This document shows positions 1 through 64,000 of a stretch of DNA of 64,000 nucleotides, piece after piece. The translations under genes and the position numbers were made by a program. Below the pieces are notes generated by a model. It did not search any database and had not been told where the DNA came from. It worked only from the letters and a program-made list of their open reading frames with translations. Each line of letters starts with the position of its first letter. Within the stretch, counting starts at the first letter, position 1. Origin of the DNA: Candidatus Latescibacterota bacterium. GTDB lineage: Bacteria > Latescibacterota > CBDCVA01. Location of the stretch: the NCBI GenBank assembly GCA_965222935.1, contig CBDCVA010000002.1, forward strand, positions 1,035,442 through 1,099,441. Direction: 5' to 3'.

Positions 1-467
1 CGGCTGATGGTGATCACCCGAGCCGCCTCAGAGAAGATGCGGTTGATCAACAGACGCAATGCCGGCGACGCTCGTTGCTTCGCGCGCGCCTTGAGGTTGT
101 CCACGCCCATCGTGTAGACGACGTAGGGCACACCGGCCAATCGCTTGAGGATCAAGCCCATATACCCCATCGGCAGCACGGTGCCGCACTGAATAACGCC
201 CACGCCCTCCCTGCGAACCAGCCGGGCCAAGCCCGCGCACCAGGCAAGGTTGTAACCGAAGACTTTCGCTCGCCGATGCTCGAAAGGCGCGCGTACGATC
301 TGGAAGGGGAGATTCCGGTCGAACGCCTCCGCGTCGGTGCAGGGCGTCGCCGCCACGATCATGCGACCAGGGTCGAAGTGGCTGGCGATGTTGAAAAAGA
401 TGGTGGCGATCCCACCCAGCATCGGAGGGAAATCCTGCGTCACCAGAAGCGTTCTTGGGCCGCTCAT
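1..467 (-). CDS. glycosyltransferase family 4-like protein (N-terminal part; 3' end runs off the window)
   Basis: Reverse-strand translation from ATG at 465-467 gives MSGPRTLLVTQDFPPMLGGIATIFFNIASHF..., a typical GT-B/GT4 N-terminus. No stop before the window edge, so it is absent from the ORF track. Its start overlaps the stop of the upstream ORF (ATGA). Confidence 0.55.
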   Translation of the reverse strand, partial: MSGPRTLLVTQDFPPMLGGIATIFFNIASHFDPGRMIVAATPCTDAEAFDRNLPFQIVRAPFEHRRAKVFGYNLAWCAGLARLVRREGVGVIQCGTVLPMGYMGLILKRLAGVPYVVYTMGVDNLKARAKQRASPALRLLINRIFSEAARVITIS

Positions 468-862
468 GCGGCGATCCTCGGGACGGCCATCAACCGTTGC
501 ACCAACCCCCGCCACCGCATTGCCGCCCTTAGAGATCGACGAACGCTGGTACGGCCAAGGTCGACGAGGATTAGATTGGAAGGCGCTTCTTTGATTAGAA
601 TATTCCCCCAATAGAAATCTCCGTGATCCACGCCCGCGTCATGGACTCGCCGCGCAAATTGGCCCGAGGCTTCACCGGCTGTGCGCCGCTCAGCATCCCC
701 GCATCGCCCAGCCACCACTGCGTAGGATTCGCGCGCCTGGTACCAGGGCCATGGGGACGAGGCCCCCTCAGGGGCCAATCTGGTCAAAGCCGCAGATCGA
801 GGCGACGGGCTCGGGCAGGACGACGCTTCCGTCGGCGCGCTGGCCGTTTTCGAGCAAGGCAA
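464..862 (-). CDS. small ORF with a protein-kinase-like catalytic loop (Kdo/WaaP LPS-kinase-like); probable truncated remnant
   Basis: Motif GVDHGDFYWGNILI...LILVDLGRT resembles the HGD..N catalytic loop and the following Asp motif of Kdo/WaaP-family kinases. The N-terminal ATP-binding lobe is absent and the 5' ~95 nt overlap the serS 3' end in another frame. Confidence 0.3.
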   Translation of the reverse strand: MPCSKTASAPTEASSCPSPSPRSAALTRLAPEGASSPWPWYQARESYAVVAGRCGDAERRTAGEASGQFARRVHDAGVDHGDFYWGNILIKEAPSNLILVDLGRTSVRRSLRAAMRWRGLVQRLMAVPRIAA

Positions 863-2027
863 TGAGCATTCGTCCGAGTGCTATTGCCGTGCCATTGAGC
901 GTGTGGACGAATCGGAGCCGTCCGGTCTTGGGGTCGCGGTAGCGGATGTTCAGGCGCCGCGCCTGGAAATCCGTGCAGTTGGAAGTAGAGTGGGTCTCCC
1001 GGTAGCGACTCTGGCCTGGCATCCAGGCCTCCATGTCGTACTTCTTCGCCGTGGGTACCCCCAATTCCCCCGTGCACCCCATCACCAGTTGGTAGGGGAG
1101 TCCGAGCGCCTGCAGGATCGTCTCCTCGCTCTCACGTAGGAACTCGTGCTCGTCGTGGCTGCCCTCGGGCTGCGCGAAGCTGAACATCTCCACCTTGTCG
1201 AAGTGGTGGACGCGTAAAATCCCCCGCGTATCGCGCCCGTACGCACCCGCCTCGCGCCGAAAGCAGGAGGAATAGCCACAGTAGCGTAGGGGGAGTTCCT
1301 GAACGTCCAGCACTTCGTCGCGGTGCATGGGGCCAAGGGTTTGCTCGCTCGTAGCAGCCAGGACGAGATCGTCCCGCTCAAGAGCGTACATGTCGTCCGC
1401 CATCCACGGCAGGTATCCCATCGCCTCGAAGACTTCGCTTCGCGCGAGCACGGGCGGCAGGACCGGCCGGAAGCCGCGCTCGGTCAGAAAGCGGAGGGTG
1501 AACTGGATCAGGGCGAACTGAACGAGCACGAGCTCACCCTTGAGGTACCACGACCGCGCCCCGGCCACCTTCGCCGCCCGCTTCATGTCGATCAGGTCAA
1601 GCTGCTCGCCCAGCGCCAGGTGGTCCAGGGGCTCGAAGTCGAACGACGGTGGCTCGCCCCACGTGCGCAGGACGACGTTCCCGCTCTCGTCAGGGCCCTC
1701 GGGCACACCGTCTTCGGGCAGATTGGGCAGCGATAGCAAGGCATCGTTCAGTCCGATCTCCAACTCACGGAGGCGTCCCTCCTGTTCTTTGATCGTCGCT
1801 GAAAGCTCTCGCAGTTCTTCGCGCCGCAACTCTCGCTGAGCCGGGTCTTTGGCCACCGCCTGGCTTGCGGCATTGCGCTTCCCCCGCAGCCCATCCAGCT
1901 CCGATACCAGGGCCCGGCGCTCCGCATCCAGTCTCAGGACTTCATCCACGCGATCCGGCCCACCCTTGGCCACCACACCCCGGCGGACCCGTTCCGGTTC
2001 TTCTCGGATCAGACGGATGTCAAGCAC
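768..2027 (-). CDS. serS: seryl-tRNA synthetase
   Basis: 419-aa ORF with N-terminal coiled-coil arm and class II aaRS core (MLDIRLIREEPE..., ...FRREAGAYGRDTRGILRVHHF..., C-terminal ...TLNGTAIALGR...). Confidence 0.95.
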   Translation of the reverse strand: MLDIRLIREEPERVRRGVVAKGGPDRVDEVLRLDAERRALVSELDGLRGKRNAASQAVAKDPAQRELRREELRELSATIKEQEGRLRELEIGLNDALLSLPNLPEDGVPEGPDESGNVVLRTWGEPPSFDFEPLDHLALGEQLDLIDMKRAAKVAGARSWYLKGELVLVQFALIQFTLRFLTERGFRPVLPPVLARSEVFEAMGYLPWMADDMYALERDDLVLAATSEQTLGPMHRDEVLDVQELPLRYCGYSSCFRREAGAYGRDTRGILRVHHFDKVEMFSFAQPEGSHDEHEFLRESEETILQALGLPYQLVMGCTGELGVPTAKKYDMEAWMPGQSRYRETHSTSNCTDFQARRLNIRYRDPKTGRLRFVHTLNGTAIALGRMLIALLENGQRADGSVVLPEPVASICGFDQIGP

Positions 2028-2042
2028 AATGTTCGGGCAGTC

Positions 2043-3224
2043 CTACGCTGCCAACCTGGACACGAGCGCATCTACGACGAGGAAACCCCTTCCTGTCGCA
2101 CGCACGGTCTGCGATGCGATTTCCAGCCAACCCTCATCCTTGAAAATCCGTGCTCTATCGATCAGCGCCATCGTCCGCTGCCGACCCCAAGCCCGTTCGA
2201 CCTCATTCAGATCGAGCCCCTCCACGCGGCGCAAGCCAAGCATCACCGTCTCGAAGAACCGCGTCTGGGAATCAAGCGTCTCGCTTCCCTCCACAGGCGA
2301 TCGGCCCGACTCCAGCGCAGCGACGTACGCCCGAAAGTCGCGAGTGTTCCACCATCGCCGCTCCTCCACAAAGCTGTGCGCTCCCAGGCCCGCGCCAAGG
2401 TAGGCGGCACCGCTCCAGTACGCGAGGTTGTGGCGACACCGATGCCCCACCCGTGCGAAATTGGACACTTCGTACCGAGCGTAGCCCGCCGCATCCAGGG
2501 TCCGGGCAATGCACTCGTACTCCGAGGCTGCGATCCCCTCATCGGGCAAGATGAGCCGCCCGCGGCGCAACTTGCGCCGCATGGGCACGTCGCCCTCCAG
2601 CGTTAGGTGGTAGGCGGAGACATGGGTCGGCTCGAGGGCTGTAGCTTCGGCCAGGTCGGCCCGCACGTCCTCAAGCCCTGCACCCGGAACGCCGAAGAGC
2701 AGGTCCAGCGAGAGCTCCTCAAAGCCCGCATTGCGCGCCGCCCGTAGCGCGGACCGGGCTTCGGCGGCGGAATGGTCCCGCCCCAGTGTGCGCAGGAGCC
2801 GGTCCTGGAACGACTGCACGCCGACGGATAGCCGCGTCACGCCCGACGCGCGCAGGATCTCCAGCGCCGCTGCGTCCACCGTCCCCGGATTGGCCTCCAC
2901 GGTGACCTCCGCAGCGCACGAGAGGCCGAAACGTCCGGTGATTCCCTCCAAAATACGCGCCAACGTCCGGGGAGGGAGCATCGTCGGAGTGCCGCCGCCA
3001 AAACATACGGTCGCAAGACCCTCTCTGGGCCGCCCAAATCGTGCCGAGAGCCGCTCCAGCTCGCGCTCAAGGGCCGAGAGGTACGGCTCGACTTCCGGCC
3101 GACGCGCCACGACAATCGGGAAATCGCAATAGTGGCACCACCTCCGACAGAAGGGGATGTGGACATAGAGATGGCGCGGTGAGGCGCCCTCACCTACCGG
3201 ATGATGTCGGCCAGCCGTTCCCAC
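2043..3224 (-). CDS. hemW: radical SAM heme chaperone HemW / oxygen-independent coproporphyrinogen III oxidase-like protein
   Basis: CxxxCxxC radical-SAM motif in LYVHIPFCRRWCHYCDF. The ORF track extends to 3320, but that would overlap lepB by more than 120 nt; an in-frame GTG at 3224 is proposed as the start (uncertain). Confidence 0.8.
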   Translation of the reverse strand: MGTAGRHHPVGEGASPRHLYVHIPFCRRWCHYCDFPIVVARRPEVEPYLSALERELERLSARFGRPREGLATVCFGGGTPTMLPPRTLARILEGITGRFGLSCAAEVTVEANPGTVDAAALEILRASGVTRLSVGVQSFQDRLLRTLGRDHSAAEARSALRAARNAGFEELSLDLLFGVPGAGLEDVRADLAEATALEPTHVSAYHLTLEGDVPMRRKLRRGRLILPDEGIAASEYECIARTLDAAGYARYEVSNFARVGHRCRHNLAYWSGAAYLGAGLGAHSFVEERRWWNTRDFRAYVAALESGRSPVEGSETLDSQTRFFETVMLGLRRVEGLDLNEVERAWGRQRTMALIDRARIFKDEGWLEIASQTVRATGRGFLVVDALVSRLAA

Positions 3225-3991
3225 CGGACCCGCTTCGGAAAACGAATGATGTTGTAGACCAGCATGTAGGGCAGGGACAAGGGACTCGCATACCGCGGCG
3301 CGCGCATATCGGGACGCCACGACCAGTAGAGGATCATCGCTCTGCCCTTAACGAAACGCATGTGTAGCTCGCCCCAGTAACGCGAGTCGCGCGAGTTGTC
3401 CCGATTATCCCCCATCATGAACAGATGCTCGGGGCGAATCGTGATCGGGCCGAAGTTGTCACGTGGACTGTCAGCCAAACCGAAGACACGGGCATCGGTA
3501 TATTTCACCTTCGGGGGATTGAGGAACGGTTGTCCGTCCACGTATAGCCTCTTGTCGCGGATCTCCACTGTCTGCCCCTCGACGGCCACGCACCGCTTGA
3601 TGAAGTCCTTGGAGGAATCTTCAGGGTAGGCGAAAATCATGATGTCGCCTGGCTGCATGTCGCGCAGGCCCGGCAGCCGCCCATCGGTGAAGGGGATTTT
3701 GGGACCGTACAGGAACTTGTTCGCCAGAAGGAAATCACCGACCAGGAGCGTGTCCTCCATCGAGCCCGAAGGGATGCGGAACGCCTGCACAATGAAGTGG
3801 CGGATGCCCAGCGCCAATAACAGCGCGACCCCGATCGCCTCGATGTACTCGCGCAGATGCGACTTCGGGCGGCGCGGCGTCTCCGTCTGCGCGCGAGCCT
3901 CGACTTCGGGGACGACTCGGCTCTCGCGCCGCAGCATACGAAGGGCACCGTTCCAAAGACGGCGCGTTCCCGCCGTGACCGCCCCCATCAT
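3194..3991 (-). CDS. lepB: signal peptidase I
   Basis: Motifs IPSGSMEDTLLVGDFLL and MMGDNRDNSRDSRYWG (S26 catalytic Ser/Lys regions). Start placed at the ATG at 3989-3991, 2 nt after the lepA stop; the longer ORF-track version (to 4123) would overlap lepA. Confidence 0.9.
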   Translation of the reverse strand: MMGAVTAGTRRLWNGALRMLRRESRVVPEVEARAQTETPRRPKSHLREYIEAIGVALLLALGIRHFIVQAFRIPSGSMEDTLLVGDFLLANKFLYGPKIPFTDGRLPGLRDMQPGDIMIFAYPEDSSKDFIKRCVAVEGQTVEIRDKRLYVDGQPFLNPPKVKYTDARVFGLADSPRDNFGPITIRPEHLFMMGDNRDNSRDSRYWGELHMRFVKGRAMILYWSWRPDMRAPRYASPLSLPYMLVYNIIRFPKRVRWERLADIIR

Positions 3992-3993
3992 CC

Positions 3994-5832
3994 CTAAGTC
4001 CCTAGCACGGCCAGGAAGGCTTCCTGAGGTATTTCGACGGTGCCGACCAGCTTGAGCCGTTTTCGGCCTTCCTTCTGCCGCTCGAGGAGCTTGCGCTTGC
4101 GGGTAATGTCCCCGCCGTAGCACTTGGCCGTCACGTTCTTGCGCAAGGGAGAGATGGTCTCACGTGCGATCACCTTGCTGCCCAACGCACCCTGGATGAT
4201 GACGGGGAAAAGCTGGCGCGGGATCTCCTGCCGCAGCTTCTGGCAAAGCACCAGCGCCCGCTCCCGCGCCCTATCGCGGTGCAAGATAACGCTCAGGGCA
4301 TCCACGGGCTCACCGTTGAGTAAAATGTCGAGCTTCTGAACGGCCGCCGTACGATGTGCCAGGTACTCGTAGTCGAAGGAAGCATAGCCCCGCGTGGCCG
4401 ACTTCAACTTGTCATAGAAATCGTAGACGATCTCGGCGAGCGGGACCTCGCAGACGAAGCTAACGCGCTTGGCGCCTATCGCATGCGTCCCCGTTACCTG
4501 GCCGCGCCGATTGTGCACGAGCCTCATCACATTTCCCAAGTATTCGGAGGGCGTGATCAACTCCAGCGTAAGCCACGGCTCTTCGATCCGCTCAATCAGA
4601 GCCGGGTTAGGAAATTTGGCGGGATTGTCCACCATCACGACCTCGCCCCCACGCAGAACGGCGCGATACGCCACTGACGGCGCCGTGGTGATGATCTCCA
4701 TGCCGAACTCCCGAGCCAGCCGCTCCTGCACGATCTCTCTGTGTAAGAGACCCAGAAACCCGCACCGGAAGCCGAACCCCAGCGCCTGCGAGGTCTCCGG
4801 TCCGTAGGTGAACGCCCAGTCGTTCAGCCTCAGCCGTTCCAGCGCCGCCTTCAATTCGTCGTACTCGTCGGGATCAACGGGGTAGAGCCCCGCGAAGACC
4901 ATAGGTTTGACCTCGCGGTAGCCTGGAAGCGCCGCACTTGCGGGCGTTCCACCATCGGTCAAGGTATCGCCGACGCGCGCCTCGGTCACCTCCTTCACCC
5001 CAGCGATGACGTAGCCCACGTCGCCCGCGACGAGCGCCGCAGTCGGCGTCTTTTGCCCGAAGGTCAACAGCCCGACCTCCTGGACCTCCCGCACCTGCCC
5101 CGTGGACATATAGAGCGCCTGCATGCCTCGCCGCAACGTCCCGTCCACCACCCGCACGTAAGCGACCGTTCCCCGGTAGGCATCGAAGAAGGCATCGAAG
5201 ATCAATGCCCGCAGCGGCGCCGACGGGTCCCCACCGGGTGGCGGAACTCGCTCGACGATGGCTTCCAGGACCTCCCGCGTCCCCAGACCCTCCTTGGCGC
5301 TCGCTCGGATCACCTCGCGCGGATCGATGCCGACGAGACCGCCGATCTCCTCGGCCGCGGCATCCGGCTGTGCGTGAGAGAGGTCCACCTTGTTGACGAC
5401 CGGGATGAGAGCCAGTTCGTGCTCCAGCGCCAGGAGCACGTTCGAGACCGTCTGCGCCTCCACGCCCTGCGAGGCATCTACGAGCAAGAGTGCTCCCTCG
5501 CACGCGGCTAGACTTCGGCTCACCTCGTAGGTAAAATCCACATGGCCCGGAGTATCGATCAGGTTGAGGACGTACTCCGCGCCGTCCGGCGCGCTGTAGA
5601 CCATGCGCACCGGGTGCGATTTGATCGTGATCCCCCGCTCCCGTTCCAGGTCCATGGCATCGAGGACCTGCTTGACCATCTTGCTGGGCGCCACGCTGCC
5701 GGTGGCCTCCAAGAGCCGATCAGCGAGGGTGGATTTGCCATGATCGATGTGCGCAATGATACAGAAATTACGCAAGCTGGCGGCCTTGGGAACACCAAGC
5801 TGCGCAAGGGCTTGTTCAGTCGCAAGACTCAC
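3994..5832 (-). CDS. lepA: elongation factor 4 (translational GTPase LepA)
   Basis: 612-aa ORF with GTPase P-loop [23 protein letters not shown] and NKVD; conserved lepA-lepB gene order. Confidence 0.95.
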
Positions 5833-5994
5833 GAGTACCTCAAAGTTGGGAAAATAGGCTCAACGCTCGGTCCGGTCAAATGGCTCCAACGCTGTTGAGC
5901 ACACTGAGAGAAATCCCAGGGTTTCCACCCGCGAGGACGTCTTTCAATGTATGGGAGAATCCATGTCCAGAACGCCGCGATCGCACGGTGCTCC

Positions 5995-8061
5995 CTAAGG
6001 ACGCATGTGCCGCCGAAGTTGCTGCAAGTTTTGCCGCGCGTTGATGTGGCCAGGGGCTACCTCGACCGCTTTCTGCCAGTACTCTCGCGCGCGTATCAAA
6101 TCCCCCATCTGCGCATAGGCCACCCCCAGCGCGTTGTAGCCCGAGGCAAACGCCGGATCGCTCCGAACGCTCCGCATGTACCACGAAAGCGCCTCCTCCA
6201 TTCGCCCCTGCTCCAAGGCCACCTCGCCTCGGCCATAGAGGGCCCGAACGAAGAAGGGATCGACCTCCAGCGCCCGCTCGAACGCCGCCGCCGAGCGGTC
6301 CAGGTCGCCATGCAACAGATGCGTTCTCCCCAGGTTGTATTGCACGCTCACGGCGCCAGCAGCCACGTTGGCGACGCGCGCGTAAACCGAATCGGCGGCG
6401 GCTTTCGCACCACGGCTATACAGGGCCTCTGCCCGCGCGAAGGTGTAGTGAGCCAGGATGCGCTCGAGCCACAGGTCCTGCCCCCAGCCCGCCGCGATGA
6501 AGGAATCGGGGTCCGAAAGCCGCCACTGCACCGCCAGATCGCCCGAGTTGGCCGAATCGGCATCCGGAACGATTCGGTAGGTCAACCCGTAAGGCTCCCA
6601 CCGGTATCCGGGGATGCCCCACTGGTTCTCCCCCCGCACGTCGAAGACGGGCCGCCCTCGTCGCAGAAGTCGCTCCTCCGCTAGCGCCATTCGCCGAGCC
6701 CGAGGGGCCTTTTGGAGCCGCGACAGGTCCTTCCCGTAGACGCCCGGCGAGAGGTGTCCACCACGGCAGGAGAGCTGTACGTCCGGCCGCCGCCCCTCGA
6801 TGAGATGGAGGTAGCACAGGATGAAAGTCGCGTCGTCTCCCTCGGCCAGGAGCGCAGCGCCTCGCGGCAGAGGTCCCAGGATGTCCAGCCCATAGCGGTA
6901 GGCGAGCCAGTTGTCGTGCAGGTCCACAGCCTGCCAGTTGGCCGCAAGCGGCACAGCCGGAAGAATGAACGCCAAAGCCCAACCCCATCCGCGCGCCACC
7001 GCCACGCGCCTCCAGGCTCCTAGCCGCCGGCCCACTCCAGCCAACCCGAAGCCGATCCACAGCGCCGCCACGAGGAAGGTCGGCATGTAGAAGACGTGGA
7101 TGTCGGTGATATCGTAATTGACCGCGTAGAGCAGATTCACGGCGGCGATCATCACGAGCGGACCGGCCAGAGGCCGCGCTAGATGGAAGCTCTCTATGAG
7201 GCCCAGCACCACGAAGGGGAGTGATAGCAGCGTCCCCTGCTCGACCAGGATCGCCGCGAAGCGTCCCAGGTTGCGAATAATGGCACCCAGCGGCATCTGT
7301 CCAAGGAAGTGGCGGTACTGCTGAGCGGTGATGTGATCCCAGAAATCGCCCATCGTGCGCAAGGGCACCCACTGGATCGCAGGCCCGAGCTCCGCGCGCA
7401 CCCACAGGCTCAGATAGGGTGATAACCCCACTAGCCCGAGGCCAATCCCCCAGGCCAGCCACCAGGGTCGCTCCCGCACCCAGGAGCGCTTCAACCAGAG
7501 CACCCACGCGAGCGCAGGCCAGATCAGGACGACCGTCAAGTGGTGCGCGAGCCCAAGACCCATCACGTAGGTCAATCCGAAGAAGGCCCGCCCGTCCCCA
7601 CAGAACCATCGGGCGGCCAGAAGCAGCGTCGCGGCCAGAAGCGCCACGTGCAGCGTGTAGACCTCGGCCGTCACGGCCTGCGACCAGAAGGTCCCCGACC
7701 AAGCGAGCCACAGGGCGCCTGCCAACGCCGAGGGCCGAGGCAAGGCGAGAGTGCGGCCGCATAGATAGACGAGAGCGCACGCCCAGGCGCCGCATAGCGC
7801 CGTGAAGAAGTTGACCCTCATCGGGACGGAAAGCCACGGTGTGAGCAACGAGACGGCGCGCCCGGCCAGGACGAACAACGGATAGCCCGGTGGATGCGCG
7901 ATACCAGCGGTGTGCACCGCCGCGATCAACTCCCCCGAGCCGACGACATGAACGGTCGGAGAAAGCGTGGCGAGGAAGGCCGCCAGGGAGAGTGTCCCCG
8001 CAGTCAGCGCGAGGGCGGCATCGCCCCGGGCGAGGGGCACCGAAGCGAAGGGCATGGGCAT
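5995..8061 (-). CDS. polytopic membrane protein, DUF2723/TMEM260-like (glycosyltransferase family 39-like) with C-terminal TPR repeats
   Basis: N-terminal AHPPGYPLFVLAGRA motif and many hydrophobic spans; C-terminal TPR-like repeats (...LGRTHLLHGDLDRSAAAFERALEVDP...). Start placed at the internal Met (MPMPF) to avoid overlapping the upstream gene. Confidence 0.6.
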   Translation of the reverse strand: MPMPFASVPLARGDAALALTAGTLSLAAFLATLSPTVHVVGSGELIAAVHTAGIAHPPGYPLFVLAGRAVSLLTPWLSVPMRVNFFTALCGAWACALVYLCGRTLALPRPSALAGALWLAWSGTFWSQAVTAEVYTLHVALLAATLLLAARWFCGDGRAFFGLTYVMGLGLAHHLTVVLIWPALAWVLWLKRSWVRERPWWLAWGIGLGLVGLSPYLSLWVRAELGPAIQWVPLRTMGDFWDHITAQQYRHFLGQMPLGAIIRNLGRFAAILVEQGTLLSLPFVVLGLIESFHLARPLAGPLVMIAAVNLLYAVNYDITDIHVFYMPTFLVAALWIGFGLAGVGRRLGAWRRVAVARGWGWALAFILPAVPLAANWQAVDLHDNWLAYRYGLDILGPLPRGAALLAEGDDATFILCYLHLIEGRRPDVQLSCRGGHLSPGVYGKDLSRLQKAPRARRMALAEERLLRRGRPVFDVRGENQWGIPGYRWEPYGLTYRIVPDADSANSGDLAVQWRLSDPDSFIAAGWGQDLWLERILAHYTFARAEALYSRGAKAAADSVYARVANVAAGAVSVQYNLGRTHLLHGDLDRSAAAFERALEVDPFFVRALYGRGEVALEQGRMEEALSWYMRSVRSDPAFASGYNALGVAYAQMGDLIRAREYWQKAVEVAPGHINARQNLQQLRRHMRP

Positions 8062-8078
8062 GGGGAAACGCGACGAGG

Positions 8079-9065
8079 CTAGTAGAGATCCACGGTCGGG
8101 CGAAACAGGAATTCGACGTCTCCATCCCATCCGGCACTGGGATCATACACCCGCCGCTTCTCCCATAGGAATCCGGTGCGAAGGCGTATGGCGCGCACAT
8201 GAGACCAGCCCACCGGGAAGCGCTTGCCGATCAGGAAGCTCTGCCTTGAAACCAGAGACCGCACCCCGCCGGGGTTTCGGATGGGGAACTGCGTTTCGAG
8301 CGCGACCTGCGAGTTACGAAACCAGATGGAGCCCTCCCCCCGCCCATCGTTGCGCTGTCGCCTGAAGCCGACAACCAGCACGTCCACAACTTCCCTGTGG
8401 CTATGAAACTTAGGCCCCACCTCGAAGGTCCAATCGAGCCACGACCCATCGCGCTCGACTCTGCCCTTCACCCGCCAGGCCAATTCCAGCGCGACATCGC
8501 GAACGATATCGTCAACGATGTCGGCGTCTCTGTTGCGGCGTTTCACGATACGGTGCCAACTCACCGTCCCCACGATGCCCATGATGGCTGCGCTCGTCTG
8601 CCGTCCTGACGTTCCTTTCTGCACGAAAGGTACAATGTCCCCAACGAAGAGCGAAAGGGCATAGGGTTCCTCGGCACCGGAGGCGAGAACGCGCACGAGA
8701 TTCAAGCCGTCCTTGACCTCAAAGCGCCGATAGAAGTCGGGGAAGTTCGCATTCAGGTAAGGCGGCAAGGTCGGCAGAGGGTAGACTGAGAACTGGATAA
8801 GCGTGCACCGGGGTATGATCGAAGGAACCAGAAGCCGCCGGTAGAGGCTCAACGCCTCGCGCGGCGTACGCTCCACCTTGAAGTCATAGAACAGGCTCGA
8901 ATAGCTATCGTACGGGCCCAGCCGCAGTGTGTGCTCGATTCTGTGGCTGTGCCGGAACCAGTGTCGCGCCGTCGTGTACGCCTCGATGGGAGGCGCGGCT
9001 AGAAGCAAGCCCACGTAGGCCGCCAAGCTACACGAGATGACGCGACGGGCGTCCATCCGATGCAT
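8079..9065 (-). CDS. hypothetical secreted protein
   Basis: Signal-peptide-like N-terminus (MHRMDARRVISCSLAAYVGLLLAAPPIEA); no recognisable catalytic motif; lies immediately downstream of the metalloprotease gene. Confidence 0.5.
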   Translation of the reverse strand: MHRMDARRVISCSLAAYVGLLLAAPPIEAYTTARHWFRHSHRIEHTLRLGPYDSYSSLFYDFKVERTPREALSLYRRLLVPSIIPRCTLIQFSVYPLPTLPPYLNANFPDFYRRFEVKDGLNLVRVLASGAEEPYALSLFVGDIVPFVQKGTSGRQTSAAIMGIVGTVSWHRIVKRRNRDADIVDDIVRDVALELAWRVKGRVERDGSWLDWTFEVGPKFHSHREVVDVLVVGFRRQRNDGRGEGSIWFRNSQVALETQFPIRNPGGVRSLVSRQSFLIGKRFPVGWSHVRAIRLRTGFLWEKRRVYDPSAGWDGDVEFLFRPTVDLY

Positions 9066-9115
9066 CGCCCCCAATGGCAAGCGTGTGCTGAATCGAGCCC
9101 CAGCGTAACCCACGC

Positions 9116-10447
9116 CTAAGGCTCTCTCTCTGGGGCCAGGAACTGAGACAGCGCATCCACCACGGCCTGCACTGCGGGGTCGTCGGCCGCACGCTCCTGG
9201 TACAGGGCAACAAGCGCACCGGGGTCGAATCCCAACCCCCGCCAGCGGGCGATGGCTCCGACGGACCGATAGCGCGTCACCGCCACGATGGCTCGGTTGT
9301 ACGCGTCGAAATCAGCCGTCATCGTCGCCAGATGACCGTTCATGATGGAGAGCGGATCATGCACGTGCACGGCTCCCAGGATGTGGCCCAGCTCATGCAC
9401 CAAGGTCAGCCCTTCGTTGATGATCCCCCAGTCCGCGTCGGGTGAGCCCAGGTCGCGAATCAGCAAGTGGTCGCCCAGAAGATACGCCAGCCCGGCCTTG
9501 TCGCGCTCTTCCCCGAAAGCTTCCAGGGTCTCTTGAGCCGTGAAACCCACGACGATCGTTGAATCCGCCGGGACCGCCTCACGCAGCCGCTTCAAAAGCC
9601 CATCCATGGTCGTCACGTCATCATCGGAGAACCACAGCCCCGCCGAGGCAACCCGCAACCGAATGCCGAACTGCCGCGCGAAGGCCGCCGAGGCGAAGGC
9701 CACCCGCTGGCGCACCCTGGCACCCCACCTGTGATCTTCCGTGAATTCCTCGTCTCCGACCACGACTAGCGGGAGCACCCGAGGCGCCGCGCCCTGCGGC
9801 AGCTTAACTTCCTCCTCGCCCACGGCGAAAGCCCGCAACGGTCCGGTCGGCAGCGGCCCAAGCGCCCGCGCAATGCCTCGCTCCACCAAAAACGTGCTGC
9901 TCTCCACTCTGTATCGACGAATGCCGCTCCGGCTCTCGGCCGGTGGCGAAGGGATGGGCCAAGTGAGCGCCCCCTCGGCGAAGCGGTGGGAGAACACTTC
10001 CCCAAGACCCGGCACCCCACGCATCCGGAACCCCAACTCCCCACGCGGCAGGGCGTGCCGCGTCCCCCTCGACCAGCGGCAGTCCACCACCAGGAGCGCC
10101 TGCGCCCCCGCCGCCTGCGCCGCCCGGGCCAGAAGCCGATCCTTCGTCCCCTCCGGCATCGTAGGGTCACCGACGGCGTCGCGTAGGTCGCTCACGCGGT
10201 ACCCCTTGAGCTCCAGGTACGCCCGAGTCAGGTTGGGCACCTCCGATTCGCATGTCACGTCGCCCACGTGAAAGGGGTTGGCGTAAAGCCCGATGTGCTC
10301 GACCTCGCTCCCGAAGGCCTCCAGCGTGATGCGCTCACGGCCTCCGGGGTCCACGGTAGCGCAGGCCACAGCCGAAAGCGCTGCCAGGGCGAAGAACCAT
10401 GAAAGAGACCACCTAGCGCTCATCGTTCGCCTGAGCCTCACAAACAT
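9116..10447 (-). CDS. secreted metzincin-like zinc metalloprotease
   Basis: Signal peptide (MSARWSLSWFFALAALSAVACA) and an extended zinc motif HELGHILGAVH (HExxHxxGxxH) followed by a SIM Met-turn-like segment. Confidence 0.6.
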   Translation of the reverse strand: MFVRLRRTMSARWSLSWFFALAALSAVACATVDPGGRERITLEAFGSEVEHIGLYANPFHVGDVTCESEVPNLTRAYLELKGYRVSDLRDAVGDPTMPEGTKDRLLARAAQAAGAQALLVVDCRWSRGTRHALPRGELGFRMRGVPGLGEVFSHRFAEGALTWPIPSPPAESRSGIRRYRVESSTFLVERGIARALGPLPTGPLRAFAVGEEEVKLPQGAAPRVLPLVVVGDEEFTEDHRWGARVRQRVAFASAAFARQFGIRLRVASAGLWFSDDDVTTMDGLLKRLREAVPADSTIVVGFTAQETLEAFGEERDKAGLAYLLGDHLLIRDLGSPDADWGIINEGLTLVHELGHILGAVHVHDPLSIMNGHLATMTADFDAYNRAIVAVTRYRSVGAIARWRGLGFDPGALVALYQERAADDPAVQAVVDALSQFLAPEREP

Positions 10448-10576
10448 CCGGGGTACCCCGCAAACGTGAAGACCGCCCAGTAAGTCGGATGGGGGAACCG
10501 CTCACGGACCGTGTTCCCCGCACACGCGGGGATGATCCGCGCGAGGCTGGCGCTAGAAGGATCGACCGCTCCGCAT

Positions 10577-11605
10577 CTACGGCACCAGCACCACCTTGCC
10601 GATCGATCTCCGCTCTTCGATCAGGCGGTGTGCCGCAGCCGCGTCCTCGAACCGGTGGACGTGGCGCACGACCGGCCGAAGCTCACCCGCCTCGGCGAGC
10701 GCGATCAGCTCCTCCATGATCTCGGGCGCGCGCGCCCCGACGTTGCTGATGCCGCCCCATCCGATCAGCTTCAGGTTCTTCATCCAGAACGGCAGGAAAT
10801 CGATCTGGCCCGCACCTGTGAAGGAGTTCGAGCCGAAGCTCACCATTCGGCCGCCCTCGGCCATGGATTCGAGGCTTCGGGTGAAAACCTCCCCGCCCAC
10901 CGATTCCCACACCACGTCCACGCCGCGCCCGCTCGTGGCCTCAAGTGCGAGAGCCACGAAATCATCGGTCCGATAGTTGATCGCCAGGTCGGCGCCCAAC
11001 TCGCGGGCAAGCGCGAGCTTCTCCGGGCTGCCCGCTGTCGCGATGACCCGCGCACCGAAGGCTTTTGCGAGCTGGACCGCTAAGACGCCCGTTCCGCCCG
11101 AGGCGGCGTGAATGAGCGCAGTCTCACCCGCGCTCAGGCGCGCCGCAATCCTCAACGTGTGATACGCCACCGGCGCATAGTCGAAGCCGGCCGCCTGCTC
11201 CGGCGTGAACGATGGTGGATAGGCTGTGGTGCCCGGCCTGCCATCGGGGCGCGGCCGCAGGCTCTCCGCATCAACCACGCCCAACTCGACGCATGAACCG
11301 GGTCGCACGTCGCGGACCAGATGGCGCGTGCCGAGTGCGACGCCTTCGACGCCCGCCCCTAGCGCCACGGCCTCCACGCAGGCCATGCCGCCGGGAAAGT
11401 TCGGCCTCCCGCTGCTGTCGGCGCTCGGCCCCGGCGGAGCCCCGATGCGGCCGCTGCCGCCGCGTCGGATGTGGAGTTGGATGTAGTCGATGGCGACGGC
11501 CAGCACCTTGACCAGTACCTCGCCGGGGCCCGGCTCAGGCGTCGGAACGTCCTCGTAGCGCAGAACCTCCGGCCCTCCGAGTTCGTAGTGTACGACGGCT
11601 TTCAT
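10577..11605 (-). CDS. NADPH:quinone oxidoreductase / zinc-binding dehydrogenase family (MDR superfamily)
   Basis: MKAVVHYELGGPEVLRYEDVPTPEPGPGEVLVKV..., nucleotide-binding IHAASGGTGVLAVQLAKAFGARV, C-terminal GKVVL. Start set at the internal ATG at 11603-11605; the upstream 76 codons of the ORF track look non-coding. Confidence 0.8.
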   Translation of the reverse strand: MKAVVHYELGGPEVLRYEDVPTPEPGPGEVLVKVLAVAIDYIQLHIRRGGSGRIGAPPGPSADSSGRPNFPGGMACVEAVALGAGVEGVALGTRHLVRDVRPGSCVELGVVDAESLRPRPDGRPGTTAYPPSFTPEQAAGFDYAPVAYHTLRIAARLSAGETALIHAASGGTGVLAVQLAKAFGARVIATAGSPEKLALARELGADLAINYRTDDFVALALEATSGRGVDVVWESVGGEVFTRSLESMAEGGRMVSFGSNSFTGAGQIDFLPFWMKNLKLIGWGGISNVGARAPEIMEELIALAEAGELRPVVRHVHRFEDAAAAHRLIEERRSIGKVVLVP

Positions 11606-11771
11606 TGCATCACGCCCCCTTCGCACGGATGCCGGGTTCTTCGCTCTCCTCCACGTACGGCTTGAGACGATTGGCCGGGAGGGCTCCCCAATCCTTCGTG
11701 TCGTTAGCCCGCATGGTCTCCTCCACCTGTCAAGAGGAATATCGGATGGGCTGAGCACGCGGGCGTCGGCC

Positions 11772-12653
11772 TTAACGAGACCCCGCCTGGGCGAACTGCT
11801 CGTACGAGTCCTCGATCCTCGCCCCGGCGGCATCGCCCTGGTGAATGAGGATGCGGTAGCGCAGCGTCAGCCGCTCCTTGTGGGGGAGCTTGTACTTCTC
11901 TCGCAGGGTCAAACTCGCCAGCATTGTCCCATAATCGCGGGTGAAGAAGGGCGTTGGCGGATTCGACGGATGGACCATCAACGTGACGCCGACTTTTTCT
12001 CCCGCAACCTCCCCGCTGTAGTCCACCCAGCGGGCAACCTGGTCCATAGTCTGCGCCTCGTTGCGCTCTCCGTTCGAGTTCAGAATCATGCCGCTGTCTT
12101 CCACATCCATCGTATCCGCGACCCGTACGCCCAAAAGCCCGTGGATGTCCTGCCCAAACGTCAGGTCCGTCCGGCTCGCAATCAGCGTAGACTTGAGGTC
12201 AATGATGTGAGCCTCTCCGCCGGGAACGACCGTGAAGTCCCGCTCCTCGTCCAGCAGCCGAACGTCGTCTTTCGTGATCCAGCCATTGTGCGTCGTGATC
12301 TCGATGCCGCCGCCCCGGATCTCGTGCCGGCAGCTTTCCAGGACGATATCCCCCAGGTTCGGGCGCGTCGGGTCGTTGTCGTGGAAGAAGTTGGCTCCAT
12401 TCACGTTCGCGTGCCCGATGAAGATCGACTTGTGGTGGTTGAAGCGATACGCGCAGGTGCATGTGACCTCCCGTCCGCTCGGAGAGTAGACCGGGTAAAA
12501 ATCGGGGCGGGACTTGTACATGTCGCCGTAGGTCGTGCATCCTTTGTTATAGGCGAGGAAGAACCTGTCGCCCCGGTAGAACTTCAGGCGCAGTTCCTCC
12601 TCGACGACGTGCGGTCTTCCTGCCATTGGGTGCCTCCTGCCGGTATGGAGCAA
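11772..12653 (-). CDS. conserved hypothetical protein (no confident family assignment)
   Basis: 293-aa ORF with protein-like composition (e.g. ...HHKSIFIGHANVNGANFFHDND...). The overlapping 319-aa plus-strand ORF is taken as a GC-rich antisense artefact. Confidence 0.45.
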   Translation of the reverse strand: MLHTGRRHPMAGRPHVVEEELRLKFYRGDRFFLAYNKGCTTYGDMYKSRPDFYPVYSPSGREVTCTCAYRFNHHKSIFIGHANVNGANFFHDNDPTRPNLGDIVLESCRHEIRGGGIEITTHNGWITKDDVRLLDEERDFTVVPGGEAHIIDLKSTLIASRTDLTFGQDIHGLLGVRVADTMDVEDSGMILNSNGERNEAQTMDQVARWVDYSGEVAGEKVGVTLMVHPSNPPTPFFTRDYGTMLASLTLREKYKLPHKERLTLRYRILIHQGDAAGARIEDSYEQFAQAGSR

Positions 12654-12812
12654 GTGGAATCAAGCTACCTCAGTGGCACTCTACGTCAACCGTCCCATGA
12701 CCTATCGCGGTGCCGCGGCGATCTTCACCGCCGGCCCACTCCGTTCGTCGCTATAATGAATGGCGGAGGCGCGTCGAGCAACCGAGCGGCGGAGAGATGA
12801 GAGGAGCCGGAC

Positions 12813-13268
12813 ATGCCCGATATGCAAGCGTTAGCGCAGATCGACCCAAAATCGTTGGGCGACTACCTCGAGGTCATGAGCAAGGGGATCTTCAGTAGCG
12901 GCATGTCGTGGCGCGTCGTCGAGTCGAAGTGGCCGAGCACCCGCGAAGCGTTCATGGGGTTTGACGCCGAGGCGGTGGCCACCCTGAGCCAGCTCGACAT
13001 CGATGAGCTAGTCGAGGACACGCGCGTCATCCGCAACCGCCGCAAGCTCGAAGCCATCGTCTCCAACGCCGGCAGAATGTTGGAGCTCGAAAGGGAACAC
13101 GGCTCGTTCCGGGCCTACCTGCGTTCTCACGGGAACTACGAAACCACGGTCGCCGCCCTTAAAAAGGACTTCAAGTTCCTCGGCGACACGGGCTGCTACT
13201 ATTTCCTCTACGTCAGCGGCGAGGAAGTGCCGCCGCACGAGGAATGGGAGGCTATGCGGCGGCGCTAA
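12813..13268 (+). CDS. DNA-3-methyladenine glycosylase I (Tag)-like protein, short form
   Basis: Central region ...GMSWRVVESKWPSTREAFMGFDAEAVATLSQLDIDELVEDTRVIRNRRKLEAIVSNAG... matches the Tag family core. The N-terminal Cys/His and C-terminal Cys segments of canonical Tag are absent. Confidence 0.65.
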   Translation: MPDMQALAQIDPKSLGDYLEVMSKGIFSSGMSWRVVESKWPSTREAFMGFDAEAVATLSQLDIDELVEDTRVIRNRRKLEAIVSNAGRMLELEREHGSFRAYLRSHGNYETTVAALKKDFKFLGDTGCYYFLYVSGEEVPPHEEWEAMRRR

Positions 13269-13368
13269 GAGCAAGGCGGTGACCCGATCCGCTCGACATC
13301 CTCAGTGCGGCACCGTGAGCACTGTCCGCACACGAAAAGGCCCAGGCGTGCTGCAGCGCGGCGCACCC

Positions 13369-14967
13369 CTAACCTGGGGTCACATAAGACGTGTCCCAGT
13401 CGCCCAGCTTGCGGATGGGGTGGACCGGGTCGGCCAGGCTCGGTTTTCCGGCCCTGACCCAGGCCTCGATCTCCTCCCGGTGGCCGAGCCGTCGCAGAGC
13501 AGTCCAGGACGCTCCGTAGTTGGCGTTCCCCACGTCGCCCCACCAGAAGAATAGGTGTTCGGCGCCCTTTCCGTAGAGTTCGGCCGCCATGCGTCTGTAC
13601 TCCTCGGGGCTGATGTCCGCCGGGTTGATATTGGGTGCCAACCGGCACGACGTACCTTGGGTGAGCGAGACGAAGTAATCGAGCTTGCTCACCTCAGCCC
13701 AGGCCTCAGCCTGGTGGTTCAAGTTCGGCAGTGACGTGTAGGGGATCAAGGTGTCGATCAGCCCCTCGTCGATCCAGGCCTTCACGTCCATGCCGTTGAC
13801 CAGGTTCTCTTCTTCGCCGCTCATGACGATGGCCGAGACCTCGATCCGCCTCGGACGCCCCTGCGCCTCACCCGCCTCATCCATCGCCTCACGCACCTCC
13901 CGCATGAACTGGGTGAGGGCGCGGGCGCGGTACGACAGCCAACGGCGATCCTTCTCATCGAGGTCTCGCGGGTCCTGCCCATATTCGGCCTTGAAGCCTT
14001 CGATGAGAGGCGGCTCGTACTCCACCAGTGGCGGACGGCGGTTGTACAGGAGACAGATGCCGTCGATCGGGTAGCCGGCCATCTCCTTGAGCAGCGACAC
14101 GACCCACCGGCGCGCCTCGGGGTAGGTGTACGCCACGTGGGGCGTCGGGTTGCCGTACCGGTCCATGCCGCGCCACTCGGGGTGGCCGTCGTAAACGAAA
14201 CCCCCGTGGTCCCAATGGTCGTGGGAGAGTGGGGTGTGGAAGCCCGAAACGCGATAGCAGGCGTGAAATTCCAGCCCGATGTCGTGGGTGTGCTCGATTG
14301 CGACCTCGAAGGGATCGATGCTGCGTTCCTCGAAACGGCGCCAGTTCTCCGCCGAGCTTCGGGCCTCCGCGTGGAAGAAGTCATCTAGGCCGTCGTGCGT
14401 GCCCACTCTGCCTATCTTGCTGAAGTAGAAGGCGAGATCGCCCATCGCGCCCTCCCAGTAGATCCGTGAGAAGTCGGAATCTCGGAATGGCTCGATGTGG
14501 CGTCGGATCTCCTCCGGGGTCCTCAGACGAAAGAACTCCACGTCGTTGTGCGTGTACAGGCGGCGGGTGTCGGACCGCTCCCGGTCGGCCAGGAGGTCGG
14601 CCACCTGCCAGAAGCTCTCGCCGAGATCCTCCCCTCCCGTCCACCGATCCCACCCTGCGACCGGATCCTCCAACGGCTGCGGGAGAACGGGCAATGCCAT
14701 AACGGAGAAAGTATCATCCCCGCTGAGCTTGATCCGCAGCTCAGGGGAATTTCCCTGGGTCAGGTACCAGCCTTTCAGTTTCCATGTGCCGATGGAGATG
14801 GCGTGCCAGCCCCTGACGCCCGGGCTGTACGTGATCTCAGGCGCGCCGGTCTCCGGTCCCGCCAGCAGAATGACGCCCCGGAACGTCTCCGTTTCGTACT
14901 CGATCATCCGCCAATGGCCGCCAGGGTCTCGGTCCCCGTATCGCCCATCCTGTCCGTCTCCATTCAT
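13369..14967 (-). CDS. glycoside hydrolase-like family 10 (GHL10/DUF187-like) TIM-barrel protein, distant paralogue of the duplicated genes at 39.4-43.6 kb
   Basis: Motif YPIDGICLLYNRRP resembles the GHL10 DG(I/V)..DY.RYP box and the DFDGISLDFARTP box of the 39.4-43.6 kb genes; start uncertain. Confidence 0.45.
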   Translation of the reverse strand: MNGDGQDGRYGDRDPGGHWRMIEYETETFRGVILLAGPETGAPEITYSPGVRGWHAISIGTWKLKGWYLTQGNSPELRIKLSGDDTFSVMALPVLPQPLEDPVAGWDRWTGGEDLGESFWQVADLLADRERSDTRRLYTHNDVEFFRLRTPEEIRRHIEPFRDSDFSRIYWEGAMGDLAFYFSKIGRVGTHDGLDDFFHAEARSSAENWRRFEERSIDPFEVAIEHTHDIGLEFHACYRVSGFHTPLSHDHWDHGGFVYDGHPEWRGMDRYGNPTPHVAYTYPEARRWVVSLLKEMAGYPIDGICLLYNRRPPLVEYEPPLIEGFKAEYGQDPRDLDEKDRRWLSYRARALTQFMREVREAMDEAGEAQGRPRRIEVSAIVMSGEEENLVNGMDVKAWIDEGLIDTLIPYTSLPNLNHQAEAWAEVSKLDYFVSLTQGTSCRLAPNINPADISPEEYRRMAAELYGKGAEHLFFWWGDVGNANYGASWTALRRLGHREEIEAWVRAGKPSLADPVHPIRKLGDWDTSYVTPG

Positions 14968-15021
14968 CGATTCGTGATGCTGTCGAACCCGCCGGGGTCT
15001 GGGTGATGCACCATCCCGTCG

Positions 15022-15783
15022 CTAGGGCGATCTCAGGGGGAAGGGCCTCTTATGCCCCTCGTGATTCCCATCGGGGTCCTCGCCGCGCACCAGGACGCCG
15101 TTGTATTTCCGCCCCAGCGAGCTTTCGCTGACCACCTTGACCGAGGTGGGCACGTACCGGATGGTCATTCCGCGGCGCCGGCGCGTCGAGCGGTTGGGGA
15201 GGCTGCCATGGATCAGGGCACCGTGGTGCAGCGAAATCTCTCCGGCTTTCACGATGAAGTCCACGGCGCTCTCCTCCTCCGCCTCGGTGACGGGAACCTC
15301 CTGATCGATGCTCAGAAGGTTCGCCTCGTCGCCGGACTTGCCGTGCTCCCGAATCCCGTCTATGTGCGTTCCCGGGATCACTCGCATGCAGCCGTTTTCG
15401 CGGTCGCTGTCGTCGATGGCGTACCACGCCGTCATGGCGAAGGGGGGTTCCAGTCCCCAATACGTCACGTCCTGGTGCCACGCGACGAACTTCCCGTCCC
15501 CCCCGTACTTGCAAAAGCAATGGGTCGCCAGAATGGCGATGTCCGGTCCAATCAACGCTTCGACGCAATCCAGGATCTTCGGGTGCGTCGCCACCTCCCA
15601 GAGGAATTCCTGGTCGAAGTGTCGATCGAGCAGCCCGATGCGGCATTTCTCCTGTCCTTCGGCCGCCTCGAGCGCATCGAACAGGCTTCGGCATCGCTCC
15701 GCCCCCACCTCGTCGACTATGGGGACCGGCACCACGAAGCCGTCCCGCTCGTACGCCTCAACTTGCGCTTTGCTAAGCGACAT
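15022..15783 (-). CDS. phytanoyl-CoA dioxygenase (PhyH) family Fe(II)/2-oxoglutarate oxygenase
   Basis: ...KFVAWHQDVTYWGLEPP..., DDSDRENGCMRVIPGTH, LHHGALIHGSLPNR; first of three tandem paralogues. Confidence 0.8.
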   Translation of the reverse strand: MSLSKAQVEAYERDGFVVPVPIVDEVGAERCRSLFDALEAAEGQEKCRIGLLDRHFDQEFLWEVATHPKILDCVEALIGPDIAILATHCFCKYGGDGKFVAWHQDVTYWGLEPPFAMTAWYAIDDSDRENGCMRVIPGTHIDGIREHGKSGDEANLLSIDQEVPVTEAEEESAVDFIVKAGEISLHHGALIHGSLPNRSTRRRRGMTIRYVPTSVKVVSESSLGRKYNGVLVRGEDPDGNHEGHKRPFPLRSP

Positions 15784-15886
15784 GTCTCTACCCCTCAACC
15801 GTCTCGGCTCGATATGGCATCGAAGTTCGATAGTCGTTTCAAAATCGGCCTCGCGCGGGCATGACCGGTGGTCTTCTGGTTCACGG

Positions 15887-16648
15887 CTAAAGCGATTGCA
15901 GCGGGAAAGGCATCGGGTGTTCCGAGTAGTTCCCGTCAGGGTCCTCGCCCCGGACGAGCACCCCGGTGAAAGGCACCCCCAGCGAGCTCGCCGAGGCCAC
16001 CTTGACCCCCGTCGGAAGGTAAGGGACCGTCAACCCGCAGCGGCGGCGCGTCGAGCGATTGGGGAGACTGCCGTGGACCACCGTGCCGTGGTGCAGCGAC
16101 ATCTCCCCGGCCCTCAGAATGAGGTCTGCGGCGCTCCCCTCCTCCGCTTCGGTGACGGGGATCTCCTGGTTGATGCTCAAGAGGTTCCCGTCCTGGTCGG
16201 CCTTGCCGTGCTCTCGAATCCCGTCCTGATGCGTTCCGGGGATCACGCGCATGCAGCCGTTTTCGCGGTCGCTGTCGTCGATGGCGAGCCACGCCGACAC
16301 CGCGAACGGCGGCTCCAGTCCCCAGTACGTCACGTCCTGGTGCCACGCCACGAACTTCTCCTGCTGGCCGTACTTGCAGAAGAAGTGGGATGCCAGCAGT
16401 GCGATATCCGGTCCGATGAGGGCTTCCATGCAGTCCAGGACCTTCGGGTGGGTCGCCAACTCCCAGATGAAGGATTCCTTGAAGTGATAATCCGTCAGGC
16501 TGTTGGAAGCCGTCTCCCGCCCAAGCCGCGCCTCCAGTTCATCGAAGAGGTTCCGGTAGCGCGCCACCTCCGCTTCCGCCAGCACCGGGATCGGCGCCAG
16601 GAAGCCGTCCCTCTCGAACCTCTCGACCTGCTCCGGGGTCAGCGGCAT
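15887..16648 (-). CDS. phytanoyl-CoA dioxygenase (PhyH) family Fe(II)/2-oxoglutarate oxygenase
   Basis: Close paralogue of 15022..15783 (same WHQDVTYWGLEPP and CMRVIPGTHQDGIREHGK motifs). Confidence 0.8.
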   Translation of the reverse strand: MPLTPEQVERFERDGFLAPIPVLAEAEVARYRNLFDELEARLGRETASNSLTDYHFKESFIWELATHPKVLDCMEALIGPDIALLASHFFCKYGQQEKFVAWHQDVTYWGLEPPFAVSAWLAIDDSDRENGCMRVIPGTHQDGIREHGKADQDGNLLSINQEIPVTEAEEGSAADLILRAGEMSLHHGTVVHGSLPNRSTRRRCGLTVPYLPTGVKVASASSLGVPFTGVLVRGEDPDGNYSEHPMPFPLQSL

Positions 16649-16660
16649 GTCATCCCCTTC

Positions 16661-17401
16661 TCAATCGTTCAGACTCGGCATGGAATCGAACCCCAGAAGC
16701 CGCTTCAACGTCGGCGTCGCGCGGGCGATGACCTCCCCGGAGATCAGCCGGGAGTGGTCCTGCTGCGGCTTGATGATCGCGCGGCAGAAGAAGCCCAGGA
16801 GCCCCACGCGCACGCGGTCGGTGCGGTTGGGCGCAGCGGCGTGCCACAACGCACCGTTCATGATGGACACGGAGCCTTTGGGGCCCGTGAGCCGCGCCTC
16901 GCCGTCGTAGTGGGCGTCGCACTCCGGCAGTTCAACGAGGCGCCTGTGGCTGCCGGGAACGACGCGCGTCGCGCCGTTTTCGAGCGTGAAGTCATCGAGA
17001 AACCAGATGCTGTTGACGACGATCGGAAAGGCGGGGCGCGGCGTCGGCAATTGGGGTATGTGCTGGTCCACGTGCATGCTGCTGTCGATTCCACCGGCCT
17101 TGATGATGTTCGCGGTGAATGAGCTGAGCGTGCAGTTCGCCCCGAGCAGGTACTCCATGGCCGCCAGGATTCGCGGATGCTGGATGGCCCGCTCGAACGG
17201 CTCGCCCTTGTTCACCAGATTCCAGACGCGCTGGCTCCCGACGGTAGGGCGATGGGCCCACTCGCGCCCCAGAGCCCGATCCTTCTCTGCCAGGGAAAGC
17301 GAGAGCTCCCGCAGCTCGTCGATTTCCTCCGGCATGATGACGTCTTCGAACAGGACAAAACCCCGTTCATCGAGCTCGGATTTCTCCCATTCCGTCAGCA
17401 T
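16661..17401 (-). CDS. phytanoyl-CoA dioxygenase (PhyH) family protein
   Basis: More divergent third paralogue (...MHVDQHIP..., TRVVPGSHRR, ...NGALWHAAAPNRTDRVRVGL). Confidence 0.7.
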   Translation of the reverse strand: MLTEWEKSELDERGFVLFEDVIMPEEIDELRELSLSLAEKDRALGREWAHRPTVGSQRVWNLVNKGEPFERAIQHPRILAAMEYLLGANCTLSSFTANIIKAGGIDSSMHVDQHIPQLPTPRPAFPIVVNSIWFLDDFTLENGATRVVPGSHRRLVELPECDAHYDGEARLTGPKGSVSIMNGALWHAAAPNRTDRVRVGLLGFFCRAIIKPQQDHSRLISGEVIARATPTLKRLLGFDSMPSLND

Positions 17402-17557
17402 CGGCCCCTCTTGCTCCAGTCACGCCCTGATCGCACCCTGGCTTTTCTGCAGGTTGTCCGCGGCCTTTGCCGCCCATCCTGCTCGAATTTGAGGCCCGGA
17501 GAGGTCCGGCGCAAGAGGGTTGCATCCGGAACGCACACCGAACGCCCGGAGGCCTTG

Positions 17558-18766
17558 TCATACCCTCCGCCGCGTGAGCGGGAAGATCAGGGCCAGCCAG
17601 GCACCCGCTGCCAGAAGCGCGATGTGCGCGTAGGCGCCCGCCACGGCGAGACCGAGCATCTCCGCAAGCTTGATGAACCCACCTGTGCCGCCTTTGCTGA
17701 ACCGGTAGCCGGCGAAATCGATGATCTGCTTCGCGCGGTAGCGCGCATCGAAGGAGAGGGGAATGTACAGGAGCTCCTTGGCGATGCGGAAGATCGAGTA
17801 GTCGAACGCCTTGAAGAGCAGGAGAGCGAGCCCGGCCGCCGCGAGCGAGGGCAGGGCGATGAACGCCGCGCAGGCGCCGATGTGGATCAGTGGGATGATC
17901 GCGTGGATGACCCGGACGGGCACGAGCCGGAGTACGAACGGGGCAACGACGAACTGCAAGAACAGGGCGGCGCTGTTGAGCTTCGCATAGAATCGCCCGG
18001 AGTAAGCCGTCTGGGCGTCGTTCTCGGGGATGACGTCGTACAGGATCGTCTGAAAGTTCAGGCTGAGGGCGGTCGAAACCACCTGCGTCGCGATCACGAG
18101 CCCGAGAAGCGTCGGGAGAAGGCGGTTCGCCTTGAACAGCTTGAGGCCCAGATGCCCCGATCTCCCGCCCTCTTCCTGCGGCGCGGGCCGAGGTTCGCCG
18201 GAGCGGGCGTAGGCGAGGTCGGATAGAAGCGCCGCCGGCACCATTGACCCCGCTGCAAACAGGAGCATCGTCTCGGTCCCTAAAGGCTCGGCCAGGGCCC
18301 CCACCAACAGGCCTCCCGCGATGGCCCCCAGGGTCGCAATGCCCAGGAGCAGGCCCTCGAGCTTCTTGGCGGAGGTTTCGCTCAGGCTGCTGTTCACAAA
18401 CGACCAGTACTGCTCGATCAACAGGACCACATACACCTCCCGAACGACGTAGAGCACCCCCGTGGCGAGTTTCGAACCGCTGCGTACCGCCAGATAGCAA
18501 CCCCCGATGGCGAGCGCCGAAAGGAGCATCGTGACCAGGAGCGAGCGGCGGGGTCCGATCCGCGAGAGCAGCCTGCCGTAGAAGATGACAGCCACGATCA
18601 CACCGACGGGCACCGCGGCCATGACCACGGGCAGATTCTCGGGGCCGTATGCGGCCTTGAAGAGCGTATTCGATGCGCTGCGGATGAACTCGTATCCGCA
18701 CAAGAGCGCGCTCGCCGAACCCGCGATGGGTAGCACGGCCCAGAAGTGTTGTCGCGGAATATTCAT
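17558..18766 (-). CDS. multi-pass membrane transporter (MFS-like; family uncertain)
   Basis: 402-aa ORF with about 10-12 hydrophobic spans; heads a minus-strand gene string transporter > 3x PhyH. The longer overlapping frame 17367..18824 is rejected as an artefact. Confidence 0.5.
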   Translation of the reverse strand: MNIPRQHFWAVLPIAGSASALLCGYEFIRSASNTLFKAAYGPENLPVVMAAVPVGVIVAVIFYGRLLSRIGPRRSLLVTMLLSALAIGGCYLAVRSGSKLATGVLYVVREVYVVLLIEQYWSFVNSSLSETSAKKLEGLLLGIATLGAIAGGLLVGALAEPLGTETMLLFAAGSMVPAALLSDLAYARSGEPRPAPQEEGGRSGHLGLKLFKANRLLPTLLGLVIATQVVSTALSLNFQTILYDVIPENDAQTAYSGRFYAKLNSAALFLQFVVAPFVLRLVPVRVIHAIIPLIHIGACAAFIALPSLAAAGLALLLFKAFDYSIFRIAKELLYIPLSFDARYRAKQIIDFAGYRFSKGGTGGFIKLAEMLGLAVAGAYAHIALLAAGAWLALIFPLTRRRV

Positions 18767-18943
18767 GCCCGGGGTTCCCGGAGGCTGTGCTGTAACGGCG
18801 CCCGGAGGTCTGTGACAACCTCAAGGATGATGGTGCCGATGATGTGCTCCCCGGCGAGACCGCCTTGGGTGCGCAAGGAAAGTAGAACGCGCCGATCTAA
18901 TTGTCAGCCCCCGTGAGGTTGAAAACTGCCCTCTCAGCTCGTA

Positions 18944-18988
18944 CACCGGTGCATTGACACCGGTGGCGACGCCGCGTTATTCTATAAT
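18944..18988 (+). promoter_or_regulatory. candidate sigma70-type promoter with two CACCGGTG palindromic boxes (putative operator) upstream of iolD
   Basis: TTGACA at 18954-18959; TTATTC 17 nt downstream and a perfect TATAAT at 18983-18988. CACCGGTG occurs at 18944-18951 and 18958-18965, flanking and overlapping the -35. Confidence 0.35.
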
Positions 18989-19154
18989 ATCCGCGTTGAC
19001 TATGCACCAGCATTGGAGGATAGACTCCTGGGGCCAACGACGGAACGCTCAGGATGGGAACAAAATAGGAGCTTCCCCTTGATGTTCTGCGGATCAACGT
19101 TGATCCAGGGGTCGATTCCATGCCGATAGAAAATGAAGCAAGGAGGCCGTGAGA

Positions 19155-21050
19155 ATGTCGGGAACGAACGGTCGGAAGACGGTCCGCTTGACCATGGCTC
19201 AGGCGGTGGTCAAGTACCTGCAAGTCCAGCACAGCGAACGCGACGGTGTGACGCGCCGCCTCATCCCCGCCATATTCGGGATCTTTGGCCACGGCAATGT
19301 GGCCGGGCTGGGCCAGGCGCTCCATGAAGTTGGCCGCGACCTGCCCTACTACCAACCGTGCAATGAGCAATCGATGGTCCATACCGCAAGCGGCTTTGCC
19401 AGGGCGAACTTCCGGCTGGCTACCCTGGCTTGCACCTCGTCCATAGGCCCCGGCGCTACGAATATGATCACCGGCGCTGCGACGGCGACCATTAATCGCC
19501 TGCCAGTGCTTTTATTGCCATCGGATCACTACGCGTCACGGCGCCAGGACCCCGTGTTGCAGCAACTGGAGCACCCGATCTCCGGGGACGTGAGCGTCAC
19601 CGATTGCTTCCGTCCGGTCAGCCGTTTCTTCGACCGCATCTCACGTCCCGAACAATTGCTCACCGCCTTGCCCGAAGCCATGCGCGTGCTGACGGACCCG
19701 GCCGAGACCGGTGTCGTGACCCTGGCGTTGCCGCAGGATGTGCAGGCGGAGGCCTACGACTATCCGGCCCATCTCTTCGAGCGGCGCATCTGGCATGTGG
19801 AGCGCCGGTTACCGGATCCGAAGCGCGTTGACGCGGCGGTAACCCTGCTCAAGGAGGCGGAGCGCCCTGCGATCATCGCCGGCGGCGGCGTGCATCACGC
19901 CGAGGCGTGGGAGGCGCTTGAGACCTTCTCCGAGGCGTTCGGCATTCCAGTGGGCGAGACCTTCGTCGGCAGGGGTTCGATCCGTAACGGCTCGCCGCTC
20001 CTGCTAGGCGGGCATGGCGTCACCGGCTCACCTTCCGCGGCAAAGATCATGAGTCAGGCCGACCTGGTGATCTGCGTGGGGACGCGGCTGACCGATTTCA
20101 CCACGGGTTCCCATTCGGCCTTTCAGCATCCGGACGTGAAATTCATCAGCATCAACGTGTGCGGGCACGATGCCCACAAGCAGGGCGCCACCCCGATCAT
20201 CGCCGACGCTCGTGAGGCATTGCGAGCCCTCACGGGTGCGGCGAAAGCGGCTGGATTGAAGCCGGACGCCCGTTATCTGGACGAGATTTCTGCGGCCAGG
20301 AGGGAGTGGGAAACGCAGCTCGCCCAGGAAGTGTACCGCCAGATCCCCGAAGAGGCGATGAGCCAGGGACAGGTCATCGGCGTGCTCAATGACGAGGCGC
20401 AGGCGGGGGACACCATCATCGCGGCCGCCGGCGGCCCCCCCGGAGACCTTCACAAGCTGTGGGATGCGAGCCGCGGCCGGGCCTGTCACATCGAGTTCGG
20501 TTTTTCGTGTATGGGCTACGAACTGCCGGCTGGACTGGGCGTGCGCATGGCTCAGCCGGGGGGCGAGGTCGTCGTGTACATCGGCGACGGCACGTATCTG
20601 ATGAACCCGATGGAGTTGGTCACCGCCATGCAGGAAAACCTGAAAATCACCGTCGTGGTCTCGGAGAATCACGGCTATCAGGTGATCCGGCAGCTTCAGA
20701 TGTTTCGCTCCGGACGCAGCTTTGGCAACGAGTTTCGAGCGCGCGACGAGAGCACGAACCGCCTCGAAGGCGACTACCTGCCGATCGATTTCGTCAAGAA
20801 CGCCGAGAGCATGGGCGCCAGGGCATGGCATGTCACCGCACCGGAAGGGCTGCGCCGCGCTTTGCATGAAGCGCGCGAGGAGGAGCGGTCGTGCGTCATC
20901 GTGACGGAAGTGGAAAAGCACCGCTATCTGCCGGGGTCGGGCGTCTGGTGGGACATCGCCGCCGCGGAGGCGTCCGATGACCCCCTGACGCAAGAGTTGC
21001 GGACCGCTTATGAAGGTGAGCGGGAGAAACTGCAGCGCTTCTATTATTGA
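19155..21050 (+). CDS. iolD: 3D-(3,5/4)-trihydroxycyclohexane-1,2-dione acylhydrolase (thiamine-diphosphate enzyme), myo-inositol catabolism
   Basis: N-terminus RLTMAQAVVKYLQVQ...GIFGHGNVAGLGQAL...NEQSMVHTASGFARA and a TPP-binding fold; AGGAGG RBS 8 nt before the ATG at 19155. Confidence 0.8.
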   Translation: MSGTNGRKTVRLTMAQAVVKYLQVQHSERDGVTRRLIPAIFGIFGHGNVAGLGQALHEVGRDLPYYQPCNEQSMVHTASGFARANFRLATLACTSSIGPGATNMITGAATATINRLPVLLLPSDHYASRRQDPVLQQLEHPISGDVSVTDCFRPVSRFFDRISRPEQLLTALPEAMRVLTDPAETGVVTLALPQDVQAEAYDYPAHLFERRIWHVERRLPDPKRVDAAVTLLKEAERPAIIAGGGVHHAEAWEALETFSEAFGIPVGETFVGRGSIRNGSPLLLGGHGVTGSPSAAKIMSQADLVICVGTRLTDFTTGSHSAFQHPDVKFISINVCGHDAHKQGATPIIADAREALRALTGAAKAAGLKPDARYLDEISAARREWETQLAQEVYRQIPEEAMSQGQVIGVLNDEAQAGDTIIAAAGGPPGDLHKLWDASRGRACHIEFGFSCMGYELPAGLGVRMAQPGGEVVVYIGDGTYLMNPMELVTAMQENLKITVVVSENHGYQVIRQLQMFRSGRSFGNEFRARDESTNRLEGDYLPIDFVKNAESMGARAWHVTAPEGLRRALHEAREEERSCVIVTEVEKHRYLPGSGVWWDIAAAEASDDPLTQELRTAYEGEREKLQRFYY

Positions 21051-21123
21051 CCGGGGGCGCATTCAGGGGGAACTACGGGTGATGGGCGCGCCCCGATGGC
21101 CATAGCGGCACGCGCCGCCGCCA

Positions 21124-21295
21124 CTCTTGCTCCCCTCCCTGCATGTGCCAGCGGAGCTTCCGCTGCCAGCGGAGCTTCCGCCGGGGAGGGGTCGGGGGTG
21201 GGGTCTCTTTAGGGTGGGGTTAGTGTCACTTTTTCAGCACTGACTTTTGCCCCAAAAATGACGATCTTCCCCCTCGCGCCCGAAGAGAGCAGCGA
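21124..21295. repeat. composite intergenic repeat: A element (GC-rich structured palindrome) plus B element (conserved gene-proximal ~75-bp motif), copy 1
   Basis: A: ctcccctccctgcatgtgccagcggagcttccgctgccagcggagcttccgccggggagggg...gggtgggg. B: ggttagtgtcac-N7-cagcactgactt...aaaatgacgatcttccc...gagagcagc, ending about 20 nt before the ATG at 21316. Confidence 0.85.
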
Positions 21296-21315
21296 CCAAA
21301 GAGGAGAGCGACGCC

Positions 21316-22158
21316 ATGACCCGAATGAAGCTCACGCCACAGCAACTGGCCTTCATCGACACCTTTGGATTCCTTCACTTTCCGGGGCTTCTGAGGGACT
21401 GCATCGATGAGATCATCGGTGCATTCGAAGCCGTCTGGGCGGCCCACGGCGGCGGGCACGACGACAAGGCGCACGACGGCACGGAGCGCTCCTGCATCGT
21501 CCCTTTCGTCGATCAGAGCGAATACCTCTGTGGGCTTCTGGACGATCCTCGCATTGACGGCATCATCGCAAGCCTGCTCGGCGACGACTACAACTACCTG
21601 GCCAGCGACGGCAATTACTACGTGGGAGATACCCGCTGGCATTCCGATGGGGGCTGGCAGCGGCCCATCGTCTACTACAAGATGGCCTTTTATCTCGACC
21701 CATTGACGCGTGATACGGGCGCCTTGCGCGTTATACCCGGCAGTCACAGGCACGAGGATGCGTATGCGGAGAGCCTGCAGCGGGGTCTACCTGGCTCCGA
21801 GGAGGCCTGGGGCGTCCACGGTAGCCAGGTGCCGGCCGTGGCCCTGGAGACCGAGCCGGGCGATGTCGCCGTCTTTCATCAAGGTACCAAGCACAGCAGT
21901 TGGGGCGGCGGTGCGAGACGACGGATGTTCACCCTCAACTTTTCAGCCCGGTATACCCCCGAACAGTTGCCTATGCTGCGCGGCGAGATCAGTAAGCTCG
22001 CCCGGTTCTGGATGGATTCGGTCTATGGCGAGACGATGCTTCGCACCGCTGGCCCCGAGCGTATGCGCCACCTCGAACAGGCCCTGGCCAACCAGGATCA
22101 TCTGCCGGAACTCTCCCGTGCGGCGCGCGAAGAGATGAACGAGCCCTCGCGCGGGTGA
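21316..22158 (+). CDS. PhyH-family Fe(II)/2OG dioxygenase-like protein (fourth paralogue, divergent)
   Basis: TRWHSDGG (HxD) and GDVAVFHQGTKHSS motifs on a double-stranded beta-helix-like layout. Confidence 0.65.
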   Translation: MTRMKLTPQQLAFIDTFGFLHFPGLLRDCIDEIIGAFEAVWAAHGGGHDDKAHDGTERSCIVPFVDQSEYLCGLLDDPRIDGIIASLLGDDYNYLASDGNYYVGDTRWHSDGGWQRPIVYYKMAFYLDPLTRDTGALRVIPGSHRHEDAYAESLQRGLPGSEEAWGVHGSQVPAVALETEPGDVAVFHQGTKHSSWGGGARRRMFTLNFSARYTPEQLPMLRGEISKLARFWMDSVYGETMLRTAGPERMRHLEQALANQDHLPELSRAAREEMNEPSRG

Positions 22159-22186
22159 TCATCGCCCGCAGCGTCCAGGCGCCGCT

Positions 22187-23161
22187 ATGGGATCGTCCCA
22201 GGCCATGATCGTCGATGCGCACGTCCACATCTTCCCCGAGGTCCGGGGCCTGGTGGGCGCTGGTCCCACGCGCGGTCTGGGCTATGGCCGTATCGCCATT
22301 GGCGACGGGGAGATGCAACTGCTCCCGCCCTATGGCGAGAAAACCGTCTTCACGGCTGAAATGCTCCTCGCGAACATGGATTGGGCCGGAGTGGACAAGG
22401 CGGTCATGCTCCAGGGGCCGTTCTACGGAGCGTGCAATCCGTACGTGCTGGAGGCCCAAAGCCGTCATCCCGAGCGTCTATTGGGCGCCGCTTTCCTCGA
22501 TCCGTGGGCCCCCGACAATCGCACAGCCTTCGACGCCATCGCCGCTTCATCCGGCTTTCGGGCGGTCAAACTCGAGTGTTCCGTGTCGGCCGGACTGTGC
22601 GGCATCCACCCCGAGGCCAGGCTCGATGCGCCCGAGATCGCCTGGCTGTGGGCCGAGCTCGAAGAGCGCGGATGGGTCCTGGTCCTCGATCTGGGTGCCG
22701 TGGGCAGTCGCTCCTATCAGACGAGCGCCGTGCGCGCCATCGCCGAAGAGCATCCCGGCCTCCGGATCGTCGTAGCGCATCTGGGCCAACCGACCCCCCA
22801 GGCGGAGGCCGACCCGGCCCTGTGGCGTCTGTGGCTCGATCAGATCGATCTTGGCCGTCTGCCCAACGTGTGGTTTGACACGGCCGCTCTTCCGCACTAC
22901 GTGCCGGACGAGGACTACCCCTACCCCAGCGCGGGACGGTACTTGCGCCTGGCTGCCGAACGCATCGGCCCGGCCAAGATCATGTGGGGCACGGATCAGC
23001 CGGGGCTTCTCGGTTACGCGAACTATCCGCAACTGGTGAAGCTGGCCGCCTTGCACACCGGGTTTCTGTCATCCGATGAACGAGCCCTCATTCTCGGTGG
23101 AAACGCCCTGCACGTTTACCGCTGGTCGTCGCGTTCAGTGATTCGCGAGGGGAAAGATTGA
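22187..23161 (+). CDS. amidohydrolase-2 family metal-dependent hydrolase (TIM barrel)
   Basis: MIVDAHVHIF start, ...VVAHLGQP..., ...WGTDQP... typical of PF04909-type amidohydrolases. Confidence 0.7.
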   Translation: MGSSQAMIVDAHVHIFPEVRGLVGAGPTRGLGYGRIAIGDGEMQLLPPYGEKTVFTAEMLLANMDWAGVDKAVMLQGPFYGACNPYVLEAQSRHPERLLGAAFLDPWAPDNRTAFDAIAASSGFRAVKLECSVSAGLCGIHPEARLDAPEIAWLWAELEERGWVLVLDLGAVGSRSYQTSAVRAIAEEHPGLRIVVAHLGQPTPQAEADPALWRLWLDQIDLGRLPNVWFDTAALPHYVPDEDYPYPSAGRYLRLAAERIGPAKIMWGTDQPGLLGYANYPQLVKLAALHTGFLSSDERALILGGNALHVYRWSSRSVIREGKD

Positions 23162-23239
23162 GCGCCCCTGAGCCTCGGGAATCCCGGCTTCGTTCCCTGC
23201 GCATCCGGGCCAACCGCCCCCCAGGCGGAGGCCGACCTT

Positions 23240-23504
23240 ACTCCCCTCCCTGCAAGCGGGGAGGGGCTGGGGGTGGGGTTCTCTTGCTCCCCTCCCTGCA
23301 TGTGCCAGCGGAGCTTCCGCTGCCAGCGGAGCTTCCGCCGGGGAGGGGGTTAGTGTCACGAATCTAGCACTGACTTAGCCCCTCCGATGCATTATCTTCC
23401 CACCCGTGATGACCGAGAGCGCTTGGACACAGCAAGAGGAGGCCTTCGCCACCGCCTTGGCCGATGGGCTGACCGAAGCCGAATCCGCCCAGGCGGCCGG
23501 CTGC
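23240..23504. repeat. composite repeat: A element (tandem short and full copies) plus long B element carrying a truncated TerS-like ORF start
   Basis: A at 23240-23349; B (ggttagtgtcacgaatctagcactgactt...attatcttcccacccGTGATGACCGAGAGC...) continues as MTESAWTQQEEAFATALADGLTEAESAQAAGC and then diverges. Preceded at 23199-23238 by a 40-bp copy of amidohydrolase gene sequence 22776-22815. Confidence 0.8.
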
Positions 23505-23579
23505 GCAGTGGGAAAAGAAAAGGCCCCCGCGCGGGCTGGGCACGGGGGCCGCATCGTAAAGCGATGGCCAGAGAAGGGC

Positions 23580-24200
23580 CTACCGCAGGAACGCCGCCTT
23601 GACCGCCCTCCACGTGGCCGCTTCCACCGCCACCGAGTCGTTTTGGTTTTCCCCATCGGGTCCAATGATGGGCGCGCCCGAAGTTACCAGCGCTTCGATT
23701 TCTTCGAGCTGTTCGAGCAGGGACAGGTTGGGATCGACCTCCACCCAGTGGCCGGTGCTGATCTTCGCGAAATAGCCGGTGTGCGGAATCAACGGATCCG
23801 GCACGATCAGCGCCCCATCCACAACGCGGTAGAAATACCCGCCTATCTGTGATAGGTTAGCACCGACCTTGATGCGGACATCCGTGCCGCCTGGACCTTC
23901 TCCCATGAGAGTAGTCCCGCCGTGGAAGTCGAGTTGATCCCAGCCGCCCAAGGCTTCTGCAATGGCCTTGAGCTCGTCGAACCTGCCTGCAACGTTGTCG
24001 GGATCGATCTCCACTTCGTCGCCGGACGTCGTGCCGATCGTGACCCCCGTGAAAGAGGGGTCGGAGCGGTCTATCTCCACAAGTTGGCCGTCCACAAGGC
24101 GGAAGAGACGCCCTTCTGCACTGCTGGAACCCACCGTGAAAACGAGCAATACAGCGGCCAGAACGCAGGCCCCAAGACAAAAAACGGAGCGCTTTGACAT
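23580..24200 (-). CDS. hypothetical secreted protein with two internally repeated halves
   Basis: Signal peptide MSKRSVFCLGACVLAAVLLVF; two related segments (FRLVDGQLVEIDRSD...EIDPDN... and YRVVDGALIVPDP...WVEVDPN...). Confidence 0.5.
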   Translation of the reverse strand: MSKRSVFCLGACVLAAVLLVFTVGSSSAEGRLFRLVDGQLVEIDRSDPSFTGVTIGTTSGDEVEIDPDNVAGRFDELKAIAEALGGWDQLDFHGGTTLMGEGPGGTDVRIKVGANLSQIGGYFYRVVDGALIVPDPLIPHTGYFAKISTGHWVEVDPNLSLLEQLEEIEALVTSGAPIIGPDGENQNDSVAVEAATWRAVKAAFLR

Positions 24201-24837
24201 GGCTCAACTCCTCCTTGAAATAAAAGATAGAGGCCCCGCCCTTGTAGACGGGGACTCTATCTATCCTAGATCGAATCGGTGCTTCACCAGCGTGAGGTTT
24301 TTGGACGCCTTAGAAGTCACCAACGGTGATAGGTTGATATGTAGGTTCCAGCAGCAACGGCGTTACCGCTCTCATCCAGCCCATTTCACACGATGCTGTA
24401 CTTCATGCACCAAGGTCCGCACGCACGGTCTGGGCCAGAGCTTCTCGGCAACCGGGAGCGCACTATCGGAACAACATCTTGATGGCGTCCCAACTCGACT
24501 CCACAGGGGCCGCGCCCGTGCCTTGATGCCCCGCTGTTGGGGGGCTTGTTGTAGGTGGTGAAACGCAAGTAAAACAGGGGCTTCGTCTATGGGATGGAAT
24601 ATAACCAACCTACGGCGCAATAAAAGCTTCCGATATCTGTTTGTCAAGAGAAAAATGATGGAGGAGATTTCATTTATGTGTTGTTGGGAAAAAACGATCT
24701 ATGAGCGGAAAGCCGCGCGCAGGGCCTCGATGCTGACCCTAGCCACGGTCCCGGGGTCTGGGCCGATCTGGACCGGCGTCGCCGATGGTCTTCGGGTCAC
24801 TCCCTACTCCGCTAACGATCTCCTCGCCCGTGACCGA

Positions 24838-24993
24838 TGTAGTGTCACACATCCAGCACTGACTTGGCCCCTCCAATGTATTATCTTTCCACCCGTGATG
24901 ACCGAGAGCACTTGGATACCGCAGGAGAAGGCCTTCGCCACCGCCTTGGCCAATGGGCTGACCGAAGCCGAATCCGCTCAAGCGGCCGGCTGC
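24838..24993. repeat. long B element (copy 3), including the 5' end of the TerS-like ORF
   Basis: gtagtgtcacacatccagcactgacttggcccctccaatgtattatctttccacccGTGATGACCGAGAGC...; near-identical to copy 2 over about 150 bp. Confidence 0.8.
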
Positions 24994-25398
24994 ACCCCCG
25001 AAGCCGCCTTGCAACTCTTGAGCGACGCGACTTTCCGCACCCATCTGGACGCGCTCACGCTACAGCGGTGCCGCGCGGCGCGCGCCGAAGCCTTGAGAGT
25101 CGCCCGGCGCAAGCTGCGCGAAGCGATGAACGCCCCCTCGAAGAAGGACCCGCTCGACTGGGTCAAGCTCGTGTGGACGCTATCCAACGACGTCGCCGCC
25201 GGAGATCCCTTCCCCCCTCCTCACGCGGGGCCTTCCTTTATCTCCCCTCCCTGCCTGCCCGCGGAGCTTCCGCCGCCCGCGGAGCTTCCGCCGGGGAGGG
25301 GGTTAGGGGGTGGAGTTAGTGTCACTCATCCAGCACTGACTTTCATCCCGAAAATGACGATCTTACCACTCGCGCCCGATGAGAGCAGCCGCCGATGA
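24898..25398 (+). CDS. small HTH protein resembling the N-terminal DNA-binding domain of phage terminase small subunit (TerS-like); C-terminus reads through repeat elements
   Basis: MTESTWIPQEKAFATALANGLTEAESAQAAGCTPEAALQLLSDATFRTHLDAL... has the spacing of TerS/HTH N-termini. The reading frame continues through the A3/B4 repeat to a stop at 25396-25398, so the 3' part is probably not native coding sequence. Confidence 0.3.
   Translation: MTESTWIPQEKAFATALANGLTEAESAQAAGCTPEAALQLLSDATFRTHLDALTLQRCRAARAEALRVARRKLREAMNAPSKKDPLDWVKLVWTLSNDVAAGDPFPPPHAGPSFISPPCLPAELPPPAELPPGRGLGGGVSVTHPALTFIPKMTILPLAPDESSRR
25241..25392. repeat. composite repeat: A element plus short B element (copy 4) upstream of the ADH gene
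   Basis: ctcccctccctgcctgcccgcggagcttccgccgcccgcggagcttccgccggggaggggg, then agttagtgtcactcatccagcactgactttcatcccgaaaatgacgatcttaccactcgcgcccgatgagagcagc; ADH ATG at 25421. Confidence 0.85.
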
Positions 25399-25420
25399 CA
25401 CAGACGAGAGGAGTGCACCC

Positions 25421-26521
25421 ATGAAGGCCGCAGTGGTTCATGAACTGAATGCCCCCTTCGTCATCGAGGACGTAACGCTCGAAGAGCCCGGTCCGGGTGA
25501 AGTGCGGGTCCGCATGGCTGCCAGCGGCGTCTGTCATTCCGATTGGCATGTGCTCACCGGTGCGTTCCCCCGTCGTCCGATGCCCGTCGTGTTGGGGCAC
25601 GAGGGGGCCGGCGTTGTGGAAGCCACCGGGCGCGGGGTGGCCCATGTCGAGCCCGGCGACCATGTCATCCTGTCCTGGGCACCGGCGTGCGGCGCATGCT
25701 TCTACTGCCTGCGCGACAGGGCCGGACTCTGCGAAACCTTCCTGGGGCCGAGGCGGGAGGGCACCATGCTCGACGGCACCACCCGCATGCGGATTCATGA
25801 CGAAAGGGTGCACCAGTTCAACGCGGTATCCACGTTTGCCGAGCGGACGGTTGTCCCCGAACAGGCGTGCGTCCCGGTGGGTAAGGAGTTGCCGCTGAAA
25901 ATCGCGGCCCTGATCGGCTGTGCCGTCACGACGGGTGTGGGAGCGACCATGTACACCGTTCAGATACGGCCCGGTGACAGCGTCGTCGTTTATGGTTGCG
26001 GTGGCGTGGGATTGAACGTCTTGCAGGGGGCCGCCCTGCACGGCGCTGAACCCATCATCGCCATCGATCAAATGCCGGCGAAAATGGAGCTCGCCAGGAC
26101 CTTCGGCGCGACGCACGCCGTGGTGGCCGACGAGGGGACGACCGACGCCATCCGGGACCTCACGGGGGGACGCGGCGCGGATTATGTCTTCGAAGCCATC
26201 GGTATCCCGGCGGTGCAGGAGGCGGCGTTTGATGCGTTGCACCCGGGCGGGACGCTGGTGCTGGTCGGCGCTGCGCCCGTGGGCTCTTCCATCAGCCTGC
26301 CCCCTCTCACGATCACCTTGCACGAAAAGAGAGTGATAGGAAGCCTCTACGGCTCTTCCAATCCGCGCCGGGACTTTCCCCTGCTCCTGGATCTCTACGC
26401 GGCGGGCAAGCTCAAGCTCGATGAACTGATCTCCCGCGAGTATCGTCTGGACGAGATCAACGCAGCTTTCGAGGCCATGCTGGGCGGCGAGGTGGCCCGC
26501 GGTTTGATCGTCTTCGACTAG
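25421..26521 (+). CDS. zinc-dependent alcohol dehydrogenase (MDR superfamily)
   Basis: MKAAVVHELNAPFVIEDV..., catalytic-zinc ligands in GVCHSDWH and GHEGAG, structural-zinc CGACFYC, Rossmann VVYGCGGVG. Confidence 0.85.
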   Translation: MKAAVVHELNAPFVIEDVTLEEPGPGEVRVRMAASGVCHSDWHVLTGAFPRRPMPVVLGHEGAGVVEATGRGVAHVEPGDHVILSWAPACGACFYCLRDRAGLCETFLGPRREGTMLDGTTRMRIHDERVHQFNAVSTFAERTVVPEQACVPVGKELPLKIAALIGCAVTTGVGATMYTVQIRPGDSVVVYGCGGVGLNVLQGAALHGAEPIIAIDQMPAKMELARTFGATHAVVADEGTTDAIRDLTGGRGADYVFEAIGIPAVQEAAFDALHPGGTLVLVGAAPVGSSISLPPLTITLHEKRVIGSLYGSSNPRRDFPLLLDLYAAGKLKLDELISREYRLDEINAAFEAMLGGEVARGLIVFD

Positions 26522-26577
26522 GCGATGGGTGTCGGTATGCACGAGCGACGGACGTTGGTCCTCAGTGGAGATTTCGC

Positions 26578-27726
26578 ATGGAGATGGTCCGAGTAGCCAC
26601 CTTTGAAGGTCCCGGAGCCGGGCCCCGGATCAGGACCGTGCCCCGGCCGAACGTGCCGGATGTGGCCGCATTGATTCAGATCGGCGCCTGCGGCGTGTGC
26701 GGCACCGACCTCCATATCCTCGAGGGCCACTGGCCCAAGCCCCTGCCCTGGCCCTTCACGCTGGGCCATGAGTTGGCCGGCATCGTCGTCGAAAAGGGCC
26801 CCGCCCTAAAAGCCGATTTCATGGGCCAACCCCTCTCCGTCGGCTCGAAGGTCATGCTGCCGCCGCTCATGCCTTGCGGGGAGTGCGACTACTGCGTGCA
26901 CTACCCGGCGAACGCCAACAAATGTCTCAATCCGACCTACTATGGCCGGTATCTTCCCTTCGATAAACCCCCGCACCTCTGGGGCGGATGGGCCGAGATG
27001 GTCTATGTGGACCTGGAGATGCTGCCGGCCACCAAGATCTACCGTCTGCCGGATAGCATGTCACTGATGCTCGGGTCGTTGGCCGAGCCGCTCACCTCCT
27101 GCGTTCGCGCGCTCAACCGGGCGGTGGGTGTCGGCGGCTTCCGGGTCGGCGATGCGGTAGTCGTTCAGGGCTCGGGGCCCATCGGCCTTCTAACGATGGT
27201 CGCGGCCAGGGAGATGGGCGCCGGCCGCGTCGTGGTGGTGGGCGCCCCCGATCAGCCGCGACTGGCTCTGTGCCGCGAATTCGGCGCCGACGCCACCGTG
27301 TCCATCGAGACCCACACGACAGCGCAGGCGCGGATCGACGCCGTCCGGGAGATCGTCGGCGGTTACGGAGCCGATCTCGTCGTTGAGTGCAGCGGCCATC
27401 CCTCGGCCGGCCCGGAGGGGATCGAGATGCTGCGCGACGGCGGGACCTACGTCGAGATGGGCCAGTTCACCGACGCGGGCTCCATCGAAACCAACTGGCA
27501 CCGCATCTGCACCAAGGACATCAACCTCCTGGGAAGCTGGGCCTTCACCGCCAACGACATCCCCCTGGCCATCGACATGCTCGACCGCGCCCGCGACCGC
27601 TACCCGTGGCACCGAATGCAGACGCGGTTCCCCTTCACCGAGGAGGGCGTCGCGGAGGCGACCGAAAGCGCCATGGCCATGCGCTGCCTCAAGGCCACCA
27701 TCATACCGAACGAGGGGATCGGCTGA
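26578..27726 (+). CDS. zinc-dependent dehydrogenase (MDR superfamily, polyol/threonine dehydrogenase-like)
   Basis: GACGVCGTDLHILEGHW, GHELAG, CGECDYC, VVQGSGPIG. Confidence 0.85.
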   Translation: MEMVRVATFEGPGAGPRIRTVPRPNVPDVAALIQIGACGVCGTDLHILEGHWPKPLPWPFTLGHELAGIVVEKGPALKADFMGQPLSVGSKVMLPPLMPCGECDYCVHYPANANKCLNPTYYGRYLPFDKPPHLWGGWAEMVYVDLEMLPATKIYRLPDSMSLMLGSLAEPLTSCVRALNRAVGVGGFRVGDAVVVQGSGPIGLLTMVAAREMGAGRVVVVGAPDQPRLALCREFGADATVSIETHTTAQARIDAVREIVGGYGADLVVECSGHPSAGPEGIEMLRDGGTYVEMGQFTDAGSIETNWHRICTKDINLLGSWAFTANDIPLAIDMLDRARDRYPWHRMQTRFPFTEEGVAEATESAMAMRCLKATIIPNEGIG

Positions 27727-28108
27727 TAGCGCCGGATGGGAGCGCGCTCATGATCGTGGCCCGGTCGTCTACAAGGTAGATCGGCTCAGCCGGTCGCTTC
27801 TGGAGGGCGCCCATGACCTCTACCCTCACACCTCGGACCTCGAATACTCCGAAGTGAGAGCGGATCCGTTCACCTTGCGAATGGGCAACCGGGCGAACCG
27901 CGTACTCGGACAAGGATCGCTCCACGGCATATGCGCCCGATTCGTCCGTCTGCAAGTCGATGTCATGGACCTCCACAGGAACGCCCTGGAGAGCGTGTCC
28001 CAGACTGCCCGTCAGGGCCCACACGACATCCGTCGAGTCGAGACGCGAGCTGATGAGCAGGAGGGCGTCCAGCACCGTTTCGCTGTCATCCCAGTGAACT
28101 TCGCTCAT
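27701..28108 (-). CDS. small nucleotidyltransferase-fold protein (Pol-beta superfamily, MNT-like)
   Basis: Signature LTGSLGHALQGVPVEVHDIDLQ (G-S-x(9-13)-D-x-D). 3' end overlaps the convergent ADH gene by about 26 nt; lies in a visibly lower-GC patch. Confidence 0.45.
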   Translation of the reverse strand: MSEVHWDDSETVLDALLLISSRLDSTDVVWALTGSLGHALQGVPVEVHDIDLQTDESGAYAVERSLSEYAVRPVAHSQGERIRSHFGVFEVRGVRVEVMGALQKRPAEPIYLVDDRATIMSALPSGAISRSPRSV

Positions 28109-28130
28109 CGGCCTCTGTTATGCCCTGCAT

Positions 28131-28628
28131 TCACCGGATCGACTGGTACAACTGCACGCTCCAACCCCGAAAGCCGTCGCGCTCGTAGAACTGTAGAATT
28201 TGGTGCAAATCCTTCGTGCCGCTAAAGACATGCAAGTGCGTGAAGCCGTCGCGCTTGGCGCGCTCCTTGACTCGCTCGAGGAGCAGAGAGCCGATGCCAC
28301 GAGACCGATGATCCGGGATGACGTAAATGTCGTCAATTTCGAAATATTTCGTCCCTTCAGGGATCACGGCCAGACCGTCGCTCATGCGCTCACTGGCGGT
28401 GACGAACCCAACGACGGTCCCTTCGAGTTCCGCGACGAGGAAATACCCCTGGAACGCCGCTCGTATCTGTTCCTCGCTCGCCGGAACGAAGCCGTAGGTA
28501 ATGTCCTCATGAGCCCATTGAACCTGAAGATGGCGAACGCGCGGCACGTCGGCCTCGGTTTGCCTTCCTGACAGTAGCTGCGGGTTCCATTCGCCGGACT
28601 TGATGAGGCATAATGGACTTGAGCTCAA
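28131..28628 (-). CDS. GNAT family N-acetyltransferase
   Basis: Acetyl-CoA-binding motif ...YVIPDHRSRGIGSLLLERVKERAKRDGF...; start uncertain; lower-GC region. Confidence 0.6.
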   Translation of the reverse strand: MSSSPLCLIKSGEWNPQLLSGRQTEADVPRVRHLQVQWAHEDITYGFVPASEEQIRAAFQGYFLVAELEGTVVGFVTASERMSDGLAVIPEGTKYFEIDDIYVIPDHRSRGIGSLLLERVKERAKRDGFTHLHVFSGTKDLHQILQFYERDGFRGWSVQLYQSIR

Positions 28629-28739
28629 AGACTACGGTTTATCCGAGATTCATCGGAGCGAATAGTTATGTAACGGTCTCCGTAGTCATTCGACATCCCG
28701 TTTAATGCGATGGTAAGCCAAGACGCTCAACGTAGGCTG

Positions 28740-29495
28740 CTACTCGACCCCGAGCGTGGCCAGCCTCTGCAACGCGCCTTCCAATTCCTCAAGCGACCTA
28801 ATTTCCGTGTATCGTGTCGATTTGATGTCCGGGTTCATAACCTTACCACGGTTGATGAGAACCGCCCACATGCCAGCCGCGAGTGCACCGCCGATGTCAT
28901 CGTCAGGATTGTCACCGATATGTACTGCGTGGTTCGGCGGTACGTCCAGCTCTTGGAGCGTCGAATCGAAGATTTGCCGGTCCGGCTTCCCACAGCCGAG
29001 TTCCTCCGACACAGATATCACGTCGAAATAATGGGACAGTCGCGTGACGGCAAGTTTCTCAAGCTGGATTTGCCGCGTCCCGTTCGTAATCACCGCCATC
29101 CTGCATTGGCCACGCAACCGGTGGAGTGTGTGCTCAGCGTCCTCGAATGCCATGTAGCCGATCGTACGGCGAGCTTCACCGTAGGTCCGAGCAGCAAAAT
29201 GCGCTGCTTCTGGGCTGTCGACGCCACTGGCAGTCAACGCAAGGCTCCAAACCTCGACTCTGATTTCGTCTCCCGACTTCTGTGGATCTCCCATGCTCGG
29301 AATCTTTCCAAGACTAGACCACATCTGCTTGCTGGCATGCAGGTAATTCGTCATAAGGCACTGGGCGTCGACACTCGGATAGGTGTCCACGATCTTTCGA
29401 GTCGTGTGCTCTGCCGCCATCCCAGCCCCCCGTTCATCATCTAGCAGAGTTTCGTCGAGGTCGAAACAGATGGCTTGAAATCCATACACAGTCAT
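28740..29495 (-). CDS. HAD-superfamily hydrolase
   Basis: Motif I FDLDETLL, motif III GKPD, motif IV HIGDNPDDDIGGA; start placed at MTVYGFQAICFDLD; lower-GC region. Confidence 0.7.
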   Translation of the reverse strand: MTVYGFQAICFDLDETLLDDERGAGMAAEHTTRKIVDTYPSVDAQCLMTNYLHASKQMWSSLGKIPSMGDPQKSGDEIRVEVWSLALTASGVDSPEAAHFAARTYGEARRTIGYMAFEDAEHTLHRLRGQCRMAVITNGTRQIQLEKLAVTRLSHYFDVISVSEELGCGKPDRQIFDSTLQELDVPPNHAVHIGDNPDDDIGGALAAGMWAVLINRGKVMNPDIKSTRYTEIRSLEELEGALQRLATLGVE

Positions 29496-29791
29496 GGCGT
29501 AAAGTTGGGTTTCAGTCCTCTCGATACTGTGAGCCACATAACGAGCCGCGAGTCATGAGCCAGCGCCGACAGCACCGGAGTAAGACCTGGGCAGCGGGAA
29601 ATCAACTCTCGAAGGCCACGAGCTGAAGCCGGTCCCGTGGAACCGCGTGCTAGCCCCGTCAAGGAACGAATGACGACAGAGTGCGTCACGACGAGTACGC
29701 GTTGCCGCTTTCGATACTTGCTGAGGGCACCCAATAGGACTGACGGAAAACGGGCAGGTCAACCGTGCGGACGCGCCTCCACTGGCCGCTG

Positions 29792-30940
29792 CTATTTCCG
29801 CTCGGTGTAATCCCGCCCGGCTTTTGAGATGGCTTGCTTACGGAGCGCCATGAGCTCGTGCCGCTTGTCAGCGGACCACTCTTGGGAAGCTTTCAGGCTC
29901 ACCAGAGAGCCCTGGAAGTGGGGCATCACGTACCGTGCGATGAGCTCGTAGCTATGCAGGACCTGCTCGCGGGTGGCGAATTCCGTGGCCTGAACCAATA
30001 GCCCGCCGAAGCCTCCGGTTTGACCGTCCAGCCGCTCTATGGCGGCGATCAGATCGTCCGGCGTTCCGATGCACCACTGGCCCTTGTCCACCATGACGTC
30101 GATGATGTTCTCGGCGGGGCCGTCATCCATCACGGGATCGAAGCCCATAGTGCCCTCGAAGTAATCGCGCTGGTAACGCGCAGCACCCCAGCGAGCTCCT
30201 TCGATGGCCTCCTCGCGGCTCTCCGCCAGATGCACGAGAAGCACGAGCCGCCAGTCCTCCCGCTTCACGGTCTTGCCGTGCTCGGCGGCCGTCTCTTCGG
30301 CGATCTTCCAGTAGTCATTCAGCGTTGACGTATAGCTCTCTTTCGTGATGATGCTGACCGACAGCACCCCCGCTCCGTGCTTGCCCGCCAGCCTCATCCC
30401 CGTAGGCGACTGGGAGGCCGCCACCGCGATGGGAAAGTGGGGCTGCGTATAGGGCCGCAGGTGGAGCCGGGCCTCCCTGAGGGTGAACCACTCGGACTCG
30501 TGGGTGATAGGCTCCGTCTCGGTCAAGAGCCGCATGATGATTTCGAGGGCCTCGTCCATGCGCTGCCGCTGAACCAAGTGGTCTATCCCCAGCATGTACG
30601 CATCCGTGGTCAGGGCGCCCGGCCCCACGCCCATCATGACCCGGCCCCTGGTCAGGTGGTCCAGGAGCACCATCCGGTCCGCCACCATCAGGGGATGGTG
30701 GTAGGGCAGGCTGACGACGCCGGTGCCGAACTTGATGTGTCTGGTGCGTTCGGCGGCGGCGGCGATGAAGACCTCCGGCGATGCGATCGTCTCCCAGCCG
30801 GCGCTGTGGTGTTCGCCGATCCACGCCTCGTCAAAGCCGAGGGTATCGAGCCACTGTATGAGCTCCAGGTCCCGCTCCAGTCCCAGCGTGGGGTTCTCGC
30901 CCAGCCGGTGGAACGGCCCCAGGAAGATGCCGAATTTCAT
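29792..30940 (-). CDS. LLM-class (luciferase-like) flavin-dependent monooxygenase/oxidoreductase
   Basis: MKFGIFLGPFH... TIM-barrel LLM N-terminus, ...AWIGEHH..., length about 380 aa. Confidence 0.75.
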   Translation of the reverse strand: MKFGIFLGPFHRLGENPTLGLERDLELIQWLDTLGFDEAWIGEHHSAGWETIASPEVFIAAAAERTRHIKFGTGVVSLPYHHPLMVADRMVLLDHLTRGRVMMGVGPGALTTDAYMLGIDHLVQRQRMDEALEIIMRLLTETEPITHESEWFTLREARLHLRPYTQPHFPIAVAASQSPTGMRLAGKHGAGVLSVSIITKESYTSTLNDYWKIAEETAAEHGKTVKREDWRLVLLVHLAESREEAIEGARWGAARYQRDYFEGTMGFDPVMDDGPAENIIDVMVDKGQWCIGTPDDLIAAIERLDGQTGGFGGLLVQATEFATREQVLHSYELIARYVMPHFQGSLVSLKASQEWSADKRHELMALRKQAISKAGRDYTERK

Positions 30941-31186
30941 ACGTGCGGGTAACGCCATGCCACGATCCTTTCGTCTTTACCGCCGCTCCGGTGCATCACC
31001 ATCCACACCAACATCATCGACGCCGCAGCAATCCGAAGGGTCCTATACTATACCCCCTCTATCCGAAGGAGGCACACTTTTTCACGCCGGGCTACTTTTC
31101 ACGCCGGGCTACCCGCCCAGAGGCGCACCGCCGGCGGTCTCCGCCCGGCGTGTGGATCGACACCGGCTGGCCTCGGGGTAGGGTTT

Positions 31187-32332
31187 CTACCAGTTGGTGT
31201 AGGAGCCATCGCGCCTGTGCAGGTGAGGTCCTTCCCAGAACCTGAACGACTCCTCCACCCTCTCTTCGTTGAACTCGACGCCCAGGCCGGGTTCCGTCGG
31301 CAGGGGATAGCGCGTACCCTCGAGCCGATGCTGAAGCGGAAAGGCCTCCGTCCTGAAGGCGGATTCCCGACAGCGGTCTTCCAGCCAGGCGAAGTTAGGC
31401 ACCGCAGCGCCGAAGTGAATGTGCGCGGCGGTGCTGATCGGACCCAACGGATTGTGCGGCATCATGTCGATGTAGTGGGCCTCGCACCAGCCGGCCACCT
31501 TCATGGCCTCGGTGAACCCTCCCACGTTGCAGACGTCGATCCTCGCGAAGTTGGTCAGGCCCCGCTCGATGTAGGGCAAAAAGGCCCACTTGCTCGAAAA
31601 CTCCTCGCCGATGGCCATCGGCACCGGCGTCATCCGGCGGAGCGCAGCGTAGGCTTCGGGCGCCTCATCGCGGATCGGTTCCTCGAGAAAATCCAGGGTG
31701 CCAGGCGGCATCATCTGGCAGAAGGACGCCGCTTCCGCGACGTTCAGGCGGTGGTGGTAGTCGATCCCGAGCACCGGCGCCCGACCCAGCGCTTCCCGCA
31801 CCCGGGTCATCCATTCCGCGGTCACCGCCGTGGACTCGCGGGGCTCGTGCAGGCACTCGTCTCCGGGCGGATGATGCCAGGCGGGGACAAACCGGATGAC
31901 ATCCCAGCCCTCCCCGACGAGGCGCCTGGCGTCTTCGATGACTTGCGGGCCATCGAGCTCCCGGGCGGTGACGAAACAGGGAACAGCGTCGCGCTGGGCG
32001 CCCCCCAAGAGCTGATACACCGGCACGCCCAGTTTTTTTGCGACGAGGTCGTGCAGCGCGATGTCGATGGCGGAGATGGCCCCCGTGAGGATGCGTCCAC
32101 CCTCGAAGTACTGGCCGCGGTACATCTCCTGCCACAGCGCACCGATCCGCATGGGGTCCTTGCCGATCAAGAATTCGCGGAAGTGCGCCACGGCACCCTG
32201 GACCGCCAGCTCCCGACCCGAGACGCCCGCTTCACCCCAGCCGCAGAAGCCCTCGTCGGTCTCGATCTTCAGCACGAACTGGTTCCTGAACTCGACCCAG
32301 ACCGGATAGGTCTTTATCTCCGTGATCTTCAT
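31187..32332 (-). CDS. enolase-superfamily sugar-acid dehydratase (mandelate racemase / D-galactonate-D-mannonate dehydratase family)
   Basis: MKITEIKTYPVWVEFRNQFVLKIETDEGFCGWGEAGVSGRE... capping domain; barrel metal ligands (...IDYHHRL..., ...FLEEP..., ...DMMPHNP...). Confidence 0.8.
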   Translation of the reverse strand: MKITEIKTYPVWVEFRNQFVLKIETDEGFCGWGEAGVSGRELAVQGAVAHFREFLIGKDPMRIGALWQEMYRGQYFEGGRILTGAISAIDIALHDLVAKKLGVPVYQLLGGAQRDAVPCFVTARELDGPQVIEDARRLVGEGWDVIRFVPAWHHPPGDECLHEPRESTAVTAEWMTRVREALGRAPVLGIDYHHRLNVAEAASFCQMMPPGTLDFLEEPIRDEAPEAYAALRRMTPVPMAIGEEFSSKWAFLPYIERGLTNFARIDVCNVGGFTEAMKVAGWCEAHYIDMMPHNPLGPISTAAHIHFGAAVPNFAWLEDRCRESAFRTEAFPLQHRLEGTRYPLPTEPGLGVEFNEERVEESFRFWEGPHLHRRDGSYTNW

Positions 32333-32385
32333 AGCTCCCTCTCCAGCATCTGCGAGTTCATGCGCGTCCCTTCCCTTCTATGGAG

Positions 32386-32575
32386 AAACCCCACCCCCGG
32401 CTCCTCGTTCGGCGCGGGTGGGAAGATCGTCATTTTCGGGGTGAAAGTCAGTGCTGGATTGGTGACACTAACCCCACCCCCGGCCCCTCCCCGCATGCAG
32501 GGAGGGGAGCAAGATCAAGTTCAAAGGCAACGGGAACGTGCAGAGGGGCCACACATGCAGGGAGGGGAGTAAGAG
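32386..32575. repeat. composite repeat: short B element (reverse orientation, copy 5) flanked by A-element fragments, upstream of the enolase-superfamily gene
   Basis: Reverse complement of 32401-32473 = ggttagtgtcaccaatccagcactgactttcaccccgaaaatgacgatcttcccacccgcgcc...; A-like aaccccacccccggcccctccccgcatgcagggaggggag at 32471-32510 and again near 32550. Confidence 0.85.
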
Positions 32576-32623
32576 CAAGGGCCAGCGTCCACGTCCAGAG
32601 GCCGAACCCTCCCCAAGCCATGC

Positions 32624-33421
32624 TCAGTACGGCAACAGTCCGCCGGATGCGTTATAGGTCTGGCCGGTGACATAGCTCGCGTCCGACGACGCCAGAAAAG
32701 CGACGACGTTGGCGACGTCCTCCGGCTTCTGAATGCGCCCCAACGGTACGCTCGCGACCGCCCGCGCCTTCACCGAACCCACCGGCGCGCCCTCCAGTTT
32801 GGCGATCTCGCGGTCGATCAACTCCCACATCGGGGTGTCCACGATCCCGGCGCACACGCAGTTGACGAGAATGCCGTGCGACGACAGCTCCAGGCCCATC
32901 TGCCTGGTCAGCCCGACGACGGCGTGCTTGCTGGCAGCATACGCGCCCAGCGGCACGCCCTTGCCGGGCGCGATCTTGCCCGCACCGGAGGCGTTGTTGA
33001 TGATCCGGCCGCCCTCGCCCTGGGCGATCATCCGCCGCGCCGCCGCCTGCGAGCAGAGAAACACTCCCTTGGCGTTCACGTCCATCAGCCGGTCCCAGAC
33101 CGCTTCGTCGGTATCCAACAGCGGCGCGACGGCTCCAATACCCGCGTTGTTGACCAGGATGTCAAGCCGACCGAATCGCGCCGCAGCCGCGCGAACCATT
33201 CCCTCAGCATCGTCTTTGTGCGTCACGTCCACCCTGAGGGGGAGGGCCACGCCGCCAGCCGCACCTATCTCCCCGGCCACCTCCACCGCGTTTCCCTCGT
33301 CGATATCCGCGACGGCCACGCTCGCACCTTCGCGGGCCAGCCTGAGCGCGATGGCCCGCCCGATTCCGCGTCCGCCGCCCGTCACGATGGCGGCCTGTCC
33401 CTCCAGATCGTACCTTGGCAC
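32624..33421 (-). CDS. short-chain dehydrogenase/reductase (SDR)
   Basis: TGGGRGIGRAIA cofactor motif, NNAG, catalytic YAASK; GTG start at 33419-33421. Confidence 0.85.
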   Translation of the reverse strand: MPRYDLEGQAAIVTGGGRGIGRAIALRLAREGASVAVADIDEGNAVEVAGEIGAAGGVALPLRVDVTHKDDAEGMVRAAAARFGRLDILVNNAGIGAVAPLLDTDEAVWDRLMDVNAKGVFLCSQAAARRMIAQGEGGRIINNASGAGKIAPGKGVPLGAYAASKHAVVGLTRQMGLELSSHGILVNCVCAGIVDTPMWELIDREIAKLEGAPVGSVKARAVASVPLGRIQKPEDVANVVAFLASSDASYVTGQTYNASGGLLPY

Positions 33422-33445
33422 CGTCGCTTTCCCTCGCCCGTCTAG

Positions 33446-33732
33446 TGCGCCGTCCCACGAATACCCTGGAGAAACCCCACCCCCCTACCCCCTCCCCGGC
33501 GGAAGCTCCGCTGGCGCAAGCAGGGAAAGGGCAAAAGAGGGAACCCCGCCAGCCAGTGGGGAGGGGGGCGCCCACAAGAGGCGCCCCTACGACTGGGCTC
33601 ACTCCGCCCGCGCGGGGACAGGCGCCTTGCAGGTCGAGTGCCTCGGTACCACGATCCGCACCACAAACCCCACCCCCGGCCCCTCCCCGCATGCAGGGAG
33701 GGGAGCAAGATTGTGGCGTCTGCGGCCTGCCC
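33446..33732. repeat. A-element cluster (two A copies) inserted between the VOC and SDR genes, flanked by ~57-bp direct repeats of the SDR 5' end
   Basis: A-type sequences at about 33470-33510 and 33665-33710. Direct repeats 33388-33445 and 33720-33776 (gcggcctg...ccagatcgtaccttggcaccgtcgctttccctcgcccg(t/c)ctag) duplicate the SDR start region. Confidence 0.8.
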
Positions 33733-33773
33733 GTCCAGATCGTACCTTGGCACCGTCGCTTTCCCTCGCCCGC

Positions 33774-34298
33774 CTAGCCCCTCGGCTCCCTAGTCTCGAC
33801 CGGGGTCTCCATGAACTCGAGGACGTATCCATCGGGGTCCTTGAAGAAGGCGACGCGCACGATGCCCCATTCGAGATCGAAGCTGACCGGCTCGGACACG
33901 AACTCGACCCCCCTGGCACTCAGATCCCGATAGGCCGCCCGGATGTCCGGGACGCCGAAGCAGATGTGCGAGTGGCCGACATCGCCCAGTTCGGCATCCG
34001 AGACCCCGCCTTCGGGCGCGTGGTACTGTTGCAGATCGATCTCGATTCCCGGTGTCCCGGGGGCCACGATCCGCACCACGTCCATCACGACGTTGGGCTT
34101 GCCGGCCATCTTCGAGATGGTCTCGCCTTCGAGGCGGTGCCGCTCCACCTCCTTCAGTCCAAGGAGACCGCAGTAGAACGCCAGCGAGCGGTCCATATCG
34201 CTCACCGTGACCGAGACGTGGTCCAGGATGCTGACGGCGTCGTTCATGGTGACCTCCGGGTGTGTGGGCTCCACCAGAGCAGCGGCTCCTTCCTCCAT
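33774..34298 (-). CDS. VOC-family protein (glyoxalase/bleomycin-resistance/dioxygenase fold)
   Basis: ...ILDHVSVTVSDMDRSLAFYCGLLGL... and ...HICFGVPDIRAAYRDLSARGVEF... beta-alpha-beta-beta-beta modules; the internal Met at 34247 is an alternative start. Confidence 0.7.
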   Translation of the reverse strand: MEEGAAALVEPTHPEVTMNDAVSILDHVSVTVSDMDRSLAFYCGLLGLKEVERHRLEGETISKMAGKPNVVMDVVRIVAPGTPGIEIDLQQYHAPEGGVSDAELGDVGHSHICFGVPDIRAAYRDLSARGVEFVSEPVSFDLEWGIVRVAFFKDPDGYVLEFMETPVETREPRG

Positions 34299-34319
34299 CC
34301 CGACCTTCCGATGGGCGAG

Positions 34320-34535
34320 TCCAACCGCGCGGGTGGGAAGATCGTCAATATCGGGGTGAAAGTCAGTGCTGGAAAAGTGACACTAAGTGAACCCCGGCCC
34401 TAAAGAAACCCCACCCCCGACCCCTCCCCGGCGGAAGCTCCGCTGGCACATGCAGGGAGGGGAGTAAAGACAAGAGCCTGCGTCCACGTTCAGAGGCCGA
34501 ACCCTCCCCGGGTGCAGGGAGGGGAGAAGGGCAAG
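34320..34535. repeat. composite repeat: short B element (reverse, copy 6) plus A element, upstream of the VOC gene
   Basis: Reverse complement of 34320-34390 = tcacttagtgtcacttttccagcactgactttcaccccgatattgacgatcttcccacccgcgcgg...; A: aaccccacccccgacccctccccggcggaagctccgctggcacatgcagggaggggag. Confidence 0.85.
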
Positions 34536-34559
34536 GGCAGCCAGTGCGTCCAGTCCGAC

Positions 34560-35432
34560 TCAGAAGCTGATGCGCGAGAGGAACTCGGGCACCCCTCGAA
34601 TGCCGAAATTGACCCTGAAGAGCCCCCCTGCGCCGGGTCCATCCACCGCCTTGTTGTTTCCGCCGATCGTCGTCACGTAGATGTCGGTGAGGTCCGCCCC
34701 GCCCATCGTGACGCTGGAAACCAGCCTGGCGGGGAAATGGACGACCCTTTCCTCGACGCCGTCCGGCGCGTATCGGTGCAGCGACCCGTTTCCCGCGCGG
34801 GCGGACCAGACGTGTCCTTCGGCGTCAACGGTCATCCCATCGGGCAAGCCTTTGTCCACCGGCGTCTCCACGAAGGCCCTTCGGTTGGAGAGGCTCCCGG
34901 CGGCCTCGTCGTAATCGAACAGGCTGATCTCGCAGTCGATGGAGTCGGTGTAGTACATCCCCTTGCGGTCCGGCGTGAAGCCCATCCCGTTGGAGACGCC
35001 GATCCCCTCCAGAATCGGCGTGATCGAACCATCGGTGTCGAGGCGGTACAGCCTTCCCAGCCTCTCGTCGATTCGGTCGCCGTCCATCGGCATGGTGCCG
35101 CAGAAGACCCGCCCTGCGGGGTCGGCGATGACGTCGTTGAAGCGGTTCTCGCGCTCCTGGGGAATCTCGTCGATGAGGGGATGGAGCTCGCCACCCCGCA
35201 GAACGGCGACTCTCCCTCTCGCCATGAACAGGAGCAGCGCCCCGTCCTCCTGGATGGTGAAGCCTCCGATCACCTCGCCATCGTAGCACTGCTCATGCTC
35301 GCCCGTGGCCGGATCAAACCAGAAGATCCGGCCGGTGAGGATGTCCAGCCAGTAGAGACGCTTCTCCAGCGGATGCCACATGGGTCCTTCGCCCACGACG
35401 CACTCGTAATCGACGATCAGTTCGGGTTCCAT
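34560..35432 (-). CDS. SMP-30/gluconolactonase/LRE-family protein (six-bladed beta-propeller lactonase)
   Basis: MEPELIVDYECVVGEGPMWHP..., ...SNGMGFTPD..., ...LPDGMTVDAEGHVW...; start at the ATG at 35430-35432 preceded by a GGAG RBS. Confidence 0.8.
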   Translation of the reverse strand: MEPELIVDYECVVGEGPMWHPLEKRLYWLDILTGRIFWFDPATGEHEQCYDGEVIGGFTIQEDGALLLFMARGRVAVLRGGELHPLIDEIPQERENRFNDVIADPAGRVFCGTMPMDGDRIDERLGRLYRLDTDGSITPILEGIGVSNGMGFTPDRKGMYYTDSIDCEISLFDYDEAAGSLSNRRAFVETPVDKGLPDGMTVDAEGHVWSARAGNGSLHRYAPDGVEERVVHFPARLVSSVTMGGADLTDIYVTTIGGNNKAVDGPGAGGLFRVNFGIRGVPEFLSRISF

Positions 35433-35450
35433 CGCCCTTCTCCTCTCACC

Positions 35451-35570
35451 TGGCCCATGCCCGACATTCCGATGGGGAACTCCAACCGCGAACCCCACCC
35501 CCGACCCCTCCCCGGCGGAAGCTCCGCTGGCAGCGGAAGCTCCGCTGGCACAAGCAGGGAGGGGAGTAAG
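35451..35570. repeat. A element (copy 7) with a remnant of the B-element tail, upstream of the gluconolactonase gene
   Basis: gaaccccacccccgacccctccccggcggaagctccgctggcagcggaagctccgctggcacaagcagggaggggagtaag; the adjacent tggggaactccaaccgcg matches the tail of B copy 6. Confidence 0.8.
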
Positions 35571-35736
35571 TCGGACACAGTCCAGCGCCCTGGTTTGCGC
35601 GTCCTCGGCGGCAGCCGGAGTTGCACAGTCAGCCCGGTTCAGCTAACCTGAGACACAAGGTACATCCAGTCAAGCACAAAAGGCGGAGCGGCTTCCCACT
35701 GCTGTCTTAGGTCAACAGACGTTTAGCGAGATTTCC

Positions 35737-36903
35737 ATGATGGCGCGAACCATCGGCATCGGCGTGATCGGCATGGGCTGGATGGGCGCAGTCCACAGCC
35801 GCGCCTACCGGCAGACGGCGGACTACTTCCCCGAAAGCGGCGTCCGGCCGCGCCTCATCATCTGCGCTGACGATGTCGAGGCCCGAGCGCGCGAAGCGCA
35901 TGAGCGATTCGGCTTCCTGCGCTACACGACGGACTGGAGGGAAGTGATCGCGGCCCCCGATGTCGAGGCCGTCAATATCGCCGCACCCAACAACATGCAT
36001 CTGGAAGTGGCCAGGGAAGCCTCGGCGGCGGGAAAGCACATGCTCTGCGAGAAACCGGTCGGCCGGAACCGGGGGGAAACGGCCGAGATCGAGCGCGCCG
36101 CACGCCGGGCGAACATCTTGACGTGCGTGGGTTACAACTACCGTTGGGCGCCAGTCGTGCAATACGCCCGGCAACTGATCGGGGAGGGGCAATTAGGCAG
36201 ACTGACGCACTACCGGGGCCGCTTCTTCGCCGGTTACGCATGCAATCCGCAGGGCGTGCTTTCGTGGCGCTTCCAGCGCGAACTCGCAGGACTGGGCGCT
36301 CTGGGCGACCTGATGTCACACGCGGTCGACATGGCGCATCTGATCGCGGGCCCCATCACGCGCGTCGTCGGCAACCGCGAGACGTTCATCGCACAGCGTC
36401 CCTTAGCGACAAAGGGCGTCGGCACGCATTTCTCGGTCAGCACGGGCGGCCCGATGGGTGAAGTGACCAATGAGGATTACGCCGGAGCGCTGGTGCACTT
36501 CGAGAACGGCGCGCACGGCACGCTCGAAGCGTGCCGCGTCATCCAGGGTCCTCAGAATCAGATGGCCTTCGATGCGCATGGGACGGAGGGCGCCGTCAGT
36601 TGGGACTTCGAGCGCATGAACGAGATCGGGTTGTACCGCGCCCATGACGATCCGCGACGAGGCGGGTACACGCGCATCCTGAGCGGACCATCCCACCCCT
36701 TTCACGCGAGCTTCAGTCCGGGGCCGGGCATCGGTCTGGACTACGAGGACCTGAAGGTCATCGAAGCCCACCAGTTCCTGCAGTCGATCGTGAATGGACA
36801 ACAGGGCGAACCGGGCTTCGCCGAGGCCCTGGCGGCGGCCGATGTCCTAGCGGCGATGGAGCGATCGTGGAGGACCGGGGCGTGGGAAGCGGTGCGATCG
36901 TGA
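35737..36903 (+). CDS. Gfo/Idh/MocA-family NAD(P)-dependent oxidoreductase
   Basis: [19 protein letters not shown] Rossmann start, EKPV motif, C-terminal alpha/beta dimerisation domain. Confidence 0.85.
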
Positions 36904-37050
36904 ACCCCACCCCCGGTCCCTCCCCGGCGGAAGCTCCGCTGGCAGCGGAAGCTCCGCTGGCACATGCAGGGAGGGGAGAAGAACAAGGGCAAGGGCAACA
37001 AGAACGTGCGGGGCCCTTACCCGCGTGCGGGGAGGGGAGAAGGGCAAGGC
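36903..37050. repeat. A element (copy 8) plus degenerate A-like extension, between the Gfo/Idh/MocA gene and the M24 peptidase gene
   Basis: aaccccacccccggtccctccccggcggaagctccgctggcagcggaagctccgctggcacatgcagggaggggag... followed by gcggggaggggagaagggcaagg. Confidence 0.85.
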
Positions 37051-37085
37051 CGGTGACCACCGGGTGAGAGGAAGGCCGCACTGAG

Positions 37086-46313: not shown

Positions 46314-47504
46314 ATGATGCTTCGGTTCGGATCGTGCGCTTTTGTCCTGGCCATCGCGCTGGCACCCGTCCTGGCGGTGCAGCCTGCGAGAACGGATAGC
46401 GTCTTCTCCGCCAACGGCGTCGGGGTCGAAGTGGACCAGGCGAGCCTGCGTTCACGCGCCCTGGGCGGCGCGGAGATCGCCGCGCTCGACCCCGAGGGTT
46501 TTCCGGGGCGCAACCCGGCGGGCGTACTCGCCTCGGACGGACCCGGCGTGGCCACCTCCTACGTCGGTCAGTGGCGCGAGCTCAAGCCCGCGGCGGGCGA
46601 GCGGACCACGGTCACGGACGGGCGGATCGACTACCTGCGCCTGATCGTTCCCGTCTCTCCGAAGACCGGCCTGGCCTTTGGCCTGACGCCCCTTACACGC
46701 GTCAGCTTCGGCACACGCTACGACCAGACCGTTACCCTGGGGGGGATGCCGACCCACCTGGATATCCAGTGGCACCTGCACGGCGGCCTGAGCGAGGCGG
46801 CCCTGGATATCGCGCGTCGCCTGAGTCGCCGCCTGATCGTCGGACTGCGCGTGGGGAGCGTCTTCGGGCCTCTGAAGGAAAAGTGGGAGCTTTCCGCCTC
46901 TGGAGGCACCACGTTCACCTCGGCCGAAAGCGAGCTGTTGCGCGAGCACCTGGGGTTGCGGGTCAAGTTCGGCGCCATCGCGGAGCTGGCGAAAGGTCTG
47001 ACCGCAGGAGCCATCTACGTGCCGCAGGTGGACATCAACCAGAGGCGGCGCATCAACAAGGTCGCCGGCGAACGCCTCCTGGCGAAGGGCACCTTCGAGA
47101 TGCCAGCGGAGTGGGGTCTGGGCGCGGCGCTCGTTGCCGGGTTCTGGGAGGTGCGCGCGGACGTCTCCCAGACGCGCTGGGCCGGCGCCGAAAACCCCGA
47201 AAGCCAGCTTCGCTTCCGCAACACAATGGCTCTAGCGACGGGAATCCAGCGCCGCCTGCGGCAGCGCGGGCTGGTGGTGGGGATAGGGTACCGCCAGCGC
47301 GAGCTCTATGTGCTCCACCCGGGCGAGACCCGGCCACGGACCGAGCGCTTTATCACCTGGGGCGTGGGCTTCCGCAGCCCCGAGCGCGAGGGAAAGGGCC
47401 GGTTCGGCATCGACATCGCGGCCGAGTACGGCGTTCGGGACAACGAGGGCGGCCTGACCGAACGCGCGCTGCGTCCGGCCGTCTCGTTTGCGCTCTGGCC
47501 CTAA
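46314..47504 (+). CDS. hypothetical secreted protein (possibly beta-barrel)
   Basis: Signal peptide MMLRFGSCAFVLAIALAPVLAVQPA; start 6 nt after the stop of the lipoprotein gene; alternating hydrophobic pattern; family not recognised. Confidence 0.45.
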   Translation: MMLRFGSCAFVLAIALAPVLAVQPARTDSVFSANGVGVEVDQASLRSRALGGAEIAALDPEGFPGRNPAGVLASDGPGVATSYVGQWRELKPAAGERTTVTDGRIDYLRLIVPVSPKTGLAFGLTPLTRVSFGTRYDQTVTLGGMPTHLDIQWHLHGGLSEAALDIARRLSRRLIVGLRVGSVFGPLKEKWELSASGGTTFTSAESELLREHLGLRVKFGAIAELAKGLTAGAIYVPQVDINQRRRINKVAGERLLAKGTFEMPAEWGLGAALVAGFWEVRADVSQTRWAGAENPESQLRFRNTMALATGIQRRLRQRGLVVGIGYRQRELYVLHPGETRPRTERFITWGVGFRSPEREGKGRFGIDIAAEYGVRDNEGGLTERALRPAVSFALWP

Positions 47505-49349
47505 CTATCTCCCAAGGGCCGCAACGCGATCCGCACCCTCGGCATCGCCGAACTGAAGCTCGTAGAGCTTCGCGTAGAGCCCGCCGCGTTCGATGAGCTC
47601 CCGGTGCGTCCCTTGCTCCCGGACACGCCCGCGCCCCAGCACGATGATCTTGTCCGCCGTGCGGATGGTCGAAAGCCGGTGCGCGATGACAAGTGACGTC
47701 CGCCCCGCCATCAACTTCGTCAGCGCGTCCTGGATCAACAACTCCGTCTCGGTGTCAACGCTGCTAGTCGCCTCGTCCAGGACCAGGATGCGCGGGTCGG
47801 CCGCCAGCGCCCGCGCGAAGGCGATGAGCTGCCGCTGCCCCACCGAAAGGAGCGCTCCCCGCTCGCCCAAGGGCGTGTCGTAGCCATCAGGGAGCGCCCG
47901 AATGAACCGATCGGCATTCACGTGGCGCGCCGCGGCCTCCACCCTTTCGCGGCTGATGGCGGGTTTTCCCAGCGTGATGTTGCGAAGGACCGTGTCGCTG
48001 AAGATGAACGGGTCCTGAAGCACGATGGCGAGCTGGGACCTCAGCGCCGGCTTGCTCAATTCGCTGATGTGGGTGCCATCCAACAGGATCGATCCGCGTT
48101 CGATCTCATAAAAGCGACCCAGAAGGCTCGTGATCGTCGTCTTGCCCACACCCGTCGGGCCGACGATGGCCAGCCGGTCGCCTGGCTCAGCGGCGAAGCT
48201 CACGCCCTCGAGGACGGGCTCACCGGGGCTGTAGCTGAAGTGCACGTCGCGGAACTCGATCCTCGCTCCGCCCCCATTCCCGCCCGAGATGGGCGTGAAG
48301 AGTCCGGGGCGGCCCTCGGCGCCGTCGCCTCCAGCCGCTCCGAGACCGGCTTCCTCCGGTTCGTCGAGCAGTGCGAAGATCCGCTCGCTGGCGGCCATCG
48401 CGGCCTGGATGACATTGTAGCGCTCGGTCAAGTTGCGGATGGGCCAGAAGAAGCGGCGCGAATAACCGATGAATGCCACCAGCACTCCCACCTGGAGGGT
48501 GTCCTCGATGGCTCGAAAACCGCCGTACCAGATAATCAGCGCTACGCCCACCGCCTGGAGCACATCCGCCATCGGGATGAACGCCGCGTAGTAGAAGACG
48601 CTGCGGATGAACGCATCGCGGTAGCCCGCGTTAATCGTCCGGTAGCGGTCCAGGTGGTGCCGTTCACGGCAGAAGAGTTGAACGACCCCGATGCCGGTGA
48701 GGGTCTCCTGGGCCAGCGCATTCATCTCAGCGAGCTTGACGCGCGTCTGGCGGTAAGCCACACGGACCAACCGTTTGAACTGCCACAGCGTGAGCGTGAG
48801 CAGCGGCAGAAGCGCCAAGACGACCAGCGCCAGCCGCCAATCGAGCAGGAACATGGCGACGGCGACGCCCACCACGATGAACAGATCTCCCAGGATGGTG
48901 ACCACGCCCGTACTGAAGAGCTCATGCAGCGCCTGGACGTCGGACGTCACGCGCGTCATCACCTGACCAACGGGCCGCTTGTCGAAGAAGCGCTGCTCCA
49001 TCCGCTGAACGTGCTCGAAGATTCCCGCGCGCACGTCGAACATGGCATTCTGTCCGGCCACCTGCGTGATGTAGTTGTGGGCGAAACGCAGCCCGAAGAA
49101 CACCAGGCGCGTCCCCACGTAGATGAGCGCGATGACCCACAGGCCGCGGACATCGCCGTGGGCAATGTGATCGTCGATGGCGACCTTGATCAGGTACGGC
49201 CCCAACAGCTCCAGCGCCGACCCGGCGAACAGAAGCACAAGCGCGACACCCAACTGCGCCGAATACGGCCGCAAGTAGCGCAGGAGCCTCCACGCAAGCT
49301 GCGCGTCGTAGACCTTCTGCTCCTGATCGACCCCGGCGCCCTCGTTCAT
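47505..49349 (-). CDS. ABC transporter ATP-binding/permease fusion protein (type I exporter)
   Basis: Six-helix TMD followed by NBD with Walker A GPTGVGKTT, signature LSVGQRQLIAFARAL, Walker B ILVLDEATSSVD. Confidence 0.9.
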   Translation of the reverse strand: MNEGAGVDQEQKVYDAQLAWRLLRYLRPYSAQLGVALVLLFAGSALELLGPYLIKVAIDDHIAHGDVRGLWVIALIYVGTRLVFFGLRFAHNYITQVAGQNAMFDVRAGIFEHVQRMEQRFFDKRPVGQVMTRVTSDVQALHELFSTGVVTILGDLFIVVGVAVAMFLLDWRLALVVLALLPLLTLTLWQFKRLVRVAYRQTRVKLAEMNALAQETLTGIGVVQLFCRERHHLDRYRTINAGYRDAFIRSVFYYAAFIPMADVLQAVGVALIIWYGGFRAIEDTLQVGVLVAFIGYSRRFFWPIRNLTERYNVIQAAMAASERIFALLDEPEEAGLGAAGGDGAEGRPGLFTPISGGNGGGARIEFRDVHFSYSPGEPVLEGVSFAAEPGDRLAIVGPTGVGKTTITSLLGRFYEIERGSILLDGTHISELSKPALRSQLAIVLQDPFIFSDTVLRNITLGKPAISRERVEAAARHVNADRFIRALPDGYDTPLGERGALLSVGQRQLIAFARALAADPRILVLDEATSSVDTETELLIQDALTKLMAGRTSLVIAHRLSTIRTADKIIVLGRGRVREQGTHRELIERGGLYAKLYELQFGDAEGADRVAALGR

Positions 49350-51148
49350 GCGTGCGCGATTTCCTCCGCCAGCAACTGTTTGCGGTAGAGCGCGGCGTAA
49401 CGCCCGCCCTTCGCCAGAAGCTCCTCGTGCGTCCCCTGCTCGACGATCCGCCCTTCATCGAGGTAAACGATCAGGTCGCAATCCTTGATGGTGGAAATGC
49501 GGTGCGAGACGAAAAGACAGGTTTTGCCCCGGGTCGCTTCCACAAGCCCCGCCAGGATGCGTTCCTCCATCTCTGCGTCAACCTGGCTGAGCGCGTCGTC
49601 GAACAGGAAGATCTCCGGATTGACGAGCAGCGCCCGGGCAATGGCCACACGCTGCTTCTGGCCGCCCGAGAGCGTCACGCCCCGCTCGCCCACTACCTGA
49701 TCGAGTCCATCGGCGAACTGGGCCAGGTCCGCCTCCAGTCCTGCCAGGCGCACGACCTTGTCCACGCGCTCGTCGGACGCCTCGTCAACGCCATAGGTCA
49801 CGTTGCGGCGCACCGTGTCGCTGAAGAGGAACGCTTCCTGCGGAACCGCGCCGATGGAGTGCCGCAGCGCCCGGAGCGAAATCTGCCGCACCGGCGCCCC
49901 TCCGACGGCGATGCTCTCGCCGGCCGCGTCGTACAGGCGCGTCAAGAGCGACAATAGCGTGGACTTGCCCGAGCCCACCGGCCCCACGACCGCCACCCGC
50001 GCACCCTCGGGGAGATTCAGCGTGAGGTCGTGCAGGACGGGTCTGCCGTCATAAGCGAAGGAGAGGCCGCGCAGCGCGATGTCCCCGCGCACGCGTTCTC
50101 CGGACGCCTCCGGCTGCGAATCGGTGATGGTCGGCTCGGCCTCGATGACCTCCCGGATGCGCGCCCAAGAGGCCGCCCCGCGCTCGTAGAGATTCCACAC
50201 CCACCCGATGGAGATCATGGGCCAGATGAGCATGACCAGGTAGCCGTCGAAGGCGACGAACTCTCCCAGGGTCAGCTCGCCCGCGATCACGCGCTGACCG
50301 CCCACGAGCAAGATCAACGCCGCACCCAGTCCACCGATCGTCATGAAAAGCGGCATGAAGATTCCCCGCGCTATCGCCAGTGAGATGCTCCGCTGCACAT
50401 ATTCCCGAGTTACTCCGCGGAACTCCTCGCCCTCGACCGCCTCCATGCCGTAAGCCTTCACCACACGGATGCCCGACAGGTTCTCCTGAACTTTGGTGTT
50501 GATCACGCTGAACTGCTCCTGGACGCGCCGGAACCGCTCGTGGATGGCCCTGCCCAACGTCTTCGCTGCGATGGGGAAAAGCACGAGCGGGATGAGCGAG
50601 ATGACCGTCAGGCTCGGATCAATGACGAGCATGAACGAAAGCGCTGCGACGCCCACGACAATGCCCTCCGACGAGTACATGATCCCCGGACCCAGCATTT
50701 CGCGCACCGCGTCCATGTCATTGGTCAGCCGCGCCATCACGTCGCCCGTCCGCCACCGGTTGTAGAAGGGAGCGTCCAGCCGCAGCAGACGGTTGAAGAG
50801 CATGTTACGCAAGTCGAACTCGATCCGGCGGGAAGCGACGATGGTCGTACGCCGGACGAGGTAGAGGAAGACGCCGTAACCTATCATGGCGCAGACGAGC
50901 AGGACCGCGTAGTCCGCCAACACCGAGCGGTCGAGCCCGCCCTCCAACTCATCGATCGCGGCCCGCACGATCCATGGCACCAGCGCCATCAGTCCATGCG
51001 CGACGGCCGTCGCCGCGAACCCCGCGACGAGCACGCGCCTGTACCGCCAGACGAAGGGGGCCAGACCGCGCAGCTTACGTATCACGGGCGGCTCATCCCA
51101 CCGCTTGCGTCCCGATGCGCGCGAACCCCTCGGCAAACCGGCAGTCAT
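49346..51148 (-). CDS. ABC transporter ATP-binding/permease fusion protein (partner of 47505..49349)
   Basis: Walker A GPVGSGKST, signature LSGGQKQRVAIARALL, Walker B IFLFDDALSQVD. 4-nt overlap with the downstream partner. An alternative GTG start at 51085 would remove the overlap with the upstream gene. Confidence 0.9.
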   Translation of the reverse strand: MTAGLPRGSRASGRKRWDEPPVIRKLRGLAPFVWRYRRVLVAGFAATAVAHGLMALVPWIVRAAIDELEGGLDRSVLADYAVLLVCAMIGYGVFLYLVRRTTIVASRRIEFDLRNMLFNRLLRLDAPFYNRWRTGDVMARLTNDMDAVREMLGPGIMYSSEGIVVGVAALSFMLVIDPSLTVISLIPLVLFPIAAKTLGRAIHERFRRVQEQFSVINTKVQENLSGIRVVKAYGMEAVEGEEFRGVTREYVQRSISLAIARGIFMPLFMTIGGLGAALILLVGGQRVIAGELTLGEFVAFDGYLVMLIWPMISIGWVWNLYERGAASWARIREVIEAEPTITDSQPEASGERVRGDIALRGLSFAYDGRPVLHDLTLNLPEGARVAVVGPVGSGKSTLLSLLTRLYDAAGESIAVGGAPVRQISLRALRHSIGAVPQEAFLFSDTVRRNVTYGVDEASDERVDKVVRLAGLEADLAQFADGLDQVVGERGVTLSGGQKQRVAIARALLVNPEIFLFDDALSQVDAEMEERILAGLVEATRGKTCLFVSHRISTIKDCDLIVYLDEGRIVEQGTHEELLAKGGRYAALYRKQLLAEEIAHA

Positions 51149-51803
51149 CCATCCCCGCCGTGATGTTCGCTTCGAGCGCCCGGTAGCGCGCCAGGACCCC
51201 GTAGCTCTCCGACAACTGAGGTTGCGCGGCCAGCGCCTTCATAGCCTCGACCTTCCTGTCGAAAACCGACGTGATGTCAACATAGAGGTGGGGCAGGAAC
51301 TTCGTGACGGGCGCTGTTCCCAGATGCGCCTCGTAGCAGACCAGATCGGGCCGATCGAACGGCGGGTGCGAGGTCTCGATCCCCGGCGCGCCGCAGTAGC
51401 TGCGGGCCCAGAGGACAGCCTGGGTCGTCTCGAAGTGGTCGGGATGCGTAAAATCGTTGATCCAGTGGCTCAGCACCAGGTCGGGCCGGAATGCTCGGAT
51501 CGTATCGAGAACCTGAAGCCGACGATCCGGCCCCAGTATCAGCGGACTGTCCCCGAAGTCGAAGCAATCGATCTCCGCCCCGAGAATCCCCGCCGCCGCC
51601 TCGATCTCCGCCTTGCGAATCGCTTTGATCTCATGGGGCGTCGGTCGAGGGTCTCTCGCCCAGAGCGTCGCGGATTCGCATCGCTCACCGTAGGTCATGT
51701 CGTACACCTGCACCGTCCCTCCAGCCTCGACGAACCGGATGATCGTGCCCCCGGCGCGAGAGCAGAAGTCGGCCGCGTGGGCGCTGAACACCAGCACCCG
51801 CAT
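51093..51803 (-). CDS. PIG-L/LmbE-family deacetylase-like protein with a non-canonical first metal-binding motif
   Basis: MRVLVFSAHAADF... (canonical families carry AHPDDE) and a downstream HPDH motif (...WINDFTHPDHFETTQAV...). Confidence 0.6.
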   Translation of the reverse strand: MRVLVFSAHAADFCSRAGGTIIRFVEAGGTVQVYDMTYGERCESATLWARDPRPTPHEIKAIRKAEIEAAAGILGAEIDCFDFGDSPLILGPDRRLQVLDTIRAFRPDLVLSHWINDFTHPDHFETTQAVLWARSYCGAPGIETSHPPFDRPDLVCYEAHLGTAPVTKFLPHLYVDITSVFDRKVEAMKALAAQPQLSESYGVLARYRALEANITAGMDDCRFAEGFARIGTQAVG

Positions 51804-52012
51804 TCCTTCGCCGATCATCGCCGCTCCTTAGGTATGATGCCAGACAGAGAGTCAAGGCCACACGGCCTGCGCATACCGCCCCATGATAACCCGTAAGCCA
51901 TACCCGGCGCCAATCGAAGCGCTCGGAAAGCAGGGCCGGCGAGACCGCGCTGAAGCCCGTCATCCAAGCGGCCATCGGAGACTTTTCACGTCTGGACGCG
52001 CCTCAGGGACGC

Positions 52013-52041
52013 TTGACACGCCGCGCGACCCGCCTTAATCA
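52013..52041 (+). promoter_or_regulatory. candidate sigma70-type promoter for the M24 peptidase gene
   Basis: TTGACA (52013-52018), 17-nt spacer, TAATCA (52036-52041); AGGAG RBS at 52066-52070 precedes a TTG start at 52077. Confidence 0.4.
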
Positions 52042-52076
52042 TTCGGCGACGCCCATCCTTGACCCAGGAGGCACGC

Positions 52077-53153
52077 TTGGACCGCATTGCGAAGCTCCTC
52101 GCCTTACTGGCACGCCGCGCCGCGGGCGGTTACGTCACCGGCGTCCGCCAGCATCTTCACTACTTCACGGGCATCTACGATGTGGGCGGGGCCTTGCTCG
52201 TCGCCCCCGGCCGCCAACCGGTTCTGTGCGCCAGCTTCTATGACCGCTACAACGCTATGGATCAGGCCGAGGCCCTGGGCTGTGACGTCGAGATCACCCA
52301 CCCCCCGGACCGCCTCGCGTCGATCGCGGGGCCGATCGCCGAGCGGATCGAGGCCTGGGGGCTGCGATCCGTCCTGCTCGACGGCGCGGGGCGACCGGAG
52401 GGCTTTGCGGAGGTTGCCCCGAGCACCGCGTTCGCTATGGACGACCACGCGGGCTTTGAGATCCGGCGCAAGAAAGAACCCGGGGAGTACGCGATGCTCC
52501 GCAGAGCCTGCAGTATCGCCGATGCGGCCATGGGTGCCATGTTCGCAGCCATCCGCCCCGGTGTTCGCGAGACCGACATCGTTGGCGAAGGGCAGTACGC
52601 GGCACGGCGGCTCGGCAGCGAGTGGGACGCCTTCACATTCCGCATGACGAGCGGGCCGCGTTCGGCCTACCCCGACGGCAACGCCACCGATCGCATCATC
52701 CAGCGAGGCGATATGGGCTTCATCGATGTCGGGATCCTCCACTACGGCTACCTTGGCGATTTCACGCGCAGTTTTGTCGTCGGCGAGCCGATCCCCCTCC
52801 AGACCGAGATCATCAGTGCCGCGACGAACGCCATGCTCGCCGCCCAAGAGGCCGCAAAGCCCGGGATGCCCGCCCGCGACCTGCATCGGGTCTGCGTGGA
52901 CGCCCTCGCCGAAGCCGGCCTGGCCGAGCACTTCTTCCACCACGCCGGCCACGGCCTGGGCCTCGGCGTCGAGCCGCCCATGATCACGCCCGAATCGGAA
53001 GATGTGATGGCGGAGGGGGATTGCTTCACCATCGAGCCCGGTGTCTACATCCGGGGCTTCGGCGGCGCCCGCATGGAGAACGACCTGATCCTGTACGCCG
53101 ACGGGGTCGAGAGCATGACGAAGTTCCCCCTCGACTTCGTTCTGGCCGTATGA
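52077..53153 (+). CDS. M24-family metallopeptidase (Xaa-Pro aminopeptidase/creatinase-like)
   Basis: Pita-bread fold segments (...GDMGFIDVGILHYGYLGDFTRSF..., ...HHAGHGLGLGVEPP..., ...GDCFTIEPGVY...). Start assigned to the TTG at 52077 (the ORF-track start at 52059 is also TTG). Confidence 0.75.
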   Translation: MDRIAKLLALLARRAAGGYVTGVRQHLHYFTGIYDVGGALLVAPGRQPVLCASFYDRYNAMDQAEALGCDVEITHPPDRLASIAGPIAERIEAWGLRSVLLDGAGRPEGFAEVAPSTAFAMDDHAGFEIRRKKEPGEYAMLRRACSIADAAMGAMFAAIRPGVRETDIVGEGQYAARRLGSEWDAFTFRMTSGPRSAYPDGNATDRIIQRGDMGFIDVGILHYGYLGDFTRSFVVGEPIPLQTEIISAATNAMLAAQEAAKPGMPARDLHRVCVDALAEAGLAEHFFHHAGHGLGLGVEPPMITPESEDVMAEGDCFTIEPGVYIRGFGGARMENDLILYADGVESMTKFPLDFVLAV

Positions 53154-53175
53154 TTGTAGCTAGAGGAGCCGTATT

Positions 53176-55017
53176 GTGAGTGCCGCCACGACCTTCGACA
53201 GCACGAAGGACTACCTCTCTTTATTCCTCGCCGACATCGCGCAGGGCAAGACGCAGTTGCCCGACTTCCAGCGTGACTGGCTCTGGGATGACCAGCGCAT
53301 CGTCAGCCTCCTTGCTAGCATTTCGCAGTCCTTCCCGATAGGCGTGGTGATGATGCTTGAGACGGGCAGCGATGCAGTTCGGTTCAAGCTCAGGCCCGTT
53401 GAGGGAGTTCCAGAAGAGTCTATCCGGGCGGAGCCCGAACGGCTCATCCTCGACGGTCAGCAGCGGCTGACGGCGCTGTTCCAGGCACTCCAGTCCGGTA
53501 AGGCGGTGGCCACCAGGGACACGCGGCGCCAGAAGACCTTACGCTGGTATTACCTCGACATGACCAAGGCGCTGAACCAAGACGACGAGCGCGAGAATGC
53601 CATCATCAGTCTTCCCAAGAATCGCCGGACACGCGATTTTCGTGGCAATGTCATTGACGACTACTCTTCGCCGGATAGCGAGTACGCTGCCTGCTTGTTT
53701 CCCCTCGCTAAGGTGTTCAACTACGCGGATTGGCGTTGGGGGTTCAACAAGTACTGGAACTACGCTCCTGAGAAGGGGGAGCTCTTCGATGCCTTCGAGC
53801 AGGAGATCGTCAAACGGTTCGAGCAATATCAGATCCCGCTCATCCTCCTGAAGAAGGGAACCCCGAAGAAAGCGGTCTGCCAGGTCTTTGAGAAGGTCAA
53901 CACTGGCGGGGTGTCTCTGAGCGTCTTCGAGCTGCTCACTGCCACCTATGCTGCCGACAATTTCCGTTTGCGGGAGGACTGGGATGCCCGGCAGAAGCAG
54001 CTCGCCAAGCACCCTGTGCTGGAGGACATTCAGAGCAGCGACTTCCTGCAGGCCGTCACGTTGCTCACGACACGCGACCGACGTGAGAAAGCGCTCGGTC
54101 AAAGCGTTGCTGCGGACAGGGCTCCTGGGATCAATTGCAGGCGAGAGGCAATCCTGGACCTGGAGGACTACGAAGCCTGGGCCGACCACGCGACCGTCGG
54201 TTTCGAAAAAGCTGCGAAACTTCTCTTCAGTCAGAAGCTCTTCGATTCCCGCGATCTTCCCTATCGTACCCAACTCACACCCCTGGCCGCGATCCTAGCG
54301 ACGCTTGGCGACCGATCAGAGAAAGATGGTGTGCGCGCGAAGCTCATCCGCTGGTACTGGTGCGGCGTCTTCGGCGAGTTGTACGGAGGGTCAATCGAAA
54401 CGAGGTTTGCGAACGACCTTCCCGAGGTTCTCGACTGGATCGATGGCGGCCCAGAACCGGCGACGGTCGTTGACGCCAACTTTGCGGCCGTTCGCCTTCT
54501 CACGCTGCGGACACGCAATAGCGCCGCTTACAAGGGCTTGTACGCTCTCTTGCTGCGCAATGGCGCATGGGACTTCCTCTCCGGGGAAACGATCGACGTG
54601 CAGATGTACTCCGATGACAAGATCGATATCCACCACATTTTCCCGAGAGCCTGGTGTCTCGAGAAAGAGGTTGACGCGAACCGGTGCGACAGCATCGTCA
54701 ACAAGACTCCTTTGTCCGCTAGAACCAACCGCATAATCGGCGGAAAGCCCCCCAGCATCTACCTGCCCCGCATACAGAGGCTCGCTGGCATTGACGAGAG
54801 CAGAATGAACCAGATCTTGCAGTCGCACGTGATCGACCCTGAAGCCCCGCGAGCGGACGACTTCGAGGCGTTCTGGAAGAAGCGAGAGGAAGCACTGCTT
54901 GACCGCATCGAGAAGGCGATTGGGAAACCCATCGCGCGGGATATGCCGGTGGCTGAAGCCGAGACAGGAGAAACAGAAGAAGATGAACCGGATGAGGACG
55001 CTGCTCAGGACGACTGA
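53176..55017 (+). CDS. DUF262-DUF1524 two-domain protein (GmrSD/BrxU-like type IV restriction endonuclease family)
   Basis: N-terminal DUF262 hallmarks LPDFQRDWLWDDQRIVSLLASI and ILDGQQRLTAL; C-terminal DUF1524/His-Me-finger-like DIHHIFPRAWC...NKTPLSARTNRIIGGKPP; acidic tail. GTG start with GGAG RBS. G+C visibly lower than neighbours. Confidence 0.7.
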   Translation: MSAATTFDSTKDYLSLFLADIAQGKTQLPDFQRDWLWDDQRIVSLLASISQSFPIGVVMMLETGSDAVRFKLRPVEGVPEESIRAEPERLILDGQQRLTALFQALQSGKAVATRDTRRQKTLRWYYLDMTKALNQDDERENAIISLPKNRRTRDFRGNVIDDYSSPDSEYAACLFPLAKVFNYADWRWGFNKYWNYAPEKGELFDAFEQEIVKRFEQYQIPLILLKKGTPKKAVCQVFEKVNTGGVSLSVFELLTATYAADNFRLREDWDARQKQLAKHPVLEDIQSSDFLQAVTLLTTRDRREKALGQSVAADRAPGINCRREAILDLEDYEAWADHATVGFEKAAKLLFSQKLFDSRDLPYRTQLTPLAAILATLGDRSEKDGVRAKLIRWYWCGVFGELYGGSIETRFANDLPEVLDWIDGGPEPATVVDANFAAVRLLTLRTRNSAAYKGLYALLLRNGAWDFLSGETIDVQMYSDDKIDIHHIFPRAWCLEKEVDANRCDSIVNKTPLSARTNRIIGGKPPSIYLPRIQRLAGIDESRMNQILQSHVIDPEAPRADDFEAFWKKREEALLDRIEKAIGKPIARDMPVAEAETGETEEDEPDEDAAQDD

Positions 55018-55056
55018 TCTGCCACCTAAAGGCGTGGCCATAAAGGAGCGAATGCC

Positions 55057-56094
55057 ATGAAAGCTGTTTACAAAATGCGCCCCGAGCCCGGCGCCATCGA
55101 GGTCCGCGAGGTGACCCCCAAGCCCTTGAGCCCCACCGAGATTCGCATCCAGCCCGTCGGCTCCAATATCTGCGGCTCCGACATCGGAGCCTACCACTAC
55201 GCGCCCGCCTTCCACTACATCAAGCCGCCGTTCATCATGGGCCACGAGTTCGCGGGCACGGTCGTCGAGATCGGCGCCCGCGTCGAGCGCATCAAAGTCG
55301 GCGAGCGCGTCTACCCCGAAGCGGTCAAGTACTGCGGCCATTGCACCCAGTGTAAGCGCGGCAGGACCAACATCTGCCAGAACTTCGTCATCTTCGGGCT
55401 GCACACCGACGGCGGCATGTGCGAGCTGGCGACCTTCGACGAGAAATACGCCCACCGCGTTCCCGAGGGCATGACCCTGGAGCAGGCCACCTACATCGAG
55501 CCTACCTCCGTGGGCGTCCACGCCGTCACGGGCCACGACAATCGATTCGAGGCCCATGACCTCGTCGTCGTCGCCGGCGTGGGGCCCATCGCGCTTCTCG
55601 CCGCCCAGGTCGTCCGAGCCACGCGCACGCCCAATGTCATCACAACGGGACTCGACGTGGATGAGGCCATTCGCTTCCCCATCGCACGGCAGATTGGCCT
55701 GGAACCGGTCAACATCCAAAAGACCGACCTGGCCGAGCTGGTCAATGAGCGGACAGACGGACGCGGAGCCGACGTCTTCGTCGAAGCCTCGGGCGCACCC
55801 CGAGCGATGGTGCAGGGCGTCGAGATTCTCAAGAAGGGCGGCCTGTTCATCATGGTCGGCATCCAGGAGGGCGAGGCCACGATGGCGATGGCCCCGATGA
55901 TCCGCAAGGAGATACGCATTCAGGGGACCATCAGCGGCCACTGGAAGGACTTCGAGGCAGCAGCTCAGCTTATCGCCAAGGGGGATGTCCGGGTGGACCC
56001 GCTCATGGCCCAGTTCCCGATGGAGCGCGTCGAGGACGCCTTTGCGGCCGTGCAGGACCGATCGGTCATCAAAGCGATGGTCGTCCCGGACTAG
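55057..56094 (+). CDS. zinc-dependent alcohol/polyol dehydrogenase (MDR superfamily)
   Basis: CGSDIGAYH, GHEFAG, CGHCTQCKRG, VVAGVGPIALL. Confidence 0.85.
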   Translation: MKAVYKMRPEPGAIEVREVTPKPLSPTEIRIQPVGSNICGSDIGAYHYAPAFHYIKPPFIMGHEFAGTVVEIGARVERIKVGERVYPEAVKYCGHCTQCKRGRTNICQNFVIFGLHTDGGMCELATFDEKYAHRVPEGMTLEQATYIEPTSVGVHAVTGHDNRFEAHDLVVVAGVGPIALLAAQVVRATRTPNVITTGLDVDEAIRFPIARQIGLEPVNIQKTDLAELVNERTDGRGADVFVEASGAPRAMVQGVEILKKGGLFIMVGIQEGEATMAMAPMIRKEIRIQGTISGHWKDFEAAAQLIAKGDVRVDPLMAQFPMERVEDAFAAVQDRSVIKAMVVPD

Positions 56095-56129
56095 GGGCCC
56101 CGGCGCAAGCCTAAAGCGAGGAGAATCCG

Positions 56130-56834
56130 ATGACCCCAGACGGCAACCCTCTGATCGTGCTGATGCACACCTCCCTCGTCACGATGAAGAGCATCGTCGA
56201 GGACACCATCGGGGAGATGATCCCCGAGGCGGTCGTCAAGAACGTGATGGATGATACGCTTCTCATGGATGTCATGGCCCACCCGGAGGGGCCGACCCAT
56301 AACGTCAAGCGCCGCTGCGCCGAGTACGCCATGGCCGCTCAGGACGCGGGCGCCGACGTGATCTTCAACGTCTGTTCTTCGGTCAGGGAGGCGTACCACC
56401 TCGCCAAAGAGGTCGTGGACGTGCCGCTGCTCAACATCGACGAGCCGATGGCTGAGGCAGCCATTGGGCGCGGGACGAAGATCGGCATGGTCGCCACGGG
56501 CAGGAGCACGTTCGAGCCCACGACGCGCCTTCTCTACCGCAAGGCGGAGGCGGCGGGGGTGGAGATCACGGTCGAGCGGACGCTGCTTCAGGAGGCCTTC
56601 GACGCCCTGGTCGCGGGCGACGAGCAAAAGCACAACGACCTGCTGGTCGGCGAGATCACGCGCCTGGCGGGCATCTGCGACGTCGTCGTTCTGGCGCAGG
56701 GCTCGATGGCGCGCGTGGTGCCCTTGCTGCCACCCGAGGTGCAGCGGAAGACCATCACCAGCCCCCGGCTGTCGGTCGAGCGCGCCAGGGCGTTGCTCAA
56801 GGAGCGGCTGGCGGATGTGGCCGTAGCGGCGTGA
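56130..56834 (+). CDS. Asp/Glu/hydantoin racemase-like protein (family assignment tentative)
   Basis: Two-lobed alpha/beta pattern with ...IFNVCSSV... and ...VVVLAQGSMA... segments reminiscent of Asp/Glu racemase-superfamily enzymes. Confidence 0.4.
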   Translation: MTPDGNPLIVLMHTSLVTMKSIVEDTIGEMIPEAVVKNVMDDTLLMDVMAHPEGPTHNVKRRCAEYAMAAQDAGADVIFNVCSSVREAYHLAKEVVDVPLLNIDEPMAEAAIGRGTKIGMVATGRSTFEPTTRLLYRKAEAAGVEITVERTLLQEAFDALVAGDEQKHNDLLVGEITRLAGICDVVVLAQGSMARVVPLLPPEVQRKTITSPRLSVERARALLKERLADVAVAA

Positions 56835-56897
56835 GGCGGATCTCCACCCCAGGTGGAGTGCTCCGTGACCCACACCTGAACCACTGGAGGCAACAGC

Positions 56898-57998
56898 GTG
56901 TCCAAAGACCTTCTAGGCGTCGGCATCGTCGGCTGCGGCGGCATTGCGAATAACCATGCCAAGGGTGTGATCGATTCGGGCGAGGGGCGCCTCGCCGCGT
57001 TATGCGATACCTTGCCCGAGCGAACCTCCGACTACGCCGAGCGGTACGCGCCGGATGCGAAGCAGTACACCGATAGCCGCGAGTTGTGCGCCGATCCGAA
57101 CGTGGACGCCATCCTCGTCTGTACGCCGCACGGCTCGCACTGCCGCGTTCTAGCCGAAGCGGCCGAGGCGGGGGTGCACGGCATGTGCGAGAAGCCCATG
57201 TCGAATGATCTGCGCGAGTGCGATAAGGCCATCGAGGCGCACAAGAAAGCGGGCACCAAGCTCGGCGTCATCCACCAGCGACGCTACTACAACGCCAGCC
57301 AGCGCCTTCGCCGCGCCATCGATGAGGGCAGGCTGGGGAAGCCCATCCTGGGCGACATCGTCGTCAAGTGGTGGCGCGGACCCGACTACTACGCCCGCGA
57401 CTCCTGGCGCGGCAGGTGGGACACCGAAGGCGGCGGGGTTTTGGTCAACCAGACGCCCCATCAGCTCGACGCCCTCGGATGGTATATGGGGCCGGTCGAG
57501 TGGGTCCACGGGATGTGGTCGGCCAACAAGCCCTATATGGAGTGCGAGGACACCGCGGTCGCCACGGTGAAGTTCCGTTCCGGTGGACTGGGGATGATCC
57601 AGGTCTCCATCTCCCAAAACCCCAACCTCTTCGCCCGCGTCACCATTCACGGCGACAACGGCAAGTCGGCCAGCATCTACGAGCACGGGGAGGGCGCCGT
57701 CTTCACCAACGACATCTGGACCCTCCCCGGCGAGGAGGATCTGCCCCAGAAGTGGGCCGAGGAGGACTTCAAGACCGAGACCTTTCAGGGTAACCACGCC
57801 AAGCAGATCCGCGATTTCCTGGAGGCTATCAAGGAGGACCGCGAGCCGTACGTCGGAGGCGAAGAGGGGCGCAAGACCGTGGAGCTCATGGTCGCCATCC
57901 TGCTCTCGGGCAGGCTGGGCGAGACGGTCCACTTCCCCGTCGAGCCGATGAGCACCACGATGGCCGCCATCGACCGGGAGGCCACCAACTACGCGTGA
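56898..57998 (+). CDS. Gfo/Idh/MocA-family oxidoreductase
   Basis: GVGIVGCGGIANNH Rossmann start, CEKPM motif, ...WRGRWDTEGGGVLVNQ... shared with the next paralogue. Confidence 0.85.
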   Translation: MSKDLLGVGIVGCGGIANNHAKGVIDSGEGRLAALCDTLPERTSDYAERYAPDAKQYTDSRELCADPNVDAILVCTPHGSHCRVLAEAAEAGVHGMCEKPMSNDLRECDKAIEAHKKAGTKLGVIHQRRYYNASQRLRRAIDEGRLGKPILGDIVVKWWRGPDYYARDSWRGRWDTEGGGVLVNQTPHQLDALGWYMGPVEWVHGMWSANKPYMECEDTAVATVKFRSGGLGMIQVSISQNPNLFARVTIHGDNGKSASIYEHGEGAVFTNDIWTLPGEEDLPQKWAEEDFKTETFQGNHAKQIRDFLEAIKEDREPYVGGEEGRKTVELMVAILLSGRLGETVHFPVEPMSTTMAAIDREATNYA

Positions 57999-58041
57999 AT
58001 TCCCTTGGCGCCATGGACGATATCTGCCGCCGCGCTCAAGA

Positions 58042-59163
58042 ATGCCCGCACGGCCTCAGCGCCGGTGGCCGTGCGGGGGGGCCGAAGCTAACCTCTTGGA
58101 CCCCATAGGCGTCGGGATCGTCGGGGCGGGCCACATTGCGCCTCAGCACGCCGAGGCGCTCAGAGGTCTTGAGGAGGCCCGCTTGATCGCCGTCTGTGAC
58201 ATCGTCGAGGGGAAAGCCGAGACGCTCGCGGATCGCTTCGGTGCCCCCAAAGTCTACGATGACGTCGAGAAGCTCGTGCGTGATCCTGACATCGAGGCGA
58301 TCTGCGTCACCACCCCCCACAAGTGGCACGCACCGCCGGTCGTCGCCGCCGCCGGGGCGGGCGTCCACGCGCTCTCCGAGAAGCCCATGGCCGCCGACCT
58401 CGCCGACTGCGACCGGATGATCGAGGCGCACCGGAAGGCGGGCACTAAGCTCGGCGTCATCTTCCAGCGGCGCTGGTCCCCGGGGGCGCGCCGCATCCGC
58501 GACGCCATCGACGCCGGCAAGTTCGGCGAGCGGCTGGTCCTCGGCGACTGCGTCTTCAAGGGCTGGCGCGGACCCGATTACTACGCCTTAGACCTATGGC
58601 GCGGCAGGTGGGACACCGAAGGCGGGGGCGTTCTGCTCAACCAGTCGATCCACTCTATCGACTTGCTACAATGGTACATGGGCCCGGTGAACGCGCTGTG
58701 GGGCCAGTGGGGCAACATGAACCACCCTTACGTCGAAGTCGAGGACACGGCGTGCGCCGTCCTGCGCTTCAAGTCGGGGGCCTTGGGCGTCATCGAGAAC
58801 TCGGTGAGCCAGAACCCGCAGGTCTACGTCAAGGTGGCCGTCCACGGCTCCAACGGCGCCAGCGCCGACGTCGTCCTCGAAGGTCCCCACGCCGAGGAGG
58901 GCGCCAACGAAATCTGGACGATCCCTGGAGAAGAGGCACCGGGACGGGAGCCCGCGAAACCCATCGGCACCAGCCGGGCGGCAGTCGAGTACCACAGGGC
59001 TCAGATTCAGGACTTTCTCCAGGCCATCCGCGAGGATCGCCAGCCGGTCGTGAACGGCGAGGAAGGGCGCAAATCCATCGAGATCATCACGGCGATCTAC
59101 CGCTCTCAGGCCACCGGCGAGGTCGTCCGCTTCCCCGTGCCTACCGATGACTTCAGGGGGTGA
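58042..59163 (+). CDS. Gfo/Idh/MocA-family oxidoreductase (paralogue)
   Basis: GVGIVGAGHIAPQH, SEKPM, ...WRGRWDTEGGGVLLNQ...; true start is probably downstream of the ORF-track start. Confidence 0.85.
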   Translation: MPARPQRRWPCGGAEANLLDPIGVGIVGAGHIAPQHAEALRGLEEARLIAVCDIVEGKAETLADRFGAPKVYDDVEKLVRDPDIEAICVTTPHKWHAPPVVAAAGAGVHALSEKPMAADLADCDRMIEAHRKAGTKLGVIFQRRWSPGARRIRDAIDAGKFGERLVLGDCVFKGWRGPDYYALDLWRGRWDTEGGGVLLNQSIHSIDLLQWYMGPVNALWGQWGNMNHPYVEVEDTACAVLRFKSGALGVIENSVSQNPQVYVKVAVHGSNGASADVVLEGPHAEEGANEIWTIPGEEAPGREPAKPIGTSRAAVEYHRAQIQDFLQAIREDRQPVVNGEEGRKSIEIITAIYRSQATGEVVRFPVPTDDFRG

Positions 59164-59346
59164 GGTGCGGCACTTGCCTCGGAAGCCGAAAAGTGCGAAT
59201 CTAAAGGGTCTTGAAAAGGCACGCTGTGAGAAGGAGCGGCTCGCTCCCGGCCACAGCTATCAGTCCTATAGAACATAGCACTGTCAAGGGTCGTTTTTCA
59301 TGCACGCGACTGGCGCTCTAGAACGCTATACTCAGGGGGCAATCCG

Positions 59347-60381
59347 ATGAAAGCTGTCGTCAAATATGGCTACGGCCCTGGCAAGGTGGAACTCAGGGAC
59401 ACGCCGGAGCCCGAGGTCGGGCCGGGGCTGGTGAAGCTTCGCGTGAAGGCGGCGGGGATCTGCGGGAGCGATTTACACGCCTATCACGAGATGATCAAGT
59501 TCAACTTCAAGTACCCGGTGATCGTCGGCCACGAATTCGCCGGCGACGTGACCGAGGTTGGTGAGGGCGTCGAGGGCATCGAGGTCGGCGAGCGGGTGAC
59601 GAGCGAGACGACGGCCATCAACTGCGGCGTCTGCGAGTACTGCCGCACCGGCTACTACAATATGTGCCTGAGCCGGTCCGTCGTCGGCTACGACTGGGAT
59701 GGCGGGTTCACCAGCTACTGCGTCGTGCCCCAGAAGAACATCCACAAGCTCCCCGAGAACGTGGACTACATCGCCGGTGCGCTCACCGAGCCCTTGGCCT
59801 GCTGCATCCACGGCGTCACCGAGCAGACGGGCATCAACGCGGGCGATCTCGTCCTGATCGTCGGCCCCGGGCCGATTGGGCTTTTGACCCTTCAGGTCGC
59901 CCTAGCCGAGGGCGGGCAAATCGTCATCTGCGGGACAAGCCAGGATGCGGGGCGACTTAAGATCGCCGAGGATCTGGGCGCCGATTATGCCCTGAACGTC
60001 GAGGAGACCGACGTCGTCAAGTTTGTGGGGGACCTCACCGGCGGCTACGGGGCCGACATCGTCCTCGAATGCTCCGGCGCCGAGAAGGGCGCACAACTGG
60101 GCATCGAGGCCGCCCGCAAGCGCGGCAAGTACACGCAGATGGGCCTCTTCGGCAAGCCCATCACCCTTGATTTCGAGCGCATCGCTTACAAGGAGCTTCA
60201 AGTGACCGGCTTTCTCTCGCAGAAGCGGAGCGCCTGGCAGCGCGCGCTCAAGCTCGAAGCGCAGGGCAAGATCAGTCCCAGCAAAGTCGTCAGCCACCAG
60301 GTGCCGATAGACGAGTGGAAGCGCGGCTACGAAATGAGCGAGAACAAGGAAGCGCTCAAAGCGATCATCATCCCCGAATAG
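59347..60381 (+). CDS. zinc-dependent alcohol/polyol dehydrogenase (MDR superfamily)
   Basis: CGSDLHAYH, GHEFAG, CGVCEYCRTG, LIVGPGPIGLL; the 3' end is duplicated at 62045-62116. Confidence 0.85.
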   Translation: MKAVVKYGYGPGKVELRDTPEPEVGPGLVKLRVKAAGICGSDLHAYHEMIKFNFKYPVIVGHEFAGDVTEVGEGVEGIEVGERVTSETTAINCGVCEYCRTGYYNMCLSRSVVGYDWDGGFTSYCVVPQKNIHKLPENVDYIAGALTEPLACCIHGVTEQTGINAGDLVLIVGPGPIGLLTLQVALAEGGQIVICGTSQDAGRLKIAEDLGADYALNVEETDVVKFVGDLTGGYGADIVLECSGAEKGAQLGIEAARKRGKYTQMGLFGKPITLDFERIAYKELQVTGFLSQKRSAWQRALKLEAQGKISPSKVVSHQVPIDEWKRGYEMSENKEALKAIIIPE

Positions 60382-60384
60382 CCG
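60313..60384. repeat. left copy of a ~72-bp direct repeat (3' end of the ADH gene) flanking the methyltransferase insert
   Basis: gagtggaagcgcggctacgaaatgagcgagaacaaggaagcgctcaaagcgatcatcatccccgaatagcc recurs at 62045-62116 with one 1-nt indel and one substitution. Confidence 0.85.
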
Positions 60385-60391
60385 GATACGT

Positions 60392-61402
60392 ATGTGCCCA
60401 CGTTACTCTGAAGGAATTTCTCCTTCACAATTGCCGATCCCCACTGAGGCGTTTACGGCTAAACCGGGTGATAGCACCTTAAGGCGCGCGGCGTTCGACG
60501 CAAAAGCGGCCTCCGGCAAGCACGTCATATACAACGTTGACGCTTTCGCATGGCTATCCGAGCAGCCATCGAACTCGGTTCAAGCGGTTGTGACTGATCC
60601 GCCGTACGGCCTCCTTGAATATCGACCCGAGGAACTCGAGAAAATGAAGCATGGCCGGGGAGGCGTCTGGCGCATCCCGCCGAGCTTCGATGGCGCCAAG
60701 CGCAGGCCGCTGCCCAGGTTCACTGTGCTAAGAGACCAGGATAAGGCTGAGCTTGAGGCGTTTTTCAGGCGATTCTCAGAGGCACTTCTACCGGTTCTTG
60801 TGCCTGGAGCCCACGTTTTCGTTGCGACGAACCCGCTTGTCTCGTATCTGGTCTACGGGCCTTTCATTGAGAACGGATTCGAGCCGCGCGGTGAGATCAT
60901 CCGGGTTGTTCAACGGCTACGGGGAGGCGACAGGCCCAAAAACGCCCACAAGGAATTCGCTGGGGTAACGGTCCTACCGAAGTCTTGCTGGGAGCCTTGG
61001 GGATTGTTCCGCAAGCCGTGCGAGGGTCGTGTCCAGGACAACCTGCGTGAGTGGAAAACAGGAGGATTGCGGCGCATCTCGCCAGAGGAGCCTTTCAAGG
61101 ACCTGATAGAGTCGTCTCCGACCAGACGTACCGAGTTCTCGATAGCTCCGCACCCGTCCCTGAAACCACAGCGCTTCATGCGCAAACTCGTCAGGGCCGC
61201 TCTGCCTCTAGGTGAGGGGATCATCCTTGATCCCTTCATGGGGTCGGGTTCTACAATCGCGGCGGCGGCGGCTGAGGGGGTACAGAGCGTCGGCCTGGAG
61301 ATTAGCCCGGAGTACTTTCACCTGGCAGTTGAGGCCATACCGAAGCTGGCGGCGCTTGAAGTGTCGGAGCAGAACCGCAACGGCACGAACTCAGGACTTT
61401 AA
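60392..61402 (+). CDS. DNA methyltransferase, N6-adenine/N4-cytosine type (beta-class motif order)
   Basis: Catalytic DPPY (...AVVTDPPYGL...) precedes the SAM-binding FxGxG motif (ILDPFMGSGST); visibly lower G+C. Confidence 0.8.
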   Translation: MCPRYSEGISPSQLPIPTEAFTAKPGDSTLRRAAFDAKAASGKHVIYNVDAFAWLSEQPSNSVQAVVTDPPYGLLEYRPEELEKMKHGRGGVWRIPPSFDGAKRRPLPRFTVLRDQDKAELEAFFRRFSEALLPVLVPGAHVFVATNPLVSYLVYGPFIENGFEPRGEIIRVVQRLRGGDRPKNAHKEFAGVTVLPKSCWEPWGLFRKPCEGRVQDNLREWKTGGLRRISPEEPFKDLIESSPTRRTEFSIAPHPSLKPQRFMRKLVRAALPLGEGIILDPFMGSGSTIAAAAAEGVQSVGLEISPEYFHLAVEAIPKLAALEVSEQNRNGTNSGL

Positions 61403-61508
61403 CCCAAGTGTACCGCTGCCCCCTATACTTAGAATCCGGGCCATTCGTTCGTCGATCGAATACATCGAGCGCGAGTTGAACGAACTTGTCGACATATACT
61501 TTGAACAG

Positions 61509-62000
61509 ATGAATGTTTTTAGTGCCCTGGTGGGGATATTTGGGACTCGTGCCCTTGACCAACACAGCGTCTATGAGAAAGTCAGGCATACAGACATTGC
61601 CCAAACCCGATTTCCAGACCTCCGACGCAAGGGAAGTGGACTAAACCCACGGCCAAGTGAATGCCTGGAGTCCAAGGCGAGCAAGAGGCCCTGGCAACTT
61701 CAGTCGCACTACGACCACGAAGGATGGTACATTGTCTGGCGCTACCTGGTAGATGCAACGGCTTCAATTGAGTTGGAGAAGCACGTGATTGTATGGCGCG
61801 TCGATGTGGCCTACTTACGAGGTGAGGACTGGAAGTACGAAGGCAGCAGGGCTGGAATTGCCGGGGGCGGTCGCACGCATACCTTTGGCCTCAAGCAGCC
61901 AGCGAAGAGACTCCAGGGGTGTGCTGTCTATCGCCGCTCGGACATTGTGCTCTCTGGAGGCAAGCCCGTTCCGGCCAACAGCCACAACCATGCTCAGTGA
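61509..62000 (+). CDS. hypothetical protein; candidate cognate restriction endonuclease of the adjacent methyltransferase
   Basis: ORF directly downstream of the methyltransferase, same strand, same low-GC insert; weak PD-(D/E)xK-like segment YLVDATASIELEKH; start uncertain (TTG at 61476 or ATG at 61509). Confidence 0.3.
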   Translation: MNVFSALVGIFGTRALDQHSVYEKVRHTDIAQTRFPDLRRKGSGLNPRPSECLESKASKRPWQLQSHYDHEGWYIVWRYLVDATASIELEKHVIVWRVDVAYLRGEDWKYEGSRAGIAGGGRTHTFGLKQPAKRLQGCAVYRRSDIVLSGGKPVPANSHNHAQ

Positions 62001-62044
62001 CGCCGGGACCACGATATGTCTCAAAAGAAAAAGCGTGAGGGCAC

Positions 62045-62116
62045 GAGTTGGAAGCGCGGCTACGAGATGAGCGAGAACAAGGAAGCGCTCAAAGCGATCA
62101 TCATCCCCGAATAGCC
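62045..62116. repeat. right copy of the ~72-bp direct repeat (ADH 3'-end copy)
   Basis: gagttggaagcgcggctacgagatgagcgagaacaaggaagcgctcaaagcgatcatcatccccgaatagcc. Confidence 0.85.
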
Positions 62117-62139
62117 AAACCGGACGGGAGACAAAGAGC

Positions 62140-64000
62140 ATGAGCCTGGAGGCACGACTGGGGTGGGAGGCGACGCACGCCCGCCGCCTGATCATCGAGA
62201 TGACCACCAAAGCGGGTTCGGGGCATCCCACCAGCAGCATGTCGCAGACGGAAACCGGGATCGTTCTGTTCTACACACAGATGGTCCACGACATCGAGAA
62301 CCCTGATAACCCGAACGCCGATGTGTTCGTCTGGTCCAAGGGCCACGCCGCGCCGCTGCTGTACGCGCTGATGGCCAAGACGGGTTACATCCCCGAAGAA
62401 GAGTTGGGGACGCTGCGCCAGACGGGGAGCCGCCTCGAAGGCCACCCGACGATGAAGCTCCCCGGGATCGTGTACCCCACGGGCTCGCTGGGCCAGGGCC
62501 TCTCTGTCGCCGTGGGCCAGGCCATCGCCGATAGGCTGAACGGTCTCGACCGCCGTGTTTTCGCTCTATTGGGCGACGGCGAATGCGACGAGGGCGCCAT
62601 CTGGGAAGCCGCCATGAGCGCCCCGCATCACGCCCTCGACCGCCTTATCGTTGTCGTGGACCGTAACCGCATCCAGCAATCGGGCCGCGTGAACCAGATC
62701 ATGGGCACCGACCCGCTCGACCGGAAGTTCGAGGCCTTCGGCTGGCTGACTCAGGTTTGCAACGGCCACGACATCGGCCAACTTCTGCGCGCGTTCGAGT
62801 GGGCCGTCGGCAACATCGGCACGGGCCAGCCTTCGGTCATCGTCGCCGAGACGAAGAAGGGCAGGGGCTTCTCGAAATCCGAGGACGCTCTGGGCCGCCA
62901 CGGTAGGGCGCTGCCGCCCGAGGAGCGCGACGAGGCCCTCGAGAAAGATCTCGCCTTGGCCGACCCACCCCCTAGCGATCCCATCGAGCTCAAGCGCGCG
63001 AGGCCTGCGCCCTCGCAAGACGGCAGTCTCGGCTCTTTCGACATCCCGCCGCCCGCGTTCAAGGTGGGCGAGAAAGCCGCCGCGCGCGAAGGCTTCCGGG
63101 ATGGGCTTGTGAAGCTGGGGGCCGTCAACCCCAAGGTGCTCTGCGTGACCGCGGACATGTCCAACTCGACCTTCAGTGATGCCTTCATGGAGAAGTATCC
63201 CGAGCGCTCGATCGAGTTCGGCATTGCCGAGCAGAATATGATCGGCGCTGCGCAGGCGCTGGCGCGTAGCGGCTTCATCCCCGTGGTCAACAGTTTCTGC
63301 CGCTTCATGGTGGAGCGACCCGTGGACCAGATCGAAGTTACCGCATACAGCGGCGTCGCCTTCCCGCTGGTCGGCAGCCACCCGGGGCTCTCCTCCAGCG
63401 ATCAAGACGGCGTCACGCAGATGGGGCTGATGGACTGCGCCATCATGCGCTCGATCCACAACACGGTGGTCTGCAACGCTGCGGATGCCGTCGCGGGCGA
63501 GAAGCTCTTCATCGAGGTCGCCCGCTATCGAGGCGGGCTCGGCTACTTGCGCTGCTTCAAGAACCCGCAAGACGTTATCTATCCCGCCGAGACGGAGTTC
63601 CCCCTGGGTGGAGCACACGTCCTGCGGGAATCCGACGACGATGCCGTCACGGTAGCTGCGACGGGCTGGGTCGTGCACGAGGCGCTGGAAGCCTACGAGA
63701 CGCTAAAGGCCGAGGGGATCGCCATTCGTGTCATCGACGCCTACTCCCTCAAGCCTGTCGCGCGGGACGTGCTGCTCGAAGCCGCTGAGGCCACGGGTGG
63801 GCGGATCATCACCGTCGAGGACCACAACATCACGGGCGGCCTGGGTGACGCGGTGCTGGAGGCTATGGCGGAGACGGATGTTCGGATCACGAAGATGGGC
63901 GTCACGCGCTTTCCCGAGTCCGGCCTCACGAAGGATCTCCTGCGCAAGTTCGGCTGTGGCGCCGATAACGTCGTGCAGCAGGTCAAGGCGCTCTTCGGAG
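62140..64000 (+). CDS. transketolase-family protein, fused N-terminal (TPP-binding) and C-terminal (pyrimidine-binding) sections; 3' end runs off the window
   Basis: MSLEARLGWEATHARRLIIEMTTKAGSGHPTSS...LLGDGECDEGAIWEA... then ...FGIAEQNMIGAAQALARSGFIPVVNSFCRF... in one frame. GGGAG RBS 9 nt before the ATG at 62140; no stop before the window end, so absent from the ORF track. Confidence 0.8.
   Translation, partial: MSLEARLGWEATHARRLIIEMTTKAGSGHPTSSMSQTETGIVLFYTQMVHDIENPDNPNADVFVWSKGHAAPLLYALMAKTGYIPEEELGTLRQTGSRLEGHPTMKLPGIVYPTGSLGQGLSVAVGQAIADRLNGLDRRVFALLGDGECDEGAIWEAAMSAPHHALDRLIVVVDRNRIQQSGRVNQIMGTDPLDRKFEAFGWLTQVCNGHDIGQLLRAFEWAVGNIGTGQPSVIVAETKKGRGFSKSEDALGRHGRALPPEERDEALEKDLALADPPPSDPIELKRARPAPSQDGSLGSFDIPPPAFKVGEKAAAREGFRDGLVKLGAVNPKVLCVTADMSNSTFSDAFMEKYPERSIEFGIAEQNMIGAAQALARSGFIPVVNSFCRFMVERPVDQIEVTAYSGVAFPLVGSHPGLSSSDQDGVTQMGLMDCAIMRSIHNTVVCNAADAVAGEKLFIEVARYRGGLGYLRCFKNPQDVIYPAETEFPLGGAHVLRESDDDAVTVAATGWVVHEALEAYETLKAEGIAIRVIDAYSLKPVARDVLLEAAEATGGRIITVEDHNITGGLGDAVLEAMAETDVRITKMGVTRFPESGLTKDLLRKFGCGADNVVQQVKALFG

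What the first reader, a model, noticed from the sequence alone, without database searches (positions are those of the whole stretch)
21218..34390. Conserved ~75-bp motif (B element) immediately upstream of six unrelated genes, derived from the 5' end of a phage TerS-like gene
Six copies share TTAGTGTCAC-N7-CAGCACTGACTT-N(8-10)-(A/T)ATGAC/ATTATCTT(C/A)CC(A)CC almost base for base: 21218 (before the PhyH-like gene), 23348 and 24838 (long copies), 25314 (before the ADH), and in reverse at 32401-32473 (before the enolase-superfamily gene) and 34320-34390 (before the VOC gene). Each copy points toward the nearest start codon, 20-100 nt away. In the two long copies the motif runs straight into GTGATGACCGAGAGC..., the start of a small HTH ORF (MTES(A/T)W..QE.AFATALA.GLTEAESAQAAGC) that resembles a terminase small-subunit N-terminus. 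In the short copies the same stretch has decayed to non-coding (cgcgcccgaagagagcagc). This looks like a portable promoter/5'-leader module, possibly phage-derived, that has been spread onto catabolic genes. An operator, RNA leader or transposon end are alternative readings.
Basis: partly seen in the sequence, partly recalled or inferred. Interest (0 to 1): 0.8.

Follow-up and report, generated by a model that had tools for sequence, protein, structure and literature searches.

The report
Phage terS promoter copied onto host genes
A ~60-80 bp promoter-like module that normally sits in front of the small-terminase gene of a resident prophage-like gene cluster has been copied in front of four unrelated sugar/alcohol-oxidation operons of the host, an uncharacterised example of promoter reuse whose source can be traced, though transcription itself is untested.

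Summary
The core TAGTGTCAC-N6-AGCACTGACTT occurs six times in the window, all exact, against 0 expected. The spacer is N6, not N7. Each copy points at a start codon at most about 90 nt away.

Two copies precede a small HTH gene. Its only homologues sit directly upstream of a large terminase, portal, protease and capsid genes in related contigs, so TerS-like is supported by gene order. Profile hits are weak and there is no Pfam hit.

In those clusters the "short" form of the element lies immediately upstream of terS. The short copies are therefore a second allele of the terS upstream region, not decayed coding sequence.

Two boxes are invariant while the spacers between them are scrambled, which indicates selection on protein-binding sites. 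All ten known copies contain CTGACT-N17-(T/G)AT(C/A)TT. In the long form the -10-like hexamer lies 7 nt before the GTG-ATG start, which predicts a leaderless mRNA. I found no RNA structure, covariation or Rfam match.

Best reading (about 0.55): a phage late-operon promoter, with a regulator site, propagated onto host operons within a mosaic of intergenic repeats. This fits the published "putative mobile promoter" class. No transcription start has been mapped, so promoter function remains an inference.

The parts
21220..21279 (+). B copy 1 (short type), upstream of the PhyH-amidohydrolase operon. Box 1 is 21220-21229 and box 2 is 21236-21246. The -35-like CTGACT is 21240-21245 and the -10-like GATCTT is 21263-21268.
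   Evidence: PhyH and Amidohydro_2 by Pfam.
23350..23409 (+). B copy 2 (long type). The -35-like hexamer is 23370-23375 and the -10-like TATCTT is 23393-23398. The GTG-ATG start at 23406/23409 follows 7 nt later.
23409..23504 (+). A 32-codon fragment of the terS-like gene. Homology to the full copy ends at 23504.
   Evidence: Direct repeat D4, 23336-23504 against 24825-24993, 87% identical. Translation.
23505..24824 (.). A 1.3-kb segment lying between the two long copies. It carries a 206-aa secreted-type ORF (23580-24200, minus strand) with its own terminator-like hairpin (23550-23522) and an AT-rich upstream region.
   Evidence: No Pfam, PHROG or NCBIfam hit.
24839..24898 (+). B copy 3 (long type), the only copy with no A element upstream. 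The -35-like hexamer is 24859-24864 and the -10-like hexamer is 24882-24887. GTG is at 24895 and ATG at 24898.
24898..25398 (+). Solitary terS-like HTH gene. The conserved core is about 105 codons, to roughly 25215. The reading frame then continues through an A element and B copy 4 to the stop at 25398. No terL follows.
   Evidence: PHROG terS phrog_641 at E=1.9e-4. Best PDB profile hit is the Pam5 small terminase at E=0.022.
25316..25375 (+). B copy 4 (short type), upstream of two Zn-ADH genes. The -35-like hexamer is 25336-25341 and the -10-like hexamer is 25359-25364.
25395..25424 (+). A 9-codon mini-ORF (MTQTRGVHP*). It begins with the terS-type start ATGAC.GA.ACG, and its TGA stop overlaps the ADH start codon at 25421.
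   Evidence: Read directly, and compared with L002/L003.
32412..32471 (-). B copy 5 (short type), upstream of the enolase-superfamily and luciferase-like monooxygenase genes. The -35-like hexamer is 32451-32446 and the -10-like hexamer is 32428-32423. B plus leader (32470-32402, 69 nt) is flanked by perfect 14-nt direct repeats CCGGGGGTGGGGTT at 32484-32471 and 32401-32388.
34327..34386 (-). B copy 6 (short type), upstream of the VOC/glyoxalase gene. The -35-like hexamer is 34366-34361 and the -10-like hexamer is 34343-34338.
21126..21219 (+). A element next to B copy 1. It is a hairpin CCCCTCCC...GGGGAGGGG enclosing two copies of the 18-nt unit GCCAGCGGAGCTTCCGCT, followed by a G-rich tail. 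Equivalent A elements precede B copies 2, 4, 5 and 6 at 23237-23349, 25238-25315, 32472-32516 (minus) and 34387-34470 (minus).
33473..37045 (-). A elements that have no B attached, at about 33473-33516, 33666-33709, 34483-34532, 35487-35572, 36899-36984 and 37008-37045. Every A element in the window lies between 21.1 and 37.0 kb.

Best explanation
B is most likely a transcription-initiation module. It has three parts:
- Two conserved protein-binding boxes, TTAGTGTCAC and (C)AGCACTGACTT, separated by 6 nt of free sequence. Together they form an imperfect dyad, TnAGTG-N12-CACTnA.
- A weak sigma-70-type core, CTGACT-N17-(T/G)AT(C/A)TT, whose -35-like hexamer overlaps box 2.
- A C-rich discriminator, CCCACCC.

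Its native place is directly in front of terS, the first gene of a terS-terL-portal-protease-capsid cluster carried in the chromosomes of this bacterial lineage. There it would be the late or morphogenesis operon promoter. Its weak -35 and the conserved dyad, centred at about -41 to -44, suggest dependence on an activator, or control by a repressor.

Two alleles exist:
- The long allele puts the -10-like hexamer 7 nt before GTG-ATG, which predicts a leaderless mRNA.
- The short allele has a 27-nt leader with an AAAGGAG ribosome-binding site.

In the window, the short allele has been placed in front of four unrelated host operons. It brought along parts of the terS leader and, at the ADH gene, the terS start codon. 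The transfers probably occurred by recombination among the G-rich tails of the abundant A hairpin repeats that abut it. The result is that these operons share one promoter/operator.

What is shown: the repeat, its two alleles, its position at terS in phage-type clusters, box-wise conservation, fixed hexamer spacing, and the lack of RNA structure. What is inferred: promoter activity, the transcription start, dependence on a regulator, and the transfer mechanism.
For: 1. Six exact cores were found against 0 expected.
2. All four copies known outside the window lie directly upstream of terS homologues (L001, L002, L003, L087).
3. Those terS homologues are followed by TerL, portal, protease and major capsid genes: PHROG portal at 1.9e-76, protease at 1.6e-36 and capsid at 2.2e-67, and TerL by tblastn at 4e-52.
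4. Across eight copies, the boxes have 2 of 21 variable columns while the spacers have 13 of 16 (Fisher p=1.9e-5). For the four catabolic copies alone the figures are 0 of 21 against 9 of 16 (p=9e-5).
5. A permutation test that does not use pre-defined boxes gives p=0.022 for the longest invariant run and p=0.0027 for the two longest runs combined.
6. CTGACT-N17-(T/G)ATCTT is found in nine copies. L002 and L087 instead have GATATT, which is one step closer to TATAAT.
7. In the long allele the -10-like hexamer lies 7 nt before GTGATG and there is no ribosome-binding site. The short allele has AAAGGAG 10 nt before the ATG.
8. All ten copies point at a downstream start codon at most about 90 nt away.
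9. Remnants of the terS leader and start codon lie upstream of the ADH and PhyH genes.
10. The homology shared by two different chromosomal contexts of the cluster begins at A-B.
11. Precedent exists. Late-operon promoters lie upstream of terS and need activators that bind repeats or dyads just upstream of the polymerase site: RinA, Alt, Ogr and Mu C (PMC3152322). Near-identical promoters in front of non-homologous genes have also been catalogued (PMC3488235).
Against: - No transcription data exist.
- The consensus scan did not flag B. B matches 8 of 12 hexamer positions and the scan's threshold is 9.
- No activator or repressor gene was identified near any copy.
- In L001, box 1 has diverged and carries a 4-nt insertion, yet terS is retained there. 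Box 1 may therefore be dispensable.
- Only about 140 kb of this lineage could be examined, because the element is absent from every searchable DNA collection. The genome-wide copy number and positional bias are unknown.
- The boxes were defined after looking at the alignment, so the Fisher tests are partly circular. The permutation test is weaker.
- The direction of transfer, phage to host rather than host to phage, rests on only 5 of 10 copies being at terS.
Confidence: 0.55

Rival explanations
1. B is a selfish or neutral repeat module with no function of its own. It would be one tile of a mosaic intergenic repeat system, along with the A hairpin, the G-rich tail and other tiles. Recombination or gene conversion would have spread it, and its position upstream of genes would simply reflect where intergenic DNA is.
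For: - B is almost always fused to an A element, in 9 of 10 copies.
- A elements are very abundant and highly homogenised. For example, 21124-21191 and 23281-23348 are 100% identical.
- Other tiles are also shuffled. The VOC leader tile recurs upstream of the SGL gene without B (repeat D16). A 56-nt duplication flanks an A-containing insert (repeat D11).
- Copy 5 is flanked by 14-nt direct repeats.
Against: - The two boxes are invariant while the adjacent spacers are nearly randomised. Neutral decay or gene conversion does not predict that pattern.
- All ten copies face a downstream start codon.
- A elements occur in both orientations, and even inside terL. B does not.
Confidence: 0.15
2. The boxes are an operator for the solitary TerS-derived HTH protein encoded at 24898. 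On this reading the protein has been domesticated as a local transcription factor. It would autoregulate through its own B copy and co-regulate the neighbouring sugar/alcohol-oxidation operons.
For: - The terS-like gene is the only HTH gene found in the 21-37 kb cluster, and it carries B itself.
- Solitary copies with no terL occur in two different chromosomal contexts, each next to oxidoreductase genes: the window and L001.
- dN/dS between those two solitary copies is about 0.35 at dS of about 0.3.
- The solitary copies lack the C-terminal segment that the phage-type copies have. From general knowledge, that segment is the part of TerS that usually contacts TerL.
- TerS proteins are sequence-specific DNA binders that often recognise sites near their own gene (general knowledge).
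Against: - No binding data exist.
- A dN/dS of 0.35 is only moderate constraint.
- The C-terminus reads into repeat DNA, which looks more like decay than adaptation.
- One window copy is a 32-codon stump.
- In L001 the downstream Gfo gene has no B.
- The catabolic copies carry the phage-type (short) allele, not the allele found at the solitary gene.
Confidence: 0.1
3. B is the packaging recognition site (pac/cosB-like) bound by TerS. The chromosomal copies would be pseudo-pac sites that let the phage or a satellite package this region.
For: - B lies immediately upstream of terS, a common location for cos or pac sites (general knowledge).
- It has two conserved boxes, as expected for protein binding.
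- Homology between different chromosomal contexts of the cluster starts at B.
Against: - Selection to keep the boxes intact at host genes is hard to explain on this reading.
- So are the uniform orientation towards start codons, the -35/-10 geometry, the 7-nt distance to the start codon, and the carry-over of the ribosome-binding site and start codon.
- The terL of the resident clusters is interrupted by an A-element insertion. Active packaging is therefore doubtful.
Confidence: 0.07
4. The two boxes are the -24 and -12 elements of a sigma-54-type promoter. TGTCAC-N5-CAGCA would correspond to TGGCAC-N5-TTGCA. The start site would then lie in the second spacer, and the third conserved block would be part of the 5' UTR.
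For: - The spacing is exactly that of -24/-12 promoters, and 8 of 11 consensus positions match (read; the consensus is from general knowledge).
- The pattern of invariant boxes around a free spacer fits this class.
Against: - The second G of the near-invariant GG doublet is T in all ten copies.
- No enhancer-binding-protein gene or upstream activator sites were seen.
- This reading leaves the conserved (T/G)ATCTT-CCCACCC block and its 7-nt distance to GTG-ATG unexplained.
Confidence: 0.06
5. B encodes a structured RNA leader, such as a riboswitch, attenuator or sRNA.
For: A 7-bp imperfect hairpin (UUAGUGU/GCACUGA) is predicted in all copies.
Against: - That hairpin shows no compensatory changes at any of its 7 pairs, and its consensus energy is only -4.6 kcal/mol.
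- Folding z-scores for six copies range from -0.9 to +1.1.
- No Rfam match was found, either at gathering thresholds or at E<=1.
- Under the promoter model most of B lies upstream of the transcript.
Confidence: 0.03

Closest known systems
Putative mobile promoters (PMPs; Matus-Garcia, Nijveen and van Passel 2012, PMC3488235)
   Same: These are stretches of 50-100 nt, at least 80% identical, found upstream of non-homologous genes within one genome. Larger families vary near the translation start. B fits: the short copies are 83-92% identical over 60 nt, and their downstream genes belong to different Pfam families.
   Different: - The source of B can be traced to the terS upstream region of a prophage-like cluster.
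- Parts of the donor's leader and start codon were carried along.
- All copies found in the window lie within 13 kb, embedded in a mosaic of hairpin repeats.
- PMPs are an operational class. Membership does not prove promoter activity.
Activator-dependent phage late-operon promoters upstream of terS (RinA in phi11/80alpha, Alt in TP901-1, Ogr in P2, C in Mu; PMC3152322)
   Same: B occupies the same position, directly upstream of terS at the head of the morphogenesis genes. It also has conserved repeat or dyad sequences just upstream of, or overlapping, a weak -35.
   Different: - No activator gene was found.
- There is no sequence similarity to those promoters.
- No start site has been mapped.
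- Known late promoters are not reported in that paper to have been copied onto host catabolic operons.
Mosaic intergenic repeats that carry promoters or terminators (Correia elements of Neisseria, BIME/REP; my own knowledge, with CREE mentioned in PMC3488235)
   Same: These are short modular intergenic repeats, assembled combinatorially, that can supply regulatory signals to neighbouring genes.
   Different: - B itself has no terminal inverted repeats and no strong palindrome. Only the neighbouring A element does.
- B is rare, with ten copies known, while A is abundant.
- B is strictly oriented towards genes.
Small terminase subunits (TerS)
   Same: This comparison concerns the ORF, not the motif. 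The ORF encodes a small protein with an N-terminal HTH followed by long helices. Its homologues lie directly upstream of terL in three contexts. The best PHROG and PDB profile hits are small terminases.
   Different: - There is no Pfam or NCBIfam match, and the structure search gave nothing significant.
- Both window copies are solitary, with no terL.
- One is a 32-codon stump. The other has its C-terminus replaced by translated repeat DNA.

Membership tests
Putative mobile promoter (PMP) family | A stretch of 50-100 nt, at least 80% identical between copies, within about 150 nt upstream of coding sequences | tested here: met
   The four short copies are 85-92% identical over 60 nt, and 83-92% when L002 and L003 are included. 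The two long copies are 87% identical to each other. All copies end at most about 90 nt from a start codon.
Putative mobile promoter (PMP) family | Downstream coding sequences are not homologous, and neither are the upstream ones | tested here: met
   The downstream genes are PhyH, Zn-ADH, an enolase-superfamily gene and a VOC gene, plus terS. The upstream genes are a TPP enzyme, terS, an SDR and an SGL gene. The non-coding A repeat upstream is shared between copies.
Putative mobile promoter (PMP) family | Not the terminal repeat of an insertion sequence, and not a known RNA element | tested here: met
   There is no transposase next to any copy. The nearest is an IS1595-type fragment at 41208-41810. 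Rfam gives no match.
Phage late-operon promoter upstream of terS | Lies immediately upstream of terS at the head of the packaging/head gene cluster | tested here: met
   This holds in L002, L003 and L087.
Phage late-operon promoter upstream of terS | A transcription start inside the element | not testable with these tools
   No transcript data are available. The only support is a -35/-10-like pair at fixed 17-nt spacing.
Phage late-operon promoter upstream of terS | Dependence on a phage-encoded activator that binds the region | tested here: inconclusive
   Conserved boxes and a dyad are present. No candidate activator gene was found in the up to 10 kb flanks that could be read.
Cis-regulatory RNA / riboswitch | A conserved secondary structure supported by covariation, or a match to a curated RNA family | tested here: not met
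   None of the 7 predicted pairs shows a compensatory change. Folding z-scores are -0.9 to +1.1. Rfam finds nothing.
MITE / transposon end | Terminal inverted repeats and target-site duplications at each copy | tested here: not met
   B has no terminal inverted repeats. Only copy 5 is flanked by direct repeats, and those are part of the A tail.
Sigma-54 (-24/-12) promoter | A GG doublet at -24 and GC at -12, 10 nt apart | tested here: not met
   The spacing and the GC fit, but the doublet is GT in all ten copies.
pac/cos packaging site | DNA termini or TerS binding at the site | not testable with these tools
   Only the location next to terS is known.
Small terminase (the ORF at 24898) | Encoded directly upstream of terL in a packaging module | tested here: not met
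   In the window no terL follows either copy. The feature is met for the homologues in L002, L087 and L004. The window gene is therefore TerS-derived, but it is not part of a packaging module.
Small terminase (the ORF at 24898) | Sequence or profile similarity to known TerS families | tested here: inconclusive
   phrog_641 at E=1.9e-4. phrog_2538 at 2.7e-5 for homologue P0004. PDB Pam5 TerS at E=0.022. Pfam and NCBIfam give nothing. Foldseek gives nothing significant.

The most novel reading that the evidence does not exclude
A small-terminase-derived HTH protein, the solitary terS-like gene at 24898 and its counterpart in L001, has been domesticated as a transcription factor. The B boxes would originally have been its own recognition site or promoter in the phage. 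They would now serve as its operator in front of at least four host sugar/alcohol-oxidation operons. That would be a host regulon built from a phage packaging protein and its DNA site.
Probability: 0.1. Interest if true: 0.8.

Novelty: new member of a known kind. Interest (0 to 1): 0.4.

Why it matters
Promoter reuse is thought to be a fast route to rewiring gene expression, but for most catalogued cases neither the donor nor the transfer mechanism is known. Three things are visible here that usually are not:
- The donor can be identified: the promoter region of the terS-led head operon of a resident prophage-like cluster.
- Two alleles can be told apart.
- The junctions are preserved. They show a carried-over leader, ribosome-binding site and start codon, and one copy is flanked by 14-nt repeats of a hairpin element's tail.

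If transcription from B is confirmed, four unrelated host operons would be wired to a phage late-type signal. That would link host sugar/alcohol oxidation to whatever controls the prophage-like cluster.

The lineage is uncultured. The nearest protein relatives are in MAGs of several phyla, and the window encodes an ankyrin-repeat protein. Its promoters are otherwise unknown, so the element also gives a first candidate promoter architecture for it, including leaderless initiation.

Tried and rejected
- **DNA collection scans.** Exact-pattern scans for B found nothing in GTDB species representatives (strict core) or, with the core relaxed by one base, in JGI metagenomes and IMG/VR. Scans for the A element also found nothing in IMG/VR or JGI metagenomes. 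No genome-wide census was therefore possible.
- **Searching for translated B.** I searched the protein database with the open reading frame that runs through B, hoping to find more copies. It returned only one chance hit.
- **Taxonomy.** The TPP enzyme gave 71-73% hits spread over Chloroflexota, Poribacteria, Terriglobia and Anaerolineae MAGs. The taxonomy is unresolved. No synteny with the window's catabolic genes was found in those loci, so the state before B arrived could not be reconstructed.
- **RNA readings.** Rfam at gathering and E-value thresholds found nothing. RNAalifold and single-sequence folds showed nothing above background. The RNA-leader reading was rejected.
- **Promoter scan.** The sigma-70 consensus scan did not flag B. 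B matches 8 of 12 positions, just under the scan's threshold, so this neither confirms nor excludes a promoter.
- **Structure of the HTH protein.** The AlphaFold model had pLDDT 69, and Foldseek against the PDB gave no significant match. It could not separate a TerS fold from generic HTH folds.
- **Phage records.** GenBank phage records have no DNA match to B-terS and no tblastn match to the TerS.
- **Transposon-end reading.** Rejected, because B has no terminal inverted repeats and no adjacent transposase.

Full report

Yes. The core TAGTGTCAC-N6-AGCACTGACTT has six exact matches in the 64-kb window, at 21221+, 23351+, 24840+, 25317+, 32470- and 34385-. None was found in 100 dinucleotide-preserving shuffles. 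The second spacer is 10 nt.

The repeat finder recovers the same copies and shows two types:
- Four "short" copies, 85-92% identical to one another over 60 nt.
- Two "long" copies, 87% identical to each other.
- Short and long copies are 65-73% identical.

Each copy points at an ORF start at most about 90 nt away. Four of those ORFs are unrelated enzymes (Pfam): PhyH, Zn-ADH, an enolase-superfamily gene and a VOC gene. The other two are a small HTH gene (24898) and a 32-codon stump of the same gene (23409).

**2. What is the small ORF?**

It has no Pfam or NCBIfam match. Among 5.8 billion proteins it has only four homologues. Their genomic contexts settle the question.

| Locus | Gene order after the homologue | Evidence |
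|---|---|---|
| L002 | terL (in two pieces), portal, head protease, major capsid | portal phrog_113 1.9e-76; protease 1.6e-36; capsid 2.2e-67 |
| L003 | same order (portal, Mu-like protease by Pfam) | |
| L087 (4.2-Mb chromosome, same sample) | 127-aa homologue overlaps a 569-aa terL | terL matches a Bacillus phage terminase at 4e-52 |
| L004 (35% identical homologue) | terL | phrog_979 2e-41 |

Weak profile hits point the same way:
- phrog_641 (terS) at 1.9e-4.
- phrog_2538 (terS) at 2.7e-5 for P0004.
- Best PDB profile hit, the Pam5 small terminase, at 0.022.

The AlphaFold model (pLDDT 69) shows an N-terminal HTH followed by long helices, but it has no significant structural match.

"TerS-like" is therefore supported, mainly by gene order. 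In the window, however, both copies are solitary. No terL follows. One copy is a stump, and the other reads through repeat DNA to its stop.

**3. Where does B belong?**

Outside the window I could find B in only four places. Each is directly upstream of a terS homologue: L001, L002, L003 and L087.

L002, L003 and L087 carry the short type, with the sequence ...GAT(C/A)TTCCCAC(C/T)CGCGCTGAACAAAGGAGCAGCTACCGATGACGGAAACG. The short copies in the window are therefore not decayed coding sequence. They match a second allele of the terS upstream region, which has a 27-nt leader and an AAAGGAG ribosome-binding site.

Remnants of that leader sit upstream of the catabolic genes. At the ADH gene the terS start itself survives as a 9-codon mini-ORF (25395-25424, MTQTRGVHP*), and its stop overlaps the ADH start codon.

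L003 and L087/L002 place the cluster in different chromosomal contexts. Their shared sequence begins at the A-B junction.

**4. Evidence that B is functional, and what kind of element it is**

*Box-wise conservation.* Across eight copies, the two boxes have 2 of 21 variable columns and the two spacers have 13 of 16 (Fisher p=1.9e-5). In the four catabolic copies alone the figures are 0 of 21 against 9 of 16 (p=9e-5). The boxes were defined from the alignment, so I also ran a permutation test on the lengths of invariant runs. It gave p=0.022 for the longest run and p=0.0027 for the top two. Invariant boxes next to scrambled spacers indicate selection on protein-binding sites in every copy, including those at host genes.

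*Promoter geometry.* All ten copies contain CTGACT, a 17-nt spacer, then (T/G)AT(C/A)TT. The A at position 2 and the T at position 6 of the -10 hexamer are always kept. L002 and L087 have GATATT, one step closer to TATAAT. In the long allele this hexamer is followed by CCCACCC and then GTGATG, with no ribosome-binding site. That is the geometry of a leaderless mRNA.

*Placement of the boxes.* With this assignment, the imperfect dyad TnAGTG-N12-CACTnA formed by the two boxes is centred near -41 to -44. That is where class II-type activators and the Mu C protein act (general knowledge, and PMC3152322).

*What does not fit.* The simple consensus scan did not flag B, which matches 8 of 12 positions against a threshold of 9.

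*RNA readings.* These fail. There is no Rfam hit, no covariation, and folding z-scores near zero.

**5. Context**

The window is ordinary bacterial chromosome, with SerRS, LepA, HemN and ABC exporter genes. It also has an ankyrin-repeat protein and many oxidoreductases. The closest relatives of one enzyme are spread over MAGs of several phyla, so taxonomy is unresolved.

B is embedded in a mosaic of other repeats. The A element is a hairpin CCCCTCCC...GGGGAGGGG enclosing one or two 18-nt units, followed by a G-rich tail (CCGGGGGTGGGGTT). It abuts 9 of the 10 B copies but also occurs alone. In the window, every A element lies between 21.1 and 37.0 kb. In the related contigs A elements are dense, and one sits inside terL.

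A copies are far more homogeneous than B copies. The A elements next to copies 1 and 2 are 100% identical, yet those two B copies are of different types. A and B are therefore separate modules.

Copy 5 (B plus leader, 69 nt) is flanked by perfect 14-nt direct repeats of the A tail. This suggests recombination among A tails as the transfer route. That is an inference.

**6. Best explanation and rivals**

| Reading | Confidence |
|---|---|
| B is the promoter-plus-regulator-site module of the terS-led operon of a prophage-like cluster, copied onto four host operons | 0.55 |
| Neutral mosaic-repeat tile | 0.15 |
| Operator for a domesticated TerS-derived regulator | 0.10 |
| pac/cos-type site | 0.07 |
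| Sigma-54-type -24/-12 promoter (spacing fits, but GG is GT in all copies) | 0.06 |
| Structured RNA | 0.03 |

For the domesticated-regulator reading, dN/dS between the two solitary copies is about 0.35.

**7. Comparison with what is known**

Operationally, B meets the published criteria for a "putative mobile promoter" family (PMC3488235). In its native position it resembles activator-dependent late promoters upstream of terS, such as those controlled by RinA, Alt, Ogr and Mu C (PMC3152322).

The specific sequence is absent from Rfam, GTDB representatives, JGI metagenomes, IMG/VR and GenBank phages. It is a new member of a known kind. Its interest is modest. It lies in the traceable phage origin and the preserved junctions, and in the small chance that a TerS-derived protein acts as the regulator.

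**8. Limits**

There are no transcription data. Only about 140 kb of this lineage was readable, no regulator was identified, and the direction of transfer is inferred.

Noticed in passing
window 21126-37045 (for example 21126-21204, 23283-23348, 35487-35572, 36899-36984); also L001, L002, L003 and L087: An abundant 'A' repeat family. It is a hairpin CCCCTCCC...GGGGAGGGG enclosing one or two tandem 18-nt units (GCCAGCGGAGCTTCCGCT, itself a small hairpin), followed by the tail CCGGGGGTGGGGTT. Stem plus tail give four G-runs of at least four G's with 1-2 nt loops, a textbook G-quadruplex motif. In the window all copies lie within 21-37 kb. The family is absent from the JGI and IMG/VR scans.
   Followed up: partly
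L087 9243-9410 (inside terL, 8295-10004); L002 3326-3447: A elements are inserted inside the large-terminase gene, between the ATPase part and the nuclease part. Homology to phage TerL stops at residue 315. The insertion is in frame in L087, giving a 569-aa ORF, but it splits the gene into 362-aa and 176-aa pieces in L002. The cluster may be a decaying or domesticated prophage.
   Followed up: partly
window 33390-33445 and 33722-33777: A 56-nt direct repeat, 95% identical, that duplicates the 5' end of the SDR gene. The two copies flank a ~330-bp insert containing two A elements. This looks like the footprint of how these repeats insert.
   Followed up: no
window 35460-35490 against 34299-34329: The leader tile downstream of B at the VOC gene (CGCGGTTGGA.T..CCCATCGGAA.GTCGGG) recurs upstream of the SGL lactonase gene. 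There it is joined directly to an A tail with no B. Intergenic tiles are therefore shuffled independently of one another.
   Followed up: no
window 23505-24824: A 1.3-kb segment lies between the two long B-terS copies, which form a 169-nt direct repeat at 87% identity. It carries a 206-aa ORF with a signal-peptide-like N-terminus, an internal repeat, its own terminator-like hairpin and an AT-rich upstream region. The ORF has no family match.
   Followed up: partly
window 32361-32330 (minus strand): A 10-codon upstream ORF (ATGAACTCGCAGATGCTGGAGAGGGAGCTATGA) whose stop overlaps the start codon of the enolase-superfamily gene. It mirrors the ATGA overlap seen at the ADH gene.
   Followed up: no
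window 27701-29537: A lower-GC patch where the two gene arms converge. It encodes a nucleotidyltransferase (Aminoglyc_resit family), a GNAT acetyltransferase and a HAD hydrolase, all on the minus strand. It is possibly a separate acquisition.
   Followed up: no
window 41208-41810, 43766-45031 and 53176-55017: An IS1595-type transposase fragment, an ankyrin-repeat protein with low GC3, and a GmrSD-type restriction endonuclease gene.
   Followed up: no
L003 974-1358: The terS in L003 is frameshifted relative to L002 and L087, and only its C-terminal 92 aa was called as a protein. This is either a pseudogene or a long-read indel error.
   Followed up: no
L001 10001-10507: A second solitary terS-like gene, 86% identical to the window's, sits in a different chromosomal context. 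It lies between AAA-ATPase genes and a Gfo/Idh/MocA oxidoreductase gene. Box 2 and the -10-like block are intact, but box 1 has diverged and carries a 4-nt insertion. The C-terminus again runs into an A element.
   Followed up: partly

Follow-up and report, generated by a model that had tools for sequence, protein, structure and literature searches.

The A elements, short repeats crowded into 16 kb of the 64-kb stretch of DNA analysed here (the window), are probably non-coding, structure-prone and recombinogenic repeats of the REP class, built around a class II intrastrand triplex motif. As judged from its sequence, the core is a G/C-rich motif with the architecture of the BoxC/PIT/TMECO repeats, reading CCCCTCCCY-loop-GGGGAGGGG-N3-GGGGTGGGG on the G-rich strand. 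A is a known kind of bacterial repeat and therefore not a new system, and it is neither a gene nor a proven regulator. The initial annotation had called it REP/MITE-like, which is appropriate for the class (short, extragenic, structured, in both orientations and polymorphic for insertions and deletions) but misses the triplex/G-quadruplex (G4) core.

Repeat finding and BLAST recovered 12–13 copies between 21.1 and 37.0 kb, in both orientations, and none in the remaining 48 kb. The family itself, its unusual local density, its consensus, the inverted repeat CCCCTCCC/GGGAGGGG on its outside and the pairing of full with short copies had all been noticed in the initial annotation and are borne out. 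Four copies have their C-rich strand on the minus strand, namely a full copy at 21130..21204 (head, Y arm, two 18-nt units and R arm) with an extra partial head beside it at 21212-21221, a short copy of head and plain hairpin without units at 23241..23280, a headless two-unit copy at 23287..23349 directly abutted by B2, and a copy at 25241..25316 with two variant units (both GCGGG) and the degenerate head AACTCCACCCCCTAA. On the plus strand are found a short copy without units at 32470..32509, accompanied by a head-only fragment (32387-32401) and a 3' half (32552-32569), as well as a one-unit copy with a degenerate R arm at 33473..33532 and a short copy without units at 33666..33705, both within a 276-nt segment missing from a related genome. 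Further downstream lie a one-unit copy at 34407..34464, a short, headless copy consisting of the hairpin only at 34500..34526, full two-unit copies at 35491..35566, in the divergent SGL/GFO spacer, and at 36903..36978 (A36899), flush with the GFO stop codon, and a degenerate, headless short copy (CCCTTACCC-loop-GGGGAGGGG) at 37012..37039. All four adjacent pairs in the window are in direct orientation. The flanks of the element read (G/A)AACCCC... and ...GGGGAG.

According to the ITxF definition, a class II motif comprises a 5'-pyrimidine arm, a purine arm and a 3' reverse-Hoogsteen block on one strand, with stems of 6–15 nt, at most one mismatched triplet and loops of 1–6 nt. A strict triplex scan of the 64-kb window (9-nt stems, at most one bad triplet) returned seven motifs, all within A copies, compared with zero in 200 dinucleotide shuffles. 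The seven have 9-nt stems with no or one mismatch, the sole mismatch being a terminal T-G, and contain eight C-G*G triplets and one T-A*T. Loop 2 spans 3 nt in six of them and 5 nt in the motif at 33475-33566. Loop 1 spans 6 nt in the three short strict copies (23241..23280, 32470..32509 and 33666..33705), is structured and 24–42 nt long in unit-bearing copies (24 nt in the strict motif of 34407..34464) and reaches 60 nt in the strict motif at 33475-33566, the long copies thereby exceeding the defining 1–6 nt.

The head is conserved in nine of 12 copies, three being headless, yet it has no Watson-Crick partner in the predicted fold. The interruption in the head stands in mirror position to the hairpin's A-T pair, and in variants with a double interruption (GGAGAGGGG to GGGGTGAGG) the sequence of the third block runs as a mirror image, neither a direct nor an inverted copy, this mirror test being confounded because most arms are symmetric. 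As the AACCCCACCCCC head mirrors the hairpin arm, the core is assigned to the three-block intrastrand triplex/G4 motifs of the BoxC/PIT/TMECO kind. On the G-rich strand, the pyrimidine arm (CCCCTCCCY), the loop and the purine arm (GGGGAGGGG) would form a hairpin, and after the 3-nt linker the mirror G/T block (GGGGTGGGG) would fold back onto the purine arm, with one T-A*T triplet between two sets of four C-G*G triplets. Alternatively, the two G blocks may supply the four runs of a G4.

The core likewise fits a perfect G4 motif, GGGG-A-GGGG-TCG-GGGG(G)-T-GGGG. ViennaRNA with G4 energies, which models only hairpins and G4s, predicts a four-layer G4 for the G-rich transcript; the tail by itself reaches -40.8 kcal/mol, and in a short copy the G4 has -45.0 kcal/mol compared with -24.9 kcal/mol for the hairpin. 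The predicted stability of the A hairpins ranges from -18 to -49 kcal/mol, and in RNA-structure prediction Watson-Crick folding is only modestly better than that of shuffles, with z values of -0.7 to -2.4. Rfam returned no gathering-level match in the window and one tRNA only in 20 related loci, with nothing relevant at E <= 5.

The two tandem hairpins on which the initial annotation centred the element are present, but they form a variable loop insert of 0–3 units and not the core. At up to two mismatches the CAGCGGAAGCTCCGCTG hairpin unit occurs 12 times, always between 21149 and 36959, compared with 0.04 times in shuffles, and the loops of the window hold 0, 1 or 2 copies of the 18-nt hairpin (GCGGAAGCTCCGCTGGCA). 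The tandem pair is confirmed by TRF at five A loci (18-nt period, 2.0 copies, 100% match), but the hairpins are not all perfect, since the first unit is CGGCGGA...TCCGCTG with one G-T pair. Both units of the copy 25241-25316 (A25234) carry one common variant, as expected from local duplication. Furthermore, the unit is found only inside A elements, in loop 1 or the R arm, and never alone, so that local slippage or recombination may explain it without mobility. It fits the description of the small dispersed repeats (SDR) of heterocyst-forming cyanobacteria, which are reportedly (Elhai et al. 2008, cited in PMC3116915) hairpin units of ~20 nt nested in other repeats, with a copy number and position said to vary between related genomes; unlike these, it is seen only within A. 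The A copies constitute a natural series in which one triplex/G4 motif carries from zero to three nested hairpins, placed within its loop or beside it.

Every copy lies between Pfam-supported genes, in agreement with the earlier statement that A is always intergenic. B modules adjoin A as previously described, with B1, a promoter/leader-like module, upstream of the PhyH gene at 21220..21302 (plus strand) and other copies at 23350-23406, 24840-24906 and 25318-25398 on the plus strand and at 32404-32469 and 34327-34395 on the minus strand. A small unannotated ORF (24895-) has an open frame that crosses A25234 into the start of B4 and stops at ~25320. Long ORFs crossing A copies and the frame-keeping 18-nt unit could suggest a real repeated peptide (PAELPL...); this is refuted by the occurrence of A in both orientations between stops and starts of Pfam-supported genes and by length differences in head and linker that are not multiples of three. 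A conserved reading frame, named in the initial annotation as evidence that would count against its reading, is not found; A is non-coding and the PAELPLPAELPPGRG peptides are, as supposed there, products of spurious read-through ORFs. An assembly artefact is refuted by three independent short-read Logan contigs of two runs, L128, L130 and L131, which match the window at 100% identity and begin inside A copies (L128 inside A36899; the copy at 21130..21204 is present in L130 and L131), and by the same A family in a related 4.2-Mb ENA contig, L129. The family is hence not restricted to one assembly, and practically no credence can be given to either an artefact or a repeated peptide.

The genes of L129 are 95–98% identical to those of the window, and comparison of the orthologous loci reveals A-bearing segments gained, lost and reshuffled, with at least six differences in A-bearing spacers in this single comparison without control spacers. 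Two copies of a 56-nt direct repeat X, one at the SDR start (33390..33445) and one covering the glyoxalase stop (33722-33777), flank the 276-nt A-bearing insert of the window (33446-33721); in L129 the insert is missing and X is single (7416-7471). L129 in turn contains a specific 183-nt A-bearing insert between M24 and DHDPS, flanked by ~10-nt imperfect direct repeats, as well as additional A/B modules, and its orthologue of A36899 has three units, one of them inside the R arm, versus two in the window. The flanking repeats of the two datable A insertions thus measure 56 nt and ~10 nt (imperfect), and the only inverted repeat in A is the hairpin itself. Since the number and position of the copies differ between close relatives, A marks unstable, mosaic DNA.

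Such instability could arise if the G-rich strand folds when it is single-stranded during replication, repair or transcription. Polymerases may stall or the DNA may break at a folded A, and repair via slippage, template switching or recombination between copies would result in unit expansions, partial copies, flanking duplications and the gain or loss of A segments. Loop 1 is expanded here by 0–3 copies of the 18-nt hairpin and A travels with the promoter/leader-like B module in mosaic units; the end result would be a mosaic, fast-changing catabolic gene cluster. Against this explanation it can be argued that an association of repeats with variable DNA gives no causal direction, as the cluster could vary for other reasons, that the A+B units may be no more than promoters duplicated together, and that the density of A (13 in 16 kb, 0 in 48 kb) is unlike that of the dispersed BoxC. 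The window and L129, differing by datable indels, provide good material on whether such structures cause rearrangement.

Most genes over the 16 kb are separated by structured repeats and the gene content differs from that of the relative, as in an integron-like cassette array with A as attC-like recombination sites. By inspection, however, the A ends have no R''/R' core sites (RYYYAAC/GTTRRRY), and no integrase or other recombinase was found in the 64-kb window. In addition, A precedes genes and is accompanied there by a promoter-like module, two arms are oppositely oriented and copies lie side by side. An integron is accordingly very improbable and close to refuted.

A terminator/insulator function, proposed in the initial annotation, finds no support in the DNA, as no T-tract is present at any A copy. 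A terminator scan over 20.5–38 kb gave 15 calls, none on head- or unit-bearing copies; one weak call (minus, 37024-37008, 5 pairs, tail ACGTTCTTGT) overlaps the degenerate headless copy 37012-37039. With intrinsic terminators A shares the GC-rich intergenic stem-loop, but it differs from them by its two orientations, its conserved non-pairing flank, its side-by-side copies and the missing U-tract, and is therefore not a classical terminator. In a broader sense, A could serve as transcriptional punctuation, its RNA hairpin or G4 ending or pausing transcription or protecting the upstream mRNA 3' end and so insulating the following B promoter module. Stable hairpins and the four-layer G4 predicted in the G-rich transcript are consistent with this role, as is the arrangement of about ten of the 13 copies, which follow one gene and precede B or the next gene with their G-rich strand as sense strand; E. 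coli REPs stabilise upstream mRNA. This arrangement is equally explained by co-duplication of A and B, though, and A36899 and A35487 depart from it in orientation or context. Together with the absence of T-tracts after A and an unbiased family-wide orientation with respect to neighbouring genes (++ 9, -- 9, +- 5, -+ 4), this renders punctuation unlikely. The related PIT/BoxC elements of E. coli have been reported to be devoid of promoter and terminator activity (PMC4666352).

A metagenome scan with head and Y arm yielded at least 120 loci with 34–73% GC, most of which also carry the R arm, which was not in the query, a purine-purine linker and the 'AG' tail. The core and its conserved flanks are thus widespread, with further copies known from cyanobacteria and from Sphingomonas, Novosphingobium, Methylobacterium and Cupriavidus. 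With A, the motif family extends beyond Proteobacteria and Cyanobacteria into a deep-branching uncultured lineage, whose LepA shares 66% identity with its best match from any other organism.

Several of these loci carry a small free-standing gene for a DUF559 protein (Vsr-like, EDxHD-related), and A may, tentatively, be a MITE-like derivative of a selfish DUF559 endonuclease cassette. The head-plus-hairpin would be the terminal structure or the target of the gene, and cleavage with subsequent repair would allow gene-less copies to be mobilised or copied in trans, comparable to REP/REPIN with RAYT. Because it supplies an agent, this proposal is compatible with the preferred reading of A as a recombinogenic REP-class repeat. 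In seven motif-fetched metagenome loci a DUF559 gene is located 30–130 nt from the motif, with inverted motif copies on both sides in L030, L102, L123, L036 and L047, a degenerate downstream copy in L060 and an upstream copy only in L089. In a plasmid collection, seven of 11 DUF559 loci have a class II motif within 200 nt, compared with 3.9% of control windows, and 19 of 41 motif matches fall within the 6.9% of sequence near a DUF559 gene. Downstream of E. coli ycjD a BoxC copy is found at 169 nt, in addition to a degenerate copy at the stop codon. In each lineage, the motif variant flanking the DUF559 gene is the one particular to that lineage, and the ~10-nt direct repeats flanking the L129 insert point in the same direction. 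Among predicted inversion targets, DUF559 products are over-represented (PMC9881135), and a relationship of these proteins to EDxHD homing endonucleases has been described (PMC9403480).

While DUF559 genes are bracketed by the same motif family in other genomes, none is present in the window, L127 or L129, and their link to the A copies of the window is one of family membership only. Moreover, four of the 11 plasmid-collection loci have no motif under the criteria used, target-site duplications at A are not consistent (56 nt once, ~10 nt imperfect once), the side-by-side copies of the window are direct instead of inverted, no biochemical link of DUF559 to these repeats is known, and no association of TMECO with mobile elements was found (PMC4666352). 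With corresponding doubt it can be proposed that BoxC-type repeats including A are cis ends or targets of DUF559 genes in a REP-RAYT-like manner, and that here they may also carry the 18-nt hairpin and B and shuffle catabolic genes into new transcription units. If true, this would account for how the BoxC-type class arose and spread and why it is unstable. The association itself, E. coli BoxC/ycjD included, is strong, no earlier report of it was found in the literature searched, and DUF559 is a testable candidate for the enzyme behind BoxC-type repeats.

Among known systems, REP/BIME and REPIN-RAYT (Bertels & Rainey 2011, PMC3116915; Di Nocera 2013, PMC3733652) resemble A as short extragenic imperfect palindromes in many copies, with mosaic clusters and presence/absence polymorphism. 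Unlike REP/REPIN, A has no GTAG/CGTC tag, its neighbours are direct instead of inverted doublets, its conserved non-pairing head mirrors the arm, and no Y1 (RAYT) transposase was found in the 64-kb window or among the L129 genes.

The closest architecture is the three-block arrangement described for BoxC/PIT/TMECO (Holder 2015, PMC4666352). According to CD and NMR, TMECO folds into a triplex in vitro; it is intergenic without strand bias, occurs in inverted pairs and is associated with variable loci, while DMS footprinting in vivo revealed no protection (PMC4666352). A shares with these repeats (Hoyne et al. 2000; PMC4666352) the C-rich arm, loop, G-rich arm, 3-nt linker and mirror G/T(A) block, and with BoxC also the 9-nt stems, the strictly intergenic position in either orientation, the occasional pairing, the occurrence in variable DNA and the additional G4 motif. 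The TMECO/BoxC consensus CCCTCNCCC-N3-6-GGGNGAGGG-N3-GGGNGAGGG does not describe A, which has a single central interruption (G4-A-G4 / G4-T-G4) instead of the GGGNGAGGG of BoxC, and blastn of A against 5,426 E. coli genomes gave no match. Loop 1 of A extends to 42 nt with 0–3 nested hairpins, compared with 3–6 nt in BoxC, and 13 copies share 16 kb, whereas ~23 BoxC copies are dispersed over 4.6 Mb. Finally, and again unlike BoxC, A is fused with a promoter-like module into mosaic units.

With up to 2 mismatches allowed, 12 occurrences of the 17-nt hairpin CAGCGGAAGCTCCGCTG are found, all in the range 21149-36959, against a chance expectation of 0.04. It belongs to a GC-rich repeat, termed A, whose copy boundaries were delineated by repeat finding, self-BLAST and a 12-row alignment. 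The C-rich strand of A lies on the minus strand at 21130-21204, 23241-23280 (short), 23287-23349 and 25241-25316 (denoted A25234), and on the plus strand at 32470-32509 (short), 33473-33532, 33666-33705 (short), 34407-34464, 34500-34526, 35491-35566, 36903-36978 and 37012-37039, the last copy being degenerate and headless. A 3′ half of the element is found at 32552-32569. The self-BLAST proposed in the initial annotation recovers these copies and confines them to 21.1-37.0 kb, with none in the remaining 48 kb of the window. At five A loci TRF reports an 18-nt period with 2.0 copies and 100% identity. The copies are intergenic, with genes for a TPP enzyme, PhyH, amidohydrolase, ADH, MR_MLE, SDR, glyoxalase, SGL, GFO and M24 proteins as neighbors according to Pfam. 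Hairpin count, repeat finding, self-BLAST, alignment, TRF and Pfam gene positions thus agree with the family as initially described.

Several other readings of A were discarded. The 'PAELPL' peptides, already regarded as spurious by the initial annotation, stem from read-through ORFs and the copies are intergenic, which rules out a coding repeat. The concern that the copies might be restricted to one assembly, and hence an artifact, is refuted by three Logan contigs (L128, L130, L131) from two sequencing runs, which match the window at 100% identity and have their first bases inside A copies. Short-read assemblies are expected to break at repeats, which accounts for these contig starts. A CRISPR array was dropped, as the sole CRISPR-like Rfam match is sub-threshold and located at 26924 within an ADH gene, and an integron attC site was rejected since the window contains no integrase. 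Rfam yields nothing relevant for A, either at the gathering threshold or at E≤5.

The aligned copies follow the consensus (G/A)AACCCCACCCCC-NN-CCCCTCCCC-[0, 1 or 2 x GCGGAAGCTCCGCTGGCA]-CATGCA-GGGAGGGGAG, comprising a head, a pyrimidine (Y) arm, loop 1 and a purine (R) arm. The two tandem hairpins noted initially are present, but they are not the core of A: the short copies at 23241, 32470 and 33666 represent a simple element without them, and the hairpins are therefore an insert in the loop of this simpler element. The head is unpaired in Watson-Crick folds, yet it is retained in 9 of the 12 copies. On the G-rich strand the element reads CCCCTCCCY-loop-GGGGAGGGG-N3-GGGGTGGGG: behind a hairpin comes a third block, a mirror of the purine arm in which a T faces the single A of the arm. 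An antiparallel purine-motif triple helix requires C-G*G and T-A*T triplets, and the block order of A, as read from the sequence, fits such a predicted structure. A strict scan for triplex motifs, requiring 9-nt stems and tolerating no more than one bad triplet, returns 7 motifs in the window, every one within A copies; 200 dinucleotide shuffles yield none. Family variants with two interruptions have a mirror-image third block (GGAGAGGGG, then GGGGTGAGG), which would not be expected from duplication or inversion; the mirror-versus-direct test is confounded by symmetric arms and is informative for this class only. The G blocks also constitute a quadruplex motif, G4-A-G4-N3-G4-T-G4, and a G-rich transcript of A is predicted by ViennaRNA with G-quadruplex energies to favor a four-layer quadruplex over the hairpin. 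Degenerate hexamer runs (AAGGGC/CAAGGG/AAGAAC) are observed 3′ of the R arm at 36979-37000, 34527-34545 and 32510-32545.

Beside A lies a second conserved module of about 75 nt, B, with the pattern TTAGTGTCAC-N6-8-CAGCACTGAC...GATCTTCCCACCCGCGCC, at 21220-21302, 23350-23406, 24840-24906 and 25318-25398 on the plus strand and at 32404-32469 and 34327-34395 on the minus strand. It precedes six different genes by 35-70 nt, with A on the side away from the start codon. A scan of the B modules gives no sigma-70 match and Rfam gives no match either; B is probably a portable promoter, operator or leader. A small ORF at 24895-25230, with a weak HTH match to a phage terminase small subunit (PHROG 641, E=2e-4), has a B element as promoter region and a truncated duplicate at 23406-23504, and its reading frame continues into A25234.

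In about 10 of 13 A copies the G-rich strand is the sense strand of the neighboring genes, which could reflect either a role in transcription or plain co-duplication with B. Across the metagenome loci of the family the orientation is unbiased, as judged from crude ORF calls that place 23 cases 'inside' spurious ORFs. The terminator or insulator proposed initially, acting at the RNA level, is possible but unsupported: no A copy carries a T-tract, and the terminator scan calls no copy bearing a head or an 18-nt unit, its one weak call overlapping the degenerate headless copy at 37012-37039.

The source organism is an uncultured, deep-branching bacterium. Apart from the self-match its LepA has no match above 66% identity, the second-best match of GFO is 79% identical (Candidatus Poribacteria), and the exact MR_MLE, GFO, amidohydrolase, glyoxalase and ADH2 proteins return no record. 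A GFO homologue at 97% identity is found on a 4.2-Mb ENA contig (ERZ25067264 ctg836636_27x_l), where the syntenic locus L129 has genes 95-98% identical to those of the window. The comparison with an orthologous locus suggested initially could thus be made, and L129 bears A and B elements in a different arrangement.

The 276 nt at 33446-33721, which contain two A copies, are absent from L129 together with the second copy of X, a 56-nt direct repeat (33390-33445 and 33722-33777, 95% identical) duplicating the glyoxalase-stop/SDR-start junction around the insert; in L129 X is single and the glyoxalase stop is directly joined to the SDR start. Conversely, the M24-DHDPS spacer of L129 contains an A-bearing insert of 183 nt with an imperfect direct repeat of about 10 nt at its flanks; the corresponding site in the window is empty. 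The A copy after GFO contains two 18-nt units in the window versus three in L129, the third within the R arm, and in other L129 copies units are fused straight onto arm halves. Between window and L129 the SGL-GFO, glyoxalase-SGL and MR_MLE-SDR spacers differ in A/B module numbers and have swapped leaders, and entire spacers within the window are paralogous mosaics. In A25234 both units carry one private variant, which suggests local slippage. A demonstrably sits in unstable DNA.

Other differences and repeats were observed. In L129 (1-1923), DUF952 and an unknown gene stand in place of the lower-GC island center at 27701-29537 (57%; aminoglycoside-nucleotidyltransferase-like, GNAT and HAD genes). 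A metagenome relative with 94% identity (L003, 1-38 versus window 32333-32370) has unrelated sequence in the 38 nt upstream of MR_MLE, the 13-mer CAGCATTTGCGAG excepted; this 13-mer lies in the opposite orientation in the window, a possible small inversion. The MR_MLE-LLM spacer contains a perfect 17-nt tandem duplication (31079-31112, TTTTCACGCCGGGCTAC x2), and two genes 1.7 kb apart share a 68-nt repeat (99% identical) at their 3′ ends (60316-60383 and 62049-62116).

Transposase, integrase and RAYT genes are missing from the window except for an IS1595 transposase fragment (41208-41810), and Pfam detects no RAYT, integrase or DUF559 in its unannotated ORFs. The fragment lies between two GHL10-family paralogues (39338-43632, 85% identical over 300 nt), an arrangement kept in L129. 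The window also encodes several PhyH-family dioxygenase paralogues (15022-17401 and 21316-22158), an ankyrin-repeat protein (43766-45031), a TPR/TMEM260-like glycosyltransferase, and luciferase-like monooxygenase and enolase-superfamily proteins, a gene set reminiscent of sponge-associated or recalcitrant-carbon-degrading uncultured bacteria.

A metagenome scan with head plus Y arm retrieved at least 120 loci with GC contents of 34-73%. Most of the matches listed also bear parts outside the query, namely a 3-9-nt loop, the GGGGAGGGG arm, a purine-purine linker and 'AG' 3′ of the arm; among them the base 5′ of the head is G or A, never T. Of 81 family members, 72-77% retain the 'AG' after the R arm, and the tail AGCAAGAT is common to A and a copy in the cyanobacterium Allocoleopsis (L124, 1541-1548). 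BLAST with a short A copy finds the family, unannotated, in Sphingomonas, Novosphingobium, Methylobacterium, Cupriavidus, Nostoc, Allocoleopsis and others. A 22-mer containing the 18-nt unit has only two matches, both chance and coding, in the contigs of GTDB representatives, a set that excludes the source organism; the unit is thus private to this lineage. Megablast of the A region gives no plasmid match.

Outside the window the motif is associated with genes of DUF559 (PF04480), a Vsr-like endonuclease family. In one motif-rich metagenome locus such a gene lies between inverted motif copies, and in 7 of about 120 listed loci (L030, L102, L060, L123, L036, L089, L047) tblastn detects a DUF559 gene at a distance of 30-130 nt from the motif. 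Five of these have copies on both flanks, head-in or head-out, while L060 has a degenerate motif downstream and L089 an upstream motif only. Among plasmid-collection loci a class II motif lies within 200 nt of DUF559 in 7 of 11, versus 3.9% of control windows taken at the same loci; the 6.9% of sequence closest to DUF559 contains 19 of 41 motif matches. In cultured loci the variant near DUF559 is specific to each lineage. In E. coli, a BoxC copy lies 169 nt downstream of ycjD (L133), beside a duplicated ycjD 3′ fragment, with a degenerate copy at the ycjD stop. Directly downstream of DUF559 genes, 14 triplex-motif copies are observed within 1.6 kb in Photobacterium sp. GJ3 (L135, 5386-6968) and 6 alternating copies in N. 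gonorrhoeae (L142, 5482-6175). Small DUF559 genes bracketed by inverted G/C-rich triplex motifs occur across phyla. Predicted inversion targets are enriched in DUF559 products (PMC9881135), and EDxHD homing endonucleases are relatives of the domain (PMC9403480); the literature searched on DUF559 contains no report linking it to BoxC-type repeats. Since neither the window nor L129 has a DUF559 gene, the association bears on the motif family and not directly on the A locus.

Literature searches with raw A sequence strings returned eukaryotic noise only, and the Di Nocera survey of GTAG/CGTC REPs contains no family matching A. Among the closest known systems is BoxC, also named PIT or TMECO, the E. 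coli representative in Holder et al. (PMC4666352), with the consensus CCCTCNCCC-N3-6-GGGNGAGGG-N3-GGGNGAGGG. TMECO repeats are always intergenic, without strand bias and partly in inverted pairs; they form a triplex in vitro by CD and NMR, show no protection in vivo, have neither promoter nor terminator activity, and are enriched at loci differing between strains (PMC4666352). A shares the block order of these repeats but departs from the TMECO consensus, and a short A copy has no blastn match in E. coli or phage. On sequence grounds A appears to be a non-coding repeat of the REP class, prone to form structures and of the BoxC/PIT/TMECO kind, so that the initial REP-like label holds at the level of class, as does the unusually high local density. 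Its sequence variant is new and carries nested 18-nt hairpins.

Follow-up and report, generated by a model that had tools for sequence, protein, structure and literature searches.

[quoted passage not shown] With a probability of roughly 0.55, the insertion and its long duplication arose through an error of replication or repair, not through the action of a transposase or an integrase. The features that bear on this reading are collected in Table 1, where positions are those of the window, that is, the whole 64-kb stretch of DNA that was analysed. The VOC and SDR proteins of the window are identical to P0368 and P0362, respectively.

Table 1. Features of the VOC-SDR boundary (in the direction of transcription) and of the amidohydrolase locus
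Feature	Position	Strand	Basis or remark
VOC/glyoxalase-family gene, 157 aa, intact	33774..34247	-	ORF; homologues with Pfam Glyoxalase and Glyoxalase_4
Segment matching copy 1 of the ancestral 141-nt duplication	33722..33862	-	95.7% to copy 2 of L006 (3982-4122)
Direct repeat copy 1, VOC-proximal	33722..33777	-	VOC stop TAG (33776-33774), spacer with ribosome-binding site, pseudo-start GTG
12-nt leader AGACGCCACAAT at the left junction	33710..33721	-	identical in the window and L006
H1 element	33665..33709	-	element-family comparison, hairpin fold, G-quadruplex-type motif
16-nt patch adjoining the H1 3' end	33649..33664	-	equals VOC-internal 34064-34079
112-nt segment	33537..33648	-	no match in the window or related loci
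H2 element, 5' arm degenerate	33464..33536	-	3' arm GGGGAGGGGGTAGGGGGGTGGGGTTT
18 nt (TATTCGTGGGACGGCGCA)	33446..33463	-	at the place of the 85-nt duplicated VOC tail of L006
Direct repeat copy 2, SDR-proximal	33390..33445	-	relic TAG, spacer with ribosome-binding site, true SDR start GTG (33421-33419)
SDR gene, 265 aa, intact	32624..33421	-	
103-codon ORF from the pseudo-start of copy 1 through the whole insert to the relic TAG of copy 2	33442..33753	-	
Source segment of the second duplication, within the Amidohydro_2 gene (22187..23161)	22775..22814	+	
39-nt filler copy, fitted exactly between native 3' flank and H1 element (23241)	23199..23237	+	

The two copies of the direct repeat are identical at 53 of 56 positions, without gaps (blastn E=1.8e-18), and are separated by 276 nt (33446-33721). 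The initial annotation had recognised the pair, as repeats of ~57 bp at 33388-33445 and 33720-33776; pairwise alignment moves its limits by 2 nt, to 33390-33445 and 33722-33777. On the - strand, the repeat is composed of CTAG, which includes the VOC stop TAG, a 21-nt spacer that contains GAGGGAAAG and a ribosome-binding site, GTG and 30 nt of SDR coding sequence, so that the first 33 nt of SDR are part of it. Both copies therefore hold the SDR start region together with the VOC stop, as had been claimed; in copy 1, the pseudo-start GTG is followed by 30 nt of SDR-like sequence with the variant GAC GGG. Since VOC stop, ribosome-binding site and SDR start all lie within the repeat, neither gene was damaged and the allele could persist. 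The 56-nt repeat has just two copies in the 64-kb window (blastn). Apart from element copies and paralogous genes, the window holds only four local (within 1 kb) exact direct repeats of at least 16 nt, namely, the VOC-SDR pair, the amidohydrolase pair, the 16-nt patch with its VOC-internal counterpart, and a 17-nt tandem at 31079; with so few repeats of this kind, the VOC-SDR and amidohydrolase pairs are not chance matches.

Two further states of the locus were found in closely related strains, with flanking genes 95-99% identical among the three allele-bearing strains (L005, L006 and that of the window). Strain L005 (VOC 97% and SDR 98% identical) has the exact empty site, VOC-TAG, 21 nt and GTG-SDR, with a single repeat copy at 6472-6530. 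The more distant L007 (76%-related) also has the empty VOC-SDR arrangement, and in Caldilineaceae, Gemmatimonadota and Opitutales genomes VOC lies directly upstream of SDR, with short spacers; among the SDR relatives at 82-83% identity (L002-L004), the VOC neighbour is lost. The single repeat copy of L005 and the adjacent genes of L007 and of the GTDB loci bear out the initial proposal that VOC and SDR once adjoined each other. Strain L006 carries one 78-nt element between 141-nt repeats (136/141 identical), which is an earlier state of the locus; a single insertion of ~290 bp, as first envisaged, is contradicted by this allele and by the 276 nt measured for the insert of the window.

The counterpart of the 141-nt segment in the window starts directly after the CA of CATCGTG at 33864 and comprises the last 85 nt of VOC, TAG, the 21-nt spacer and the first 33 nt of SDR. 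The window and L006 have exactly the same left junction, ...CAGGCCGC|AGACGCCACAATCTTGCTCCCC, and both also carry GACGGG in copy 1 and the variant GGGGGTAGGGGGG in the 3' arm of H2; the 3' arm of H2 in the window is thus of the variant found in the single H2 of L006. These shared features point to one ancestral event in the two lineages, and the comparison of the alleles indicates one old event followed by remodelling in the window lineage. The 78-nt insert of L006 begins with AGACGCCACAAT and ends with GGGGTTTG, with the 3' arm GGGGGTAGGGGGGTGGGGTTTG; apart from its internal hairpin, it lacks terminal inverted repeats.

The insert of the window is a mosaic. Its H1 element consists of a short hairpin, CTCCCCTCCC..GGGGAGGGG, and the G-rich tail GGGGAGGGGCCGGGGGTGGGG. 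In alignment, the sequence following the 16-nt patch is not derived from VOC, and an origin of the 112-nt segment by decay of VOC sequence, implying an ancestral repeat of ~357 nt, was rejected (alignment score 15.5, compared to a shuffle mean of 15.7). The right flank of the insert is common to a third assembly, L001, where a flank resembling the 18-nt segment occurs; positions 33446-33484 show weak similarity (77%) to the end of the neighbouring cluster at 32361-32398. The 103-codon ORF, which ends 21 nt before the SDR start, possibly arose by chance (the chance probability is estimated at about 0.05). Its interpretation as preserved translational coupling was rejected, given that by this estimate the ORF is compatible with chance in a GC-rich strand and that its L006 equivalent stops inside the element.

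The breakpoints in the target can be read from the empty allele, GGGGCA|TCGTGCGCG and CAGGCCGC|CATCGTGACGG. The heptamer CATCGTG is found at both, 143 nt apart, at 6384 and 6527 in L005 and at 33864 and 33389 on the - strand of the window, where the second occurrence (33389-33383) directly follows repeat copy 2. An identical 7-mer at a given register has a background frequency of 1.4e-4. CATCGTG at both breakpoints is the signature of microhomology-mediated tandem duplication, and this 7-nt microhomology points to an origin in replication or repair rather than to an element-encoded enzyme. The junction is not a clean microhomology product: it lacks the CA of CATCGTG and has the 78-nt element in place of the CA. 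The microhomology between insert and target is weak: on the left it amounts to GCCGC, an assignment made solely by analogy with the 21113 copy, and on the right to TGGGG, followed by TTTG rather than CA.

The H elements are short GC-rich imperfect palindromes that occupy intergenic regions in mosaic clusters of the modules H1, H2 and P and are strongly polymorphic between close strains, with fast turnover. The 18-nt internal unit of H2 is repeated one, two or three times across copies and strains, a variation that shows slippage within the elements. All seven strict G-quadruplex-type motifs of the window fall within H 3' arms. Fold prediction yields hairpins for the H arms, with energies no better than those of shuffled sequence, because composition alone forces the pairing of C-runs with G-runs. 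G-quadruplex and hairpin structures are plausible obstacles to replication. As short, imperfect, GC-rich extragenic palindromes in mosaic clusters, the H elements resemble REP/BIME/REPIN, but they carry a G-run of four tracts in the 3' arm and are joined to a promoter-proximal P module.

Rfam holds no family for the H elements, and the promoter and terminator scan yielded nothing relevant. The exact element patterns had no match in GTDB genomes or JGI metagenomes, the scan with the repeat core was empty as well, and neither the window nor the public scans yielded a donor for the 78-nt insert, a copy with the leader AGACGCCACAAT and the end GGGGTTTG. The H2 pattern is absent from IMG/VR; a shorter 3'-arm motif occurs there in 25 stretches, all of them preceded by a C-rich 5' arm and none of them flanked by long repeats. 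None of the eight further element clusters of the window has a flanking repeat. Nor is there one at the 260-nt composite that lies ~500 nt off, between SGL and VOC, and is missing in L005 and L006. The H family makes no target duplications as a rule, and because the other H insertions are without flanking repeats, there is no support for a staggered cut by a transposase or for an integrase site.

The initial annotation had described a similar duplication at the amidohydrolase gene. The copy beside the element is real (40 against 39 nt, 38 matches, one 1-nt gap; blastn E=8e-10), but the structure is a different one. The 39-nt copy lies 37 nt past the Amidohydro_2 stop codon and three nucleotides (TTA) before the CTCCCCTCCC core of the element at 23241; it is absent in strain L008, in which the native flank is conserved up to 23197. 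It is a one-sided templated filler at the element junction that brackets nothing. An extended copy of 63 nt, representing a decayed gene duplicate, was ruled out, as 23181-23197 is native flank in L008. Templated patches are thus found exactly at element ends, one of 16 nt from 415 nt away and one of 39 nt from 424 nt away.

We propose that, in the ancestor of the window and L006, a 143-bp segment extending from 85 nt before the VOC stop to SDR codon 11 was duplicated head to tail. The duplication would have formed between the two CATCGTG microhomologies, with a 78-nt copy of the dispersed hairpin/G-rich repeat H2 taken up at the junction so created. Most likely this would have come about by serial template switching of the nascent strand, which would have come off its template at SDR +33, copied an H2 at some other site and resumed 141 nt further back. 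Duplication and capture may have been one event; the alleles fit duplication followed by insertion equally well. The window lineage would later have gained H1, the 16-nt VOC-internal patch and 112 nt of DNA and lost the 85-nt VOC tail of copy 2, in an order that we infer, and these gains and this loss would account for a 56-nt repeat around a 276-nt insert. An error of this kind at another element junction may also have left the amidohydrolase filler as a side product. Of the two mechanisms suggested in the initial annotation, replication-based insertion is the one favoured; site-specific insertion is disfavoured, as no integrase is present among the 17 window ORFs scanned and the repeat does not recur at other element sites. 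The remark that the duplications are atypically long for classic target-site duplications holds for the VOC-SDR repeat, which is indeed unlike one.

FoSTeS and MMBIR are template-switching models, and long-distance template switching at microhomologies was reportedly put forward by Slack et al. in 2006 as a model for bacterial duplications. The VOC-SDR event resembles microhomology-mediated tandem duplication in its contiguous head-to-tail segment, the 7-nt breakpoint microhomology and the patches templated from nearby sequence at junctions; it differs in the 78-nt element at the junction, in the weak microhomology between insert and target, and in being an event read from sequences.

Among the alternatives, a succession of two events, a plain CATCGTG tandem duplication of the 143-bp segment and a later H2 insertion at its junction, is unlikely, although CATCGTG at both target breakpoints is exactly what a simple tandem duplication requires and H elements turn over quickly among these strains. 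The element lies no more than 2 nt from the junction, which would be a coincidence of an estimated ~2%, given ~120-140 nt of non-functional duplicate tolerant of insertion, and no element-free duplicated allele was found among the three strains read (L005, L006 and the window). Somewhat less likely again is homology-facilitated illegitimate recombination, whereby a fragment from a foreign strain (VOC, spacer, SDR(1-33) and H2), homologous on the VOC side, would have been joined illegitimately 85 nt before the recipient VOC stop, duplicating the boundary. It draws on the allelic disparity of the two L006 copies, of which copy 2 has a VOC tail of the window type (GAG..GGG) and copy 1 one of the L005 type (CAG..GCG), a mismatch for which later recombination or a different origin is needed. 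The copy-1 pseudo-start, moreover, encodes DLDGQ, the real SDR N-terminus of another strain (P0364), and the population is recombining, with the mosaic VOC C-termini QTREPSG, QTREPRG and ETREPRG all represented. The joint between H2 and SDR(+33) would nevertheless still need an illegitimate event, so that a step is added and none replaced; the lineage-specific TTGTC is present in both L006 copies, later gene conversion can give allele differences, and distant relatives have either E or D at this place in SDR.

Insertion of a non-autonomous element by a transposase, with a very long staggered cut as in IS1549/IS1634, is improbable. These elements of the IS1634 family provide a published precedent for long, variable target duplications, with direct repeats of 8-514 bp and no accepted mechanism (PMC2266710), and the insertion here resembles theirs in the direct repeats of tens to hundreds of bp around it. 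Transposases are also known from the lineage, as a truncated IS1595 at 41208..41810 (the only transposase among the 17 window ORFs scanned, with none in the insert), an IS1595 in L008, and DDE_Tnp_1/_1_4 genes in the 83%-related L003 and L004. However, IS1549 and IS1634 are 1.5-2 kb long and encode their own transposase, whereas the insert here has no such gene or IS end, and other H copies, unlike insertions of those elements, have no target duplication at all. Unlike a DDE transposon or MITE, the 78-nt insert lacks terminal inverted repeats, its internal hairpin aside, and other H copies do not show a constant short duplication; a staggered cut would not be expected at matching 7-mers, and the one-sided 16- and 39-nt fillers are not transposition products. 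Attachment-site duplications of 40-150 bp are known, and a direct repeat pair around foreign DNA is their expected footprint. The VOC-SDR repeats would fit this footprint as attL and attR (discussed in PMC2853133), and yet the remnant of a site-specific integration, from which the integrated element has since been almost wholly deleted, is very improbable: the 17 window ORFs scanned include no integrase, the window has no tRNA and no other repeat copy, the earliest state seen holds only 78 nt of dispersed repeat, the breakpoint microhomology lies within the target itself, and a full integrative element lies between the repeats in none of the three strains. The least probable explanation is a collapsed or mis-joined repeat in the assembly; repeats abound in the region and the short-read contig L001 breaks off close by, but the copies differ at 3 of 56 positions, the same left junction recurs in an independent assembly from another sample (L006) and the right flank in L001, and VOC and SDR are intact and in frame.

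[quoted passage not shown] The repeats often span translation starts or stops, which leaves the target genes intact (Furuta et al. 2010, PMC2853133). Lim et al. 2012 considered the process 'not yet' recognised for short DNAs and described a 21-nt insert of unknown origin (PMC3457768). The VOC-SDR locus shares with this class direct repeats of more than 30 bp that adjoin the insert (56 nt in the window, 141 nt in L006), a related genome (L005) with an empty site and one copy, an insert without integrase or transposase, a repeat not dispersed within the 64-kb window, variable repeat length, and a spanned stop and start with survival of the target genes. Unlike the published inserts, which are restriction-modification or other genes of 1-20 kb, the one here is a 78-nt non-coding repeat. 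The insert carries no gene in either state (78-276 nt, non-coding), and a gene unit is typical of the class, not defining, short DNA being allowed for (PMC3457768). In distinction from the published cases, both the origin of the insert, as a member of an element family, and the microhomology in the target are visible here.

Elsewhere in the window, the Type II methyltransferase island at 60384-62042 is flanked by a 74-nt repeat, in which the 3' end of the Zn-ADH gene is duplicated together with its stop, and is a textbook insertion with long target duplication. Overall, the 64-kb window contains one further clear insertion of this structure and two possible ones (repeats of 74, 154 and 44 nt), which makes these strains suitable for a systematic test of the mechanism.

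The VOC-SDR locus is unusually readable, with the empty, early (78-nt insert, 141-nt repeat) and remodelled states all represented in one species-level population, and it demonstrates that a compact operon boundary can take up foreign DNA with neither gene lost. As a tentative and rather doubtful extension, H elements may spread without a transposase, when replication stalls, the template is switched, the element is copied to a new site and a target of variable length is duplicated, and the same host process may underlie all such insertions in the lineage, including the methyltransferase island. If this is true, insertion with long target duplication would gain the mechanism it has lacked, in stalling and template switching at H elements.

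The genes for a VOC/glyoxalase-family protein (VOC) and a short-chain dehydrogenase (SDR) are separated by an insert that is bracketed by direct repeats, as reported in the initial annotation. The two copies, each 56 nt long, align without gaps with 53 of 56 positions identical (blastn E=1.8e-18), and 276 nt lie between them. On the coding strand, a copy consists of CTAG, which includes the VOC stop codon TAG, a 21-nt spacer with the ribosome-binding site GAGGGAAAG, GTG, and 30 nt of SDR coding sequence; the working VOC stop codon comes from the VOC-proximal copy 1, and the working SDR start codon from the SDR-proximal copy 2. With element copies and paralogous genes set aside, the window contains just four local exact direct repeats of at least 16 nt, namely, the VOC-SDR pair, an amidohydrolase pair, a 16-nt patch in the VOC-SDR insert, and a perfect intergenic tandem duplication of 17 nt (TTTTCACGCCGGGCTAC twice) between a luciferase-like gene and an MR_MLE gene, so that the first two pairs are not chance matches. 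An open reading frame of 103 codons begins at the duplicated SDR pseudo-start, spans the whole insert and ends at the relic VOC stop, 21 nt ahead of the true SDR start, reproducing the ancestral stop-to-start spacing. This frame may be a chance product because its counterpart in L006, a related contig, terminates within the element.

Coordinates of the features in the window
Feature	Position	Strand	Remark
Amidohydro_2 gene	22187..23161		
Duplicated amidohydrolase segment	22775-22814		within the gene
Copy of this segment	23199-23237		
P modules	21215-21293, 23347-23400, 24840-24900, 25306-25389		
P modules	32400-32479, 34327-34400	-	
H 3' arms with strict G-run motif	21183, 23258, 32472, 33475, 33668, 34409, 35493		
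154-nt repeat	23351-23504, 24840-24993		90% identical
206-aa gene	23580..24200		opposite to small ORF
17-nt tandem duplication	31079-31112		
SDR gene	32624..33421	-	GTG start
56-nt repeat, copy 2	33390-33445		
103-codon ORF	33442-33753	-	
H1 acquired by window	33665-33709		
56-nt repeat, copy 1	33722-33777		
VOC gene	33774..34247	-	
VOC-internal segment	34064-34079		identical to 16-nt patch in insert
18-nt segment of insert			at position of L006's duplicated 85-nt VOC tail
44-nt repeat	39378-39421, 43859-43902		
GHL10 copies, 1.9 kb	39449-41352, 41959-43862		95% identical
IS1595 transposase gene, truncated	41208..41810	-	
Ankyrin-repeat protein gene	43766-45031		
Zn-ADH gene	59347..60381		
74-nt repeat	60311-60383, 62043-62116		97% identical
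Insert between 74-nt repeats	60384-62042		
Type II DNA methyltransferase gene	60392..61402		

Protein searches yielded three assemblies in which the DNA of the flanking genes is ~95-99% identical to the window. In one of these relatives, L005 (ENA ERZ25067264), VOC is followed by SDR with a single repeat copy (...gagccgagcggcTAGacgggcgagggaaagcgacgGTGccaaggtacgatctggagggacaggccgccatcg...), and the site is also empty in L007 (VOC identity 76%); the former adjacency of the two genes, inferred initially, is thus proven. Given that named genomes of Caldilineaceae, Gemmatimonadota and Opitutales likewise lack the insertion and have a short spacer between VOC and the SDR gene immediately downstream, adjacency is ancestral. 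The closest orthologs of SDR and VOC (70-78%; L009-L027) come from metagenome-assembled genomes of Chloroflexota, Caldilineaceae, Bryobacterales, Poribacteria, Gemmatimonadota and Opitutales, a mix that is typical of sponge-associated consortia and that suggests movement of the gene pair between phyla. The species of the window has no close representative in GTDB.

L006 (ENA ERZ25072076, also in NCBI) represents an intermediate state, with the order VOC, TAG, spacer, SDR(1-33), a 78-nt insert (AGACGCCACAAT, one H2 hairpin element and TTTG), the last 85 nt of VOC, TAG, spacer and full SDR. Its repeat is 141 nt long (3763-3903 versus 3982-4122, 136/141 identical). Three features are common to the window and L006, namely, a left junction that agrees to the base, GACGGG as the variant in copy 1, and the unusual variant GGGGGTAGGGGGG in the 3' arm of H2; both alleles thus descend from one event, after which the window lineage would have acquired H1, the 16-nt patch, 112 nt and 18 nt. 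Derivation of the 112-nt segment from a decayed VOC gene was rejected upon alignment. Hence, instead of the single ~290-bp insertion envisaged originally, 78 nt were inserted earlier, together with duplication of 141 nt, and remodeling followed. An assembly artefact is excluded because the left junction recurs in L006 and the window-type right flank in a third assembly, L001 (JGI metagenome, SDR 98% identical). In L006, moreover, an island of ~2.1 kb (4890-7100) separates SDR from the MR_MLE gene; it encodes an N6_N4 DNA methyltransferase (5227-6657), has 17-nt inverted repeats GTAGTGGGTCAGTTTGA / TCAAACTGACCCACTAC at its bounds, and is inserted inside an H element.

The inserted element belongs to a modular repeat family that forms nine clusters in the window. 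H1 is a short hairpin, CTTGCTCCCCTCCCTGCATGCGGGGAGGGGCCGGGGGTGGGGTT; H2 has H1-type arms that enclose one to three 18-nt units, GCCAGCGGAGCTTCCGCT. The P module, of ~75 nt, reads TTAGTGTCAC..CAGCACTGACTT..AAAATGACGATCTTCCC, or TTAGTGTCAC-N6-AGCACTGACTT..AAAATGACGATCTTCCC, and matches neither the sigma-70 consensus nor any Rfam family; all six copies point toward a gene start at most ~80 nt away, mostly downstream of an H element, so that P resembles a mobile cassette that supplies a promoter or leader. The H 3' arm, GGGGAGGGGNCGGGGGTGGGG, contains four G-tracts, and all seven strict four-tract motifs in the 64-kb window (at least four G, four times, loops of up to 3) fall within such arms. Pairing of a 3' arm with its C-rich 5' counterpart is possible and, in principle, so is formation of a G-quadruplex. 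The arms fold into hairpins, yet no better than shuffled sequence, because base composition forces their pairing. An Rfam search matched no family to the elements, and their exact patterns were not found in GTDB genomes or JGI metagenomes. The 3'-arm-type motif GGGGAGGGGNCGGGGGTGGGGTT was found in 25 stretches of IMG/VR viral contigs (L089-L113; GC 0.53-0.70), in every case with a CTCCCCTC(T/C)CC arm 8-30 nt upstream and in none with long flanking repeats, which indicates that the hairpin-plus-G-tail design is widespread well outside the lineage of the window. Among strains, H elements vary in unit number, internal deletions and swapped modules.

The target breakpoints in the empty allele, GGGGCA/TCGTGCGCG and CAGGCCGC/CATCGTGACGG, are 143 nt apart and both carry the 7-mer CATCGTG. 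In this window, the background frequency with which a 7-mer is identical at a given register is 1.4e-4. A 7-mer shared in this way is the signature of microhomology-mediated tandem duplication. A transposase making a long staggered cut would not be expected to cut at matching 7-mers, nor do other element copies carry a target duplication: the other eight clusters, as well as a 260-nt H-H2-P composite located between SGL and VOC and absent from L005 and L006, lack a flanking repeat. As a rule, the family leaves its target unduplicated, and the site-specific insertion considered initially is rejected on these grounds. The other alternatives are duplication first with insertion later, recombination with foreign DNA, and an att remnant.

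Element ends are abutted exactly by short patches from nearby, a 16-nt VOC piece and a 39-nt amidohydrolase piece; together with the strain differences among H elements, these look like signs of copying errors. Combined with the breakpoint microhomology and the repeat-free state of the other elements, such signs lead us to favor serial template switching during replication or break repair, so that the replication-based origin also proposed initially is the best-supported reading. The nascent strand would quit its template at SDR +33, copy an H2 located elsewhere and rejoin the template 141 nt behind, with selection retaining just those products in which both genes survive. The weak points of template switching are that a donor copy of the 78-nt insert was not found, insert-target microhomology is poor, the junction lacks the CA of CATCGTG, and the L006 copies differ in their VOC-tail alleles.

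The amidohydrolase duplication, initially considered similar, is a real copy (38 matches, one 1-nt gap) that stops 3 nt short of an element core. The piece sits precisely at the end of the homology with the related locus L008 and is absent from it; rather than forming a second bracket, the copy is a related by-product. The amidohydrolase itself has 324 aa, compared to ~308 aa in most homologs, due to ~6 extra N-terminal residues and a lineage-specific C-terminal tail of ~8 extra residues following ..ALHVY.

[quoted passage not shown] A 2012 study by this group reported 270-nt duplicates flanking 21-nt DNA of unknown origin, a process "not yet" recognised with short DNAs, and put forward tandem duplication combined with recombination as the alternative (PMC3457768). 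IS1549 and IS1634 are flanked by unexplained repeats of 8-514 bp (PMC2266710).

Classed from the window sequence alone, three further segments appear to be of this type. The textbook case is a 74-nt repeat derived from the end of the Zn-ADH gene, including its final ~70 nt and its stop codon, around a 1.66-kb insert of low GC (0.58) encoding the methyltransferase (PADLOC MTase_II E=2.7e-111; Pfam N6_N4_Mtase) and a second ORF. Possible cases are a 154-nt repeat, comprising a P module and ~100 nt from the start of a small ORF (MTES.W..QE.AFATALA.GLTEAESAQAAGC), around 1,335 nt with a 206-aa gene, the product of which has an apparent N-terminal signal sequence and no Pfam or PADLOC match; and a 44-nt direct repeat enclosing the whole GHL10/IS1595 segment, in which the truncated transposase gene separates two copies with one GHL10-family gene each.

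The VOC-SDR locus has the structure named by Kobayashi's group but differs from the published cases in three respects: a non-coding dispersed repeat of 78 nt was inserted, three allelic states have been preserved, and microhomology is visible in the target. The VOC-SDR insertion belongs to this known, mechanistically open class.

Follow-up and report, generated by a model that had tools for sequence, protein, structure and literature searches.

A probable single-polypeptide type IV defence nuclease of the GmrSD/BrxU superfamily, horizontally acquired within a catabolic gene cluster

The locus

The gene considered here lies at positions 53176..55017 on the + strand of the window, the whole 64-kb stretch of DNA that was analysed. 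It is an intact open reading frame (ORF) with a GTG start and encodes a GmrSD/BrxU-like protein of 613 aa. In the alignment this start coincides with the initiator Met of over 30 homologues, and a Shine-Dalgarno sequence, GAGGAG (53163..53168, +), stands 7 nt 5′ of the GTG. To the left is an M24 (Xaa-Pro) peptidase gene (52059..53153, +; PF00557, E = 3e-50), to the right a Zn-dependent alcohol/polyol dehydrogenase gene, ADH1 (55057..56094, +; Pfam ADH_N and ADH_zinc_N). The spacing given in the initial annotation proved accurate: the gap after the M24 stop codon at 53153 is exactly 22 nt, and the dehydrogenase is indeed next, beginning 39 nt downstream. So did its remark on base composition, the G+C content being 0.588 and GC3 0.743, versus 0.646–0.674 and 0.85–0.91 in the flanking genes.

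The sequence features on which that annotation had relied are likewise present, namely LPDFQRDW at residues 28–35, DGQQRLTAL at 93–101, DIHHIFPRAW...NKTPLSARTN at 484–518, and an acidic tail at 587–613 with 13 D/E and a single K/R. On sequence grounds, a chance ORF at 53176–55017 is ruled out because the protein matches Pfam GmrSD_N (E = 1.2e-27) and has more than 8000 homologues. The closest of these are 58–70% identical over 93–100% of the length, and an identical copy exists in public data.

Domain architecture and motif conservation

The profile search suggested for the N-terminal domain recovered DUF262/GmrSD_N, the ParB/Srx-like NTPase domain, at residues 18–258 (53227..53949, +; PF03235, 97.8 bits against a Pfam cutoff of 33.2), and PF03235 is present in all 26 of a diverse set of clade members. 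The (I/V)DGQQR motif of the GmrSD/BrxU family reads L92-D-G-Q-Q-R97 here; D93–R97 (53452..53466, +) align to BrxU D98–R102 and form the predicted NTP gamma-phosphate/hydrolysis site. Across clade members, down to 32% identity, D93, G94, Q96 and R97 are invariant, with Q95 near-invariant (one Lys in A1, one Leu in A2). Near-invariant over the same range is S48 (53317-53319, +), the counterpart in the alignment of BrxU S42, which together with Q101, R102, D474 and H475 was found by mutagenesis to be essential for BrxU defence (PMC8565348). The BrxU RLFDS motif aligns to S44-L-L-A-S48, which retains the Ser and lacks the Arg and Asp; RLFDS is likewise missing in GmrSD, SspE and HEC-06. An all-helical linker or middle domain follows at residues ~265–460 (53968..54555, +; AF2 secondary structure, pLDDT mostly >85), and this too is co-linear with BrxU.

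The C-terminal domain is more divergent. A DUF1524 match had been anticipated, but PF07510 gave none at E ≤ 0.01 on the full protein and stayed below the Pfam threshold on the excised domain (E = 0.11; 12.8 bits, cutoff 23); at E ≤ 0.05 it was found in three of the 26 diverse clade members, with a best E of 0.013. The domain was recovered only through hhalign against BrxU, fold comparison and a borderline match to HNH_4 (PF13395), for which the entire protein scored 18.2 bits, its C-terminal half 19.5 and an excised 125-aa fragment 23.3, the threshold being 22, and which reached E ≤ 0.05 in 4 of the 26 diverse members. With hhalign, the clade profile aligned to BrxU 469–578 with a probability of 91.4%, placing H486-H487 on D474-H475 and NKTP on NKLP. 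By such remote and structural comparison, the C-terminal domain is homologous to a bona fide DUF1524 domain. The C-terminal profile alone returned nothing significant from the PDB (BrxU, E = 0.21; viperin, ~0.2; Cas9 HNH, E = 0.73), and NCBIfam, applied to the whole protein and to excised C-terminal fragments, gave a weak DGQHR match only.

The divergent His-Me-finger (HNH/DUF1524-like) nuclease core extends over residues ~469–530 (54580..54765, +) and contains H486-H487 (54631-54636, +), N509 and N518. The alignment shows the catalytic His to be conserved together with both Asn. In members down to 32% identity N509 never varies and H486 and H487 do so only rarely, and for N518 invariance holds among the close homologues. 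In nearly all clade members the E/D position of the E/D-H-N-N signature is occupied by the equivalent of His486, giving an HH doublet, and this residue is plausibly a metal ligand. AF2 confidence is lowest at the nuclease core (pLDDT <50 at 482–484 and 510–513). Beyond it, the acidic C-terminal tail (residues 587–613; 54934..55014, +) is disordered (pLDDT 31–36), carries a net charge of −12, and is found in 30 of 31 close homologues versus 7 of the 26 in the diverse set.

Over the protein as a whole, the resemblance to GmrSD/BrxU enzymes that had been noted at the outset is borne out by the fold, as BrxU is the sole significant structural match and aligns over the full length. In addition, three segments of the clade profile match BrxU (7P9K) in co-linear order, with E = 6e-10.

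A large clade without a conserved partner gene

We refer to the homologues as the ‘HH-I-F-P’ clade. It is a large, strongly conserved and uncharacterised branch of a known family: it comprises at least about 1,700 clusters at 50% identity, annotated only as “DUF262 domain-containing protein”, and our search found no experimentally characterised member. Its distribution is patchy and cross-phylum, with plasmids included. Some members are fused to Schlafen-AlbA_2, DUF4268, DUF5655 or OLD-TOPRIM domains, and such fusions have been described for GmrSD relatives (PMC4619093). Type I/III restriction-modification genes, toxin-antitoxin modules and plasmids recur in ten homologue contexts, yet no partner gene is common to them, in agreement with the earlier description of the enzyme as stand-alone.

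This bears on two readings in which the protein would depend on other genes. The best PADLOC match is PDC-M55C (E = 1.9e-29), ahead of HEC-05 (E = 7e-22), whose representative tested in its study is 99.2% identical to BrxU. The protein could on this basis be component C of the multi-gene candidate system PDC-M55 rather than autonomous. However, the match is partial, covering residues 14–424 and profile positions 17–391 of 554; PADLOC scanning of five neighbours revealed no PDC-M55 component, the neighbours being metabolic enzymes and ABC exporters, and Pfam assigns those beyond the five to metabolism; and in none of the ten contexts is a neighbour conserved. A literature search on PDC-M55 found no papers. 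With linked component genes absent, we rejected this reading as highly improbable. The protein might alternatively be a phosphorothioate (PT)-sensing nicking or cleaving effector like SspE or DndI, dependent on PT modification of the host DNA. This was also rejected, and we hold it to be very unlikely, as linked sspABCD or dndBCDE genes do not adjoin the gene in the window or its homologues in the ten contexts, and the match to BrxU is far stronger by every measure.

A variable slot between conserved catabolic genes

Comparison by blastn with two syntenic relatives, L171 and L172, which were reached through the ADH1 protein cluster, delimits a variable cassette at 53149..55042 that lacks a counterpart in these genomes; its left boundary is at the stop codon of M24 and its right boundary at the ribosome-binding site of ADH1. 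The flanks are 95–97% identical (in L171, 96.8% in DNA for the M24 gene and 98% in protein for ADH1), and the GmrSD/BrxU-like gene is absent from both relatives. Junction sequences show that the slot is occupied in L171 by a 738-bp segment of a GrpB gene, and in L172 by an unrelated ORF of 187 aa. A search of genome and metagenome contigs with ADH1, in which other relatives had at most 35% identity, did not find an empty site. The 58–70% identity of the GmrSD/BrxU-like protein is to proteins of other phyla; host LepA reaches at most 66% outside its own cluster, with best outside matches of 62–66% spread across many phyla. Around the cassette, no flanking direct or inverted repeats were found beyond chance, and there are no tRNA genes as integration targets within the 64-kb window.

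A second module of ~1.66 kb (60384..62048, +) was acquired further downstream. It consists of an N6_N4 DNA methyltransferase gene (60392-61402, +; G+C 0.587, GC3 0.656), which is the methyltransferase islet placed ~5 kb away by the initial annotation, lies 5.4 kb from the GmrSD/BrxU-like gene and is also low in G+C, and of an ORF of ~165 aa 3′ of it (61476/61509-62000, +), for which Pfam gave no match. On either side of the module stands a 68-bp copy, in direct repeat, of the 3′ end of ADH2 (60316-60383 and 62049-62116). In L171 and L172 it is missing, and ADH2 is followed directly by transketolase.

Thus the GmrSD/BrxU-like gene is horizontally acquired and sits in a swap-prone slot of a sugar/amino-acid catabolic cluster. 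Its lower GC3 than in the flanks, and its identity to proteins of other phyla set against that of LepA, both speak for acquisition. Because both it and the methyltransferase module are absent from L171 and L172, which have the same cluster, the two are recent acquisitions. The earlier proposal that defence genes had been inserted into this catabolic region therefore holds in that both are lineage-specific acquisitions, but at the GmrSD/BrxU-like gene the slot exchanged one cassette for another rather than gaining a simple insertion.

No promoter or terminator signals beyond chance were found around the cassette, and there is no promoter-like site in the 22-nt gap, the only one on the + strand being at 52013-52042, upstream of M24. 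The gene is probably co-transcribed with the neighbouring catabolic genes. Its tight same-strand spacing in a metabolic cluster and the lack of a promoter or terminator of its own would also fit a silent or non-defence passenger, either unexpressed or co-opted for housekeeping in the catabolic operon. We consider such a fate very improbable: the ORF is intact, with the conserved catalytic residues and a good Shine-Dalgarno sequence; the two closest relatives retain the operon and lack the gene; and the distribution of the clade is patchy and crosses phyla, plasmids included.

Predicted function and trigger

The analysis establishes the domain architecture, motif conservation, fold match, absence of a partner and recent acquisition; NTP-gated nuclease activity, a modified-DNA trigger, a role in defence and co-transcription are inferred. 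We think it probable that the gene encodes a single-polypeptide, partner-free type IV defence nuclease of the GmrSD/BrxU superfamily, carried as horizontally acquired cargo. By analogy, the protein would most likely restrict modified phage DNA in an NTP-dependent, type IV manner. The ParB/Srx-like DUF262 NTPase (DGQQR, Ser48), helical linker and predicted His-Me-finger nuclease (H486-H487...N509...N518) would act as one chain, in which, if BrxU is a guide, NTP binding and hydrolysis at the N-terminus would permit the C-terminal nuclease to act, and incoming DNA would be degraded by it if it bore base modifications absent from the host, 5mC, 5hmC or glucosyl-5hmC for example. As a putative type IV, modification-dependent restriction enzyme, the protein would need no partner; its gene arrived horizontally as cargo of the slot between two conserved catabolic genes. 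The specificity for glucosylated or hydroxymethylated DNA put forward initially may be suggested by distant relatives of ~15% identity; identity to BrxU is only 14–17%, and substrate specificity is therefore not transferable.

The same fold could also serve a defence nuclease with a trigger unlike that of classical GmrSD/BrxU, for which 7-deazaguanines, N4/N6 methylation, modified thymidines, unmodified phage DNA or a phage protein are candidates, with the His-for-Asp replacement and the acidic tail reflecting altered metal use or autoinhibition. In favour of this are the low identity to BrxU, the failure of the DUF1524 model on the clade, the conserved HH doublet in place of (E/D)H, the acidic tail of close homologues, and the precedent of HEC-06, another GmrSD-like protein, whose phage range is unlike that of BrxU. 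However, BrxU, GmrSD, SspE and DndI, all the GmrSD-fold proteins with a known trigger, sense DNA modification, and the sequence indicates no specific alternative; we regard a different trigger as unlikely. A bolder version, less probable still, would have the ‘HH-I-F-P’ clade functionally distinct from BrxU/GmrSD and the M24–ADH1 slot a hotspot for defence cargo. The clade might then respond to another mark on nucleic acids or to a factor of the phage, its metal site might be His-ligated (with, for example, Zn, Ni or Mn), and a DNA-mimicking acidic tail might restrain the enzyme, and the integrase-free hotspot could put defence genes under the control of the catabolic operon.

Taken as a probable type IV nuclease, the enzyme is readily recognised as a type IV-like, single-gene restriction system, rather ordinary among defence genes, and adds little conceptually. 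Some practical value attaches to three points. Standard pipelines may recognise too few members of the clade as defence genes, because the nuclease falls below the Pfam DUF1524 threshold and PADLOC matches are partial. Two variations on the BrxU mechanism lend themselves to testing, the His-for-Asp/Glu replacement where the metal ligand is expected and the acidic tail. Finally, the three-genome comparison provides a clean case of defence-gene turnover at base-pair-defined slots in a conserved catabolic cluster, from a deep, poorly sampled bacterial lineage.

Comparison with known systems

Among known systems, Cas9-type HNH nucleases are matched only in the ~50-residue catalytic core, and their context and the remainder of the protein are unrelated to what we find here. 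SspE and DndI, the PT-sensing DUF262-DUF1524 effectors (PDB 6JIV, 7DRI, 9JFL), are much less similar than BrxU; their trigger differs from that of BrxU, as does the setting from that of the present gene, around which the modification genes linked to them are missing. With GmrSD (Eco94GmrSD, and EcoCT GmrS+GmrD; PF03235 + PF07510) the protein shares the N-terminal PF03235 domain with (I/V)DGQQR, and its C-terminal motifs resemble (I/L/V)(E/D)H(I/L/V)xPQ, ...N...N (PMC4619093); it differs in that PF07510 falls below threshold and the acidic residue of E/D-H-N-N is His.

BrxU differs from the protein described here, apart from the low overall identity, in having RLFDS instead of SLLAS and D474 in place of His486, and in being without the acidic disordered tail. 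It also occurs in a BREX setting rather than a catabolic cluster. The two nevertheless share a single polypeptide of ~590–610 aa with DUF262, helical linker and His-Me nuclease in co-linear order, as well as DGQQR, the S42-type Ser, the catalytic His of H-I-x-P, and NKxP with a downstream Asn. Each, moreover, is encoded by a single gene embedded inside another gene cluster.

Gene replacement within a catabolic cluster

The GmrSD-like gene is an uninterrupted ORF of 613 codons (53176-55017, + strand). Exactly 22 nt separate its GTG start from the stop codon of the upstream M24 peptidase gene (52059-53153), and 39 nt lie between its end and the start of ADH1, a Zn-dependent dehydrogenase gene (55057-56094). 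More than 30 homologues have their initiator Met at the position aligned to this GTG, and GAGGAG is present 7 nt 5' of it. Both this placement and the lower G+C reported in the initial annotation are confirmed: the gene has a G+C of 0.588 and a GC3 of 0.743, versus 0.646–0.674 and 0.85–0.91 in its neighbours. The promoter scan gave a single promoter-like site on the + strand, upstream of M24, and the signal scan found neither a promoter nor a terminator belonging to the GmrSD-like cassette; it is plausible that the gene is co-transcribed with the catabolic ones. A second M24/creatinase-type peptidase is encoded at 37086-38312.

When genome and metagenome collections were scanned with ADH1, only distant relatives (≤35% identity) were returned. 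The 90%-identity cluster of ADH1 includes members on other long contigs, and a homology search recovered relatives at 98% and 78% identity, leading to L171 and L172, syntenic loci from two related genomes. The window and both loci share the gene order ankyrin, two unknowns, ABC, ABC, PIG-L, M24, slot X, ADH1, racemase, GFO, GFO, ADH2 (a second dehydrogenase), slot Y, transketolase, E2. By blastn, the breakpoints between the window and L171 are sharp, with matches over 44901-53148 (96.8% identity), 55043-60383 (95.4%) and 62043-64000 (97.5%).

Slot X (53149-55042; 1,894 bp) contains the GmrSD-like gene in the window, a GrpB-family gene (183 aa) in L171 (8249-8986; 738 bp) and an unrelated hydrophobic ORF (187 aa) in L172 (8258-8986). 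The cargo is G+C-poor in all three genomes (GC3 0.61–0.74; about 0.61–0.63 in L171 and L172), and homology is lost at the M24 stop codon and returns at the ADH1 ribosome-binding site. Because the slot holds different cargos, with homology breaking at its edges, it is a variable one, with the GmrSD-like gene as its present occupant. Its recent acquisition is thus a replacement and not the plain insertion initially proposed. No flanking repeats, integrase or tRNA accompany the slot X cassette in the window. A GrpB gene is also found at the edge of a type III RM island in another locus, L170.

Slot Y, between ADH2 and the transketolase gene, holds a module of ~1.66 kb that is not in L171 or L172. 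It comprises a G+C-poor N6_N4 DNA methyltransferase gene (60392-61402), 5.4 kb downstream of the GmrSD-like gene and matching the methyltransferase noted earlier at ~5 kb, and an ORF of ~165 aa (61476/61509-62000) without a match in Pfam. A direct repeat of 68 bp, corresponding to the 3' end of ADH2, brackets the module (60316-60383 and 62049-62116, 1 mismatch). The module probably represents a small type II RM unit that duplicated its target when it integrated. We note an FPDL...ECLESK stretch in the ORF, which could be a PD-ExK motif. With slots X and Y both differing from L171 and L172, the suggestion that defence genes enter this region recurrently is directly supported, and the locus offers a base-pair-resolved case of defence-gene turnover at two slots within a conserved catabolic cluster.

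Horizontal transfer is also supported by comparison with a host marker. The host LepA/EF4 (3994-5832, − strand), a slowly evolving translation factor, has ≤66% identity to anything outside its own 90% cluster, and its best outside matches are scattered over Nitrospinota, Latescibacteria, KSB1, Bacteroidota, Gemmatimonadota and Bacillota, which indicates a deep, poorly sampled host lineage. The GmrSD-like protein, in contrast, is 58–70% identical to proteins of several phyla.

Several other genes of the region deserve mention. The ankyrin-repeat gene (43766-45031), conserved in L171, has a G+C of 0.52 and a GC3 of 0.52 versus a window mean G+C of 0.636, and may be an older foreign acquisition. 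The two tandem GFO/IDH/MocA oxidoreductase genes (56898-59163) are paralogues with about 71–72% DNA identity in cross-hits; the corresponding region of L172 appears rearranged, with only fragments called. The transketolase-type gene starts near 62140 (+) and runs past the window end at 64000, hence its absence from ORF lists, and a 370-aa minus-strand ORF (62566-63678; GC1 0.85) is probably its antisense shadow. There are three GHL10 (glycosyl hydrolase-like 10) genes, at 13369-14967 (−), 39338-41122 (+) and 41881-43632 (+), two of which are adjacent paralogues.

Domain architecture

All the sequence strings on which the initial annotation was based (LPDFQRDW, DGQQRLTAL, DIHHIFPRAW...NKTPLSARTN) and the acidic tail are present in the 613-aa ORF. 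Residues 18-258 form a GmrSD_N/DUF262 domain, recovered by the PF03235 profile (E=1.2e-27, 97.8 bits, cutoff 33.2). In its DGQQR motif, D93, G94, Q96 and R97 are invariant and Q95 near-invariant in alignments down to 32% identity. Ser48, invariant or near-invariant across the family, aligns to Ser42 of BrxU, a single-chain type IV restriction enzyme, although the BrxU RLFDS motif is replaced by SLLAS in the aligned segment. In BrxU, S42, Q101 and R102 are needed for nucleotide handling and phage defence (PMC8565348).

The predicted C-terminal DUF1524/His-Me domain is upheld by remote-homology and fold methods, but not by the Pfam model that the initial annotation named as its check. PF07510 (GmrSD_C/DUF1524) was not recovered on the full protein, and an excised 125-residue C-terminal fragment gave E=0.11 (12.8 bits, cutoff 23); HNH_4 is borderline, with 18.2 bits for the full protein and 23.3 for the fragment (cutoff 22). 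Among 26 diverse family members, PF07510 is found in three and HNH_4 in four (E≤0.05), versus GmrSD_N in all 26; the nuclease domain of this large clade escapes the Pfam model. The C-terminal profile alone had no significant match among PDB sequences (BrxU E=0.21, Cas9 HNH E=0.73). A full-length family profile and BrxU (7P9K) align over three co-linear stretches (E=6e-10), the third running from the H-I-x-P motif to the C-terminal helix, and hhalign of the C-terminal profile to BrxU 469-578 (91.4% probability, E=8.9e-7) pairs H486-H487 with D474-H475 and N509-K-T-P with N-K-L-P. Together with the fold comparison, these make three independent lines of evidence that the region is a His-Me-finger nuclease, divergent but homologous to the BrxU DUF1524 domain. 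The catalytic-type residues H487 and N509 vary little or not at all across the family, while N518 is invariant in close homologues and more variable in the diverse set. The predicted model is weakest in the nuclease core (pLDDT <50 at residues 482-484 and 510-513). Two family members, P0155 and P0247, read I-R-F-I-F-P and I-R-H-I-F-P where the motif is otherwise I-H-H-I-F-P, losing one or both His, and may be nuclease-dead variants.

Family distribution and putative function

Among 1.84 billion representatives searched, 1,715 clusters (50% identity) match at E≤1e-30, a number that rises to 12,112 at E≤1e-3. The 120 closest proteins (58–70% identity, 93–100% query coverage) span diverse lineages; Caldilineaceae and Ca. 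Solincola are among their source names, and the precomputed Pfam annotation of nearly all is PF03235 only. Plasmid-borne homologues (42–47% identity) occur in Nostoc, Sphingopyxis, Burkholderia, Rhodococcus and others, annotated solely as 'DUF262 domain-containing protein', and phage records hold two near-full-length homologues. Some members are fused at the C-terminus to Schlafen AlbA_2, DUF5655, DUF4268, DUF4357 or OLD-like TOPRIM, the same kind of extension as described for GmrSD relatives. Our literature search found no experimental work on this clade; the gene belongs to a known kind, in a clade that is uncharacterised and poorly annotated. A silent or housekeeping role is highly improbable, given the conserved catalytic residues, the absence of the gene from close relatives and its cross-phylum, plasmid-associated distribution.

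PADLOC ranks PDC-M55C first (E=1.9e-29, partial coverage) and HEC-05 second (E=7e-22), each matched via the N-terminal half; the experimentally tested HEC-05 representative is 99.2% identical to BrxU. We found no paper on PDC-M55, and no PDC-M55 partner lies beside the window's gene; with the required linked genes missing, membership of that multi-gene system is very unlikely. Among ten homologue genomic contexts, studied alongside the window, there is no recurring neighbour: several homologues adjoin type III or type I RM genes, Type ISP fragments, a REase-ARP/PDDEXK protein or toxin-antitoxin pairs, and others lie among housekeeping genes. The gene thus behaves as a solitary, mobile, defence-island-type gene. 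Neither these ten homologues nor the window gene adjoin dnd or ssp genes, and this lack of required linked genes makes phosphorothioate sensing of the SspE/DndI type a very unlikely role.

We consider it probable that the protein is an enzyme of the GmrSD/BrxU type, made of one chain. NTP binding and hydrolysis by its DUF262 domain, via the DGQQR motif and Ser48, would license the C-terminal nuclease to degrade incoming DNA bearing a modification that host DNA lacks. In the nuclease, H487 would be the general base, the metal would be held by H486 and N518, and N509 would have a structural role. The fold, architecture and motifs, together with the gene's solitary status and its recent acquisition, are demonstrated by our analysis, and the NTP gating, the nature of the trigger, a defence phenotype and expression are inferred. 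The neighbouring methyltransferase presumably, from its family, produces N4mC or 6mA and not C5-modified cytosine; its putative product would pose no obvious conflict with a BrxU-like specificity. BrxU itself prefers glc-5hmC, then 5mC, then 5hmC, depends on an NTP that can be hydrolysed, and changes from a dimer to a monomer when it binds nucleotide (PMC8565348). With identity to BrxU of only about 15%, the same fold could respond to a different trigger, a less likely reading but one to be taken seriously.

Departures from known GmrSD-type enzymes

In its tail and its active site, the GmrSD/BrxU-type enzyme proposed here differs from known systems. The last 27 residues contain 13 Asp/Glu and one Arg, and a comparable tail, acidic and disordered (net charge −5 to −14), occurs in 30 of 31 close homologues versus only seven of 26 in the broader family; the BrxU alignment stops short of this tail. 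The second difference lies in the active site. The GmrD core is (I/L/V)(E/D)H(I/L/V)xPQ ... N ... N, an 'E/D-H-N-N' signature (Machnicka et al., PMC4619093), and the acidic residue and His are both essential in BrxU (D474-H475; PMC8565348) and in HEC-06 (E471-H472). The expected His and Asn residues are retained in our protein, but the acidic residue is replaced by His in nearly all members of its clade, giving (I/V)-H-H-I-F-P. Among HNH enzymes, for example the colicin DNases, one metal ligand and the general base can come from an HH doublet. By this analogy, catalysis would tolerate the substitution, which might alter the preferred metal.
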